Shown here in pieces: positions 1 through 64,000 of a stretch of DNA of 64,000 bases (within the stretch, counting starts at the first letter, position 1; each line of letters starts with the position of its first letter). The stretch comes from Tubulanus polymorphus. Lineage: Eukaryota; Animalia; Nemertea. The translations under genes and the position numbers were made by a program. The stretch lies in assembly GCF_964204645.1 (NCBI RefSeq), contig NC_134030.1:2646778-2710777 (forward strand), read 5' to 3'. Under the pieces are notes generated by a model. That model was not told where the DNA came from. It saw only the letters and a program-made list of their open reading frames with translations, and made no database searches.

Positions 1-173
1 TGAACTAAAGCATTGATTTTCATCAACCCATTTTACACTGTATTGAAGGATTGCCAAAAAGTCTTCTTTTACTTAGAGTTAAATGATTGTAAAGTGACTG
101 AATTGACTTAGATATTGAGGAGGTAAAGTTGAAAGATCTATGAATATTGATGTGTAGTTATATTCTGTATCAG

Positions 174-3100
174 ACTCCGGTGGTGACTGAAATCGCCGGT
201 GCTGACCTGGACTCGGACGTCGAGGAGATCGAACCGTCTGAATCCGGCGTCGCTGACATCGAGGACATCGCCGCATCAACAAAGACAGCCGGTAAACGAG
301 CGGTAGTTGTGACGACGTCCAGTAAACGAAAACGAGCTAAAGACGATACGGGGAACACTGAGCAGACGGATTTGAGTAAATCATGGTTAGAGCTGTTAGG
401 ACCCCCTCCAAAAATGGGTAAAACAAAGGTGAGAAGTCAAGGTCAATCCTAGTTGAATGCTTTAGAACTTAATCCTTTATTTGTTATAGTTCTGAAAATA
501 TCTTGAATTGAAGTCCCAGTTGTTGGTTCAGATATTTCACTCTGCATTTAAAACATGGAAAATGAACTGATTCTCACTCAGACTCATGCGGCTGATTGCT
601 GATCTTTAAAGAAAATTTTTTCCTAAATTCCTAAGATCGATATTGCGATATCGTTTTCAGAGTGAGATTCTCGAATGGTTGACGTATCAGAAGAAAAAAT
701 GGAGGATTCAACAAGATCAACGAGAAGAAAGATTTAAACGACGTCGTATCGATAATGGCAGCAGCGGTGGCGCCACCGGTGGCGGTGAACTCGAGCAGAC
801 GGGTTTAGGATTGATTCGTAGCAGCGCGAATACAATGGGAGGATTCCTACGTCAGAAAGCTAGAACTTTATTCAATACGGCCTGGCAAATCATACAGGTA
901 ACTACTATACTACAGCGTAGATTCAGAATCAGTGTAGAATCAGAATCAGAATCAGTATAGAATCAGAATCAGTGTAGAATCAGAATCAGGAAGAATCAGT
1001 CCATGAGATACATCCCAATTTGAAACTGATATCCGACAACCACTGACCTGGAAAACTCAGGGAATCAAAAAAACCTAGCAAAAAGTCAGGGCAAACTTGA
1101 GGTGTGAGCTGAATGAAGTCTGCTCTCTTCGTTGTCTTTCTTGTTCTCAACCATATTCTGTGTGTAAATATGACATCTCAATAGTCGACAAAAACCCACA
1201 ATAAAAAAGAAAAACTGATAGTTTGACGTTTCGACTCAAATCTATGAGCCATTTTCAAAAACATCTCAAATGACATCTGAAACTGATTTATTATGATGTA
1301 CATATCAGAATGGTTTGAAGCTGTTATTTGAAGTATTTATTGTGTATATTGAATAGATCGCTGAAACCGGTCATCCGGGTCAGTTCAGAATGTGGGCGCT
1401 GGTCGGAACTGACCTTCATTGTATTAAACTGAACGTCCCGAGAATATTCTACGTCAATCAAAAAACACCGAAAGCCGAAGAGGAAGGAGCTCGTAAGTTA
1501 AAACCAGCTCGTAATACCGTGATTCGCATAGTACGGGGAAATCGGGAAAACTTGATGGAAAATTCAGGGAAATTTGATAAAGATTGCCATATTACTCATA
1601 TAATCTAACAGTTTCTGTGTATGTCTTACGTTTGTCTTAATTGATTGAATTGTTAGCAGATTGAGTCAATGAAAACAACACGATGAATGTCAATCATTGT
1701 CGGGGAAAAATCAAGTCAAATCAAAAATGGCCGCCACCCTGTATTTGTATATTTGGTATTTTCTAGTGTGGAGGAAAACTAGTCGTACATTGCCTCGTTC
1801 TCATCCTGTTTATCATTTATACGAATATTCCGTTCCTGAAGATATTTATCAACAGCACATGAAGTAAGCACCGATATAAAATCACATTCGTTGACACGCG
1901 ATTGTCTTACACTGAATCATTTGTCAGTGACGCGCGACGTGTTTTTGTTTTACAGTGAAATCAGCGCCGATCTATCGTCACCTGACATCGAAGGTGTTTA
2001 CGAAACGCAAGTGACGCTTGAATTTCGGGCGTTGGTTCAACTCGGTTGCCTGGTTACCGTCAGCCGAGACCACGCTCGTCTAAACATGGGAAAGGTACGT
2101 TATTGACCAGCGAGCCAGTGTTGGACTCGGTCGGCCCGATGTCTGACTGAAAAAAGAAATCCTTCAGTTAGAATGAAGAACATTAAATGCGAAATGTTTC
2201 CTTGAGCTAATGATTTATTTTATGTTCTGGGGCCAGTTGCTCAAAAGATAACCGGTGGATAAATACCATAGAAACAATGAAGTTTTAATTGTCACTATGT
2301 CAACTATCCACTGGTTAACTCTAACCAACTTTTTATCAACTGCAGCCTCTGACTTCTAGGATACTTATTTAGTATTAATGAAGATGACTATTGGGATACA
2401 GTTGTAACATCAAATGAATATTAGCTCTTTGAACTATTTCTATTTTTCATTCTTTGTGAGGAGAGAATCCCACAATGATAATAAAAAGTCCGAAAAAGTC
2501 CGGGTGTTTTCATTCTTGATGATAATAAAAAGTCCGAAAAAGTCCGGGTGTTTTCATTCTTTGTGTGCAGGATTTTAATATTACGGTTACAACATGGACT
2601 CATGGAGTAATTCATCAACGATTCTACGAATGATTAATGATGTATTTTCAGGAGACGGACACGTTTGATTTAGAAAATCTCGAGTTTCGAACTTTAGCTC
2701 AATACGCCTACCTCGAACCGGGTTCTGCTAGATACATCTATCTCTATCATCATGTTTGGTAAGATTTCCCGATACAGACTTTAAACCGAGGGCAAAATCA
2801 GAGAGTTTTCAACGAATGGTTTTATTTTCAGCGGGAATAAAATACTCTACGGATTATTTCTGCCGATGTTGAAGAAAGCGACTGTTATCGCCGTGGATAC
2901 GGTCAGAACGAATCAGATGCCGAATTTACAATCGATGTACAATGCTGAGCATAATACGAGGTGAGGTTCTCGGGAGAGGCCAGGGGAGGGGTGCTTGGAG
3001 GCCAGGGGAGGTGTGTTGGGAGGCTAGGGCAGGCGTGTTGGGAGGCTAGGGGAGGTGTGTTGGGAGGCTAGGGGAGGTGTGTTGGGAGGCCAGGGCGGGT

Positions 3101-6100
3101 GTGCTGGGAGGCCAGGGGAGGTGTGTTGGGAGGCTAGGGCGGGCGTGTTGGGAGGCTAGGGGAGGTGTGTTGAGAGGCTAGGGGAGGTGTGTTGGGAGGC
3201 CAGGGCGGGTGTGCTGGGAGGCCAGGGGAGGTGTGTTGGGAGGCTAGGGCAGGCGTGTTGGGAGGCTAGGGGAGGTGTGTTGGGAGGCTAGGGCGGGCGT
3301 GTTGAGAGGCTAGGGGAGGTGTGTTGGGAGGCCATGGCGGGTGTGCTGGGAGGCCAGGGGAGTTTCTTTACAAAGAACAAAGTTTCATTTGTTAAATTGA
3401 TTTAATGCAGTATTTGAACCACCATGAGCCTGTAGTTTACTCAGATAATTAATTGTTTCATGTTTGATTTTCTCAGATTAAAACATTGGAATAAACCTTT
3501 AAACCTTAGACAGTTTCTAAGTTTTGACTAAACTTTTAGTCAAAACTGCCAGCATAAATTGTTAAATTATCAACTGTGAGTTTTGCTCATTCAACACAAT
3601 ATGTTCATCCTTCAAATGTCAATTTGCAAGAACTCTGTAACTCAGACAATGGTTATTTTATCGTTAGATTATCAAAGTTAGACGGAAACGAGGAACGTCT
3701 GCCGCCTGCGGATCATACGTTCGATATTCACATCGAGAAAGATATCAGACAAGTTTATAAACTGTTACAACGAGCGCTCGGCAAATATCAAGACGAGAAA
3801 CTAGGAGCTACTTACATCGCTGTACAATCATGTCAGAGTAAGTGTTATCACTCAACAGTTTACTATTTAGACGTAATATAAACTAGATCTGTTGTTATTG
3901 AGGTTTTTCAGCCTCCAGCTTTTTCCATGTATTGGTTGAAAAAACACTATAAGTGTTATATATACATGACAGACTTGAAGTTAATATACAGCAAGTTGCC
4001 GGCACTTGTTAACAAACAAATGTGCAAGACTTTAAGATATTGAAATCTAACCCCCATTGCAACTATTGAACCTCAGAGTTTGTGAAGCCATTCATAATCT
4101 TTTGTTGTAATGCGTGGCAATTCTCCAGCACTGGACCCAGTTCCACAGTTCTGAGTTAGAGTTTAACTCTGAGTTAAAATTAGTTCATTTTCAATGTTTT
4201 AACTCTGAGTCAAATCCTAACTCACGACTGGAACTGGGTCCTGGTTGACAAACAAACTATGATGGCAAACTGCACAACACCTCCATCAGAATGACTGACC
4301 TTACAGTAAATGCATGACAAGTCAGTCAGGGCTAGAAATATCTGAACTAATCTATCTTACCTGTGTTGCAACCATTTGGTACTATTGAAGGATACTGATA
4401 TATTTCGATTTCAGGTTTTCCGGCCCTTGTTTCTCAGATGCCGGTGTTAGCTGATTTTCCAATGGTCCCGATACACGTTTCTGAAAGGTATCATTCACAC
4501 CGTCGTCCAGTAATCGATATTTCAATATTCAATCGACGATGATAGTAAAATGATTGATATATAATTACAGCGAGGATTTGTACAATGTGTTGGATTGGCA
4601 GAGAATTGGATGTCGTCGAATGATTCAACATTATTTACACGTCGAGATCATTGTTCAGGTAGAATATTCACAGGGTGGCGCCACTGACAGTCTTAAAAAC
4701 CTGAAAAAACTCAAATAAATCAGAAAATTTAGGGAATTTAGGACAAATTTTGTAATAACCCTAAACTCATGGAATTTGGATGCTATTGACATATTATAAC
4801 TTTAAATCAAAACATTTCTTTATTCACCTGCTGCAGATTCACTGATGTAGTTTTACGTTATAGCATGAAAAATCCTGGGAATTTTAAACGGGTCGTAAAT
4901 TGGCTTATTTCAGTTATGATGTATATATTTATTTATGAATGGTTTCTAGGCGATGACGGAACAATGTCGATATTTCCACGTTCCGCTCGGTAATTTACCG
5001 CGAGATACGACAATGTTCGGGTGCGATCTGTTTTTCGCGCGTCACCTACGGAAACACAATCACTTGTTGTGGTGTTCGCCGACCGAACGTCCGGATCTCG
5101 GAGGGAAAGAAGCTGATGATAATAGATTGAGTACGGAAGGTGACGAATATTCAAGCGTCGAAGTCAATAATTCGGGATGTTATCCGACTATCTGTATTGA
5201 ACTGGATATAGCCAGTTTACCAATCAACGCTCTACTTGAGGTCAGTACTATCCACTATCTGTAACTGAAATATCATTATCCCTTAATCATAATCGTTACA
5301 ATGAACTGATTATCAAGACTTCACCAGGTCTCCTGTTAGAAGCCGAGGCATTTTGATTTTCAAATTAAATTACAGTTTTTCCCAACCCTACAGACATTTT
5401 ATCAACATGCATTGGTAATCTGATCGTCCATACTTCACCCATTCGATGGTGGTTGACTGACAGGGCGCAGGCTATTGACAGCAGATTGTCTGAGAGGGTG
5501 CTGGGTACACACATCAGATTGCCTGAAGGGGTGTTGGATACAGACAGCAGATTGTCTGAAGGGAAGCAGGGTACAGACAGTTGATTGTCTGAGGGGAAGC
5601 AGGGTACAGACAGCAGATTGTCTGAAGGGAAGCAGGGTACAGACAGTTGATTGTATGAAGGGGTGCAGGGTACAGACAGCAGATTGTCTGAAGAGAAGCA
5701 GGGTACAGACAGTTGATTGTATGAAGGGGTGCAGGGTACAGACAGCAGATTGTCTGAAGGGAAGCAGGGTACAGACAGTTGATTGTCTGAAGGGGTGCAG
5801 GGTACAGACAGTTGATCGTCTGAAGGGGTGCAGGGTACAGACAGCAGATTGATACCTGTTATGGAGATCTCAATATCTGCTGTTAAGAAGATGATTATGT
5901 ATATATTTCAGTCGACCCGTGTAACCGAACAGGAAGGCGCCAGCACGGTCAGTTTTGATGTGATACCTCAACAGTCTTTAGAGGATATGTTAGAGGGTCA
6001 GGGAGCTGCTACTACTCTTACTGGTTATGATGAGACAGCCTTGTGTTCGGTGGCTTTCAGGTCAGTATCTCTTCATTCCATTTCATCTGCCCAGATTTTT

Positions 6101-9100
6101 ACAAAAAAATCATGTTGTGAAAACTAAGATATTTTTGCAAACTCAGGATTCATCAGATATAACAAAAGAAAATCGAATTTCTACCCAAATTCTAATAATT
6201 TCATACTGGATATAGCGAATGGATTTGCCGATGCCCGGACCCAGTTCAGTTGTTATATGAACCTAGAATTTTTAGGTTAAGTTTGACTCATTAAGTTTGA
6301 CTCTTACCCATGTTTTAACTTCATAAGTAGTGAAATTTTAACCTGATGTTTGTAAATGATGTAAAGTGGTTCCACTGTAATTGCTGATCAATTGTAGCTA
6401 ACATAAACATTACACGCTGATTAATATTCATGAATTGCTGATCAATTGTAGCTAACATCAATGTCACTCACTGATTGATATTAATGAATGAATGATTTTG
6501 AATTGTTTAGAATAATGAAGAGTATGGTTCACAGTTGGATACGAGACGTCACTCAACATCAGAACGTTTTCGCCGATCATCAAATCATTCATTTCTACCG
6601 GTGGGTTCGTTCATCGAGCGCGCTGCTTTACGATCCGGCTCTCAGGAAAACTCTCATCAATCTGATGAAGAAACTATTCATGCAGCTGATCGCCGAATTC
6701 CGGCGTCTCGGTTCGACGATCGTTTACGCCAATTTCAACCGGCTGATTTTATGCACGAAGAAACGTCGTATAAAAAACGCGTTGGATTACGTGGAATACA
6801 TCACGAACACCATCAGATCACGTGAATTATATCACTGTATCGATATTACGTTTAGTCATTGCTGGGAGTTCCTGCTGTGGCTCGATCATGTAAGTCTTCA
6901 CTTGAAATCAATTGAAACTTATGTCGATTTCGACTTTGTTTGATGTGAGGTCGGGTAACCTAGCGCAGTCAGTTTTGTTGGTACATACCTGATATAGGTC
7001 TTGAAATGACCAGCACAGACGATCAGCTGAACCATGGACGTATAAACTAGCTTGTTAAAAAAAACTAACTTCTGTCGGAACTAGCCGAATATACCCGAAT
7101 CACAGCCAAAGCTGTCGATATCAATTACGCAATAGGCAAGATATGTGAAGAGTTAACTCAGCGCTGATAAGGAGTGTCGGAAATACAGTGGATTCCTTTG
7201 AACTATGCTGGTGCGTCGTCCTTCTAGTTTATACGTCCATGGCTGAACTAAAACATCGAATTTTAATCAATCCATTCTACAATTTATGTAAGGATTACCA
7301 TTCATTTCTGCTTGAAATTACCGTAATTTAGACTTATTGTAGTCTATCTAATGTACCTGCATTATTGAAGGTTTGGCTATTTTTAGATTGGACTCTAGAG
7401 TTTCATCAAGATTACTTTCTCAAACTAGAAATTATATGATTCGCCTATGAACTAATTTCAACACTTGAGTACTGTTAATGAATTTGCAGTTGACTTTGCC
7501 TCCCCCTGATAGTTAGTTCGATAGTTTTTAACTCAAAATGTAACAAATCTGTCACTCATCAACTGTCAAACTGGATCTAGATCTCGACGCTGAAGTTTCA
7601 TACCACAAGAAAGAATGAAACGTTTCTGTTCTGATTTCAGGCAAATTTCGGTGGCGTAAAAGGCAAAGAATTCTTCAACAACGGTGAAGAGGAAAATAAA
7701 GAAAATGAAGAGGATGATGAGAACGTATGTACACCTCCCGAGAGAGAGGATGCTGCTGGAGCAGACGACGGACCTTCGATTGAGATGAATTGGAATATTT
7801 GTAATTTTTTACCAGAAGCCGCGGCGTGTCAAACTCATTTCAAGGTAAAAAACAACAGTATCATTTACTTCATAAAGTGTGCATAAATAATTTACGAACA
7901 CTTTAACCCTTTCCATGCTGACTAATCAATACCCTATAGTGCTTGAGAAAATGTGAAAATTTGGGAAAATTCCACCCTAGTGTGTTGAACAACGGGAATA
8001 GCACTATAGTGCGTCTACACCGCGGCGCGGTGTATCGTTAGTTACTAATATTTCACTATGTTTGACACGTGCTGCCATTTTTCAAGAGAGATAATTACTA
8101 ATTAAATCAATACACCGCAGTGCGGTGTGCTAGCAAAATCCATCACTGATTTATACGCCGCACTGCGGTGTAGACGCACTGAAAGGGTTTATATCTGATT
8201 CGATGATTTCGATATTTTCAGATGATTGTAGCCGGTTATATAATGTCCGTTTATGAACATCTTCACGAAGAACACAATCGTTTAACGCCGGGAAATACAC
8301 CGGTTCGTAGACGCCGGAACAGCCTGTCACAAACTACTCAAACACCGACCAGCAATCCTGCTGCTACTGCTACTACTGCTGCTACACCGGTTACTGTACA
8401 GTTCTCACAACAGCTCATCTCGAAAGATATCCAACAAAATCTACTAATGTTAGTAATATCTACTTTATCACATAGTTCATAAACAGGGCAGCCACTGACC
8501 TGGAAAAACCTGGACAACTCAGGGGGGATTTGGATTTGCTGTTGACCACGCGTTTTTTTATCAACACGTGATTCGTGAAAAATGAATAAATTGCTCCGTT
8601 CACCTGCCACAGATTCACTCTGGGAATTTTGCGTCAAAACATGGAGAACTAAGGGAATTGTTAAAAATTGGGGGAAGTGGCCACCCTAATAAAAGTACGG
8701 AGGAAACCTTTGACATTTGGGTCTACCTCCATTTTAAAGCTTTATGTTTACAGAGTGATGTGGATAATTAAAAGCCCCTCTCACTGCAAGGTTGCGTACA
8801 TACCTTATAAACGACTCCTAAGTTGTAATCCGATGTCTTTAAGCCAAGACGAAATCTATTTTTGTTTGTTAACTTTTCAGGACTGTTCAGAAGATTAAAA
8901 AGAAACTGTCAGGTGGCCAGGGCTTGGAAAACTCGTCCGAGGAGTTCCCTCAACTACCAGGGTCGCATCTAAAATTGACAAACCCGGCTTTAGAGTTCAT
9001 CAAATATATCTGCAAGGTAAATAAATTAGAAAACGACCGCGTGAATTTTATAAACTTTCGACTGCTTTAGTTTACTTTTATTTCTGAAAAAAATGAAATT

Positions 9101-12100
9101 AGATCTTACATCATTCCATATAATATGGTATTACAAAAAGAACTTTAGACCTTATAAACGGATGTAACAGCAAGGATACTTGCGAAAGCTTGAAGTCAAG
9201 AGTTACGTTTATGTTAAACAAACTTGGTTGATTTGTTGTGTGTGCTATTTTTAGGTGCTATCATTAGATTCGAATGTTGATATTCAAGTAACACAGTTAA
9301 AGAGGAATCTATTGAAATTGATCGGTATCGGAGAATTCTCATTCGACGCTGAATTCAACGATCCTTGTTTGACTTATATCATTCCTGAGGTAATTATAAC
9401 AGTCGTCGATGACCCAGCTTCAAGGTCATAACATCGGAATTCTAACTCGTGCAAGAACTATGGAAGTGAACCAAGGGCCAGTTCTTATGTCCATAAGTGG
9501 ACATAAATCTTTAGACTGTTCTTAAATTGTTCTTAAATTGTTGACTATAGAATTAAGATGGTCTGTAATTGTAAGGGTCAACTAATTAACCGGCCACTGG
9601 AGTTTAAGGCCAGGCTCTGATAGGACTTCTTTAAAGTTGTATTTCATGTATTTTCAGATGATTTGTAAACATTGTAACCACATCAGAAATTTAGATTTAT
9701 GTCGAGACCCGTATTTACCACAGGATGGAAATTACACGTAAGTTTGCGATACAAACTTCTCTTCAAATCAAAAAACAGGGAATCGTCGGGGAATCCTCTT
9801 TTCACTGGGAATAGTCGGGAAAGTTTGTGAATAAGTTAATAATCAGGGGAAAGTGGGGGAAATTTGTTGAGATTGTTAGATCATGCGTCTAATTTGACAG
9901 TTTCTGTCTATGTCTTACATATTTGACTGTGTTTATTAATCGAATTCTTAGCAGATCAAATCAGGGAAAATGATGTGTATTGCAGGCAATAATCAGGGAA
10001 AACTCTGGGAAATTTGTTAAAATTGCTTGATCATCAAACAGTTACTGTCTACTGGGGCAGGTCTTACGCATATACGCATTAATTGATTGGATTCTTACCA
10101 GATCAAGTCAGGGAAAACAACGTGCATGTCAGGGAATAGTCAGGGAAATAAAATGGCCGCCCCTGAACAAAAACTGTTACTGTTGATGTTGGATGAAATG
10201 ATGATTTTGTATTGCAGTGAGTTTTGGGCGTGTAATCATTGTAAAACTCAATATGACGTGACGGAAATTGAACAACAATTGATCGACGTCATACACAGAA
10301 AATCAATGGCTACAGTTTTACAGGATTTGAAATGTGTTAAATGTAATGGGGTAAGTTCTCACCAACCACCAGGGGGCTTTGTTTCTCACCAACCATCAGG
10401 GGGGGTTGTTTCTCACCAACCATCAGGGGAGGGATAGTTAAAATGTATGTCAAACCTTTACCTTTTCTACCCATGTATATAAGAAAATTCTTGCTTTGAT
10501 TTGGCTAATAACCACGATTGGGTTTCATAGAAGTGGGAACATTTTGAAATTTGTCAGTTATGTTTTTGCATTGAAACTTGTGATAATTAACCCCTGATAT
10601 ACCACTATACCACTGGACTGTATAGAGAAATGTGGTATCGGGTCTAGGATATTTAATAATTTTGAGCCCCTCCCCTGCGCACTTTAGGAAGCACGCTACG
10701 AAATGAGTTTATATTTCAGATAAAAGTTTGTTAAAGTTAAAAGTTTCGCATTGTTTGAGAGTTAAATTATTTGAAACAGGCATGTTATGAACTGTTATGA
10801 AGTGGTTGCTACCACCATTCATCAGTATAAAGTCATAGTATAAATCAGATACAAATATTGTGTATTGAATAAGTCATGAATCACTGCACATAGTTAGGTT
10901 ATAGGGAATATAGTATGGACATATTGAGTATGGAAAATGAGTTTATTGTGAGGACTGAAACCTTTGTTGTGGTTGACAGAAGCATTAGAGTGAGGTCAAA
11001 TCAAAGCTGATTCAGCTATAGAGTCAAACTATATTGACAATACATAACTATAGGGTATGGGTGCAGAGTGTATTGTTGGGAACTTAAGCCTTTGTTGCGG
11101 TTAAAGAGTGATTGGGGTGAAAGCTCAATCAACTACAGTCCAACTCTGATATATCAGCCCCTGATGAACCACCACCCTCGCCAAATACCAAGTTTTTGTT
11201 GAGAAAGTAACATTTTGCATTGGAACTGGTGATAATTAACCCCTGATATACCACTATACTACCGGTTAGATTGAGGTTGACTGTGTAGATTTACTATAAT
11301 TTATTATTTACTATATTAAATTTTTTGTTGAAAATCGATGACTCTGCCCGTAAATATAATGTATATGTATTATAGCGATGATTATAAGTAAAATAAAATC
11401 TAATCTAATCTAATCTAGAGAGCTTACTTACAATGTGGTATCGGGTCTAGGATATTTATTGATTTTGAGCCCCTCCCCTGCACATTTTAGGAGGCACACT
11501 ATGAAATGAGTTGTTTTATATTTCAGATAAAAGAAGCGAACATGTCGTCTTACTGTAAATGTGCGAGTGATTTCACGAACACAATGGACGTAAAAACATT
11601 CGCTCAAATCATTAAAACATTCAAGAGCATCGCTGAGTAAGTGAACCATGAACTAACATCTGATTGAATTATAAGATATCCTCAGCGGGGGCTGTCTCTT
11701 TATCAAGGGGTTCCTTGTGTCACTCGTCACCAGCGTGAATAACAAGACACCAAAAATTCAAATTCCCTGATTGAATTATCAGATATTCTAAGTGAGGGCT
11801 GTCTCTTCATCAAGGGGTTCCTTGTGTCACTCGTCACCAGCAAGAACAACAAGACACCAAAAATTCAAATTCCCTGATTGAATTATCAGATATTCTAAGT
11901 GAGGGCTGTCTCTTCATCAAGGGGTTCCTTGTGTCACTCGTCACCAGCAAGAACAACAAGACACCAAAAATTCAAATTCCCTGATTGAATTATCAGATAT
12001 TCTAAGTGAGGGCTGTCTCTTCATCAAGGGGTTCCTTGTGTCACTCGTCACCAGCAAGAACAAGACACCAAAAATTCAAATTCCTTAACTTTTCTTAGAT

Positions 12101-12300
12101 TTCAGCGAAACCTGCGGGGAAAGATAAATGCAGAATTCCCAGCTCGTCCTCTGTGATGTTACTATTTTACTTTTGTGATATTTAAGCCTTAAAATGTTCT
12201 CATTTTATTATTTTTAATATTTTGCAGACATTATAAAATGGAACTGCTGTACGACGTTGTCAACTGGATTTTAATAATGAATCCACACATCAGTAAATGA
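174..12300 (+). CDS. POLE: DNA polymerase epsilon catalytic subunit, 3' part (21 exons; 5' part lies outside the window)
   Basis: Phase-consistent GT-AG exons: 174-428, 661-897, 1357-1492, 1767-1863, 1956-2094, 2652-2758, 2832-2960, 3668-3837, 4415-4487, 4571-4658, 4950-5240, 5912-6060, 6511-6889, 7641-7844, 8222-8448, 8881-9016, 9255-9389, 9658-9737, 10218-10350, 11527-11636, 12228-12300 (TGA). The peptides are typical of the Pol epsilon C-terminal half: [101 protein letters not shown]. CysA (CKHC...CNHC) and CysB (CVKC...CKC) metal-binding motifs are present. Confidence 0.97.
920..1000. repeat. Degenerate (AGAATC)n microsatellite
   Basis: Repeated agaatc/agtgt units in a POLE intron. Confidence 0.8.
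2970..3361 (+). repeat. G-rich 22-bp minisatellite (~17 copies)
   Basis: Unit ttgggaggctaggggaggtgtg and variants, starting just after the donor at 2961. Confidence 0.93.
4134..4240. mobile_element. Short palindromic MITE family (GACCCAGTTCC...GGAACTGGGTC)
   Basis: TIRs flanked by ctg/ctg (3-bp CWG TSD, as in some PIF/Harbinger elements). Related copies lie near 42770-42850, 44628-44720, 44797-44886 and 53905-54008. Confidence 0.7.
5455..5851. repeat. 30-bp minisatellite (~13 copies)
   Basis: Unit cagggtacagacagcagattgtctgaaggg-type, in a POLE intron; it generates the spurious ORF 5475..5852. Confidence 0.93.
7033..7241. mobile_element. MITE with perfect 18-bp TIRs
   Basis: catggacgtataaactag ... 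ctagtttatacgtccatg, flanked by the direct repeat gctgaac (7026-7032 / 7242-7248). It is inserted into an older dispersed repeat. Confidence 0.85.
7907..8187 (+). mobile_element. piggyBac-like MITE, copy 1
   Basis: ttaa|ccctttc ... gaaaggg|ttta termini; the body is near-identical to 43300-43587 and the reverse complement of 43871-44133. Confidence 0.85.
8483..8688. mobile_element. Degenerate non-autonomous DNA transposon family (CAGGGTGGCCAC-type ends, internal GGAAAACTCAGGGAA repeats)
   Basis: cagggcagccac ... gtggccaccct ends. Related remnants lie near 1040-1100, 1520-1741, 4670-4790, 9775-10165, 48305-48633 and 50450-50930. Confidence 0.6.
11661..12085. repeat. 107-bp tandem repeat, 4 copies
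   Basis: Units start at 11661, 11768, 11875 and 11982 (tgattgaattat...aaattccc) in the last POLE intron. Confidence 0.95.
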
Positions 12301-12837
12301 TAGGATTGAGTCATCGTCTCGTGATCTTCATTCATCCGCAGCCGATACTAATCAGCTGATTCAGTAAATCCAGTATCCAGTAAAGCCTGCTTCATCCAGG
12401 GCCAACCAATTTATTTAATTTATCTACTTGGGGAGTCTTTTATATAATAAGATGAAAATGATCCCGATTAAGCAGGTTTATTGATTCTTGCATGTATAAT
12501 GATGTCAATGAAACTCTGCTAATTAATGTAAATATTTTCATTTCAAATGTTAAAATGATGAGTTGAATCACTTTTTCTTCTCATGATTTCAATGAACGCA
12601 TAGTAAAAATAACAATGTCTAATAAGCTGAATAAATACTTTATTAAAATAAAGACAAAAATACAAATCTTTTTTTCCTTCACGACGTTGAGTTTTACGCA
12701 CAATATTTAATATATCGTTTCATATGTACAGTGTAGACTACGCTCGAGTCGGATTCAATCAACTCGGAGATAACCGTTTATCTTGGACGTTTGTTGAAAT
12801 TGATTTTTCGACACATGAGACTGTTTTTACCTAGAAT

Positions 12838-12993
12838 GGGATCATTCATTTATTACGTGTACAAATTAGGGGAGGGGTCAGTGCAAATGCGTACTGTAAT
12901 GCTGAATGTATATGAAAAAATGACCGATTTAGCGTACAGAGGGGGAGGGGGGTAGAAAAAGTCAAATTTTATGCATACGTAATGAATGATCCC
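12838..12993. mobile_element. MITE with 3-bp TSD
   Basis: aat|gggatcattcatt ... aatgaatgatccc|aat. Confidence 0.8.
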
Positions 12994-13603
12994 AATGCGT
13001 TGAAGTCTAACACAAATATCGGAACCATCGCAATGGAATATGAATTATACTGCAATTAACTCGAATGATCGCCAAATTTCGAAGATCACGTGTCCCAATT
13101 GAATTAGGAGGAGTTAACTGTAACGTATAAAACGCAGATATCACTAAAATGTTCATAGTCCCAAAAGTTCTGACACGAACGAGTCTACTGTATAACGTTA
13201 GAGATAGATGATATAATTTGTTTTTTAAGTTGGAATGCATTAGTCTGAGACGGTTTTAAGGAATACAGGTTTAAACAGTTGTAAACTGTCTGTTAGTGGA
13301 ATGGATATAAAAACTGCCGGACGGAAAACAATAGGAGTCAGTATCGCGAGCTAATAGCTCTCGCCCTTCATCAATCTGTGAAAACAATGTCTGATATTTG
13401 TAAAAATCTTATTTATAAATTCATCAAAAAATAACTTACAATGTATACATGATGACTGACCAACAGACATAAGACATGAGCATTTTTTCAAATAAGAAAT
13501 CTCATTAAAAAAAGTACGTTCACTACAAAATAACAAGTACAACACGAAGTGTAATTCAACAAGCACAATATGTCAAGAACATTGAAACAATTACATTTAA
13601 TAT

Positions 13604-14016
13604 AGGCGAATTTATCACGTCAAATTATATTATATTTGATTTTAAGCAAAATCGTTTTTATCTTGTCATAATCAAATTAGATTTGGTCTAATTTTTTAAT
13701 TTTACACGGCATCAAATTCAAATCGATTTGTCAAATCATTAAATCACCCCCGGAGGTGATTTGATACGATTTCAAGATGGTGGACTCACAAATTTGTTTC
13801 GAAAAACTGATATAAATGTCAAAACTGAAAAAGAAACCTGAAACTCATTCATAGGAAATAATATTTCATTAAGCGGGACAGTATTTTCTAGTCAGCCATT
13901 TGGAACAAGCCGCATTAAATTCATCATGTTGTGCAAAACTAATTTGATTAGATTACACGTGACTAGCAAATTATGATTAGGAAAATCAAATCTGATTTGA
14001 CAAGATAAATTCGCCT
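13604..14016. mobile_element. MITE / foldback element
   Basis: aggcgaatttatc...tcaaat / atttga...gataaattcgcct inverted termini, with tat on both flanks. Confidence 0.75.
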
Positions 14017-14055
14017 TATATTTAAGGGAAGTCTTTCAAAGTTTTCTCATTATTT

Positions 14056-15139
14056 TCACACAATACTGCCTGTTTCTATATCATCTGTAAAACCACTAGT
14101 AATACGTGGATATTTCACCTCGACCGGTTCAGATATTTCCGGACGTTGTTTCGCGCGTCGCCGCGAGCTTCCGTTTTCACTAACCCCCGATTCGTAGTGA
14201 ACGCTACCGTCGAATGATGAAATCACCGCAGTCATACCCTCCGCGCCGGTGAACTCTTCCGGTTGGATTTTATTCTCGAATCGTCGCGGACGGTGTACCG
14301 CGTCGTCGCTGTCGTGACCTCCATCTCCCGGCGAACGCTCCGACTCGTGTCGGCGATGATGATGTTTTTTCTTCTTGCGTCGATGTCGTTTCGGCGACGT
14401 CTGCTCAGGTTCCGTCGGAGCCAACGCGTTTAGAGGGGGTAACGGTAAAGCACGTTTAAACGGACTGTCGGCGAATTCATCCGGCGGTCGCAATATTAAA
14501 CCGTCCTTTACTGTTGGTGATACGGGTGGCAACGGTCTCGAAGGAAGAGCACGATCTTGTCTGAAATAGAGAGAACACTTCTATCAATCATTCATTCATT
14601 CATTCGTTGATCTCTGGTCAAGATTTCCGTGATTTGAAGTTTCTGCTAATTCTCCTGTCCCTGGAGACAGCAGAAATCTATCAAGAAGAGAATATTCTTC
14701 GGGCAAAGCATAATTGAAAAGTGCCCGAGTCATATTTGAAGAGGATGAAATGGTACTCGTACCGGAATCATGCTCAACTTTTGCTCAGAAAGTTTCTCAA
14801 CATTTCATATAGCATCAAAATACAAAAAAATACTACTTGTAAAACCATTATCAGAAAAAGTTGTTTTCAAGTAAAAGATATCGTCTATTGCGTGTATATC
14901 TAGGTTGTCGCAAAAGGAGAATGTCAAACAGGAAAGACTAGTTTTTCAAATAGGAGGAGGTGACTAGCTTGTGAAAGAGTTGACCCGAATATGAGTTGAG
15001 TGAACCACTCACCCGCTTAATTCCGATTTAGTTTTATGTTCGTCTTGAAATTGTTCAGGATTAACGGCGCCATCTGGATTATCACGTTCAGCAGGCGCGA
15101 CCAAATTCACGTCTTCGTTTTGTTTCGATGTATTTCTCT
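14056..15139 (-). CDS. Two terminal coding exons of a low-complexity cytoplasmic region (probable long tail of Ig-like receptor copy 1)
   Basis: Exon 15139-15013 (127 nt, enters in phase 1) and exon 14560-14056 (505 nt, TGA) join in frame: ...RNTSKQNEDV...ELSG-QDRALPSRPLPPVSPT...RALPLPP...PKRHRRKKKKHHHRRH...VKYPRI...ETGSIV*. The splice sites are canonical, and I found no start exon of their own. Confidence 0.75.
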
Positions 15140-18100
15140 CTGAAACGACAAATGTTAGAAATAAATATTCAGTCGGACTCTCATACTGCAGGAAATATTC
15201 AATGATCTTTAAATCAGCCATTGACCAGGCTAATTGACCATGTTCGTGGTCCGATTCACAAAAATGATAAACTCCTAAATTGTTGTTCTGCAGCCAGTCT
15301 AGCTGACCCTGTTCAGCAGCTTGACTGACGAACCCTGTTCAGCAGAGCTTGACTGACTAATCCTGTTCAGCAGCCTGACTGATAAACCCAAATAGACTCT
15401 TTCATCATAAATGTAAATTTCATTATATATATTTAATTGAAAAAACCATCCGTTTATTAACAACAAAACAAGAATACAGTAAGCAGTTCTTTAAGTGAAC
15501 AATTTCCTTTTTTAATAATTTTCAAATACTTATTATACCACTGGGTATGGACTTGTAAACAAAAAGTGGATGATGAAAAATCTCAACTTTATTAATGGTG
15601 ACAAATCGCGATCTTAATTTAAATCGTGTCTTTAGAGAATGACAATAAAAATGGATGAATTTAGATCAATCTCGAAGATATCATAATAGTTGGATATTTC
15701 ATTATCATCTTCATTGACAATCAGCTCATCAATCGTAATAACAATACATAATGACCGAATTTCAGGGGCCACTGATCCAGGGGACTCTTATAGTGCCATT
15801 TTCTATTTTTCAATGAACAAAAATTGTAAAATTTCAGTGATGTGGGAAGTGACAAGTTCAAGTTCCTGTTTTAAACAGCTGGAGTTTACAGTCTGAGGTC
15901 CTGTTACAAGTGGCAAAGTTTGTCAGCATAAAACAGCCGGATGTAGAGTTTGATAAGCCCCTCGGTGCGAAAATCATTCAATATTGCCTTTTTGAACATC
16001 AAAGTGCTCTTTTGGATTGTGACAAGTTTTTCAAAATCAGACCCTGGATCCTCCCCTGAATTTTCATTCATACCAATATGGATATTATTTTTCCCTTAGT
16101 TTATTCTATCTAAGAGCATGATTATTTCATTGAGATAAGAAAGCTCCTCTATTATGCACGGTCAACGTGATTCTACAATAATCATTATAGCATTGATTTA
16201 ATTATTTACACTAGGTGAATCCCGTTAACACCTCTTTTCAGCAATCTTGAATAACAATATAATCTGTGATTACGTATGGAAAATTTAACAAGTAAGAATT
16301 AAAACTGTCAATATTTAGCCACCTGACAAGTGCTGCCATCTGGCGTTTGATACAAAAACTATTCCATATGACTCAACTGCGCATTAGATGATTTATAATT
16401 GAGGCGTGTTCACATTTCTATTCTGAGTTGTTGTTACCAGGTGTGGTTATAATAGAACACATTATTTCAAAACAGCTACCACCACACACTAATACTATCG
16501 GCACTACTACATAGCAATTACTCTCATCTCATATAGAAATACTGTTATATTCTCTTGTTGTACATGACACAAAATTGGATAAGCTTACGAATGATATTAT
16601 AGAACGAACTAAGTTGTCTGAGACTGGTCTTAGTTCTAATCCGAGACAATGGAACTGGCCCTTGAATATGTGACTATACGGTATCACTCGTTTTATTCGG
16701 ATTTTCACATATTTTGGTCCCCTCTGGTTAATTTCTATTCAAACGAGGGCACAGACTTCATTTCATTCGTGAAAAATTTACCAGTCTCCGGTTCTACTGT
16801 ATAACATCCATATTACAGGTATTCAATCTGTAGCCCTTCAGACAATCATCCACGTAATGAACACACTATGAACACTACATTGCCTGTGTTGGAAATTGTA
16901 CAGATATTGTATCTAACATATGTAGTTCATTTTCATTTAGAAATGTCTCGGGTAAAGTTTTGAAAACATGTGGAGTGTGGACGATCAAAATTGGAAGACT
17001 GACGATTAAGGTGTTGAATGTATTGTGTAAGTGCAGGGTCCAGGCAGCAGATTGATACAACACGATATTGTAATTATTTGGACAAAAAAGCCATCAATAG
17101 TAGAATTAATGCTATTTTACACGCAGCACAAGTGGTAAACTGTTAAACTGATCCGGATTTAGTGAAATTGAAAGATATTTGTAAAAGTAAACCTCACTTT
17201 ACTTGGTCAAACTGCAACTGAAAAAAAATTGGTCCGAAAAATAAAATAGGAAATCAAAAAATGATTTTTTGTTTTTGTCCAAGTCTGGTGAAAGTCAGCA
17301 GCGAGTTGTTGACCAAGACTGAGTTTAGCAAGATTTACTTTGTAAGTAACTACATCATATATTACAAATTAGGTAAATAACAATATATTCATAACAAATT
17401 CTTCTAAAGAATATTTTGATACGGATTTTGTATAACATAACATGTAATTATATAAATCAGGAGGAGGTGGCAGGGAGAGGGGGTGGCAGGGAGAGGGGGT
17501 CACCTATTTCAATGGGATAGATACCGTAAAGATAAGATAGTTATAATTATATCGAATAACAATACAGCTAATAAAAATATTCACCATGCTGTTCACTTCT
17601 TGATTTGAATTTTATGTCAAATCAATGCACTGAATTTGAAAACTTTTTCATCTAAGAATTGGTCATGGTCATGCAGCCTTTTCATAGGACTAACCGAAAT
17701 TGCTAGACTATGGTATATCAGATTTTGTACTTAAATTTTGTCATTGCTTTTTTACAAAACCGTCGTAGACACAGTCTGTCTAATTTGTCATTTTTTTTAG
17801 AATATGTACAATCAAATACATAAACATGTACATTAACAAATATAACTCAAGAGAATGACTTTAATGGACACAGGACGGATTAAAGTCTTCATATGATCAC
17901 AAATCATTTCATCGGCATACAATTAATAGAATAGAATATTTCACGTGATATCCATGAAATACTTCTCCTATGAGACATATAGACTTGATCTATGAATAAT
18001 TCAAATCGGATAAAACTTGATTCTTTGTTAGTTAATTCAATCGGGTATAGTTTGAATAAGTTCCTGAAACGAGGAAGTTTGAACGTCAAAATTTTGCAAT

Positions 18101-18572
18101 AAATTCCCCTAACTGAATTCCTCTATTCAAACAAACAAAAAAACCAGTTATATTCTATATAACTGCGATAAAAACCGACAAAAATACAGTAGTTACACAT
18201 GACAACACAATGCTTTGAATAACAGTAGAAACTCTGTTTATCTCTGCCTTCTTGGGACTAATGAATTTTCTCCAGGGCACGGAGTAAATTCTGGGGTAGT
18301 CGGAGAGACATGAATGGAAAGTAGAAAGATTGGTTGTGTCAAGTGTAATAATAAAATTGATCATTATCAACAACAAGAACTATTAACCCTATCCATGTAA
18401 CATTACTAAAATTGTCTCTATTTTCAGTCCGAATTTGGATTTATAATTCAATTTCAAAGTGTAAGTCGTCATTTGGATAAGTCATCAACTAAATGCCCCA
18501 ACTAGACTCAAACCAATGTCACTCTATCCTGCTATTTTTATCCTGGTGCGAATTTTTAAAAATTTATTTATT

Positions 18573-21500
18573 TTAAATGGTTTGACCATTACGTGGGTCA
18601 GTTGACATCGGTACAGCGCCAACTTCACCTGAAATTTTGAAAAAAAGATAAAATTCTTCAGCAAAATTTCAACTTTTTCAGATAGAATTTAAGAATCAAT
18701 AAGCAGTCAATATTTACCCGGATTTTGGAAAGCTTGGTTCATGTTTCCATTTACTTTTGGACTGCTGTTGCAGTTGCTGTTGTTGTTGGGGTTATTGCAA
18801 TTGTTCATTTCTGTAATCAAGAAATTCTTTTTCTCGCAAAATGCTTATGAGTTCAACACTGAGTGGAACAAAGGAATCGACAATTTTAGGCACAAAATAA
18901 ACAACCATTTCAACATTTTATAATTTCCCTAGTGTCGCTTGAGCAGGAACGAGCAGCCATTAAATCCATGTCATAATCATAGATTCCTATAAATTCTACT
19001 ATCTATCCATTCTAAATAAATTCAATCTACTTTCGATGATTGAACAGAAATCTTTGATCAAGTGTGACTCTAGAAAAATGTCATTTTGTAGCCCGAATCT
19101 CATATTATTCATTAAAATCAAAGATGGCTGCTTGAAAACGAAATTGGTGCATCATGTGAGTGCTATGTGCAGTTTGCAATGGATAGAATAGAATTTGTAC
19201 TTACTCTTACAATAGCAGATTATTGATATCATGAGTCCAGAAATCACTATAATAATCACTATTACAATTACACTAACACAAGCAGGTACGTTACATTTAC
19301 ACCAACCATCATCGCATAGCTCAGTAATAGGTCCCGCTAAAAAAGAAATAAGATATTTAAATTCATGCTCATTTACATTCATCATTCCAAAATGATTGTT
19401 ATTCATTAGTGTAGGTATTTACTCTGCATTTTTTCATATTTATACAACTAATATTCATAACTTTTTGTGTGCGAAAGTTGACTTAACCCATTAGACGCCG
19501 CAACTTCATATGTATGATCCAGAATAACAAACTCTTAATTAGCCAATTGAATTTTCATATAAAGATTTAGTAGATGCAGTGTGAAAACTATTGAAAATGA
19601 TACATTACAACCATTGGTTATTTTGAAGATTTACTATCTATTGCTGTATCGATTTGGTCAATCATTGATCAAAACTTTGACCTTTGACCCCCTCAAACTA
19701 TAGATGGCGCTATAGTACAGCGGACGTTGGCGGACATTCTGAGGAGATACAAGTCGAATGTCGACGAATGTTCTGCGGTCCATTGGGTTAATAGATAAGC
19801 CTCCTCTCACCCCTTCCCAAAAAGAATTTGAGTGATACTTACTTGTAGGTTCTTCTGAAAATATATCAATTCAAAATGCATTAGAATCTGTTAAATACAG
19901 TAGAAACTGCTTCCAAGAGCGGGGCAGTTCAACTGGGATTATAAGATTCTCTAAAAGTATTTTTAGTATTTTGAGGTATTTGAGGATGTTTTATGAATTT
20001 CATTTTTTATCTGAAGTCATGGTTCCCACAGTTATATGAATTCAAAATTCCCAAGTATTTCATGGGTGATTTTTCAATGTTCCCAAATGGAAATGAACAT
20101 GTCTTATCGTCATGCTACAGTCAACATTTTAGCGGTGACTGGTTGACATAGGTGATTTTCAAGGGAAATCGCTGAAGAAAGTTGCCTTTGGCAAATGCAA
20201 TATGTGAAATGTAATGAATTTTCCAAATAATTCCCTGATTTGAGGAAAATTTTTCAAATTCCAAATATTTTGTAACTGGGTATGTTTATTTCAAAATTCC
20301 AAAGTTTTTACCCAATTTCCCTGTTCTGTGGGAACCATGTGAAGTTGACTATTCATTTCTATAACGTTGTCAACAAACAACCCAGACTGGCGAGAGTGGA
20401 ATGCTATTGAATGAATCGATTGAAATAGCTCTGTTGAATGCTGAATAGCTGTATGGGAGTTCCATGAATATGCGGGGAAAACCCCGGTGATCAATAGACG
20501 TAATTGAAAGCTCTAATCAAAACAACTGACAATATCATACTCATATATGAAATGCACGTAAATGATTTTTAAACTGATAAAATGAAAGGAAAGTTTCAAT
20601 TGAAATTACTCTAGCCAAGAGATTTCACTGATTGTAGAATAACAGCAACAAAGCAAGTTTTACTGAATTAATTGAAGAAATTATATCGAGAGTTTAACTC
20701 TTTTGAGAAACTTGACCTTGATTCGCTATTGGGTGAGATATTTACATTCTCAATATTACTGAATAGGAGGCAGTTTCACGAGGCTAAACATTTACCTTCA
20801 GGTTGACATTTCACCAGTTTGTTCAGATTATTGACATCATATGCACAGCAACGCACATTCTTAATTTCTGTTGCGTTCTCTAAAACCAGGACACTTTTAC
20901 TGCGATATTTTGGCCACTTCGGTATAAGTGGACAACTATCATTATTCACAGGGTCGTTAGTGATACTGACTGGATCTTTCTATGAAATAATGAAACAATT
21001 TTTGAATAAACAAAAATGCTAATTGCAGAATTAATTGCTACGAATGAAACCTGAATTCAGAGAATTACTTCAATAAGTCGCCTCTAATTTCTATTCCCAA
21101 ATCTATTTGCTAAGAATAAGTCATCATCAACTTAATGATCGTCAAAACTAAATGAACTACGAGGACTTAAAAGTGACCGAGTTTAACTGTAATTAAAAAA
21201 ATTATACTGTTTTTCAGCAATGATGTAGTTTGTGAAAATTTCCCTATTTGATGTAGGCCTAAAAAACTTACTGGTTCTGTTCCATTAACCGTCCATTTAT
21301 ATGAATATTGTGAGAATGTACAGGCTCCGGTTCCTTCATCAACAGAATCTCCCGCTAAACAAGTGAATTCTGTCTTATCATCAGATGATGTCATGTTTAT
21401 CAGCTGTGGTACGTCTGAAAAATTTTGGTAATTTTGGCAATCCTTTAATAATACAGTGTAAAAATCAATATTTTAGTTCAGCAGCTGGTCTTCGTCTGTG

Positions 21501-24006
21501 ATGGTCCTTTGAAGACTTATATCTGGTATGTACCAACAAAACTGACAGAACTAGGCCACCTGGACGTCCTCTTATGTTAAGTTGAAAGACTTGAGTCTCT
21601 TATGTCAGTTGCTAAAGCAGAGTATGTCACAGGCAGTCACAAGTCTCAGGCAGACACAAGTCACTGACAGTCAGTCGGTTGGCATTTCCTGAAAAATAGG
21701 TGTGACAGGCAAAGAGTGAAAGCCAGGTGCAGTGTTTTCAATAAGAAATTAACAAGCCAGGTCCCTTTGAAAAACAGGAGGGTCCCATAATATGTCACCG
21801 TTCCGGAAATGAAAGCTGGTTTGAAAAAACAGGCGGGTCCTTTACAAACAACAGACGGGTCTGGGACCTGGAACCTGGCTCTTATTGAAAACATTGAGGT
21901 GTAGGTCAGGGGCCAGTTGCTCAAAAGTTGGTTAAAGATAATTGTAACAATGAAATTTCAATTGTCACCATATCAACTATCCACTGGTTAACTCTAACCA
22001 ACTTTTCAGCAACCGGCCCCAGGATTTCCATGTTTATAGAATAAAACTAGAAAAAGAAATACTTTCATCAAATTGTTTTTTTTTTGTTTATCTGGCTCTG
22101 TTTTCTCATGTAGAATTAGTAGTATTTCTCAAGTGATAGAGCCTGGTGCGATGCAGAGGGGGTACTTTGCAGGAAATATGTCAGGTGTTTTGAGCCCCAC
22201 TTCAATAGATAAGGTGTCACTAACACACTGCAAAGAATCACCATGGGCTATAAAACAAAGGGCCATGAAAACACGGCGAAAGATCAGAGGATATTTTTCC
22301 TCAGTGTTTTCGAAATTTAGCACAAATTTGAAATGCATTGACTTATGTGCTATAAATTTTCAACGAGGTGCAAAACGTACTTTGTTTTTAGTCCATAGAA
22401 TGACTGATGATAATCTGTTTTAGTAGTACAGTCATTAACCTAACTGGTGTCATGCAATTAATTCGCCATCTATTAGGCCTATCAGAGTTTAGAAACAGTA
22501 CGTTTTGACCATACTCCCTCAGCAGGGATTTGAACCTGATGGCACCGAAACCCTGCCACACTAGACCGGGTGCGCAGCTTAGATGATGACATTATCAGCC
22601 AATCAGAAATCTTGTTTTATTTTAGCGCGCGTTTTTTCCATTTATAGTTCTTCCATGTAATTTGTCTCAGAGATTATACAACGAAAGCAATCTGATTGGT
22701 GCCGCAAGTTTTTGTGCAGCAAACTCGCGCACCTGGTCCAGTGGGGCAGAGGTTCGTGCTGTGGCCGAGTGTAGAGGTGCCATCAGGTTTGAATCCCTGC
22801 CGGTGTATCATGGCTTTTGGCAGGAAAGTGATGGGAACTTTCAGCTATTCCAGTATGTCTTTGGCAGAAGTTAATATGGAGAAAACTAAATTTTGACAGA
22901 TACTCACCGGTAAGAGTGTATTGTAAACTGTCTAATACATTTCCTACGATACATTTAAAAACAGGTGTCCCGTAATTATACCAGCGATCATCAAACATTT
23001 TAAACGTCATCGTTAAATTCGCCTCGGTACCGCTCCCCTCCGGATTGTCTCCCGTACACTTTATATCGAACGTGTTGAAGTCGATAAATAAAGTTGTATT
23101 CTTGAAAGCTCTCGCTGGGTATTTTTTACAGTTTGTATTGAATGTAACGTATGAATTACGAGGAGCAGTGTCCATAGGTCCTTCAGGTTCAACCCTGAAC
23201 ACCGATGAAACACCAGCCGGATCTGGAAAGTCTCTTATCGTACACGTCATATTATACCAGTCTGTAGTTAGCATATCAGTGTTCCTATTACTAGTCAGTG
23301 TTATACTGAGAGCCATCACACCTGAAATATAATATATCTATCTATTTAAACACGGTATAAACAGTTTAATTCATCAATTCACCAGAATCAGTGAACACAA
23401 GGCGCTGTACGACCTAGAGAGGAGTGTTCATCCTCGCTTGCCAGGGTTCGATTGCCGCCCGCCGAAGCTCACACCAAAACAAACCCTGGCTTAAAACCCT
23501 TCATCGGTTTATCACATCGCCTGAGATTGCCGCTAAAAGTGGCTATCAGTCTATGTATCAAGCAAATCATGCGGTAGATTCGCTACACATCTGTTTGGCT
23601 AGATATATATAGATTGATGGGGGCTGAGCAGCTGTCAGTTTGGCATAGAAATCTTAGGCAATTTAATATACCAATGAAATTGAAAGGCAAGCGAGGGTGG
23701 GTGAGGAGAGCTGTGGTCGGTATGCCTGCTGTTTAGGTGTCCCTAATGGTTATGTACCTAACCTTAACACTTAACACTAGCACCACCCAGTGGATAAGGT
23801 GACCCAAACTGCAGACCCCAGGGGACCCCAGTACGTAATAACAAATAAATTAGAACAGAATTAAAGAAAGAATGAATGAAAGACTGCTAACTTGATGAAT
23901 TCGGGTAGAAGAAAACCAGCATCACCAGCAGAGCAGCAGCAACAGCCGCTGCATTAGCAGCTACCGCTTTTTTCATCGCCCACGGTTTTACAGATCGAAT
24001 AATCAT
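18573..24006 (-). CDS. Ig-like single-pass membrane receptor, copy 1 (382 aa short isoform)
   Basis: Exons: 24006-23892 (signal peptide MIIRSVKPWAMKKAVAANAAAVAAALLVMLVFFYPNSS), 23321-22908 (V-like domain, NMTC...VFKC), 21414-21272 and 20979-20796 (C-like domain, FTC..YKWTVNG..SKSVLVL..VRC), 19854-19843 (12-nt microexon), 19336-19205 (CDDGWCKC + TM), 18810-18718, 18628-18573 (TAA). All phases are consistent. The Ig assignment is inferred from Cys/Trp spacing and phase-1 domain borders. Confidence 0.85.
19487..19787. mobile_element. piggyBac-like MITE (second family)
   Basis: ttaa|cccatt ... ttggg|ttaa, with a TTAA duplication. Confidence 0.7.
20018..20339. mobile_element. MITE present only in copy 1
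   Basis: TIR catggttcccacag / ctgtgggaaccatg, TSD tgaagt. The empty site tttatctgaagttgact is seen at 28792, 37524 and 39585. Confidence 0.9.
21909..22019. mobile_element. MITE (GGGCCAGTTGCTCAAAAG family)
   Basis: cag|gggccagttgctcaaaagttggtta ... taaccaacttttcagcaaccggccc|cag; a related copy lies at ~2229-2345. Confidence 0.75.
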
Positions 24007-24050
24007 TTACACAAGACGAGTGTTTAATCCTTTAATTCAAACTGGGAGTC

Positions 24051-24092
24051 TCATAATCGCGTCGTTACGGGGTGATGACGTGATAGGGTGTA
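24051..24092 (-). promoter_or_regulatory. Conserved proximal upstream block with a CRE/ATF-like TGATGACGTGAT motif
   Basis: The block cgcgtcgttacggggtgatgacgtgatagggtgtag lies upstream of all three receptor ATGs (also 31161-31202 and 41401-41442). Its function is inferred. Confidence 0.4.
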
Positions 24093-25240
24093 GTTGTAGT
24101 ATGGAAAATGGAAAACCCAGCAAATCGCTTCCTGGTCGACTGATGCGACTTCTATCGATAAATCGTTCTACTATAATCAATACAAATTCATATGTTCATT
24201 GCGCAAAGAAAATGTCATCCTCGCTTGCCAGGGCTGTCGTCAGGTTTCAACGAAACTCTGTATGTTACCCGGGTACCAAGAAACATCGTATCAAGTAGTA
24301 GATAGATCACGAGATTTATATCACTACAGGGGCGCGTCTAGGGTCTGAATCAGGAAGGGGTACACCCGATTTTCAGCATTCACGTCGGTTCGATTTCTAG
24401 GGGTCGGAAATGAAGACTACTCACTCCGGACTAGGGGTCTAAATGCACTGAGGAAATATTCAATGATCAATCAGCCGGTGACCAGGCTAAATGACCCTGT
24501 TTTGAGATCCATTTCACAAAAACGATAAACTCCTTAATTAATCTATGAGGTTCGGCAATGCCTGACTGATGACCCGGTTCAGCAACCTGCCTGATTGACC
24601 CTGTTCAGCAGCCTGACTGATAAACCCAAATAGACTCGGTCATTAATGTAAATCTCCATTAAATATATTTCACAGGTTTATTAACAGCATTACAAGAATA
24701 AGCAGATAATTTAGAAGCGAATGAATTATTTCTTTTCGCCCCTTTTTTACATATTTCTCCCGAAAACGTTTGCTATAATCATATATTACTCATAAGAAAA
24801 TGAGATTTGTACTGTTTTGTACTGTTTTTGCTTCTATGGAATTTGAATTATTTAGACTCTCTACCTAAGATCTATTTTTCAAATACTTATTACGGGTTCT
24901 TGTAAACAAAAAGTAGATGATTGAAAAAATATCAACATATTATAGAACACATTATTTTAAAACAGCACACTACTACTACACAGCAACAGTACTCAATCTC
25001 ATATAGAAATATCATTACTCTCATCTGTACACAGCCCGATATCCAAAAGTGATAATCTTACAAATGATATTAACGAATTAAGTGGTCGGAGACTGGTGTT
25101 AGATCTAGAATTTTCACTAATTTCGGACTAAAATTCCAGTCCTCTCTAGGTCATTTCTATTCAAATGTTAGCACGGACTTCATTTAACTTGTAAAAAATT
25201 TACCAGTCTCCGTGGATCCAAATTAAGCGAGTTCTACTGG

Positions 25241-25908
25241 ACGTATCGGCCCCACTCCGCGCGGTTGCGCCACCACGCGGGATTTACGCGAAGCAGCAGA
25301 ACACAAACATGGCCACTCTCAATTATCAATGATAGAAATCGTGTGTGCATTTCAATTATTTCGGCTGTTAGGGTTTTAAGGCACAATATAAGTTGATGAT
25401 GTGATATGGCGATGTTAATTAATGATAATTCCGCAGTGAAGCTAGTCACGAACGGTGCCGATTGAGTGTACAGCTGCCAAAAACACTGAAATGTGCGTAG
25501 TTGCGTAACTATTTGCAATGAATTACAGACGAAACACGAAGCCTTAACGGCCGTTTAAAAAAAATTATACCAATCGCAATTGTAAAATAAAAATGAGATA
25601 GAACCTAAGATTAAATTCTGGCCATTTCTAAAATGTTATTAATTATTATTACTAATTTTTAGTCAGTGCGGAACGTTTAGTTTTCCAAAAATAATGAGGG
25701 GTGGTAGGTAGTCATGCAATTCAAGTCATCATTTATTACACGTTACTTCCGGGTTGTTGAAAATCTCGCGAGTCCTGGACTAAACCCCAATGAACAATGT
25801 GATCTGTGTGCTGGCCACAAATGCACACAGATCACACTACACTACCCATTACACACTCCAGTACCCACAGCTTTCATATATCCATCCAAATATTTAGTGG
25901 CTTTCTTC
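25241..25908. mobile_element. ~670-bp insertion specific to unit 2
   Basis: Absent from the homologous site in unit 3 (34748 gagttctactggataacat) and flanked by a ctgga direct repeat. Confidence 0.65.
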
Positions 25909-26475
25909 CTGGATAACATATGTATGCTGACGAAATGTCTAATGTCTGGTGTTTGTAGTTGATTTTCGATTAGAAATGTCTCGGGTAAAGTTCTGAACAC
26001 ATGTGGAGTGTGGACGATCAAAATTGGAAGACTGACGATTAAGGTGTTGAATGTATTGTGTAAGTGCAGGGTCCAGGCAGCAGATTGATACAACACGATA
26101 TTGTAATTATTTTGACAAACAAAAAGCCAGCAATAGTAAAATTAATGCTATTTTACACGCAGCACAAGTGGTTAACTGTGAAAATGACCCAGATTTAGTG
26201 AAATTGAAAAATATTTGTAAAAATGATATTTGAAGCTGATATGATCTACTACACCGGTCATTCGTATACGCCTAACACCGGTTATGGATATATTATTTTT
26301 ACCTGTCTGTTGGTGCAATTATATCAATCATATCACAATTAGATATTTAGAAATCAATGACAAAAATAAACTAAATTTTATACATAAACATGATACCTCC
26401 TACAATCGGATAGATACCATAAAGCAGGCTCGGATCTAGGATTTTTTCCAGGAGGGGGTTCATAAAGGATGTTAA

Positions 26476-26699
26476 GGCTAAAAAAAATTGATACCTTGTT
26501 TCTCCGCTCTGCTGAGCTTAAATGTTGACCCGGCCGGCCGGCCGCCTATCTACCCTATACATTACTTTTTTAAAAATCGTGATCAATTTTACCATAACAG
26601 ACCCGGCCGCTATAGAAATGAGCTGTTTATAAATTTTATCATATTTTACAAAAATGACCCGGCCGCTGCGGAGAAACAAGGTATCATTTTTATTTAGCC
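26476..26699. mobile_element. Tourist/Harbinger-like MITE nested in an older MITE (26425-26899)
   Basis: taa|ggctaaa...gataccttgtttctccgc ... gcggagaaacaaggtatca...tttagcc|taa. The empty site is at 35431-35441 in unit 3. Confidence 0.9.
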
Positions 26700-27924
26700 T
26701 AATGTTAGGCTAAAATCTCTGATAGAGGGCCTATACGGCATATTGTTTGGCCAAACATAAGATGATATGGTACCGATTACGTAGTATTGTTCGCCCGCTT
26801 TGTCTTGAGTACATTCGGTTCAAGAAAAAGATTGAAATATTTTTTTTGGTAGCTGAGCAGGGTCACGACCCCTGAACCCCCTCTCTGGATCCGCGCCTGT
26901 AAAGATAAGATGGTTTTAATAATATCAAAAGACAATACAGCTAATCAAAATACACCATGCTGTTTACTTCTTGATTTGAATATGATGTGAAATGTACTGA
27001 ATTAGAAGAATTGGTCATGCAACTGAAATTGCTAGACTATGGTATATCAGATTTTGTACTTAAATTTTGTCATTGCTTTTTTTACAAAACCGCCGTAGAC
27101 AGAGTCTGTTTAATTTGTCAATAGAAAATTTCACGTGATATCCATGAAATACATGAAACATAGAGACTTGATCTATAAATAATTCAAATCGGATAAAACT
27201 TGATTCTTTGTTAATTCATAGTATAGGTATTCATGGTATAGTTTGAATAAATTCCTGAAACGAGGAAGTTTGAACGTCAAAATTTTGTAATGAATTCCCA
27301 TAATACTGAACTAAAGTTATATTTTATCCCTCACTGCGATAAAACTCTACATAAATACAGTAGTTGCACATGACAACACAGCTTTGAATAACAGTAGAAA
27401 CTCTGCTTTCGTGGGACTAATTAATTTTCTCCAGGGCAGGAAGTAAATTCTGGGGTAGTCGGAGAGACATGAATGGAAAGTAGAAAGATTTCAAACATCA
27501 AGTGTTGGAAATCGGCTGTGTCAAGTGTAATAGTAAACTTGATCATTATCAATAACAAGAACTATTAACCCTATCCATGTAACATTACTAAAATCGTCTC
27601 TATTTTGAGTCCGAATTTGGATTTATAATTCAATTTCAAAGTGTAAGTCGTCATTTGGATAAGTCATCAACTTTATGGTCCAAACTAGACTTAGGCCAAT
27701 TTCACTATATTCTGATATTTTATTCCTGGTCCAAATTTTAAAGATTTATCCATCTTAAACGCTTTGACCATTACTTGGGTCAGTTGACATCGGTACAGCG
27801 CCAACTTCACCTGAAATTATAAAAAAAAGATAATATTCTTCAGAAAAATCTTCTATTTTTTCAGAAAGAATTTAAGAGAATTAGAAGTCAATATTTACCC
27901 GGATTTTGGAAGGCTTGGTTCATG

Positions 27925-30900
27925 TTACCATTTTCTTTTGGACCGCAGTTGCTGCAGGATATTGCGGTTGTTCATTTCTGTAATCAAGAAATTCTTTTTC
28001 TCGCAAAATGCTTACAGTTAACACTGAGTGGAACAAAGGAATCGACAATTTTAGGCACAAATTAAACAACCATTTCAACATTTTATAATTTCCCTAGTGT
28101 CGCTTGAGCAGGAACGAGCAGCCATTAAATCCATGTCATAATCATAGATTCCTATAAATTCTACTATCTATCCATTCTAAATAAATTCAATCTACTTTCG
28201 ATGATTGAACAGAAATCTTTGATCAAGTGTGACTCTAGAAAAATGTCATTTTGTAGCCCGAGTCTCACATTATTTGTTAGAATCCAAGATGGCTGCTTGA
28301 ATACGATATTGAGTGCAATGTGCTGTCTGCAATTGATAGAATAGAATTAGTACTTACTCTTATAATAGCAGGTCATTACAATTATTATGAGTCCAGACAT
28401 CACTATGATTATCACTATTACAATTACACTCACACAAGCAGCTAGGTTACATTTACACCAACCATCATCACATGGAGGAGGAGCAGGTCCCGCTAAAAAT
28501 GAAATAAAATATTCAAATTCACGCTCATTTATATTCATCAGTCGTACGACTTGTAGGTTCTTCCGAAAATATATCAATTCAAAATGCATTAGAATCTGTT
28601 AAATACAGTAGAAACTGTTTCAAAGAGCGGGGCAGTTCAGCTGGGACTGAAAGATTCAAATCAAATAGTTTTCTACTTGTCTAAAAGTGTTCACTGCTTT
28701 AATACAAACATCGAATAAACTCAACCACGTCTGGGTACAACATATTTTTAGTATTTGAAGGTATTTGAGAACGTTTTATGAATTTCCTTTTTTATCTGAA
28801 GTTGACTATTCATTTCTATAACGTTGTCAACATAAACAACCCAGACTGGCGAGAGTGGAATGCTGTTGAATGCTGAATAGCTGTATGGGAGCTCCATCTA
28901 TAAGTTTGGACGGGAAAAACCCCGGTGATTAATACGGGTAATTGAATTAATTGAAGAAATTATAACGATTTAAGAGTTTTTTGAGAAACTTGACCTCGAT
29001 TTTCAATTGGGTGAAATATTTACATTCTCAATATTACTGAATAAGTGTCAGTATATTGCAGTTTAACATTTACCTGCATATTTCACCAGTTTGTTCGGAT
29101 TATTGACATCATACGCATAGCAACGCACATTCTCAATTTCGGTTGCTTCCTTTAAAACCAGGACACTTTTACTGCGATATTTCAGCCAATTCGGTATAAC
29201 TGGACAACCATCATTATTCGCAGGGTCGTTAGTGAGACTGACTGGATCTTTCTATGAAATAATAAAGAAATTATTGAATAAGAAAATGCTAATTGCAGAA
29301 TTAATGACAATGAGTGAAACCTGAATTCAGAGAATTACTACAATAAGTCGCCTCTAATTTCTATTCCCGAATCTATTTGCTAAGAATAAGACATCACCAA
29401 CTTAATGATCGTCAAAACTAAATGAACTACGAGGACTTAAAAGTGACCGAGTTTAACTGTAATTCAAAAAATTATACTGTTTTCAGCAATGATGTAGTTT
29501 GTGAAAATTTCCCTATTTGATGTAGGCCTTCTTAAAACTTACTGGTTCTGTTCCATCAACCGTCCATTTATATGAATATTGTGAGAATGTACAGGCTCCG
29601 GTTCCTTCATCAACAGAATCTCCCGCTAAACAAGTGAATGTTTTCTTATCATCAGATGATGTCATGTTTATCCACTGTGGTACGTCTGAAGAAAAACAGT
29701 TCATACACATTTCTAAATTTTGAAGGTAAAATTCAATGTTATTCCATTAAACAACTTAATTCCCATAATAGAACGATGACCACACTCAACGTGGTGAACG
29801 GATAATAAGATATAATCCCACTATTTACAGATTAAAAGAATTTAAAAACTTAATTCCCAGCTTCAAACAAATAAGGCCCAATAAAAAATAAATGGTTTTT
29901 TAATGTAAATTGCTTAAATTTTTTACCTTGATGACGCACACCGCAATTCAACCACATTCGCAGTGAAAGGATTTACATAGAGAAAACTAAATTTTGACTA
30001 ATACTCACCAGTAAGAGTGTATTGTAAACTGTCGAATACATTTCCTACGATACATTTAAAAATAGGTGTCCCCTGATTATACCAGCGATCATCAAACATT
30101 TTAAACGTCATCGTTAAATTCGCCTCGGTACCGCTCCCCTCCGGATCGTCTCCCGTACACTTTATATCGAACGTGCTGAAGTCGATAAATAAAGTTGTTT
30201 TCTTGAAAGCTCTCTTTGGGTATTTTCTACAGTTTGTATTGAATGTAACGTATGAATTACGAGGAGCAGTGTCCATAGGTCCTTCAGGTTCAACCCTGAA
30301 CACCGATGAAACACCAGCCGGATTTGGAAAATCTCTAATCGTACACGTCATATTATACCAGTCTGTAGTTAGCATATCAGTTTTGGTATTACTAGTCAGT
30401 GTTATATTGAGAGCCATCACACCTGAAATATAATATATGTATCTATTTAAACACGGTATAAACAGTTAAATTCATCAATTCACAAGAATCAGTGAACACG
30501 AGGCGCTGTAACACCTAGAGAGGAGGAGTGTTCATCATCGCTTGCCAGGGTTCGATTGCCGCCCGCCGAAGCTCACACCAAAACAAACCCTGGCTTAAAA
30601 CCCTTCATCGGTTTATCACATCGCCTGAGATTGCCGCTAAAAGTGGCTATCAGTCTATGTATCAAGCAAATCATGCGGTAGATTCGCTACACATCTGTTT
30701 AGCTAGATATATATAGATTGGTGGGGGCTGAGCAGCTGTCAGTTTGGCATAGAAACCTTAGGCAATTTAATATACCAATGAAATTGAAAGGCAAGCGAGG
30801 GTGGGTGAGGAGAGCTGTAGTCGGTATGTCTGCTGTTTAGGTGTCCCTAATGGTTATGTACCTAACCTTAACACTATTCTTTAATAACACTAGCACCACC

Positions 30901-31116
30901 CAGTGGATAAGGTGACCCAAACTGCAGACCCCAGGGGACCCCAGTACGTAATAACAAATAAATTAGAACAGAATTAAAGAAAGAATGAATGAAAGAATGC
31001 TAACCTGATGAATTCGGGTAGAAGAAAACCAGAATCACCAGAGCAGCAGCAACAGCCGCTGCATTAGCAGCTGCCGCTTTTTTCATCGCCCACGGTTTTA
31101 CAGAACGAATAATCAT
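27925..31116 (-). CDS. Ig-like single-pass membrane receptor, copy 2 (344 aa, short basic tail)
   Basis: Exons 31116-31005, 30422-30009, 29685-29543, 29251-29074, 28492-28358, 27977-27925 (tail KKMNNRNILQQLRSKRKW*). The ectodomain frame and splice sites are intact. Confidence 0.82.
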
Positions 31117-31210
31117 TTACACAAGACGAGTGTTTAATCCTTTAATTCAAACTGGGAGTCTCATAATCGCGTCGTTACGGGGTGATGACGTGATAGGGTG
31201 TAGTTGTAGT

Positions 31211-33538
31211 CACAGGGGTTTGGCGATGGGCTAGACTGGTTGCCTGTCCCATTCAATATGGGACAGGTTTTGCCCGTACGCCATCTTCCGCGGATGTTAC
31301 GGATCCAAACAGATTTCAGTATTTCATCACGTGAACAATGTAACATGGCCGCCTACACTGTGTCTCGATTTACGTTCCATGGACCTCTTTAAAGTCATTT
31401 TTTATACCAATGAAGAAAGAAATTCCATTAAAACTGCCAGGTAACGCTTCTGCAGGCACTTGTTTAGCGTGTGGTACCGAAAATATCGGTATGCAATTCA
31501 GGATGGCTGCGTGACAGCGCCGTCAAAACCTACAGGTCGTCAATCAGCAATTTGGACTGTGTGTGTGTATGGAGGAAACAATAATACATACAATACTACA
31601 ACAATACATCCAATACTACTTGACATACTGAACCTTGCACCAGAGGCTACTTGTTTGTTCACTCGAGGCGATTGATTGATTACCGATTGTTCTTAATGTG
31701 ACATTGGATATCAGCGGTTGATCCAGTGAAAATAATGACATCAACAAGGTAACTTCACCTACTTCCTTACTTCTTCATAAAATAAAAATATGAACATTGA
31801 ATATGAGTGCTATTCCACGAACACTATATTGATTATCTATTGTAGATTATTGTGAGCGTTTTAGTGATGATTTTGTGAGTCACAACTCGTAGGATGTTTT
31901 AAGAAATTGAAGTAATGCATATCAAATTAGCTCAACATGAAAAGAATAGATTGCAATGCATCAAGGTAAGTTTGAAAAATGGATTCTGAACCATTAATTG
32001 TAAAGTCAATCCAGGTTTAATTGTAAGTAAGATATGTATTTTAATTTCAGAATGATAACATCATGCAGTAATCAAAGAGAATAAAGAATCAGTACTAGCT
32101 GTCATGAAATGAGATTCCAAATAACAGGCGGTGAAACTCCTTGATTCTGATAAACTCATCATCATCAGTTACATCAGCAAGCGCCGCTGCGCCAAGATGT
32201 TGTGTACTGTATTTCTCCACTGCTCACGATCTGATAAACTGATGAGGTTTAAAGAGCTGGATTCTGTGAATAACTGTACTAGCGAGCCTTCAATTTGAAT
32301 TGTGATTGGATTATCTGTCTGGTCGAGACATGGTCTTTATGATTCTAAAGACACTATCATTCAAATCGGGGATAGCAGGATCGTCCCCATTTGTCGATGA
32401 AAAAAAAACTACTGTTTTATGTCATGAAATACGTAGTGACATTGCTTATTCTCTTGTCAATTGCTTATTCTCTTGTCAGGGGCTGAACAAGATATTGTAC
32501 CAGAAGTGAACAATAAATATTTAATTCAGTGAAAAAGAATTGGTCGTGATGAATTTTATAATCTATTTCTAGCAAAGTCAACATTGACATTGTGTGGTCC
32601 ATGAGGAGAGAGGATATTGCGAATTTCCAGTGTGATCTGAGTAACTTGTCTTCACCAAAAGTCTCTTAATTTGACTGTGCCAACTAGCTGTCTGTATCAG
32701 GAAATCAGTAGGCTGAGGTGGATCCAAATATCTGATCTCATAAAGCGCTAAGGAGTTCAACAATAGTAAACTTTATTCAGATACTAAATATAGTCAACTG
32801 TATTAAAACATCAATTCACTAAATACATACATCTCAGAAAGGATGTCCCCTGTTCCTTCAATGTTCCGTATTCAGTGACGGTCGCGGCAGAGTTCACCTC
32901 GCATTAGATTTCGATCCTTGTTAGTTTGTATTCCGAGTACCAGGTAAATTATCATTGGATTTATCTGATGCTAACAGCAATTAATGTCTTTCCGTCCATT
33001 GTAAAGGGCAATTTTGATATCGCTCGAAGCTAAGCAAATTCGAAGAGACGCCATCTTAACCAGGAAGTAACTTGCTACTTTACATGTTTGACCTTATTTG
33101 ACATGCGTCAAAAATGCATCCTCGCTTGCCAGGGGTCCGGTATCACTCCCGAACTCGCTTCCACCAGCCCCCTGGCCTCACGAAGCACGATTTCAATACT
33201 GGGGCTGTTGCGCATGACGTCATATATCGATTTGCGAAATACTTCCTTGTTCGGTAAAACGTTCGCTGATTGGTCCATTTAACGGAAAAACCAACAGAAG
33301 TCTACTGTCGTTTGTTACGAGCGCTGTGATTGGTACGACCAGATTCTGGTCGGCTAGTAACGACTCCAACGACTCGTGAGGTCAAGAAGGGGTTCGACGA
33401 ACAACTTTAGCGTAGTGGGTTCGAATCCCTTGACGGGTGAAGATGCAAAAATGTAAAATGGAGGATGGGCACAACCGGTCTCTAATTGAAGATAGAGACC
33501 GGTAACCAGTCTACCAAGCCCATCGCCAAACCCCTGTG
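31211..33538. mobile_element. 2.3-kb non-autonomous TIR DNA transposon (P- or hAT-like)
   Basis: 22-bp TIR cacaggggtttggcgatgggct and 8-bp TSD gttgtagt (31203-31210 / 33539-33546). The empty site is at 24093-24100 in unit 1. There is no intact transposase ORF. Confidence 0.93.
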
Positions 33539-36500
33539 GTTGTAGTATGGAAAATGGAAAACCCAGCAAATCACTTCCTGGTCGACTGATGCGACCTCTA
33601 TCGATAAATCGTTCTACTATAATCAATACAAATTCATTATTCATTGCGCAAAGAAAAGGTCATCCTCGCTTGCCAGGGCTGTCGTCGGGTTTCAACGAAA
33701 CTCTGTATGTTACCCGGGTACCATGAAACATCGTATCAAGTAGTGGATGGATCACGAGATTTGTATTACTACAGGGGCGCGTCTAGGGTCTGAATCAGGA
33801 AGGGGCACACCCATCTGGATTTTCAGCAGGCGCGACCAAATTCACGTCGGTTCGATTTCTAGTTTAGGGGTCGGAAATGAAGACTACTCACTCCGGACTA
33901 GGGGTCTAACCTGCAGGAAATATTTAATGATCAATCAGCCGGTGACCAGGCTAAATGACCTTGTTTTGAGATCCATTTCAAAAATAAACTCCTAAATTAA
34001 TCTATATGAGGTTGTTCAGCAATGCCTGACTGATGACCCGGTTCAGTAACCTGCCTGATTGACCCTGTTCAGCAGCCTGACTGATAAACCCAAATAGACT
34101 CGGTCATTAATGTAAATCTCCATTAAATATATTTCACAGGTTTATTAACAGCATTACAAGAATAAGCAGATAATTTTGAAGCGAATGAATTATTTCTTTT
34201 CGCCCCTTTTTTACATATTTCTCCCGAAAACGTTTGCTATAATATATATTACTCAAAAGAAAATGAGATTTGTACTGTTTTGTACTGTTTTTGTTTCTAT
34301 GGAATTTGAATTATTTAGACTCTCTACCTCAGATCTATTTTTCAAATACTTATTACGGGTTCTTGTTAACAAAAAGTAGATGATGAAAAATATCAACTTA
34401 TGATAGAACACATTATTTTAAAACAGCACACTCCAACTACACAGCAACATTACTCAATCTCATATAGAAATATCATTACTCTCATCTGTACACAGCCCGA
34501 TATCCAAAAGTGATAATCTTAGGAATGATATATAGAACGAATTAAGTGGTCGGAGACTGGTGTTAGATCTAGACAACGGAACCGGTCCAACAATTTTTGA
34601 TAATACAGAATAACTCATTTGGATCGGTTTTATTCGGATTTTCACTAATTTCGGACTAAAATTCCAGTCCTCTCTGTCATTTCTATTCAAATGTTAGCAC
34701 GGACTTCATTAAACTTGTAAAAAAGTCTCCGGGGATCCAAATTAAGCGAGTTCTACTGGATAACATATGTATTGTAGGTTTTCAATCTGCAGCCCTTGAG
34801 ACAATCATTTTTGGAAAATGTCTCTGGTGAAGTTCTGACCACATGTTAGTGATGATGATGATGATGATGATCAGTTTTTGAAAGTGTGCTGACGAAATGT
34901 CTAATGTCTGGTGTTTGTAGTTTATTTTCAATTAAAAATGTCTCGGGTAAAGTTTTGAAAACATGTGGAGTGCGGACGATCAAAATTGGAAGACTGACGA
35001 TTAAGGTGTTGAATGTATTGTGTAAGTGCAGGGTCCAGGCAGCAGATTGATACAACACGATATTGTAATTATTTTGACAAACAAAAAGCCAGCAATAGTA
35101 AGATTAATGCTATTTTACACGCAGCACAAGTGGTTAACTGTGAAAATGACCCAGATTTAGTGAAATTGAAAAATATTTGTAAAAATGATATTTGAAGCTG
35201 ATATGATCTACTACACCGGTCATTCGTATACGCCTAACACCGGTTATGGATTTATTATTTTTACTTGTCTGTTGGTGCAATTATATCAATCATATTACAA
35301 TTAGATATTTAGAAATCAATGACAAAAATAAACTAAATTTTATACATAAACATGATACCTCCTACAATCGGATAGGTACCATAAAGCAGGCTCGGATCTA
35401 GGATTTTTTCCAGGAGGGGGTTCATAAAGGATGTTAATGTTAGGCTAAAATCTCTGATAGAGGGCCTATACGGCATATTGTTTGGCCAAACATAAGATGA
35501 TATGGTACCGATTACGTAGTATTGTTCGCCCGCTTTGTCTTGAGTACATTCGGTTCAAGAAAAAGATTAAAATATTTTTTTTGGTAGCTGAGCAGGGTCA
35601 CGACCCCTGAACCCCCTCTCTGGATCCGCGCCTGTAAAGATAAGATGGTTTTAATAATATCAAAAGACAATAAAAAAATACACCATGCTGTTTACTTCTT
35701 GATTTGAATATGATGTGAAATGTACTGAATTAGAAGAATTGGTCATGGTCATGCAACTGAAATTGCTAGACTATGGTATATCAGATTTTGTACTTAAATT
35801 TTGTCATTGCTTTTTTTACAAAACCGCCGTAGACAGAGTCTGTTTAATTTGTCAATAGAAAATTTCACGTGATATCCATGAAATACATGAGACATAGAGA
35901 CTTGGTCTATAAATAATTCAAATCGGATAAAACTTGATTCTTTGTTAATTCAATCGGGTATAGTTTGAATAAGTTCCTGAAACGAGGAAGTTTGAACGTC
36001 AAAATTTGGTAATAAATTCCCATAATACTGAACAAAGACCAGTTATATTTTATCCCTCACTGCGATAAAACTCTACATAAATACAGTAGTTGCACATGAC
36101 AACACAGCTTTGAATAACAGTAGAAACTCTGCTTTCGTGGGACTAATTAATTTTCTCCAGGGCAGGAAGTAAATTCTGGGGTAGTCGGAGAGACATGAAT
36201 GGAAAGTAGAAAGATTTCAAACATCAAGTGTTGGAAATCGGCTGTGTCAAGTGTAATAGTAAACTTGATCATTATCAATAACAAGAACTATTAACCCTAT
36301 CCATGTAACATTACTAAAATCGTCTCTATTTTGAGTCCGAATTTGGATTTATAATTCAATTTCAAAGTGTAAGTCGTCATTTGGATAAGTCATCAACTTT
36401 ATGGTCCAAACTAGACTTAGGCCAATTTCACTATATTCTGATATTTTTATCCTGGTCCAAATTTCAAAGATTTATCTATCTTAAACGCTTTGACCATTAC

Positions 36501-36651
36501 TTGGGTCAGTTGACATCGGTACAGCGCCAACTTCACCTGAAATTATTAAAAAAAAGATAATATTCTTCAGAAAAATCTTCTATTTCTTCAGAAAGAATTT
36601 AAGAGAATTAGAAGTCAATATTTACCCGGATTTCGGAAGGCTTGGTTTATG

Positions 36652-39600
36652 TTACCATTTTCTTTTGGACCGCAGTTGCTGCAGGATATTGCGGTTGTTC
36701 ATTTCTGTAATCAAGAAATTCTTTTTCTCGCAAAATGCTTACAGTTAACACTGAGTGGAACAAAGGAATCGACAATTTTAGGCACAAATTAAACAACCAT
36801 TTCAACATTTTATAATTTCCCTAGTGTCGCTTGAGCAGGAACGAGCAGCCATTAAATCCATGTCATAATCATAGATTCCTATAAATTCTACTATCTATCC
36901 ATTCTAAATAAATTCAATCTACTTTCGATGATTGAACAGAAATCTTTGATCAAGTGTGACTCTAGAAAAATGTCATTTTGTAGCCCGAGTCTCACATTAT
37001 TTGTTAAAATCCAAGATGGCTGCTTGAATACGATATTGAGTGCAATGTGCTGTCTGCAAAGGATAGAATAGAATTAGTACTTACTCTTACAATAGCAGGT
37101 CATTACAATTATTATGAGTCCAGACATCACTATGATTATCACTATTACAATTACAATAACACAAGCAGCTAGGTTACATTTACACCAACCATCATCACAT
37201 GGAGGAGGAGCAGGTCCCGCTAAAAATGAAATAAAATATTCAAATTCACGCTCATTTATATTCATCAGTCGTACGACTTGTAGGTTCTTCCGAAAATATA
37301 TCAATTCAAAATGCATTAGAATCTGTTAAATACAGTAGAAACTGTTTCAAAGAGCGGGGCAGTTCAGCTGGGACTGAAAGATTCAAATCAAATAGTTTTC
37401 TACTTAAATGTCTAAAAGTGTTCAGTGCTCAAATACAAACATCGAATAAACTCAACCACGTCTGGGTACAACATATTTTTAGTATTTTAAGGTATTTGAG
37501 GATGTTCTATGAATTTCCTTTTTTATCTGAAGTTGACTTTTCATTTCTATTACGTTGTCAACAATAACAACCCAGACTGGCGAGTGGAATGCTGTTGAAA
37601 TAGCGAATTGATTGAAATAGCTCTATTGATCGCTGAATAGTTGTATGGGAGTTCCATGTATAGTTACGCGGGGAAAACCCCGGTGATCAATAGACGTAAT
37701 TGAAAGCTCTAATCAAAACAACTGACAATATCATACTCATATATGAAATGCACGTAAATGATTTTTAAACTGATAAAATGAAAGGAAAGGTTCAATTGAA
37801 ATTACTCTAGCCAAGAGATTTCACTGATTGTAGAATAACAGCAACAAAGCTAGTTTTACTGAATTAATTGAAGAAATTATATCGATTTAAGAGTTTAACT
37901 TTTTTGAGAAACTTGACCTCGATTCTCAATTGGGTGAAATATTTACTCAATATTACTGAATAGGGCCCAGTTTATAGAGGCTAGATATTTACCTGCACAT
38001 TTCACCAGTTTGTTCAGATTATTGACATCATACGCACAGCAACGCATATTCTTAATTTCCGCTGCTTCCTTTAAAACCAGGACACTTTTACTGCGATATT
38101 TTGGCCAATGCGGTATAACTGGACAACCATCATTATTCGCAGGGTCGTTAGTGATACTGACTGGATCTTTCTATGAAATAATAAAACAATTATTGAATAA
38201 GAAAATGCTAATTGCAGAATTAATGACAATGAGTGAAACCTGAATTCAGAGCACCACTTTAATAAGTCGCCTCTAATTTCTATTCCCGATTCTGTTTGCT
38301 AAGAATAAGTCGTCATTTGAATAACTCATCAACTTAATAAACGTCGAAACTAAAAAAACTACGAGGACTTAAAAGTGACCGAGTTTAACTGTAATTCTAA
38401 AAATATACTGTTTTTCAGCAATGATGTAGATTTTTTTTAAATTTCCCTATTTGATGTAGGCCTACTTAAAACTTACTGGTTCTGTTCCATCAACCGTCCA
38501 TTTATATGAATATTGTGAGAATGTACAGGCTCCGGTTCCTTCGTCAACAGAATCTCCCGCTAAACAAGTGAATTCTGTCTTATCATCAGATGATGTCATG
38601 TTTATCCACTGTGGTACGTCTGAAGAAAAACACAGTTCAAACACCTTTCTAAATTTTGAAGGTAAAATTCAATGTTATTCTATTAAACAACTTAATTCCC
38701 ATAATAGAACGATGACCACACTCAACGTGGTGAACGGATAATAAGATATAATCCCACTATTTACAGATTAAAAGAATTTAAAAACTTAATTCCCAGCTTC
38801 AAACAAATAAGGCCGTGAAATTCGCAGTGAAAGGATTTACATAGAGAAAATAAAATTTGGACTACTCACCGGTAAGAGTGTATTGTAAACTGTCTAATAC
38901 ATTTCCTACGATACATTTAAAAACAGGTGTCCCGTAATTATACCAGCGATCATCAAACATTTTAAACGTCATCGTTAAATTCGCCTCGGTACCGCTCCCC
39001 TCCGGATCGTCTCCCGTACACTTTATATCGAACGTGCTGAAGTCGATAAATAAAGTTGTTTTCTTGAAAGCTCTCTTTGGGTATTTTCTACAGTTTGTAT
39101 TGAATGTAACGTATGAATTACGAGGAGCAGTGTCCATAGGTCCTTCAGGTTCAACCCTGAACACCGATGTAACACCAGCCGGATCTGGAAAGTCTCTTAT
39201 CGTACACGTCATATTATACCAGTCTGTAGTTAGCATATCAGTATTGGTATTATTAGTCAGTGTTATACTGAGAGCCATCACACCTGAAATATAATACATA
39301 CACGGTTTAAACCGAGTGGCCATCAGTCTAGTATGGTGGCTGATTTACGGAGTTCTTCTGAAAATATATCAATTCAAAATTCATGAGAATCAGTTAAATA
39401 CAGTAGAAACTGCTTCAAGAGCGGGGCAGTTCAACTGGGACTGAAAGATTCAAATCAAATAGTTTCTACTTGTCTAAAAGTGTTCAGTGCTCAAATACAA
39501 ACATCGAATAAACTCAACCACGTCTGGGTACAACATATTTTTAGTATTTGAAGGTATTTGAGGACGTTTTATGAATTTCCTTTTTTATCTGAAGTTGACT

Positions 39601-41031
39601 ATTCATTTCTATTACGTTGTCAACAAACAACCCAGACTGGCGAGAGTGGAATGCTATTGAAATAGCGAATTGATTGAAATAGCTCTATTGATCGCTGAAA
39701 AGTTGTATGGGAGTTCCATGTATAGTTACGCGGGGAAAACCCCGGTGATCAATAGACGTAATTGAAAGCTCTAATCAAAACAACTGACAATATCATACTC
39801 ATATATGAAATGCACGTAAATGATTTTTAAACTGATAAAATGAAAGGAAAGGTTCAATTGAAATTACTCTAGCTTCGTTAACGCTTCGTTAAAACCAGTT
39901 TTTCGTTTTAACGCATCGTTAAAACGAAATTTTGGTTTTAACGCTACGTTAAAACCAGTTTTTCGTTTTCTCTCTGGCATCCTTCCGTCTAAGGCGCAGC
40001 GCTGGAACATCTTCTATATCTAGTGTGACTAAGGAGTCGAAAAGCAGTCGCGGTTGCATTGACAGCATATGACGGCGGAGGGAGTTCTGGTTCTGCTGCT
40101 CTAGCTTTCCTACGGATGCGCTTGGTTGTGACAGCCTCTCTGACAGATCTGGTATGTTCGGCATCACGAACACCCGCTGCCACAGCTCTAGCCCATACCA
40201 TCACGATCATCAGCAAGGCTTTTCCAAGCGCTAGGGTTAACGCATCGTTAAAAGCAACTTTTCGTTTAACGCCACGTTAAAATCAGATTTTCGTTTTAAC
40301 GTGGCGTTAAAAACGAAAAAGACTACGCTAAAAGCAAATTTTTGCGTGGTTTCGTTTTAAACGCCACGTTGAAACCAACTTTGATAGAGTTGCGATAAAA
40401 AGAAAGTACCACGTTAAAACGAGAAACTGGTTTTAACGCCACGTTAAAATGAAAAATTGGTTTTAACGATGCCTTTAAACGAAAAGTTGGTTTGTATAAG
40501 GATGCGTTAAAACGAAAAACTAGTCTTAACGTGGCGTTAAAATTAAAAATGAAGAATGAGAAAAAAATTGGTGTGAACCGAGTGTCATTTTATTTCGCTT
40601 TTTTCAATGTGGTCCGAATCAGCCACAGTATATATATTAAGCCAATCATGCGGTAGATTCGCTACACATCTGTTTGGCTAGATATATAGCAGCTACCTGT
40701 CCGGCATAAAAATCTTAAACAATTTAATACACCAATGAAAGGCAAGCGAGGGAGGGTGAGGAGGAGAGCTGTGGCTGTGGAACTAACAGCACTAATATAC
40801 TCAGCTCAGATTACGACCACCGATTCACACAAACTCTTCAGCCAGTACGTGTAATAACAAATAAATTAGAACAGAATAAGAGAAAATTAATGAAAAACCA
40901 TTAATGAGAGACCGCTTACCTGATGAATTCGGGTAGAAAACCAGCATCATCAGCAGAGCAGCAGCAACAGCCGCTGCATTAGCAGCTGCCGTTTTTTTCA
41001 TCGCCCACGGTTTTACAGATCGAATAATCAT
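36652..41031 (-). CDS. Ig-like single-pass membrane receptor, copy 3 (344 aa, short basic tail)
   Basis: Exons 41031-40920, 39283-38870, 38619-38477, 38170-37993, 37219-37085, 36704-36652, with a possible 9-nt microexon at 39357-39349. Confidence 0.82.
39874..40545. repeat. ~29-bp periodic palindromic repeat array (TTTTAACGnnnCGTTAAAA) enclosing a unique ~270-bp core
   Basis: 3 units at 39877-39958, ~11 units at 40236-40545, and a GC-richer core at 39970-40235; found only in copy 3 intron 1. Confidence 0.8.
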
Positions 41032-41915
41032 TTACACAAGACGAGCGCGTTTAATCCTTTACTTCAAACTGGAAGTTCACTGAAGACCTAAGTGTCAGGT
41101 ATGTCGCTTTCGCGACCTCTAACACTAAGTCGCGGAAGCCATACGCGGTGATTTTAAATTCGTTTAAATTCACCTCTAATTATATCATCACTACTCACAG
41201 AAGCGGTACTAAAACATTTCTAGAGACAATTTTCAGCCACTTCGTGAACTTCAAATATATTCTTGGGAGTGTAAACAATGAAAAGATAACTGATGAGAAT
41301 TTCGACGTAAAATAACGCCCACGAGTCTGGGTGGGTGGTCCGTGCTCTAGTACATGCGGCACACGGAGCACTCTCGCAGGACTTGGTGAAACTGGAAGTC
41401 TCATAAACGCGTCGTTACGGGGTGATGACGTGATAGGGTGTAGGCCTAAAATGTTAGTATGGGACAAGTTATATTTCTAAAAGGAAATATACTGCGACAG
41501 GTGGTTTTGCAAAGTCATTAAAGATTTAGATTAAAAGCCTCTAAGGATAAAATTCTTCCGATTATAGAGAAGTCATACAGAATGAATGAATTAATGAAGA
41601 TAACTTAAAAAATCGGAAGTATGAAAATAATAAACGAAACATATTGTTTATTTTAAAGTAAAATTATGGGTCCATTTAAAAAGAGCGCTATCAATTCACT
41701 ACTATCAGGATGTCTGCATTACGGGTCAATAAAGTGTTTTGATTTGATTTGATAGCGAATTGAATTGAATTGAATTGGTATGAGCGATATGGATGACATG
41801 AGGTGGATATTCTCGGAGCTACCCATTGTGGATAATTCCAACATTACGGACGCTGTTGAATGATCTTCAATCCTTAATCTTACCGTTCTCAACTCGTCGC
41901 TGGATTAGGCGGAGG

Positions 41916-44900
41916 ATGGCAGAGAGCCATAAGAATCCTCTTTATGAATGGGAACGCAAGAATCCAGTGCGAACTTATTCTAGAACCCAGGTTGTTGTCC
42001 ATGATTTTCATAATCATGATAATTGCATTGCACTTGCCGGCCAGACCTGGTCGATCGGTCCTCCCCGCTCGGCGCTCCATCCATCATCGTCATATTTTAT
42101 GATTTAGGTCTGTTTGCATAGTTTCCAGAACCTCTCATGGGTAAAAGTGCAGATCCGCACCTCTCGTGATTGACGCAATCTACTGAATGACAGAATCCAG
42201 GCTAAAATCTTTCTAGTGAAGATATCTTGAAATTGACCAATGGCAATGTATGAATTGCTGATGATATTTTGAAACAATGATATTTAATGTAATTGATTGA
42301 ACCGTTAATGCGGAGGTGCAGATCTGCCCTTTTCCCCTGTGATGTCATGGCCCAAGACCTATGAGTCATAGTGTGACAAGCTTCGCCTTGTTCTTCCACA
42401 CACAGGGGCTCATATCAGACACTGTCAGAGAGTTGGGGCTCGTATCAGAGTTGTAGGTGCTGTAAATACAAAGTGGCTATAAATATGGTGATATTTTAAT
42501 CATAGTGTCCATAGTGTATTTATTTTTTGTATATTATTGCTAATGTCTATTTCAACCTGACCTGAGAACATACCAGGACCAGGTGGCCTAGCTCAAGTCA
42601 GTTTCGATGGTACATACGTAATAAACGTCTTATTAGGATCAGAAAGCACTGGCAGTTGACCTAAAACATTGAGAAACCCTAGGGAAAGGATTAGATGTAT
42701 AATATTCAACCAATTATAGGTCTACCTTCGAACATCACAATTAGTCTGTTGCCAAAAGTTTAATTGAGTGGGCAGTTTCACAGTTCTGAGATTGATTCAT
42801 TGAAAATGAACTAATTTCAATCAAACTCACAGCTGTGGAACTGGATTCTGGTAACGATGCACTTACAATTGTGATTAGGCCTACAGCATTTATCTACGAA
42901 TTAACTCAACCCATTTTTAGGCAATTTGTCCCGGCAGGATTATTCACATCCAAACCACTTTTATTGGGATCAGTCGGTGCATCCAAATACTGAATTATTG
43001 CATGGTTTTCTATTACAGAGGGTCACCACAGACAATGATATCAGCAGTTGGTTAAAGGTGAATTGGAAATGTGAAAAAATTATCCTATATTCATAATCTT
43101 GATCAACCTATGGGGTAATAGAAACCTAATCTTTCGTCATTCTCATTAGAAAGTTGAAGATGCGTCAAATATTGCGACTGCTCAAGTGTTCGGAGTTGAA
43201 TATGGAAGCGGTGTTAAACTGACTGGTAAAGCTGCAGCTAGGATGACTTCAGATCATGTCAGACATCACGATGCTGCTTATTCAGAGGGTAAGCATTAAC
43301 CCTTTCAGTGCTGGCTAATTAATACCCTATAGTGCTGAAGATAATTTGAAAATTCTAAAAAATTTCATCCTAGTGTGTTTAATAACGGGAATACCACCAT
43401 AGTGCGTCTACACCGCGGTGCGGTGTATCGTTAGTTACTAATATTTCACTATGTTTGACTGGTGCTGCCATCTTTCAATAGAGATAATTAGTAATTACTA
43501 ATTGAATCAATACACCGCAGTGCGGTGTACTAGCAAAATCCATCACTGATTTATACACTGCACTGCGGTGTAGACGCACTGAAAGGGTTTAACGGGGAAT
43601 CTCAAACGCTACTCTGTGTCAATTGGGGATTACACTTCAGCGTGTCCAAAAACATGGCTGATGTTTAATTTGTAGACGCCGTTAATATGACAGGATTACT
43701 CCTATTCGCAAGCAGCTTCACTAGCTACCTATCAAAGCCAGGATTGATTTCAAGATCCTGTGTAATGTACATCGGTGCATCAATGGATCGGGTCCTTTAT
43801 ATTTAGTGAACTTACTGCGTGTCACTGAAGGTCGTACCAGATCTTGTTCTTCAAATTCACTGAGGATTAACCCTTTCAGTGCGTCTACACCGCAGTGCGG
43901 TGTACGAATCAGTGATGGATTCTGCTAGTACACTGCATTACTAGTTTTTATCTCTATTGAAAGATGGTAGCACCTGTCAAACATAGTGAAATACTAGTAA
44001 CTAACGATATACCGCGCCAGGGTGTAGACGCACTAAAGCGGTATTCCCGTTATTCAACACACTAGGGTGGAATTTTTCAGAATTTTCAAATTATCCATGA
44101 CCATGGGGTATTAATTAGTCAGCACTGAAAGGCTCAATGGCACCCGTACAAAATATGGCGATCTTGCTGGACCACGACTGTGGAACAGTCTTCCCCTAGA
44201 ACTCAAGTCAAAACCAGAAAGCTCTTTCCGAACCGAGTTTAAAACATTTTTGTTTAAAAAGCACAATCAGGAGACTACAGAGTTTATCGTGAGATTATTA
44301 TTACACCAATGACGAGTTCGTAATTTCTCTTACAGCTCAAGACTTATTGAATGAATGGATGAACGAGAAAGTGAATTTAGATTCTGGTTTAGATATCGAT
44401 GATGATTATTATGATTATAAATTCGAGCGTCCGACGAGAGCCGAGGTTCAGCGAGAATGGGATAATCTCGTAGATATCGATAATCTACCATTAAACCTGC
44501 CTAAACACGTCACTCATAAACGTAAGCGCTACTCACAAATAGTTCATCAATATCTCACGTGTCCACCCACCCATATAGGGCATTTAGAACTCTACTTGTT
44601 TTCTGGGCCTTGATCTTCATTCTCCGGGATCCAGTTCCCCAGTTGTGAGTTAAGATTTGACTCGGAGTTCACTGATCGAAAATGAACTGATTTTCACTCA
44701 GAACTGTAGAACTGGGACCGGGGGCTCCGCCTTTTACTTACTGACTGACTATTAGTGAGTGGAATTTGAAACTCTTTCCTTGTCCTGTCAAATCATCTGG
44801 ACCCAGTTCTGAGTTAAGATTTAACTCTGAGTTTAACTCATTGAAAATGAACTAGTTTTAACTCATGACTGTGCAACTGGATCCTGTTGCTGATTGAAAG

Positions 44901-47900
44901 TTCTGAGTTAACTTTTAACTCGTTCAACAGTTTTGAGCCAAGTTTGATGTAAAGAAGAGCTCAAATAGTGCGTTTCATGTGTTATATTAACTTAGATCCA
45001 AATCGTAAAGTCCAAAACTGTCGAACAATGTCCTTTGAAACTGTGTGTTGTGATCTGAATTTTTACTGTTTTTCTGATATGTATAGCTGCTGTTGAGTAT
45101 GATTTGATAAATCAAGATGAATCTGAAATCGTCGACACGATTCTTCACAACATGTTAAACAAACAAGTGATTAACGATGACGTCAAACGAGATCTCAGTC
45201 TAGAAAAACACAAACTGAACTCCATCGATCCTCGAACTAAAATGACTCTTAGACATCAACAGGTAATTATCAAAATATACTTTTATCCATTGAGATATGA
45301 TTCTCTAGACTTAGCCACGGTACGAAACCCTGCCACCCTAAACCGGTGCGCAGGTACACGTGTGGTACCAATCAAATTACTCATTGTATAATCACTGAGG
45401 CAAATTTCACAGATTGACTATAAATGGAAAAAGGATTGTTGATTGGCTTAAATAAAATAGTGACATCATCTAAACTGGGCATGTAGCTGCACACTGTCTT
45501 GGGTTAGTCAGGCGGGGTTTCGTACCGTGGCGAGTCTCGATGGCGTCAGTTTGAATCCCTGCCGAGGGTGGATGATATTGAAATACATGTATGAGATTTT
45601 GGTTTTTAACAAACCAACGAAGCGTCGGTGTGGTAATAATAATAGTAATAATAATTATTATATGTGTCTTATATAGCGCTAAATCCAGCCAGGCCGCTCA
45701 GAGCGCTTTACATTTTCGGTATTATTACCCCGGCCAATTTTATACTCAAACATGTATCAGTCATCTCTCCTTGGAGAGAAGTAACACCGAGCTGCTAACA
45801 AGCGCTCAGGGGCGTTAGAAGCAATTTTTGATTGCTGCGGCCAAATGCCGTTTTTGGACAGGTTCTAAATATTGTCGCCGTGGTTAATTTACTTAATTTC
45901 TTCAAAAATGTGGTATTCAAAGAAAAAAAAATTCATTCAGTAAATTATTGCCGTAGCTTTCGCTGCTGCAGTTGCTGCACTTTCAATGCCACTGAGGAGT
46001 CATCTATCAGGTCAGGTACCCATTTACTCCTGGGTGGAGAGAGGCAATGAGGATAGTGTCTTGCCCGAGGACACTACGGCAATGTACGGGGTTCGAACCC
46101 ACGACCTGGCTTTCCAGCCGAACGCTCTGACCACTCGGCCACAACTCTCCATGGAAACCAAGCGATAAAAAGAGACGATCTACCACTGGGCAAATTTTCA
46201 GGGCGATACGTCCAGTTACGACGACATTCAATTATTCTGTCAATTGTAGGTGAAAGAAAATCGTGAAAAACGAGAAAAAGAACTGGAACGAAAACGTCGC
46301 GAACAACAGCTGCAGAAAGAAGCGCGTTCTCAAGCGAAACGCATAGTTCTGAAAGAAGAGCAAGCGAAAGAGATGAAAAAGAAGAAAGAAGAAGAAGCGG
46401 TGCAGAAAGAAATGATGAAAATTCGTCGAGAAATGGACGAACAACGAAGACAAGAGGAAGAAGAACGTTTGAGGTGAACGATCGTTCCCACGTTTAGGGA
46501 AACTATTCGGTTTCTGGTTTGAAAATATTTGGGAATTCGATGAGTTTTGTTCTAATCTGTGTAAAATATTTTGGAAAATCATTTTGCAATTTACATAATA
46601 GCAAATACTGAATACGATATTCTTCAGCAAATTTTCTTGAAAATCACCTTTATCGATAAGTCACCAGCAGAATTTTGACATTCCGGTCGTATCGTGGTAT
46701 CTGTTAATTTTAAACGAAGGCCCCATTTCGATTTGGGAAAATTAGAAAATCGCTCGTGAAATACTTGAGGAAAACTAGGGAAATTTTGAATTCATTTACC
46801 ATAACTGAGGGAGCCGTCGACTTGAAGTGAATTCTGTTGAATTTTAGAAAACGTAAACAACAAGAAGAACTCGAAAATGAAGCTCGTTTGAAAGAAGAAC
46901 AATTACATTGGGAAGAACAGCAAAGAGAAATATTAGAGAGACGTCAAGCTGAAGAAAGACGACGTCAGGTTCTAAAACGTTTACATGAAATTGAAACCGA
47001 AAATGCCGCCAATAATTACAAGGTTAGAACTATTTCATGAGCTTAAGTTTGAAGTTGACAGTGTCTAAAAGATAATGACTTTCCCGAGGCTCCAAAAACC
47101 GACTGGTCGATACCTCGAGAGTTTCAGTGTAGGCAACATCCCGCTGGCAACTCCAGCTTACTGTACATGTTAAGGGATTGGAAAATTTATAATGTGGGTA
47201 TGGAAAAATGAAATTGGGAAACCCATAAAAACTCTGTGGACCTCAGCCTTAGAATATGTTGTTTTTTAATTGTTTTACTGTATGTTGGAAGTCGATGATG
47301 TATTTAAAGTTGATGCAGAAGTGTTTCTCGGTGTGGTACGGAGTCGTCCTGGAGAGGAGACGTCAGATCGGTAAAGCGCGAGCGATGTCCGACTGGAAAT
47401 GTCTGTTACGAGCGTGGAACGCGTGGAAAGCGTTCACGAGAGCGAGACACATCGATCGTGAGACTTTACAACACGAGGAATACCTACGTGAACAACACAG
47501 GTAAAATACCACCACCCTGTTACATGAGCAATATCTATATCCCACGACCCCTCGGAAAGGGCTTTATGGGTGCTTGCTTGAAACTCCTTTAATTTGAGCT
47601 AAACTCTTTCAATTTTGAGAAATAGACAATTAGATATGTTTGTCTAGTTTGTAGCTGTGCAGTAAACTGTGCCTAAATTTGTTTTTACCTGATTACGCGG
47701 TAGACAAATTATAAGAGACAAAGTTTAGTTAGTTTATAGGATAAAAATCTGCTTACAAAACCACCGAATAAATGGTTTTACTGAGATAAACACTACTGAT
47801 TTAGGAGGAGCCTGCAGTAATTGGAAAATTCCTCGAAATTTGAAATTTTCTCCTTTAAAAATCCTTTTATCCATGAATGACTGATCTGTAGAGACCCTGA

Positions 47901-50900
47901 TATCAAATTTGACAAATTGTTATGATAAATTGTTAGTCATTGTATCCAAAATTAGGCTAATTCTGCATCTAGAAAAAGCAGATGCAGACAATATTCATCT
48001 AATTCTGTATTCAAACGTTTTTGTGGTCGGAAAATTTCAGGAAATCTCAGTTAGCCTATCAGCATTACTGTTGGATGTTGATGAGGAAATGCGTCACCAG
48101 GTGGCAGGTATTCGTTCAGAGCGAACGACAGGAAAAATCAGTTCGTCTCGAGCAGAACTCGACGTGCTCAAAGATGTCCGCGTTTCTCGACGCTGCCGCA
48201 TCGGGCAAATTATGGGAAAAGAAGAATACACAAACACCTGATGAACGTAACACGATCGACTCGGCTCGACTTAAAGTTGTGAGTTAACACAAAAACTTAA
48301 ACTAGGCCCGGTGATTGACCTGGTAAACCTGGAAAACTCAGGGAATCAGAAAAATCTAGAGAAAATTGAATTTTACAAACTTTGCAAACATGGAATTTTA
48401 CAAACTTTACAAACATCCTGGAAAACTCAGGGAATCAGAAAAATCTAGAGAAAATTGAATTTTACAAACTTTGCAAACATGGAATTTTACAAACTTTGCA
48501 AACATCCTGAAAAACTCAGGGAATTTGGCTATGCTATATTGAACACGCATTTCTTTATCAATACATTTCTCTGATTCCATCAGCATTTTCTGTTATAACA
48601 TGGAATTTCAAATAAGCAGAAAGTGGCTACCCTCGTTAATTGATTAACTGGTCCTGTATCTGAGATTTTTCTTTGAATACACCTAAAAAAGTTCTCAAGT
48701 TCAAGATGAATGACCGAGTAATATGGTTCCTGTAATACTCTGAACGAGTTTGTTTCTAAACGCAGGATGAATTGTTTGAAAATGTTGATTCGCGACGGAA
48801 AGCAGCGGGAAGTGGTACGTTCCGTTCAGATTGTACGACGGATCGCTCGGAAAAGAGATTGCCGTGGAAGACTCCACCTGTGACTAAACCTAGAGAGGCA
48901 TGGCAGGTACAGGGCTAAATAGATAGTTCATAGATCCCCGTGCCACCAGCTATCCCACTAAAAAATAGTGCTTATTGACGGGAAAACTCAAAATCAAAAA
49001 TTAACTTTCATTTAGACCTTTTGAGGATCCCACATCAGCAAATTAGGCAAATCACATGTCTTCATAAACTGATATATGCATATATAAACATGTCTTCATA
49101 GATTGATCTTTAAAGAAAGAATTTGAGAAATTCTGAGTCTATTTCGATTGAAACTGTGAAGAAATCTGGGAATTGTTGGGTGTCCAAAAACATGAGCGAA
49201 CCTGGTTAATTGTGGATTGCCACAAGCCAATGTAGAATCCTCTTTATTACCCCACGTTCTAAAAATCTTAATAATTACAGGTCACGAGGAAACACGTTAA
49301 TCTTTCACCGGCTGAAATCACATCTATGACAGCTAATGGTCTCCCTGCAAGTCAAGGCAGCGGGGATAGTGCTGAGTCATCACCCAGCCATAAGAAGAAA
49401 CCCTGGGAAAAAACTCCGCCTGCTTTGAGCACATTTGAGAATCGTCATCAGGCTCAACAAAAGGTAAGTTTGAAAATGCTACGTTGAATAATCGTACTCC
49501 GTGCTCGGATTCACTGTTGAAATTGTGTCAATATTCTATAGATATTGAAAGAGCAGCAACAACAGTTGAAAGAACAAAAACGCCTCATCGAAGAACTACA
49601 ATATCTACAAAAACAACAATTCTTACAGCAGCAATTACACCAACAACAGTTACTGTCAAAACAGCTGACAACTGAAACACAACCGCAGAGTTTACAGGTA
49701 TCGTGAGAATGGGTTCAGATTCTAATTTCTCTTACGTACAAAGATGCTGAAAGTTTTACATTTATTTGTATACTTTAGGATATTCAGGTATTGATTAAGA
49801 ACCTTCAGAAAAACATTCAAATTCAAGAGCAGAAACTCGCGGCTGACGATAAAGGGCAGGAGACCGTCGAAGATTTAGAACCTGGTGTTGCCAGCAGTGG
49901 AGGAGAAACTGAAAGAACTTGTACAAGCGTGAAAAGTACGACGAGCAGTAAAACTTCAAAACACGACGAGTTCGTTAAAGGTACTCGAACTTCATACTCA
50001 GTAGACTCTCTTAACTCGAATGCGCTTTCAAGTCGATTTATCTCTTAACTCGAACAGAAATCTTACAACCATTCAACATAATATGAATTGAATTCCATTA
50101 TCGCCTTAAAAATCACTGGCCCCAAATGGTTTTGAGTAAGGAGTCCACTCAGGGGTGATCTGGGGGTCGTTTTGGGGTCTAAACCCCTGCCTTTGCATTG
50201 GTTGTCCTTTTATCAAGACAGAGGTTCTTTAAACTATCAATTTGACACTCGTCTTCTTCGAATTATCCTAGATCCATACTACATATCGGCTACTATATAT
50301 CGGGATATAGGTTGATGATTTGCATTCATTGTTTGATTTGTAGGAATGGAACAAAGAGCGGCGGAAAGAGCAAGAATCAAAGCTGAACGCGAGGAAAAGA
50401 AACGGAAAGCAGAAGAGGAAAAACTGGTGAGTACACGAGGACTAGCCGAGTGGTAACTGACCTGGAAAACCCGGGAAATTCAGGGAATTAGAAAAACGAT
50501 GAGGAAAAGGGGTCGAATTTAAGATTTGTAGAAACAGTTTATTTCCTAATGGTTTCGAGGTTAAAACTAAACCTCATCTTCAGAGGAACAAAAATACAAT
50601 GATACAGTCTGGAAAAATATGTTCCAGTCAGTTAGAAATAGAGTCAGGAAAAGGGGCTTGTGTTGTAAATTTCGTTTCGGTGATCGATGTGAAAATGGAT
50701 TATTTTAAGGCTCGTTTACAAGCCGAAGAGGAAGAACGACAACTGAAAATGGAGCAAGAGAAAAAAGCGAGGATCGAAGCTCGAAAAGAACAAAAACGAC
50801 TGGAAAAACAGGTAGGATTTCGGAGATCGTTGAGCGTGAATGAATCGGTATTTTTTTACCTCGAAAACCCAATGGAATCAAAACATTCGGAGGAAGAATC

Positions 50901-53879
50901 CCAGAAAATTCAGCGAGGGAAAGTGGCCATCATGATGTGTTCTCTTTTATGATTTTAGAGAGAGGAAGAGAAACAAAAGCAAATTGATTTATCAAACCAG
51001 CAGATGGCGTTAGCGGACAATCATTACGCATCTTCATTACTTGTGTATAAAGGATGGAAACCGTGGCGTCGTTTCATCGAACAATGTGGACAAGACACTG
51101 TCAACGCCACTCGACATCATAACTTAAAACTTCTACAGAAATTATTCCTCAATTGGAGATGGATGACTTATGAAGCCGTGCAGCGTCGTGAAGACGTCGC
51201 AGATGAGTTTTACAAGTGCCTTATTATCAGACGATGTTTTAACAGCTGGAAAAAGGTGAAAATCATTGACATTTTTTGTGGAGATTCGAACCTTATTTGA
51301 CCCACCCTCCCTCGCAGTGGATTGAGCCTGATGCCCTATTAGACCCACCCTCCCTCGCAGTGGATTGAACCTGATGCCCTTTTAGACCCACCCTCCCTCG
51401 CAGTGGATTGAACCTGATGCCCTTTTAGACCCATCCTCCCTAGCAGTGGATTGAACATGATGCCCATTTAGACCCATCCTCCCTAGCAGTGGATTGAACA
51501 TGATGCCCTTTTAGACCCATCCTCCCTCGCAGTGGATTGAACCTGATGCCCTTTTAGACCCATCCTCCCTCGCAGTGGATTGAACCTGATGCCCTATTAG
51601 ACCCATCCTCCCTCGCAGTGGATTGAACCTGATGCCCATTTAGACCCATCCTCCCTAGCAGTGGATTGAACCTGATGCCCTTTTAGACCCATCCTCCCTC
51701 GCAGTGGATTGAACCTGATGCCCTTTTAGACCCATCCTCCCTCGCAGTGGATTGAACCTGATGCCCTTTTAGACCCATCCTCCCTCGCAGTGGATTGAAC
51801 CTGATGCCCTATTAGACCCATCCTCCCTCGCAGTGGATTGAACCTGATGCCCTTTTAGACCCATCCTCCCTCGCAGTGGATTGAACCTGATGCCCTATTA
51901 GACCCATCTTCCCTTACAGTGGATTGAACCTGATGCCCTATTAGACCCATCCTCCCTCGCAGTGGATTGAACCTGATGCCCTATTAGACCCATCCTCCCT
52001 CGCAGTGGATTGAACCTGATGCCCTATTAGACCCAACCTTTTTGTGTTAATGTGTTAGATTTCGTGTAGAACTAGGAATGGATGGTCTTGGACTGGTTTC
52101 AAACACCCACTGCCCTGTAGAACTAGGCTGGTCTTGGACTGGTTTCAAACACCCACTGCCCTGTAGAACTAGGATGGTCTTGGACTGGTTTCAAACACCC
52201 ACTGCTCTGTAGAACTAGGATGGTCTTGGACTGGTTTCAAACACCCACTGCCCTGTAGAACTAGGATGGTCTTTGACTGGTTTCAAACACCCACTGCCCT
52301 GTAGAACTAGGATGGTCTTTGACTGGTTTCAAACACCCACTGCCCTGTAGAACTAGGATGGTCTTTGACTGGTTTCAAACACCCACTGCCCTGTAGAACT
52401 AGGATGGTCTTGGACTGGTTTCAAACACCCACTGCCCTGTAGAACTAGGATGGTCTTTGACTGGTTTCAAACACCCACTGCCCTGTAGAACTAGGATGGT
52501 CTTGGACTGGTTTCAAACAACCACTGCCCTGTAGAACTAGGATGGTCTTTGACTGGTTTCAAACACCCACTGCCCTGTAGAACTAGGATGGTCTTGGACT
52601 GGTTTCAAACACCCACTGCCCAGTAGAACTAGGATGGTCTTGGACCGGTTTCAAACACCCACTGCCCTGTAGAACTAGGCTGGTCTTGGACCGGTTTCAA
52701 ACACCCACTGGCCTGTAGAACTAGGATGGTCTTGGACCGGTTTCAAACACCCACTGCCCTGTAGAACTAGGCTGGTCTTGGACCGGTTTCAAACACCCAC
52801 TGGCCTGTAGAACTAGGATGGTCTTGGACCGGTTTCAAACACCCACTGCCCTGTAGAACTAGGATGGTCTTGGACTGGTTTCAAACACCCACTGGCCTGT
52901 AGAACTAGGATGGTCTTGGACTGGTTTCAAACACCCACTGCCCTGTAGAACTAGGCTGGTCTTGGACTGGTTTCAATGGTGATTATTATTTTTCAGTACG
53001 GTCAGTACGTGACAATCGAAGAAGAAAAAGCACAACGTTTTTACGATCAACATTTGATGTGGAGAATATTGCGTCGCTGGTCGGATTTTGCCGTCGGTGA
53101 AAAAGTGCGAATGTGGGAACTCGAGCGTAAAGCGAAGGAATTTAATTCCACGTAAGTTGTAATGGGGAATGTTCAATATTGCTGTGGCAATCGAGGGTGC
53201 AAGGATCCACCAGGTGTCGCTAGTTTCTTCTCCAATTCAGTTAATAATCGAGTGAATTTTTCTCTAAAAAGTAATCAAATATTTATGAATTATCTATACC
53301 AATCACTGAGTAGAAAAACGAAATGAATGTATATTTTGTGAGTTCTGTTATAAATCAATGGATTCATTAGTCTGTAACCTGTCTGTGGTTTAGTTTCATG
53401 ATTGAATGTTTTCATAAACTACAAAAGCCCATAGTATAAGCTTGATATATACCCTTGGTATAAGCCAATTTGTTTTAAAGTATATCACTGAAGATTAGTT
53501 AAATAACTAGGATTCAGGAGCCTGAAAATTATCAGTATAAAGGATATTGTGAGATAGCTGGTGTTGCAGTTCCCCATTAACACATTGTTTTATATTCTAT
53601 AATATGTTTTGTATACCTCTGTTCTCTCGTTGAGGTGATCAGTGTAAATAAATTTCAGTTAATTTCACATACAGTAAGTAGACAGTGGTCTATATAACGA
53701 TGTGTGTTTATAATTATAGACGTGTTGTGAGGACTGTTTTCCGAACTTGGCGCCGATTGCCGGACATCAATAGACGCGAACGCGAGAAAGAGGCTATGAG
53801 ATTAGAAATGAGAAGAAAAGTGGCATCGATTTTACCAGATTTCAGAGCCTCCGATAAACTGGACGATATCATAAACTAG
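41916..53879 (+). CDS. CCDC191: Coiled-coil domain-containing protein 191 (KIAA1407) orthologue, 18 exons
   Basis: Phase-consistent exons: 41916-41990 (least certain), 43019-43057, 43150-43288, 44336-44521, 45087-45262, 46250-46473, 46848-47022, 47310-47500, 48041-48278, 48766-48906, 49281-49463, 49542-49697, 49779-49980, 50344-50426, 50710-50811, 50959-51255, 52997-53151, 53720-53879. The motifs WLKKVEDAS, HDAAYSEAQDLLNEW, DPRTKMTLRHQQVKENREKREKELE and the Sfi1-like 'F..W' repeats match my recollection of human CCDC191. Confidence 0.88.
43300..43587 (+). mobile_element. piggyBac-like MITE, copy 2
   Basis: ttaa|ccctttcagtgc ... gcactgaaaggg|ttta; same family as 7907-8187. Confidence 0.88.
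43592..44265 (+). mobile_element. Decayed 3' end of an L2/CR1-group LINE ORF2, interrupted by a MITE
   Basis: Translates, with stops and frameshifts, to LQRVQNMA...YDRITSIRKQLH*LPIKARIDFKIL...GP.YL..ELL and YGD..AGPRLWNSLPLELK...FKTFLFKK, which is the typical L2 ORF2 C-terminus. Confidence 0.85.
43871..44133 (-). mobile_element. piggyBac-like MITE, copy 3 (inverted)
   Basis: Reverse complement of 43300-43587, inserted at TTAA within the L2 fragment. Confidence 0.85.
45305..45580. mobile_element. Foldback-type dispersed repeat with B-box-like arms
   Basis: Inverted arms (gccacggtacgaaacc / ggtttcgtaccgtggc). The same family occurs in opposite orientation at 22490-22810, with a fragment at 58522-58560. 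Confidence 0.6.
45633..46150 (-). mobile_element. tRNA-derived SINE with L2-type tail
   Basis: On the minus strand: A box TGGCCGAGTGG, B box GGTTCGAACCC, conserved central gtgtcctcgggcaagacact...ctccacccaggagtaaatgggtacc, and 3' tail aagcgctctgag...agcgctatataag followed by (TAT)n. Confidence 0.88.
51299..52036. repeat. 43-bp minisatellite (~17 copies)
   Basis: Unit gacccatcctccctcgcagtggattgaacctgatgccctatta, head-to-tail with no spacers. Confidence 0.96.
52066..52976. repeat. 46-bp minisatellite (~20 copies)
   Basis: Unit gtagaactaggatggtcttggactggtttcaaacacccactgccct, head-to-tail. Confidence 0.96.
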
Positions 53880-55484
53880 AGTCAACATGAATAAATACAC
53901 TGTATCCAGTTCTCCAGTTATGAATTAGAATTAACTCTAGTTCATTTTCAATGTTTTAATTCTTCCAGTCAAATAAATCTTAACTCATAACTGTGGAACT
54001 GGATCCTATTTATAATCATATTGAAATTGTTTTGATAAGTAAAGATCCTATCTTAATGCAACTACGAATAATCCGTCCTTGGTGTAAAGAAAAATGTTGA
54101 GATTTCATTTGTCCACATTTTGTTACAATAAATGAAAGCTTTTAAAGTTTCTAAATTTTGTAAATATATTCTTGTCGTTTTTCAACGGGATCGTCTCATT
54201 GTGAAATTTCTCAAGTGCCTTACTCGAACATGCCTATAGATCTATTTTGTAATGTTCAAGGAATGATTTTACCCCATTTGGTTGAAGGCCATATAGGCTT
54301 ATGCTCTACCCCCTGGGTCTTGGTGGTTACTGGGTGTTTCTCGTGTCTTGTTTGACCAATTGGATTCAAATTCGAGTATATTGTGAATGACCAAAAACTC
54401 TCGGACAAGTTTGATATTTGTGGTAATCGGATCTGAAAATGCTCATTTAGGCTATCGACTGATATAACATTCCATGTAGCGCTTTCCAACTACCGGGAAT
54501 AGGTAATTGACGAGACGACACACGCATTTATATTGAAAGAAACTTTATTCGTTGAATTTTTTGACAAACAAACAAACAATCATTCGACAACGTAATATAA
54601 ACGTCAACGCTACACAACTAATACACCATTATTATCATCATAATATTAACATTATTTTAATCATCCTAAATTGTTAAAAAGCGAATATAACGGAAATGTT
54701 TTATTTTGTATACCTAAACTTCAACAACTTTCTACAACGTATTCTAAACTCTATATGAACGGCAACGGATAAAAAAGAAAATCTAAACTTCATTTCGTTT
54801 TTTTAAATGCATCATTTTGAGAAAGGATTATGCGCTGCGCGAATAGAGATAGAGACATCACAAACACTATATACAACATCGGTGCAAAAATACTCATCAT
54901 TATCGTCATACGTCGTGTCACAATCAAATCTATTTATTGTGTGTGGATTATTGAATTATTTACAAGACGCAACTTGCAGTTTATTTACAATATACAATAT
55001 TTATACATTTTGTTCGCGCGATTTTTTCTCTCTCATTCAATTGGACTTAAGGAGTCTTTTTGCCAATCCATCTAATTGGTACAGAACTGGAAATATATCG
55101 GATATTCAGTTGTTGTCCGCGATTTTTGGCATTCTGTTAAGACATAAATGAGGTATGTACCCCAAAAAGTAAGCAAAATATCCCAGAAAAACAGGTCTCA
55201 TCCATTAATAAATAGACATTAGTTAGAAATAAAAACGAAACCAAACTATTTCGCGCCAGTACAAGAGGTCTTTTGACTCGACGATTGGTTGGCAAACGAA
55301 ACAAGAGATTTACGTGACAACCCTGGATATTCCTTTTATTATCCGCTGTTATTATCAGGGGCATATTCTAAGAACTTAGAACAGGGCAACGGGGTAAAGC
55401 TTCCTGTACCTATAGTTGCATATAGGCCTACATTAAGGTGCAGTACATGAACAGCGAGTACTGTAGGTGCAAAACCTTATGAGG

Positions 55485-55726
55485 TGAGGAGAGAATCCCA
55501 CAATGATAATAAAAAGTCCGAAAATGAAACGTCGAGATAGTAGTTTATTTCAACGTTTCGACTATATCCTAATAGTCATCTTCAGGAATAATGAAGATGA
55601 CTATTAGGATATAGTCGAAACGTTGAATAAACTACTATCTCGAAGTTTCATTTTCGGACTTTTTATTATCATTGTGGGATTCTCTCCTCATCGCGTCAAC
55701 ACGGATATTGTGTTTTACCTATCGTG
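55485..55726. mobile_element. Penelope-like element end in inverted (pseudo-LTR) arrangement
   Basis: Near-perfect ~205-bp palindrome (55485-55690) plus a 36-bp unpaired tail, flanked by the 12-bp direct repeat accttatgaggt (55474-55485 / 55727-55738). Related fragments lie at 2377-2535. Confidence 0.75.
55545..55592 (-). ncRNA. Minimal type-I hammerhead ribozyme motif
   Basis: Minus strand reads UUAUUC-CUGAAGA-U-GACUAU-uaggau-AUAGUC-GAAAC-GUU-GAAAUAA: both core boxes, a 6-bp stem II, a palindromic ACGU stem III and a GUU cleavage triplet. Confidence 0.65.
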
Positions 55727-56283
55727 ACCTTATGAGGTTTAGGAGAATCTGAATTTTTGGGCGAATCTATAACAAAATGACCAGCGCAATTGCGTTATCT
55801 TGGTAAAGATGGGGAGGTGGTCTTGTTCAACCTAAATCTGCCGCTGCGTAATAATGGCAAGTCACCGGCAAACAAATGACGTCACGTAAAAGACCTCTAG
55901 TTATAACGATAGGATGTGAAAAAGCGCGCTTTTCTGTACAATTTACAATATATACCATGCACGCATGCCTTTTCTCGTGCAAATCAAATTCTACGATACG
56001 TCACATTCTGAGAAGGACATTAACTACATTTTCAGATACGAGTCGAGACTGAAATAATGGCATATAATCTACTGTATAAAATGTATGTATATGACATTTT
56101 TTTCTATATAATAATCTATTCTTTGAGTTCAATTATACGACAAGCCATGATGACAAGTCACCGGAGACAAACGTTCTCGCGGAATCCCGTTTTCTAACGC
56201 TCGTAATCGAGATTTGCTATTAGCTGCGCAGACGATGAATTCTTTGCGCGGATGAAGTCGATGATCGTTCGATTTCACAGGTG

Positions 56284-59200
56284 TCACGGGGGCAGGCGTT
56301 GCAGTAAACCTCTCTTTCTCTGCTCCCCTGAAGAAAAACGTAAACCAATGAAATTCATACGATCATAAAATACCAACAAGAAACTAATCAGTAATCTTTT
56401 ATTTAACGTGCTCGTAACTTTAAAGCCGGTCAGGCGAAAAAGTGCAGCGCTAGTTAACCAGATCTCTCGAAGCAGTTTCACTCAAACTTGGTTTAATTGC
56501 CTTCCTGGTTTCATTGAGGTTATCAATTCAAACAACTTATAACCACTTTTTCTAGAAACTAAACCTTTTGCTACTTCCACGTTATAGGAGCGGCTGAAGT
56601 TATATTTGGAAATTCTGTAACATTTCAACGATTAAAATGATCTCCGTTTTATAGTAATCTTACATTTTCTATCGTAATATGCCATCGAAACAAAACATGC
56701 GCATGCAAAAATTCGTGATAGATAATTATGTTCTAAAAACAGCATGATGCAAAATTGATCGGTTAAGATGATAAATTCATGATCGATTCTTATCTCTCCA
56801 TAGTTCATAGTGAAGCAATTGCATTTAAGACAAGTTAAAGAGAGAAGGAGAGAGAAAGTGAGAAACCGAACCCAGTTCCATATATGGTTCTACAAATATA
56901 TGTATATAGTGCAAATGGAACAAATTCAAACTTTTCAACTATGTCTTCATACTTCAAATATGTCCGTTATTGCAGGTGTGAACGAGAAATGATCTCGATA
57001 AGTTCACATTCAACTCCCCTGCACTAGATGGAACAGGGTCTGAGTTATCATGCGGCGGTGGGGAGAAGCTTAAGACAATATCGGGGACAATACGAGGAAG
57101 GAATCAAAATAACCCACTTCAATTTTAGAATCAATGAATTAAACCATAGAAATAGAATAGATCGGTATCTTATTATTCGCGTCAGTTTAAATCATTCGTT
57201 CAAAAACTGTCCGTGGGTTTTCATTAACACACACATAAAAACGTGCGGATATTGCTACATTGATACAAACTGTGAGATTCACTGACAACTGGTTTTTTTT
57301 TTTACATCTACCTTTTTTGCTGAGAGGATGAACAGTGACGGCATTATCGGCCGTAGGACTAGTGACGGGAGACGAGGTCGAGTGTTCAACACGATAAGAT
57401 TGTTCACGCCGACGTTCTTTTTCAAAATGGCGACTGGTCGTGTGTTTGGTTGGTTGATTGGTTGGTTGGTTGGTTGGTAGAGTGCGCGTGCCAGGATGAC
57501 GACGATTTTTTAACATGCAAAAAGGAAAAACAAAGAGCCAACGATAAGCGCGAACACAATTTGACTGTATTTTAGTTAACCCGTCACAATATCGGGCTAG
57601 GGTTATATATATTATTTAGAGATGTTTTATTAAACTTTAAACTTATGGAGTCATTTTAGGCACGCCGTTAATTCATCGAAAATCCCAATTTTACCCAAAC
57701 ACACAAGTTCTGACAATGTCCGGCGTCACACTGAGTCTGATCCAAGCAATTGGACACAAATAGACGAACAAGGTGAATATAAGATATTTCAACATACATT
57801 ATCATAGAACATATTTTTGGTTTAATCTATATTTTCCGCGGGTTTTGTTTTTGTTCGGAATTTCATAACTTCCCGACGGTTTTAACAAGTTTTTTTCCCA
57901 TTAGACGGAAAAGTATTGATCGCAAATCTTCCCCGAAGCCTTCGGCAAACCGTAAATCAATAAACATTACTTTCGCCGAGAAAATGTCTATTATTCATTA
58001 TCGAATTATGGCTTATATTATGAAAGTCTATTGAAGCCATTAATGATGTAAGCTTTTAGTATAATTCAATTTCACACTGGACGCCGGTTTTTTTTAGCTT
58101 TGTTCGGTTCTACGCTTAGATTAATTGACGCTGCAAACTTAACACATCCTAGGCAGGAAGTGACGTGCTCGGAGGTGTCGCCATCTACTAGAAACGTGGC
58201 AAACTAAAAGGCGGGAATTTATAAATAATGAAAATTACCTCATCAGCGGAAACGATAGCGAAATTTTATAGGTTAGAGTTTTTGGGTCTGGATACAACGC
58301 GGGATGTGAAAATAGAGAAGAATTGATTATTATTACATCCAGGATTCAGTATAATGTATTAGTAATTAGTGACGGATATTTTGCCTCTTTCAATAGACAA
58401 CATTGTTACAAAACGAAGCCATCAGAAAATGGTGCGTGTGCGCAAGATGAGGCGTGTAAGATACAACTTCGCCCTAGCATGAGATCCGAAACGGCCGGCA
58501 TCGCTATGTAATTATACTAACGATGCCATCAGGTTCGAATCCCTGCAAAACAGATGGTACTCAACGAATATACTGCACACGATGAAATACTTAGTTCCAG
58601 CGGTAGGGGTATATATTTACACACACAATTTATTGACAAAACTTTGGGGTAGGGGAGAGGGGGTTGAGGTGCAGAGCCCTACCGCAGCATTTATGTAAGC
58701 GATCGAATGACTATCTTGTAGTAAGATTGTTGGATGCAGCGCTACTGTGGTAGGATACCGCTTGTCTTTTCGTTGAACTGGCGAATTGACTGGAAAAAAC
58801 AATTCGGTATATACCACGCACACCTGGTCTGATAGCGAGATATATATACTAAAATGCCGACAGGACGCGGGTTTTATAGTTAAAGTGTAGGAAGAGATGA
58901 AGAGAAATGTGGCAAAAAGCTTTGAAATGGGTTCACGAGAACTTTTCAAAGATTGCTGCTTTCGTTCGGAAATCCTATACGAGACGTCGTGAGTTGTTTC
59001 AAACTGGTAATAAGTTTAAGGTCGAATAAACGCGGTTTTGCGGGAAGCGGCCGTTATTAGAAGGGCCGAGAGATGGCGCTGTCGTCGTTGACGTTGAACC
59101 AGTGAGGCGCAGTGAACCGTTCGTTCCGCAACCGATCGATAAAAATGTACCAACTACTCTAAACAAAGCCTACTATTGCAGTGGTTTCTCGATTCACTTT

Positions 59201-60127
59201 TTTTATAAATTCAACTATTCATCAATTCAGTATAATCGAAGACATGGTCCACTGCAAACGTGGCACGTTCTAAAACACAGCATTCAAAAACCGCAAAGAA
59301 TGTGGTGCCACCTAGTGGACCGGATACGTACCACATCGTATAGAGAGCGATGACGACGAAGATGATGAACGCAGATCCGGCTCCTATCACCGCGTACATC
59401 CAAAAATTAGTGATGTCATCTTCTGTAAGAAAATAATTACGACTAAAAATTTGAGATCAAACTTAACAGTCACGAACACCATAACGTTTTGTACAATACG
59501 GGAAAACATGAAATGTTAGGGGTGGAGCAGTAAGGGGGGTAGATGGTTTGAGCGGCGTGGATGGATTCAGGATAAAGACGTTTGAAATCACGAGCACGAG
59601 ATGCCATTCAAAACGTAGTATTTAGGGGAATGCCGAGTAGTTTATTGTAATTTTCGAGCAAGAACTCGACAATGCGTCAAAACAAAGCGTTCAGGGAACA
59701 AAGGAGGATCGCGGGGTCGAGCAGAGAGATCAGAGATGAGAGGAGAGAGAGGGAAGGACGTTAACGCCACAACACTCATGCTAGAATAGTTTAAACTGGC
59801 AGCCTCTGATTACCGTATATACAGGTTGAACGTCAAATCTCTTATTGAAATATTTCCCTAAGCGAAACATTGATACTCATGAATTTGATTTCATTTCAAG
59901 GACTCGAAATCGTTAACACTTACTTGGCAGGAATAGAACTTGTTGATCTGCTGAATGACTCGCATTCGTGGACATGTTACACTGGTCGAGAATTTCGTCT
60001 TTATAGATAGGCGTGTAACCTTCCTTACATCGGCATTCATCGATATCAAAACAATACGAGAATATAACATCACAACTCGGCGAACATTCCTTCGTTTCCG
60101 CTGGTTTTGAATCTAACGGACATCCAC
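56284..60127 (-). CDS. Single-pass membrane protein with an EGF-like Cys-rich module, last 4 exons (5' end not identified)
   Basis: Phase-consistent exons: 60127-59924 (CSPSCDVIFSYCFDIDECRCKEGYTP...DQC), 59422-59332 (TM WMYAVIGAGSAFIIFVVIALYTM), 57433-57312 (RHFEKERRREQSYRVE...), 56327-56284 (EQRKRGLLQRLPP*). Confidence 0.75.
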
Positions 60128-63100
60128 CTGCGAAAACAAAAACAGAAGAAAAAAAATATCGAACGTTTTTTTTTTTTAATGCGAAAATGTTGTACGCGGG
60201 GCTCCGAGATGACAGTCCCACGATTAACAAACACGACGAGTTGTCCTTGAGCGAGGTATTCTCAGCGCCTTTAATCGTCAATTTCTATTCGGATGTTCCT
60301 TTTTCATCCGGATAAGCCTCGAGCTTTCGATAATAATACGCGCGATACGCGTTCTCACAATCTACCTTTCACTCTTACCGACCGCCCGTACTGTCAGGGA
60401 ATTGAATTTTTTTATCCCGCTCAGGATTTTTTTATCCCGCCGGCCAGTGTAACGATACAAGTTTCAGTAGCATTATTCTATCCAGCAAATCACTGTCGGA
60501 GGTCTTATCTCCGAGATAAATGAGAGACCAGAATTTATATCAGGTAGGTTAAACAGTCATTTTGCCGGAGAACTGATCGAATCCTAATTTGTCTCCATAC
60601 ATATTTATATATATATAGATAGAATGCCGTTAGACGGGATATCAGGATATCAGACACAATGGGAGTAAAAGGATTACGTATGATTGCCGAGAGAAGCGAG
60701 ACTGTTGGGGGTATCAGTGAACGAGCTATAGCCCGCAGTTTTGATCGAGATTTCTAGACATTTGGCAAATCGATGTTAAAACATCATTCTTAATTCCAAA
60801 AGGCAAATTCATAGCCATGTTTATGTAATTGAGATTATCGTCCATCCTACATATATCCAGGGAAGTGTGATGAGACACTCATCACACTTCCCTGATATAT
60901 CTATGTATTTACATATATTGTAATTATTTTTCAAATGTTCAAATGTCTTTTTGCTGAGCAAAATAAACTTAACTGTTATAATACCAATGATTTAAAATAA
61001 AGAAGTTTCCAGTTTCTAGGCGCCATTTTGTGGCGGTCCCTCGAGGTCCCCATTGTTGCGATAATTTGCGCTCTTTTTTGAAACAAAAGTTTAGATTGAA
61101 TATCATATAGCTCTACAGTCCCTAGCTTGATTAACTTGATTTATACACCGCTATGAAGGAAATGACATCTACATTTTTCCTAGTGATTCTCAAATATTTT
61201 GACCGCAACAATTGGGAGCAGTAATGATATTAAACCAGGGACCGCATATTTTAACCGCGCGTCAAAAAAAATCGCACTTTTTTCTTCTTGATAGTTATTC
61301 ATAAGTATTGAATTCGTCTGTCAGAATAATCAGGATATGTCTGACACAGCAACAGAATCATATTGACAATTTCGAACGGTTGGAACTGGTCATCGAGGAA
61401 CGGTGCAAATGACCTCAATACTCGTAAGTACTCTATACTAATGACGGGTGTCTAATTGAGGATTGATTGAATAAATCAATCACATCAAACGCTCCCAGGT
61501 CCCGGTTTGATGTTGGATATCGAAGATGACATGTAGAATTCGGTTTCTGAGTTCCCAGTTGACGCTTAATGTAATAATGATGATGACGGTTAATATTGCA
61601 GTTCTATACTGAATACACACATACCTTATTCCATTGCGATATTGTCGACGACAATGACTTAAAAATGACTCCAGTAAAATGTAAATGAATCCTGTTTTTA
61701 TGTATGATATATTACTATTATTATTGTGCCGCGCACAACCTGTCGTTTTCAGATCAAAAATAGAATTTCGCTTTCAACCATGCATGCGGTTTTCCTGACA
61801 TATTTTCAAAATGAATAGAATTGTTCCGCAATGCGCCTATTACAAACCCGTAAACGATTATAGGTTTTGTCGGCGCACTGTCTCTTCGGTAGCTAAATCT
61901 TGTTCTTATTTTTATTTATAGCGATAGATCTAACTCAAACCGTTCTAAGGATTGTTTTTCACCGTGGCGGTTTTACATTGTCACGAGAATTAGTTCCCAT
62001 ATTTTTTTATTAGATAAATCCGCGGTGTAATGAGTTTTGAGGTATCTTGCACCGGCACCGAACAGCATGTTAATTAGTGCGCGTCTGACGTCACTGTATT
62101 AGGTGTGGTCCGTCGTAAAAGACCGACTAATTTTCTAACTATCGGGTTTCGTTCTGGATTCTCGCGACGCGACGGGTTGAATACAAACGTTACCGATGCG
62201 TTAATTAAAATCTCCAGTTTCAGTTTCTGTCAGTCCTTTTTCCCAAGCTTGAGAGGCAAATTTATACCTAGATACCTCCGGCGACTTCCCGACGATAAAA
62301 CTACAGAATCTTTTCTATTCGAAACTGATGAAACCTCGCTCAATCTGGTGACGTTAAATAACGGGCTGCCGATTCCTGAAAAGTGTTATATCAGTAACAA
62401 ATTGAAATTTATTCAGTAACATTTCATCGAAATATGAAAGAAATTATTCGCATTAATCAGTTATCAAGTGGGTAAGACCCTCAGTAACAGCTTTCATATT
62501 TCTAAACGCATCAAACACAAAAATCGAATCAGTATTTCTAAGGGCAAAAAAGTAACAATGAACTGGAAACGAATTGAACAGTCGATCTATATTTGAATTT
62601 GAATATGAAAGCAATCAATTTTTATCGAGTGTTTTTTGTTTGTTTTTGTCAATCGACTCTAAAAAAACAAATCCGCGCTTTGTGTTTTATTCCTGCGCTC
62701 GTGTACAATGTACATAAATTACTTTTGCAGAGATAAACTGAAACTGAAAACAGAGAAATCAATTCCAAAAATTAAAACCACCTTCACCGCGATTATCTCC
62801 CCGCGGAAGCAACGATTTCCACTGATAAGATTAAGATAGTACAGACCGAACTCTTTTATTCTCTACCGACTGGAATTTGCATCTTTATCATCAGAATCTG
62901 GTCGTATACGAAATACAAATCCAACCTCGCAGATAAGACTTAAGAGTTCTCTGTCGCTGACAGCATTTAACGGCTTTGCTTACGACAGCCAAGTGTCTGG
63001 TTCTCAGATAAAATAAGACGCTCGTTGATGTTAAAGCGCGTTAGGTTTATCACGATATTAAACCTCTTGTGTAGTGAATGGTGGTTGCTTTTAGGCTTCT

Positions 63101-64000
63101 ATCGCGGTACGGTCTATCTAGTCAGCCGCGAAATGAGAGGGAGAGGGGGACGACTGACGACTGTTTTCTTTCATTTTGAAATCTTCCATCGATTCGAATC
63201 AAATTATTACGATCCGTTTTGATCTACGGAAAAATGACGAATTCGAAAATAATTCGATCTATTTTTCGAAAGCTCGTTCACGGTAATTCACTTCATGAAA
63301 GGAACTTAGAATCGATTCGTTTTTGTTTAAATATCAGCGACTGCGATGAAAGGCGAGACATGAAGCGAGATGAACTTCAGTTTCTCCGGATGCAGTCGGG
63401 GGAGGGGGAGGGGGTAATTGGAATATTGCAGTTGAAATGATATCCTTTCATATTCACCGAAAATCTCACGAATTCAGACATTGTTGGAAGAAATTATCTC
63501 CGCATAAAGAACGATTTCTAAAACAAAGACAAGCAATAATTTGCCACTCGTAGTTCATTGTTAATATTTTGTAAGAAACATATATCATTAAATGTAATTA
63601 TATTCTATGAAACATTCAATCAATCAATCAAACCAATTTACCGTTGTGTATCCTGTTCTGAGTTCATATTCAATGAGTTAACTCTGAGTGTGTCACAGCT
63701 GTAGAACTGCGACCTGGTTGTAAAAACGGCACGTGATCGGCCACCTATGATTGTACTCGTTCCCAGGTTTTACTGGGCACACACAGTGATGGTTGCGTCG
63801 GGTTTAATCGCTGCCAATCTTCACCCGATCGAATGAAAGGTTACTACTTGAGAAACTGCACCGTTTGACATTTCAGTTCTTTAAGATACGCCACAGCTAA
63901 CAAACAGGTCGCTGACGTCACGAGAGCGTTTCGAAGGATGAAGGTTCTCAACCCATAATTAATTCACATAGGACTGATATAATTACAGTGTTCGTCTCTG

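Follow-up and report, generated by a model that had tools for sequence, protein, structure and literature searches.

In the ribbon worm Tubulanus polymorphus, our analysis supports a cluster of probable Ig-like type I membrane proteins that is lineage-specific and combines long-tailed with short-tailed members. We consider it probable that a single receptor gene, its ectodomain probably made of two Ig-like domains, expanded in tandem not long ago and that tail loss and crossover followed. Within the window (the whole stretch of DNA analysed, 64,000 nt of contig NC_134030.1), three copies lie on the minus strand, copy A from 41001, copy B from 31086 and copy C from 23976. Each starts with a signal peptide, followed by two domains that are probably Ig-like and by a transmembrane (TM) helix; ectodomain identity between copies is 88–92% over 244 aa. 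The cytoplasmic exons E6 and E7 are present in all three, and exons E1–E7 plus a homologous 3′ region form a separate set in each copy. In window positions, the features are:

40920–41001, minus strand: copy A exon 1, ATG and signal peptide, 82 nt
38870–39283, minus strand: copy A exon 2, domain 1, probable Ig-like, 414 nt, phase 1-1
37993–38619, minus strand: copy A exons 3 (38619–38477) and 4 (38170–37993), domain 2, probable Ig-like
37085–37219, minus strand: copy A exon 5, TM helix without a charged residue
36481–36704, minus strand: copy A E6 (36704–36626, 79 nt, in-frame stop, 18-aa tail) and E7 (from 36536)
33812–33860, minus strand: decayed E8 remnant 3′ of copy A, acceptor lost, deletions; similarity to copy C stops there
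31211–33538, no strand assigned: hAT-like non-autonomous element, 2.3 kb, at the A–B junction
31005–31086, minus strand: copy B exon 1, ATG and signal peptide, absent from the RefSeq model
30009–30422, minus strand: copy B exon 2, domain 1
29074–29685, minus strand: copy B exons 3 (29685–29543) and 4 (29251–29074), domain 2
28358–28492, minus strand: copy B exon 5, TM helix without a charged residue
27755–27977, minus strand: copy B E6 (27977–27899, in-frame stop, 18-aa tail) and E7 (from 27810)
24367–24398, minus strand: decayed E8 remnant 3′ of copy B
23892–23976, minus strand: copy C exon 1, ATG and signal peptide, 85 nt
22908–23321, minus strand: copy C exon 2, domain 1
20796–21414, minus strand: copy C exons 3 (21414–21272) and 4 (20979–20796), domain 2
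19843–19854, minus strand: copy C predicted stalk micro-exon, 12 nt
19205–19336, minus strand: copy C exon 5, TM helix, joined to E6 in spliced form in two RNA-like runs
18718–18810, minus strand: copy C E6, 93 nt, Asn-rich, frame kept
15440–18628, minus strand: copy C E7, 17 codons, stop at 18573 (50-aa tail), long 3′ UTR
15013–15139, minus strand: copy C E8, 127 nt, phase 1 in and phase 2 out; donor from RNA, acceptor predicted
14056–14560, minus strand: copy C E9, last coding exon of the long tail

A sequence-only reading of this DNA had described three signal peptide–Ig–TM cassettes upstream of a single shared cytoplasmic tail. The three copies with their own start exons are real, the Ig-like nature of their domains being probable, and their ectodomains and tails differ as that reading had it; the shared tail, however, is not supported, as each copy has a separate E6–E7 and A and B stop within their own E6. 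Copy B corresponds to RefSeq LOC141906676, the model of which lacks the signal-peptide exon and has a tail exactly as short as predicted, and no separate protein for A or C was found in protein searches. The public annotation is thus corrected here for the start of B and for two copies for which no protein entries were found. Database searches with the spliced models of A, B and C were run exon by exon, the joined proteins searched being P0001 and P0003 only.

An Ig fold of both domains is likely. In domain 2, all copies show a Cys, a YKW motif and a later Cys, and in domain 1 both cysteines are present, with Phe at the position of the Trp in two paralogues (strands assigned by eye in both domains). 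The structure models are of low confidence (pLDDT about 42), too poor for a strand count, and a Foldseek search with two models, in which the proposed pair of Ig sandwiches might have been confirmed, gave no match at E<=0.001; the neighbours of domain 1, all weaker than this, include domains of the V, I and C sets. Sequence searches of Pfam and PDB returned nothing significant, the sole Pfam Ig match being a weak one to Ig_3 (E=0.046) on a paralogue. The suggestion that the family is lineage-specific was borne out, in that no homologues were found outside T. polymorphus in the species searched. Further paralogues, a search for which had been suggested, do exist: two distant genes in the same genome share the ectodomain motifs at ~20–29% identity, and in both, as in the cluster, a phase-0 intron follows the domain 2 Trp. 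One is LOC141911924 (P0003, contig C10), which is single-copy and, in contrast to the cluster, carries an SH2-like tail (Pfam SH2_1 E=0.02, below the cut-off); the other is an unnamed gene at C6:2,238,500. P0002, a repeat-rich and unrelated sequence, was rejected as a relative. This is an undescribed, small IgSF-like family; no literature on the locus was found.

The tails divide the copies. A frameshift common to A and B leads to an 18-residue tail with a stop inside their own E6, and both keep the next exon, E8, only as a decayed remnant. With 26 nt between the A/B stop and the last junction, these transcripts are expected to escape nonsense-mediated decay (NMD). E8–E9, coding for ~210 residues, are retained in C only; a partial duplication ending within E8 would explain why the cluster has a single such tail. 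The splice sites of the 12-nt micro-exon are likewise intact in C only, A and B having mutations in both. Coding constraint acts on E9: seven of its eight differences fall at third codon positions (P=0.003) and six of the eight are silent. It encodes two RxLPxxP SH3-ligand motifs, which recur as a pair in 1 of 10,000 shuffles, a basic/His stretch, an ITIM-consensus site (VKYPRI) and a C-terminal SIV that resembles a PDZ-binding end. The ITIM-consensus match is the only one, and its joining to the TM exon of C is predicted. No second copy of E9 was found in the T. polymorphus genome, and no homologue of this tail exon among 5.8 billion proteins within the length window. None of the TM segments of A, B or C contains a charged residue (D/E/K/R/H), the long tail contains no ITAM, and the 18-aa tails have no Tyr beyond the TM edge.

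Sequencing reads were aligned to window positions 13900–19899, a range that contains the TM and cytoplasmic exons of C and no ectodomain exon. C-type and A/B-type transcripts are both expressed: spliced contigs carry both types of E5–E6 junction in two samples (depths 392/512 and 14/20), the A/B-type transcripts using their own junction. Expression, as called for by the sequence-only reading, is thus seen for the E5–E6 junctions, but among the joints listed, which were all but 14, none led from A, B or C to the E8 acceptor. The E8–E9 splice itself is seen in RNA with GT–AG ends. E8 would be read in frame from any of three C donors, those of E5 and E6 and one internal to E7, and its predicted acceptor at 15140 has a good polypyrimidine tract and a CAG in a phase fitting these donors. 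The 3′ UTR of C E7 carries AATAAA at 16105, 15593 and 15458.

Divergence between the copies is uneven. B differs from C by 1–2.5% in the promoter and intron 1 and from A by 1–2% from exon 5 to E7, its affinity switching from C to A across exon 2, while it differs from both by 6–10% from intron 3 to intron 4; B is most distinct in the E3–intron 4 region, with homogenised flanks. On this pattern, B looks like the product of an unequal crossover. The hAT-like element has 22-nt perfect terminal inverted repeats and an 8-bp target duplication (GTTGTAGT), and its empty site lies at the B–C junction near 24095. Values of dN/dS between copies are 0.9–1.8, none of them different from 1 (Nei–Gojobori counts), and positive selection was not significant by the same test.

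Considering these observations together, we propose the following history for the expansion, in which (i) a C-like ancestral gene would have been duplicated from the promoter to a breakpoint in E8, leaving the new copy without the exons for the long tail; (ii) a net loss of 14 nt in E6, seen as a frameshift and polarised here without an outgroup, would have produced the 18-residue basic tail; (iii) unequal crossover between A and C, the pattern of which is visible, would have given rise to B, with a C-like promoter to intron 1, A-like sequence from intron 2 on and a central ectodomain with its own changes. The isoform of C with a 50-aa tail, ending in E7, would serve as the main form, which it is in the RNA seen, and a minor splice into E8–E9 would yield the long-tailed isoform. 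In that isoform, the RxLPxxP motifs would attract SH3 proteins and the SIV end a PDZ scaffold, and VKYPRI might recruit an SH2 phosphatase. A and B would be expressed separately from their own promoters and, with near-identical ectodomains and no signalling motifs, would bind, adhere or compete as decoys. Of the possible roles, immune or host–microbe recognition appears somewhat likelier than a neural or adhesive one. Against the proposal stand the lack of a joint into the E8 acceptor among those listed, the unspliced contig described below, the low-confidence models behind the Ig fold, the direction of the E6 frameshift and the ITIM match, which arises in 6% of shuffles.

It is possible, though unlikely, that C is the sole functional gene, in adhesion or signalling, and that A and B are neutral recent duplicates, expressed and drifting to pseudogenes. 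A dN/dS of about 1 is what relaxed selection gives, and the tail frameshift, lost micro-exon and decayed E8 of A and B would fit such drift. However, A and B keep every ectodomain and TM exon open, their transcripts are as abundant as those of C and should escape NMD, and two domain 2 cysteines of A and C, a likely pair, are both Tyr in B; their joint loss suggests selection on a folded protein. We consider it quite unlikely that E8–E9 instead encode a separate small protein (~237 aa) starting at an in-frame ATG near 15221 in the 3′ UTR of C. The sole contig with the E8–E9 splice (X2) is unspliced from 15748 to 15013 and spans this ATG, but the predicted acceptor at 15140 and its phase argue for a join to C, the E9 motifs suit a receptor tail, and the continuous RNA of contig X3, from 16964 to 15485, fits UTR or read-through.

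That copy B is an assembly artefact, with two haplotypes of an A–C pair placed in tandem and a heterozygous transposon at the junction, is improbable; tandem assembly of haplotypes had been raised as an objection. The closeness of B to C at one end and to A at the other, the element in one junction facing an empty site in the other, and the depth in an independent animal, which fails to separate two from three loci, are all compatible with it. Against this, the window is gap-free, the 6–10% distance of B from A and C exceeds the about 0–1.4% between the reference and contigs of other individuals in the C 3′ region, and a mis-join would need an overlap across sequence about 7–9% different. The expansion offers a clear example of how partial duplication and unequal crossover may create non-signalling receptor copies.

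Among known systems, vertebrate paired receptors (KIR, LILR, Siglec, CEACAM) resemble the cluster in their near-identical ectodomains, in a long ITIM-consensus tail beside short-tailed copies and in recombination within or next to the ligand-binding exon (PMC2832619). This comparison, made in the sequence-only reading, stands for the clustered, similar ectodomains and the long versus short tails, but neither a positively charged TM residue nor an ITAM is present in the short-tailed copies, so the cluster is not a classical activating/inhibitory pair. SIRP-alpha and SIRP-gamma form a receptor plus non-signalling copies, and the layout is nearer to that pattern. Overall, the cluster looks like a receptor with non-signalling copies, neither a shared-tail locus nor a proven self/non-self system.

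We give little credence to a nemertean-specific recognition family that combines an unusual two-domain Ig ectodomain with interchangeable outputs (an SH3/ITIM/PDZ tail, an SH2-like tail or none) and in which selection, acting through unequal crossover, has diversified the ectodomains of this cluster for self/non-self discrimination; if true, it would supply candidates for the genes behind graft rejection, which has long been described in ribbon worms. To our knowledge, no genes are known for nemertean graft rejection, and none turned up in literature searches. T. polymorphus is a solitary animal, which speaks against an Alr-like system in which polymorphic ectodomains bind like-to-like and the long tail signals self. 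Such a system is very unlikely here. Graft rejection reported in another nemertean, Lineus (PMC2248247), speaks in its favour, and the locus would gain importance if its ectodomains proved to be polymorphic and to bind like-to-like. In Hydractinia, Alr comprises 41 loci over at least 11.8 Mb with a V-I-I-Fn3-like layout, and the highly polymorphic Alr1 and Alr2 control allorecognition (10.1101/2022.03.04.482883). The likeness lies in clustered single-pass proteins, Ig-like domains that escape Pfam, varied tails, some with an ITIM, recent duplication and exon shuffling (10.1101/2022.03.04.482883); the dN/dS range and the distinct centre of B between homogenised flanks would also agree. In contrast, the cluster has three copies and two distant paralogues, two domains rather than the Alr layout, 88–92% identity, no dN/dS value different from 1, no ITAM and no similarity to Alr detectable in protein searches.

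Clustered protocadherins are tandem ectodomain units with separate promoters. The cluster shares tandem ectodomain units with their own promoters upstream of a unique 3′ exon pair, but it consists of whole multi-exon genes with their own tail exons and stops, and the contigs, in which a rare isoform may be missed, show neither A nor B spliced to this pair. That three variable cassettes are each spliced to a shared E8–E9 tail, as the sequence-only reading had also envisaged, is most improbable: E8–E9 are single-copy downstream of all three, and A and B share with C the phase 1 end of the TM exon, which in C is in frame with E8, but A and B have their own E6–E7, a stop in E6 and an E5–E6 junction used in RNA, their decayed E8 would trace the single tail to partial duplication, and no joint into E8 from any copy is among those listed.

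Upstream of the cluster, a plus-strand gene begins head-to-head near 41.9 kb. The possibility that E9 is the last exon of an upstream gene was rejected, because a last exon at ~56.3–56.1 kb, read by eye, already belongs to the TSP1/EGF-type gene near 60 kb, and because this head-to-head gene is present.

The three probable Ig-like receptor genes on the minus strand of contig C6 constitute a real, previously undescribed and small lineage-specific receptor expansion in Tubulanus polymorphus (genome size 268 Mb), of a kind that is itself familiar. Self-BLAST of the window, C6:2,646,778–2,710,777, resolved three units of 9–10 kb, in each of which the signal-peptide exon is followed by one of 414 nt, two encoding the second domain, a transmembrane (TM) exon (E5) and the cytoplasmic exons E6 and E7; splice sites are canonical in all three copies. 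The three cassettes of the sequence-only reading, each with signal peptide, two domains and TM, are borne out as three open genes. Spliced models assembled from exons encode 334 aa for copies A and B (starting at 41001 and 31086) and 372 aa for copy C (23976), the B model being identical from its second Met onward to XP_074652060.1 (LOC141906676, T. polymorphus). Similarity searches used single exons or database-returned proteins; the spliced A and C products entered neither these searches nor folding. Ectodomain identity is 92% for A/B, 92% for A/C and 88% for B/C, and the 12 substitutions previously noted between two copies of the V exon correspond to 12 residue differences between B and C in exon 2. 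The single shared set of cytoplasmic exons proposed in that reading is wrong for E6–E7, as each copy has its own. E6 of C spans 93 nt, that of A and B 79 nt; as a result, the A and B tails are 18 residues long, and C runs on into E7, where a stop closes its 50-aa tail. Copy B E6 (27899–27977) can plausibly be read in two frames, which makes the polarity of the frameshift uncertain; the A/B frame resembles the third frame of C, and its exit would be phase 2, the phase of the acceptor of the long-tail exon E9.

Four sequencing runs were compared with 13900–19899. Runs X2 and X3, of no recorded kind, were treated as RNA because they contain spliced joints. Absence of expression had been named beforehand as refuting the receptor reading; C-type and A/B-type E5–E6 junctions occur in both runs, at depths of 392 and 512 in X2 and 14 and 20 in X3, and the majority of the other variant letters listed at 17094–18593 match the A/B state. 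In run X7, raw DNA data from a different animal, depth is ~9–11 over single-copy E9 and 15–18 in the shared 18500–19100 bins, and A/B-type letters occur there in between roughly a third and 60% of the reads. At least two loci are therefore real, which answers for these the earlier concern that the copies are haplotypes assembled in tandem; X7 depth does not separate two from three. That copy B is such an assembly artefact is improbable, given that it differs by 6–10% from both A and C from intron 3 to intron 4, against about 0–1.4% when other individuals are compared with the reference over the 3' region of C.

Copies A and B retain a decayed piece of E8 at which similarity to C is lost, so the duplication appears to have ended within E8 and never to have included E9. 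Copy B differs from C by 1–2.5% in the promoter and intron 1 and from A by about 1–4% from intron 2 and in E5–E7, an apparent mark of unequal crossover. The A–B and B–C junctions are one sequence, apart from a 2.3-kb element in the former:

31211–33538, A–B junction: hAT-like non-autonomous element whose 22-nt terminal inverted repeats match perfectly, flanked by an 8-bp target duplication

Its empty site is preserved at ~24095 in the B–C junction, and about 40 genomic matches to its end were found. Values of dN/dS between copies range from 0.9 to 1.8, none different from 1; selection may be either relaxed or diversifying, the changes being too few to decide. In domain 2 of copy B, both cysteines of a likely pair are replaced by Tyr, a joint loss which, viewed post hoc, hints at selection on the folded protein. 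Immediately upstream of exon 2, copy A intron 1 contains a 520-bp copy (39352–39873) of A's own intron 4 (37284–37811), 96% identical.

Behind copy C lies a unique tail, whose two exons are defined by a GT-AG intron (15012 to 14561) in X2:

E8, minus strand: best acceptor 15139 (phase 1), donor 15013, the donor set by the X2 intron
E9, minus strand: 14560–14056, its acceptor side set by the X2 intron

C's E5, E6 and a donor internal to E7 are each in frame with E8, giving products of 533–576 aa. Coding constraint acts on E9, in which seven of eight differences between X2 and the reference are at third positions (P=0.003) and six of eight are silent. E8–E9 encode two RxLPxxP motifs, a pair matched by one shuffle among 10,000; a class I PDZ C-terminus, seen in 2% of shuffles; and one ITIM-consensus site, which is weak (6%). 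Judging from read depth, C transcripts mostly terminate in a long E7 UTR, and the X2 contig is unspliced from 15013 to 15748. No splice into the E8 acceptor was seen among the joints listed, in part, for 13900–19899; as contigs also lose rare forms, C may still produce a minor long-tail isoform. E8–E9 might instead be a separate small gene, a rival sustained by an in-frame ATG near 15221 in the X2 contig carrying the E8–E9 splice. At 16921–16987 lies a 67-bp unit of a tandem family highly repeated elsewhere in the genome (~900x per strand, DNA reads).

Profile searches with both domains, in which locus counts are lower bounds, found at least five loci in the genome: A, B, C and, in answer to the proposed search for paralogues, C6:2,238,500 and C10:630,500. 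The latter (C10:626350–631981) is LOC141911924, a 523-aa protein in which the same two-domain ectodomain (pairwise E=1e-6) and a TM helix precede an SH2-like C-terminus that scores below the Pfam cut-off (SH2_1, E=0.02); an SH2 domain within the receptor itself is unusual. The C6 paralogue (C6:2238521–2274200) has two clear domains and no TM exon for about 25 kb, with TM-like exons at ~2,266,130 and ~2,272,473 and a serpin exon (Pfam E=4e-34) within 1 kb after the second. These exons suggest that the protein is membrane-anchored and that a serpin follows its TM; the Ig exons may or may not belong to it. Within the length and sensitivity limits of protein searches, no relatives were found in other species, in agreement with the proposed lineage specificity.

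Neither TM charge nor an ITAM was present in the copies or tails, so that, on the definition in PMC2832619, the cluster lacks the activating side of paired receptors and differs from them in this. From Hydractinia Alr it differs in layout, family size and sequence. Graft rejection reported for Lineus (PMC2248247) keeps the recognition idea alive, while being silent on this locus. We propose that a long isoform of C would join the receptor to E8–E9 and that its tail may bind adaptor proteins, that A and B could serve as decoys or adhesion proteins, and that the cluster may have an immune role.

Two plus-strand genes flank the cluster: one matches Pfam DUF1744 and is presumably DNA polymerase epsilon; the other, of coiled-coil type and starting at ~41.9 kb, we take to be CCDC191-like from reading its sequence. 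The copy A promoter lies head-to-head with the latter, and its promoter/5' UTR holds ~310 bp extra relative to B and C (41075–41385), with a short direct repeat at the borders. Within the coiled-coil gene are two adjoining minisatellite arrays of ~86-bp and ~92-bp units (51291–52976); further arrays lie at 2976–3362, 5450–5851 and 11660–12084. On the minus strand, 56130–60125 contains a gene end matching the THSD7A/B C-terminal domain (Pfam PF23308, E=3e-7), with a TM exon near 59400 and the last exon near 56300.
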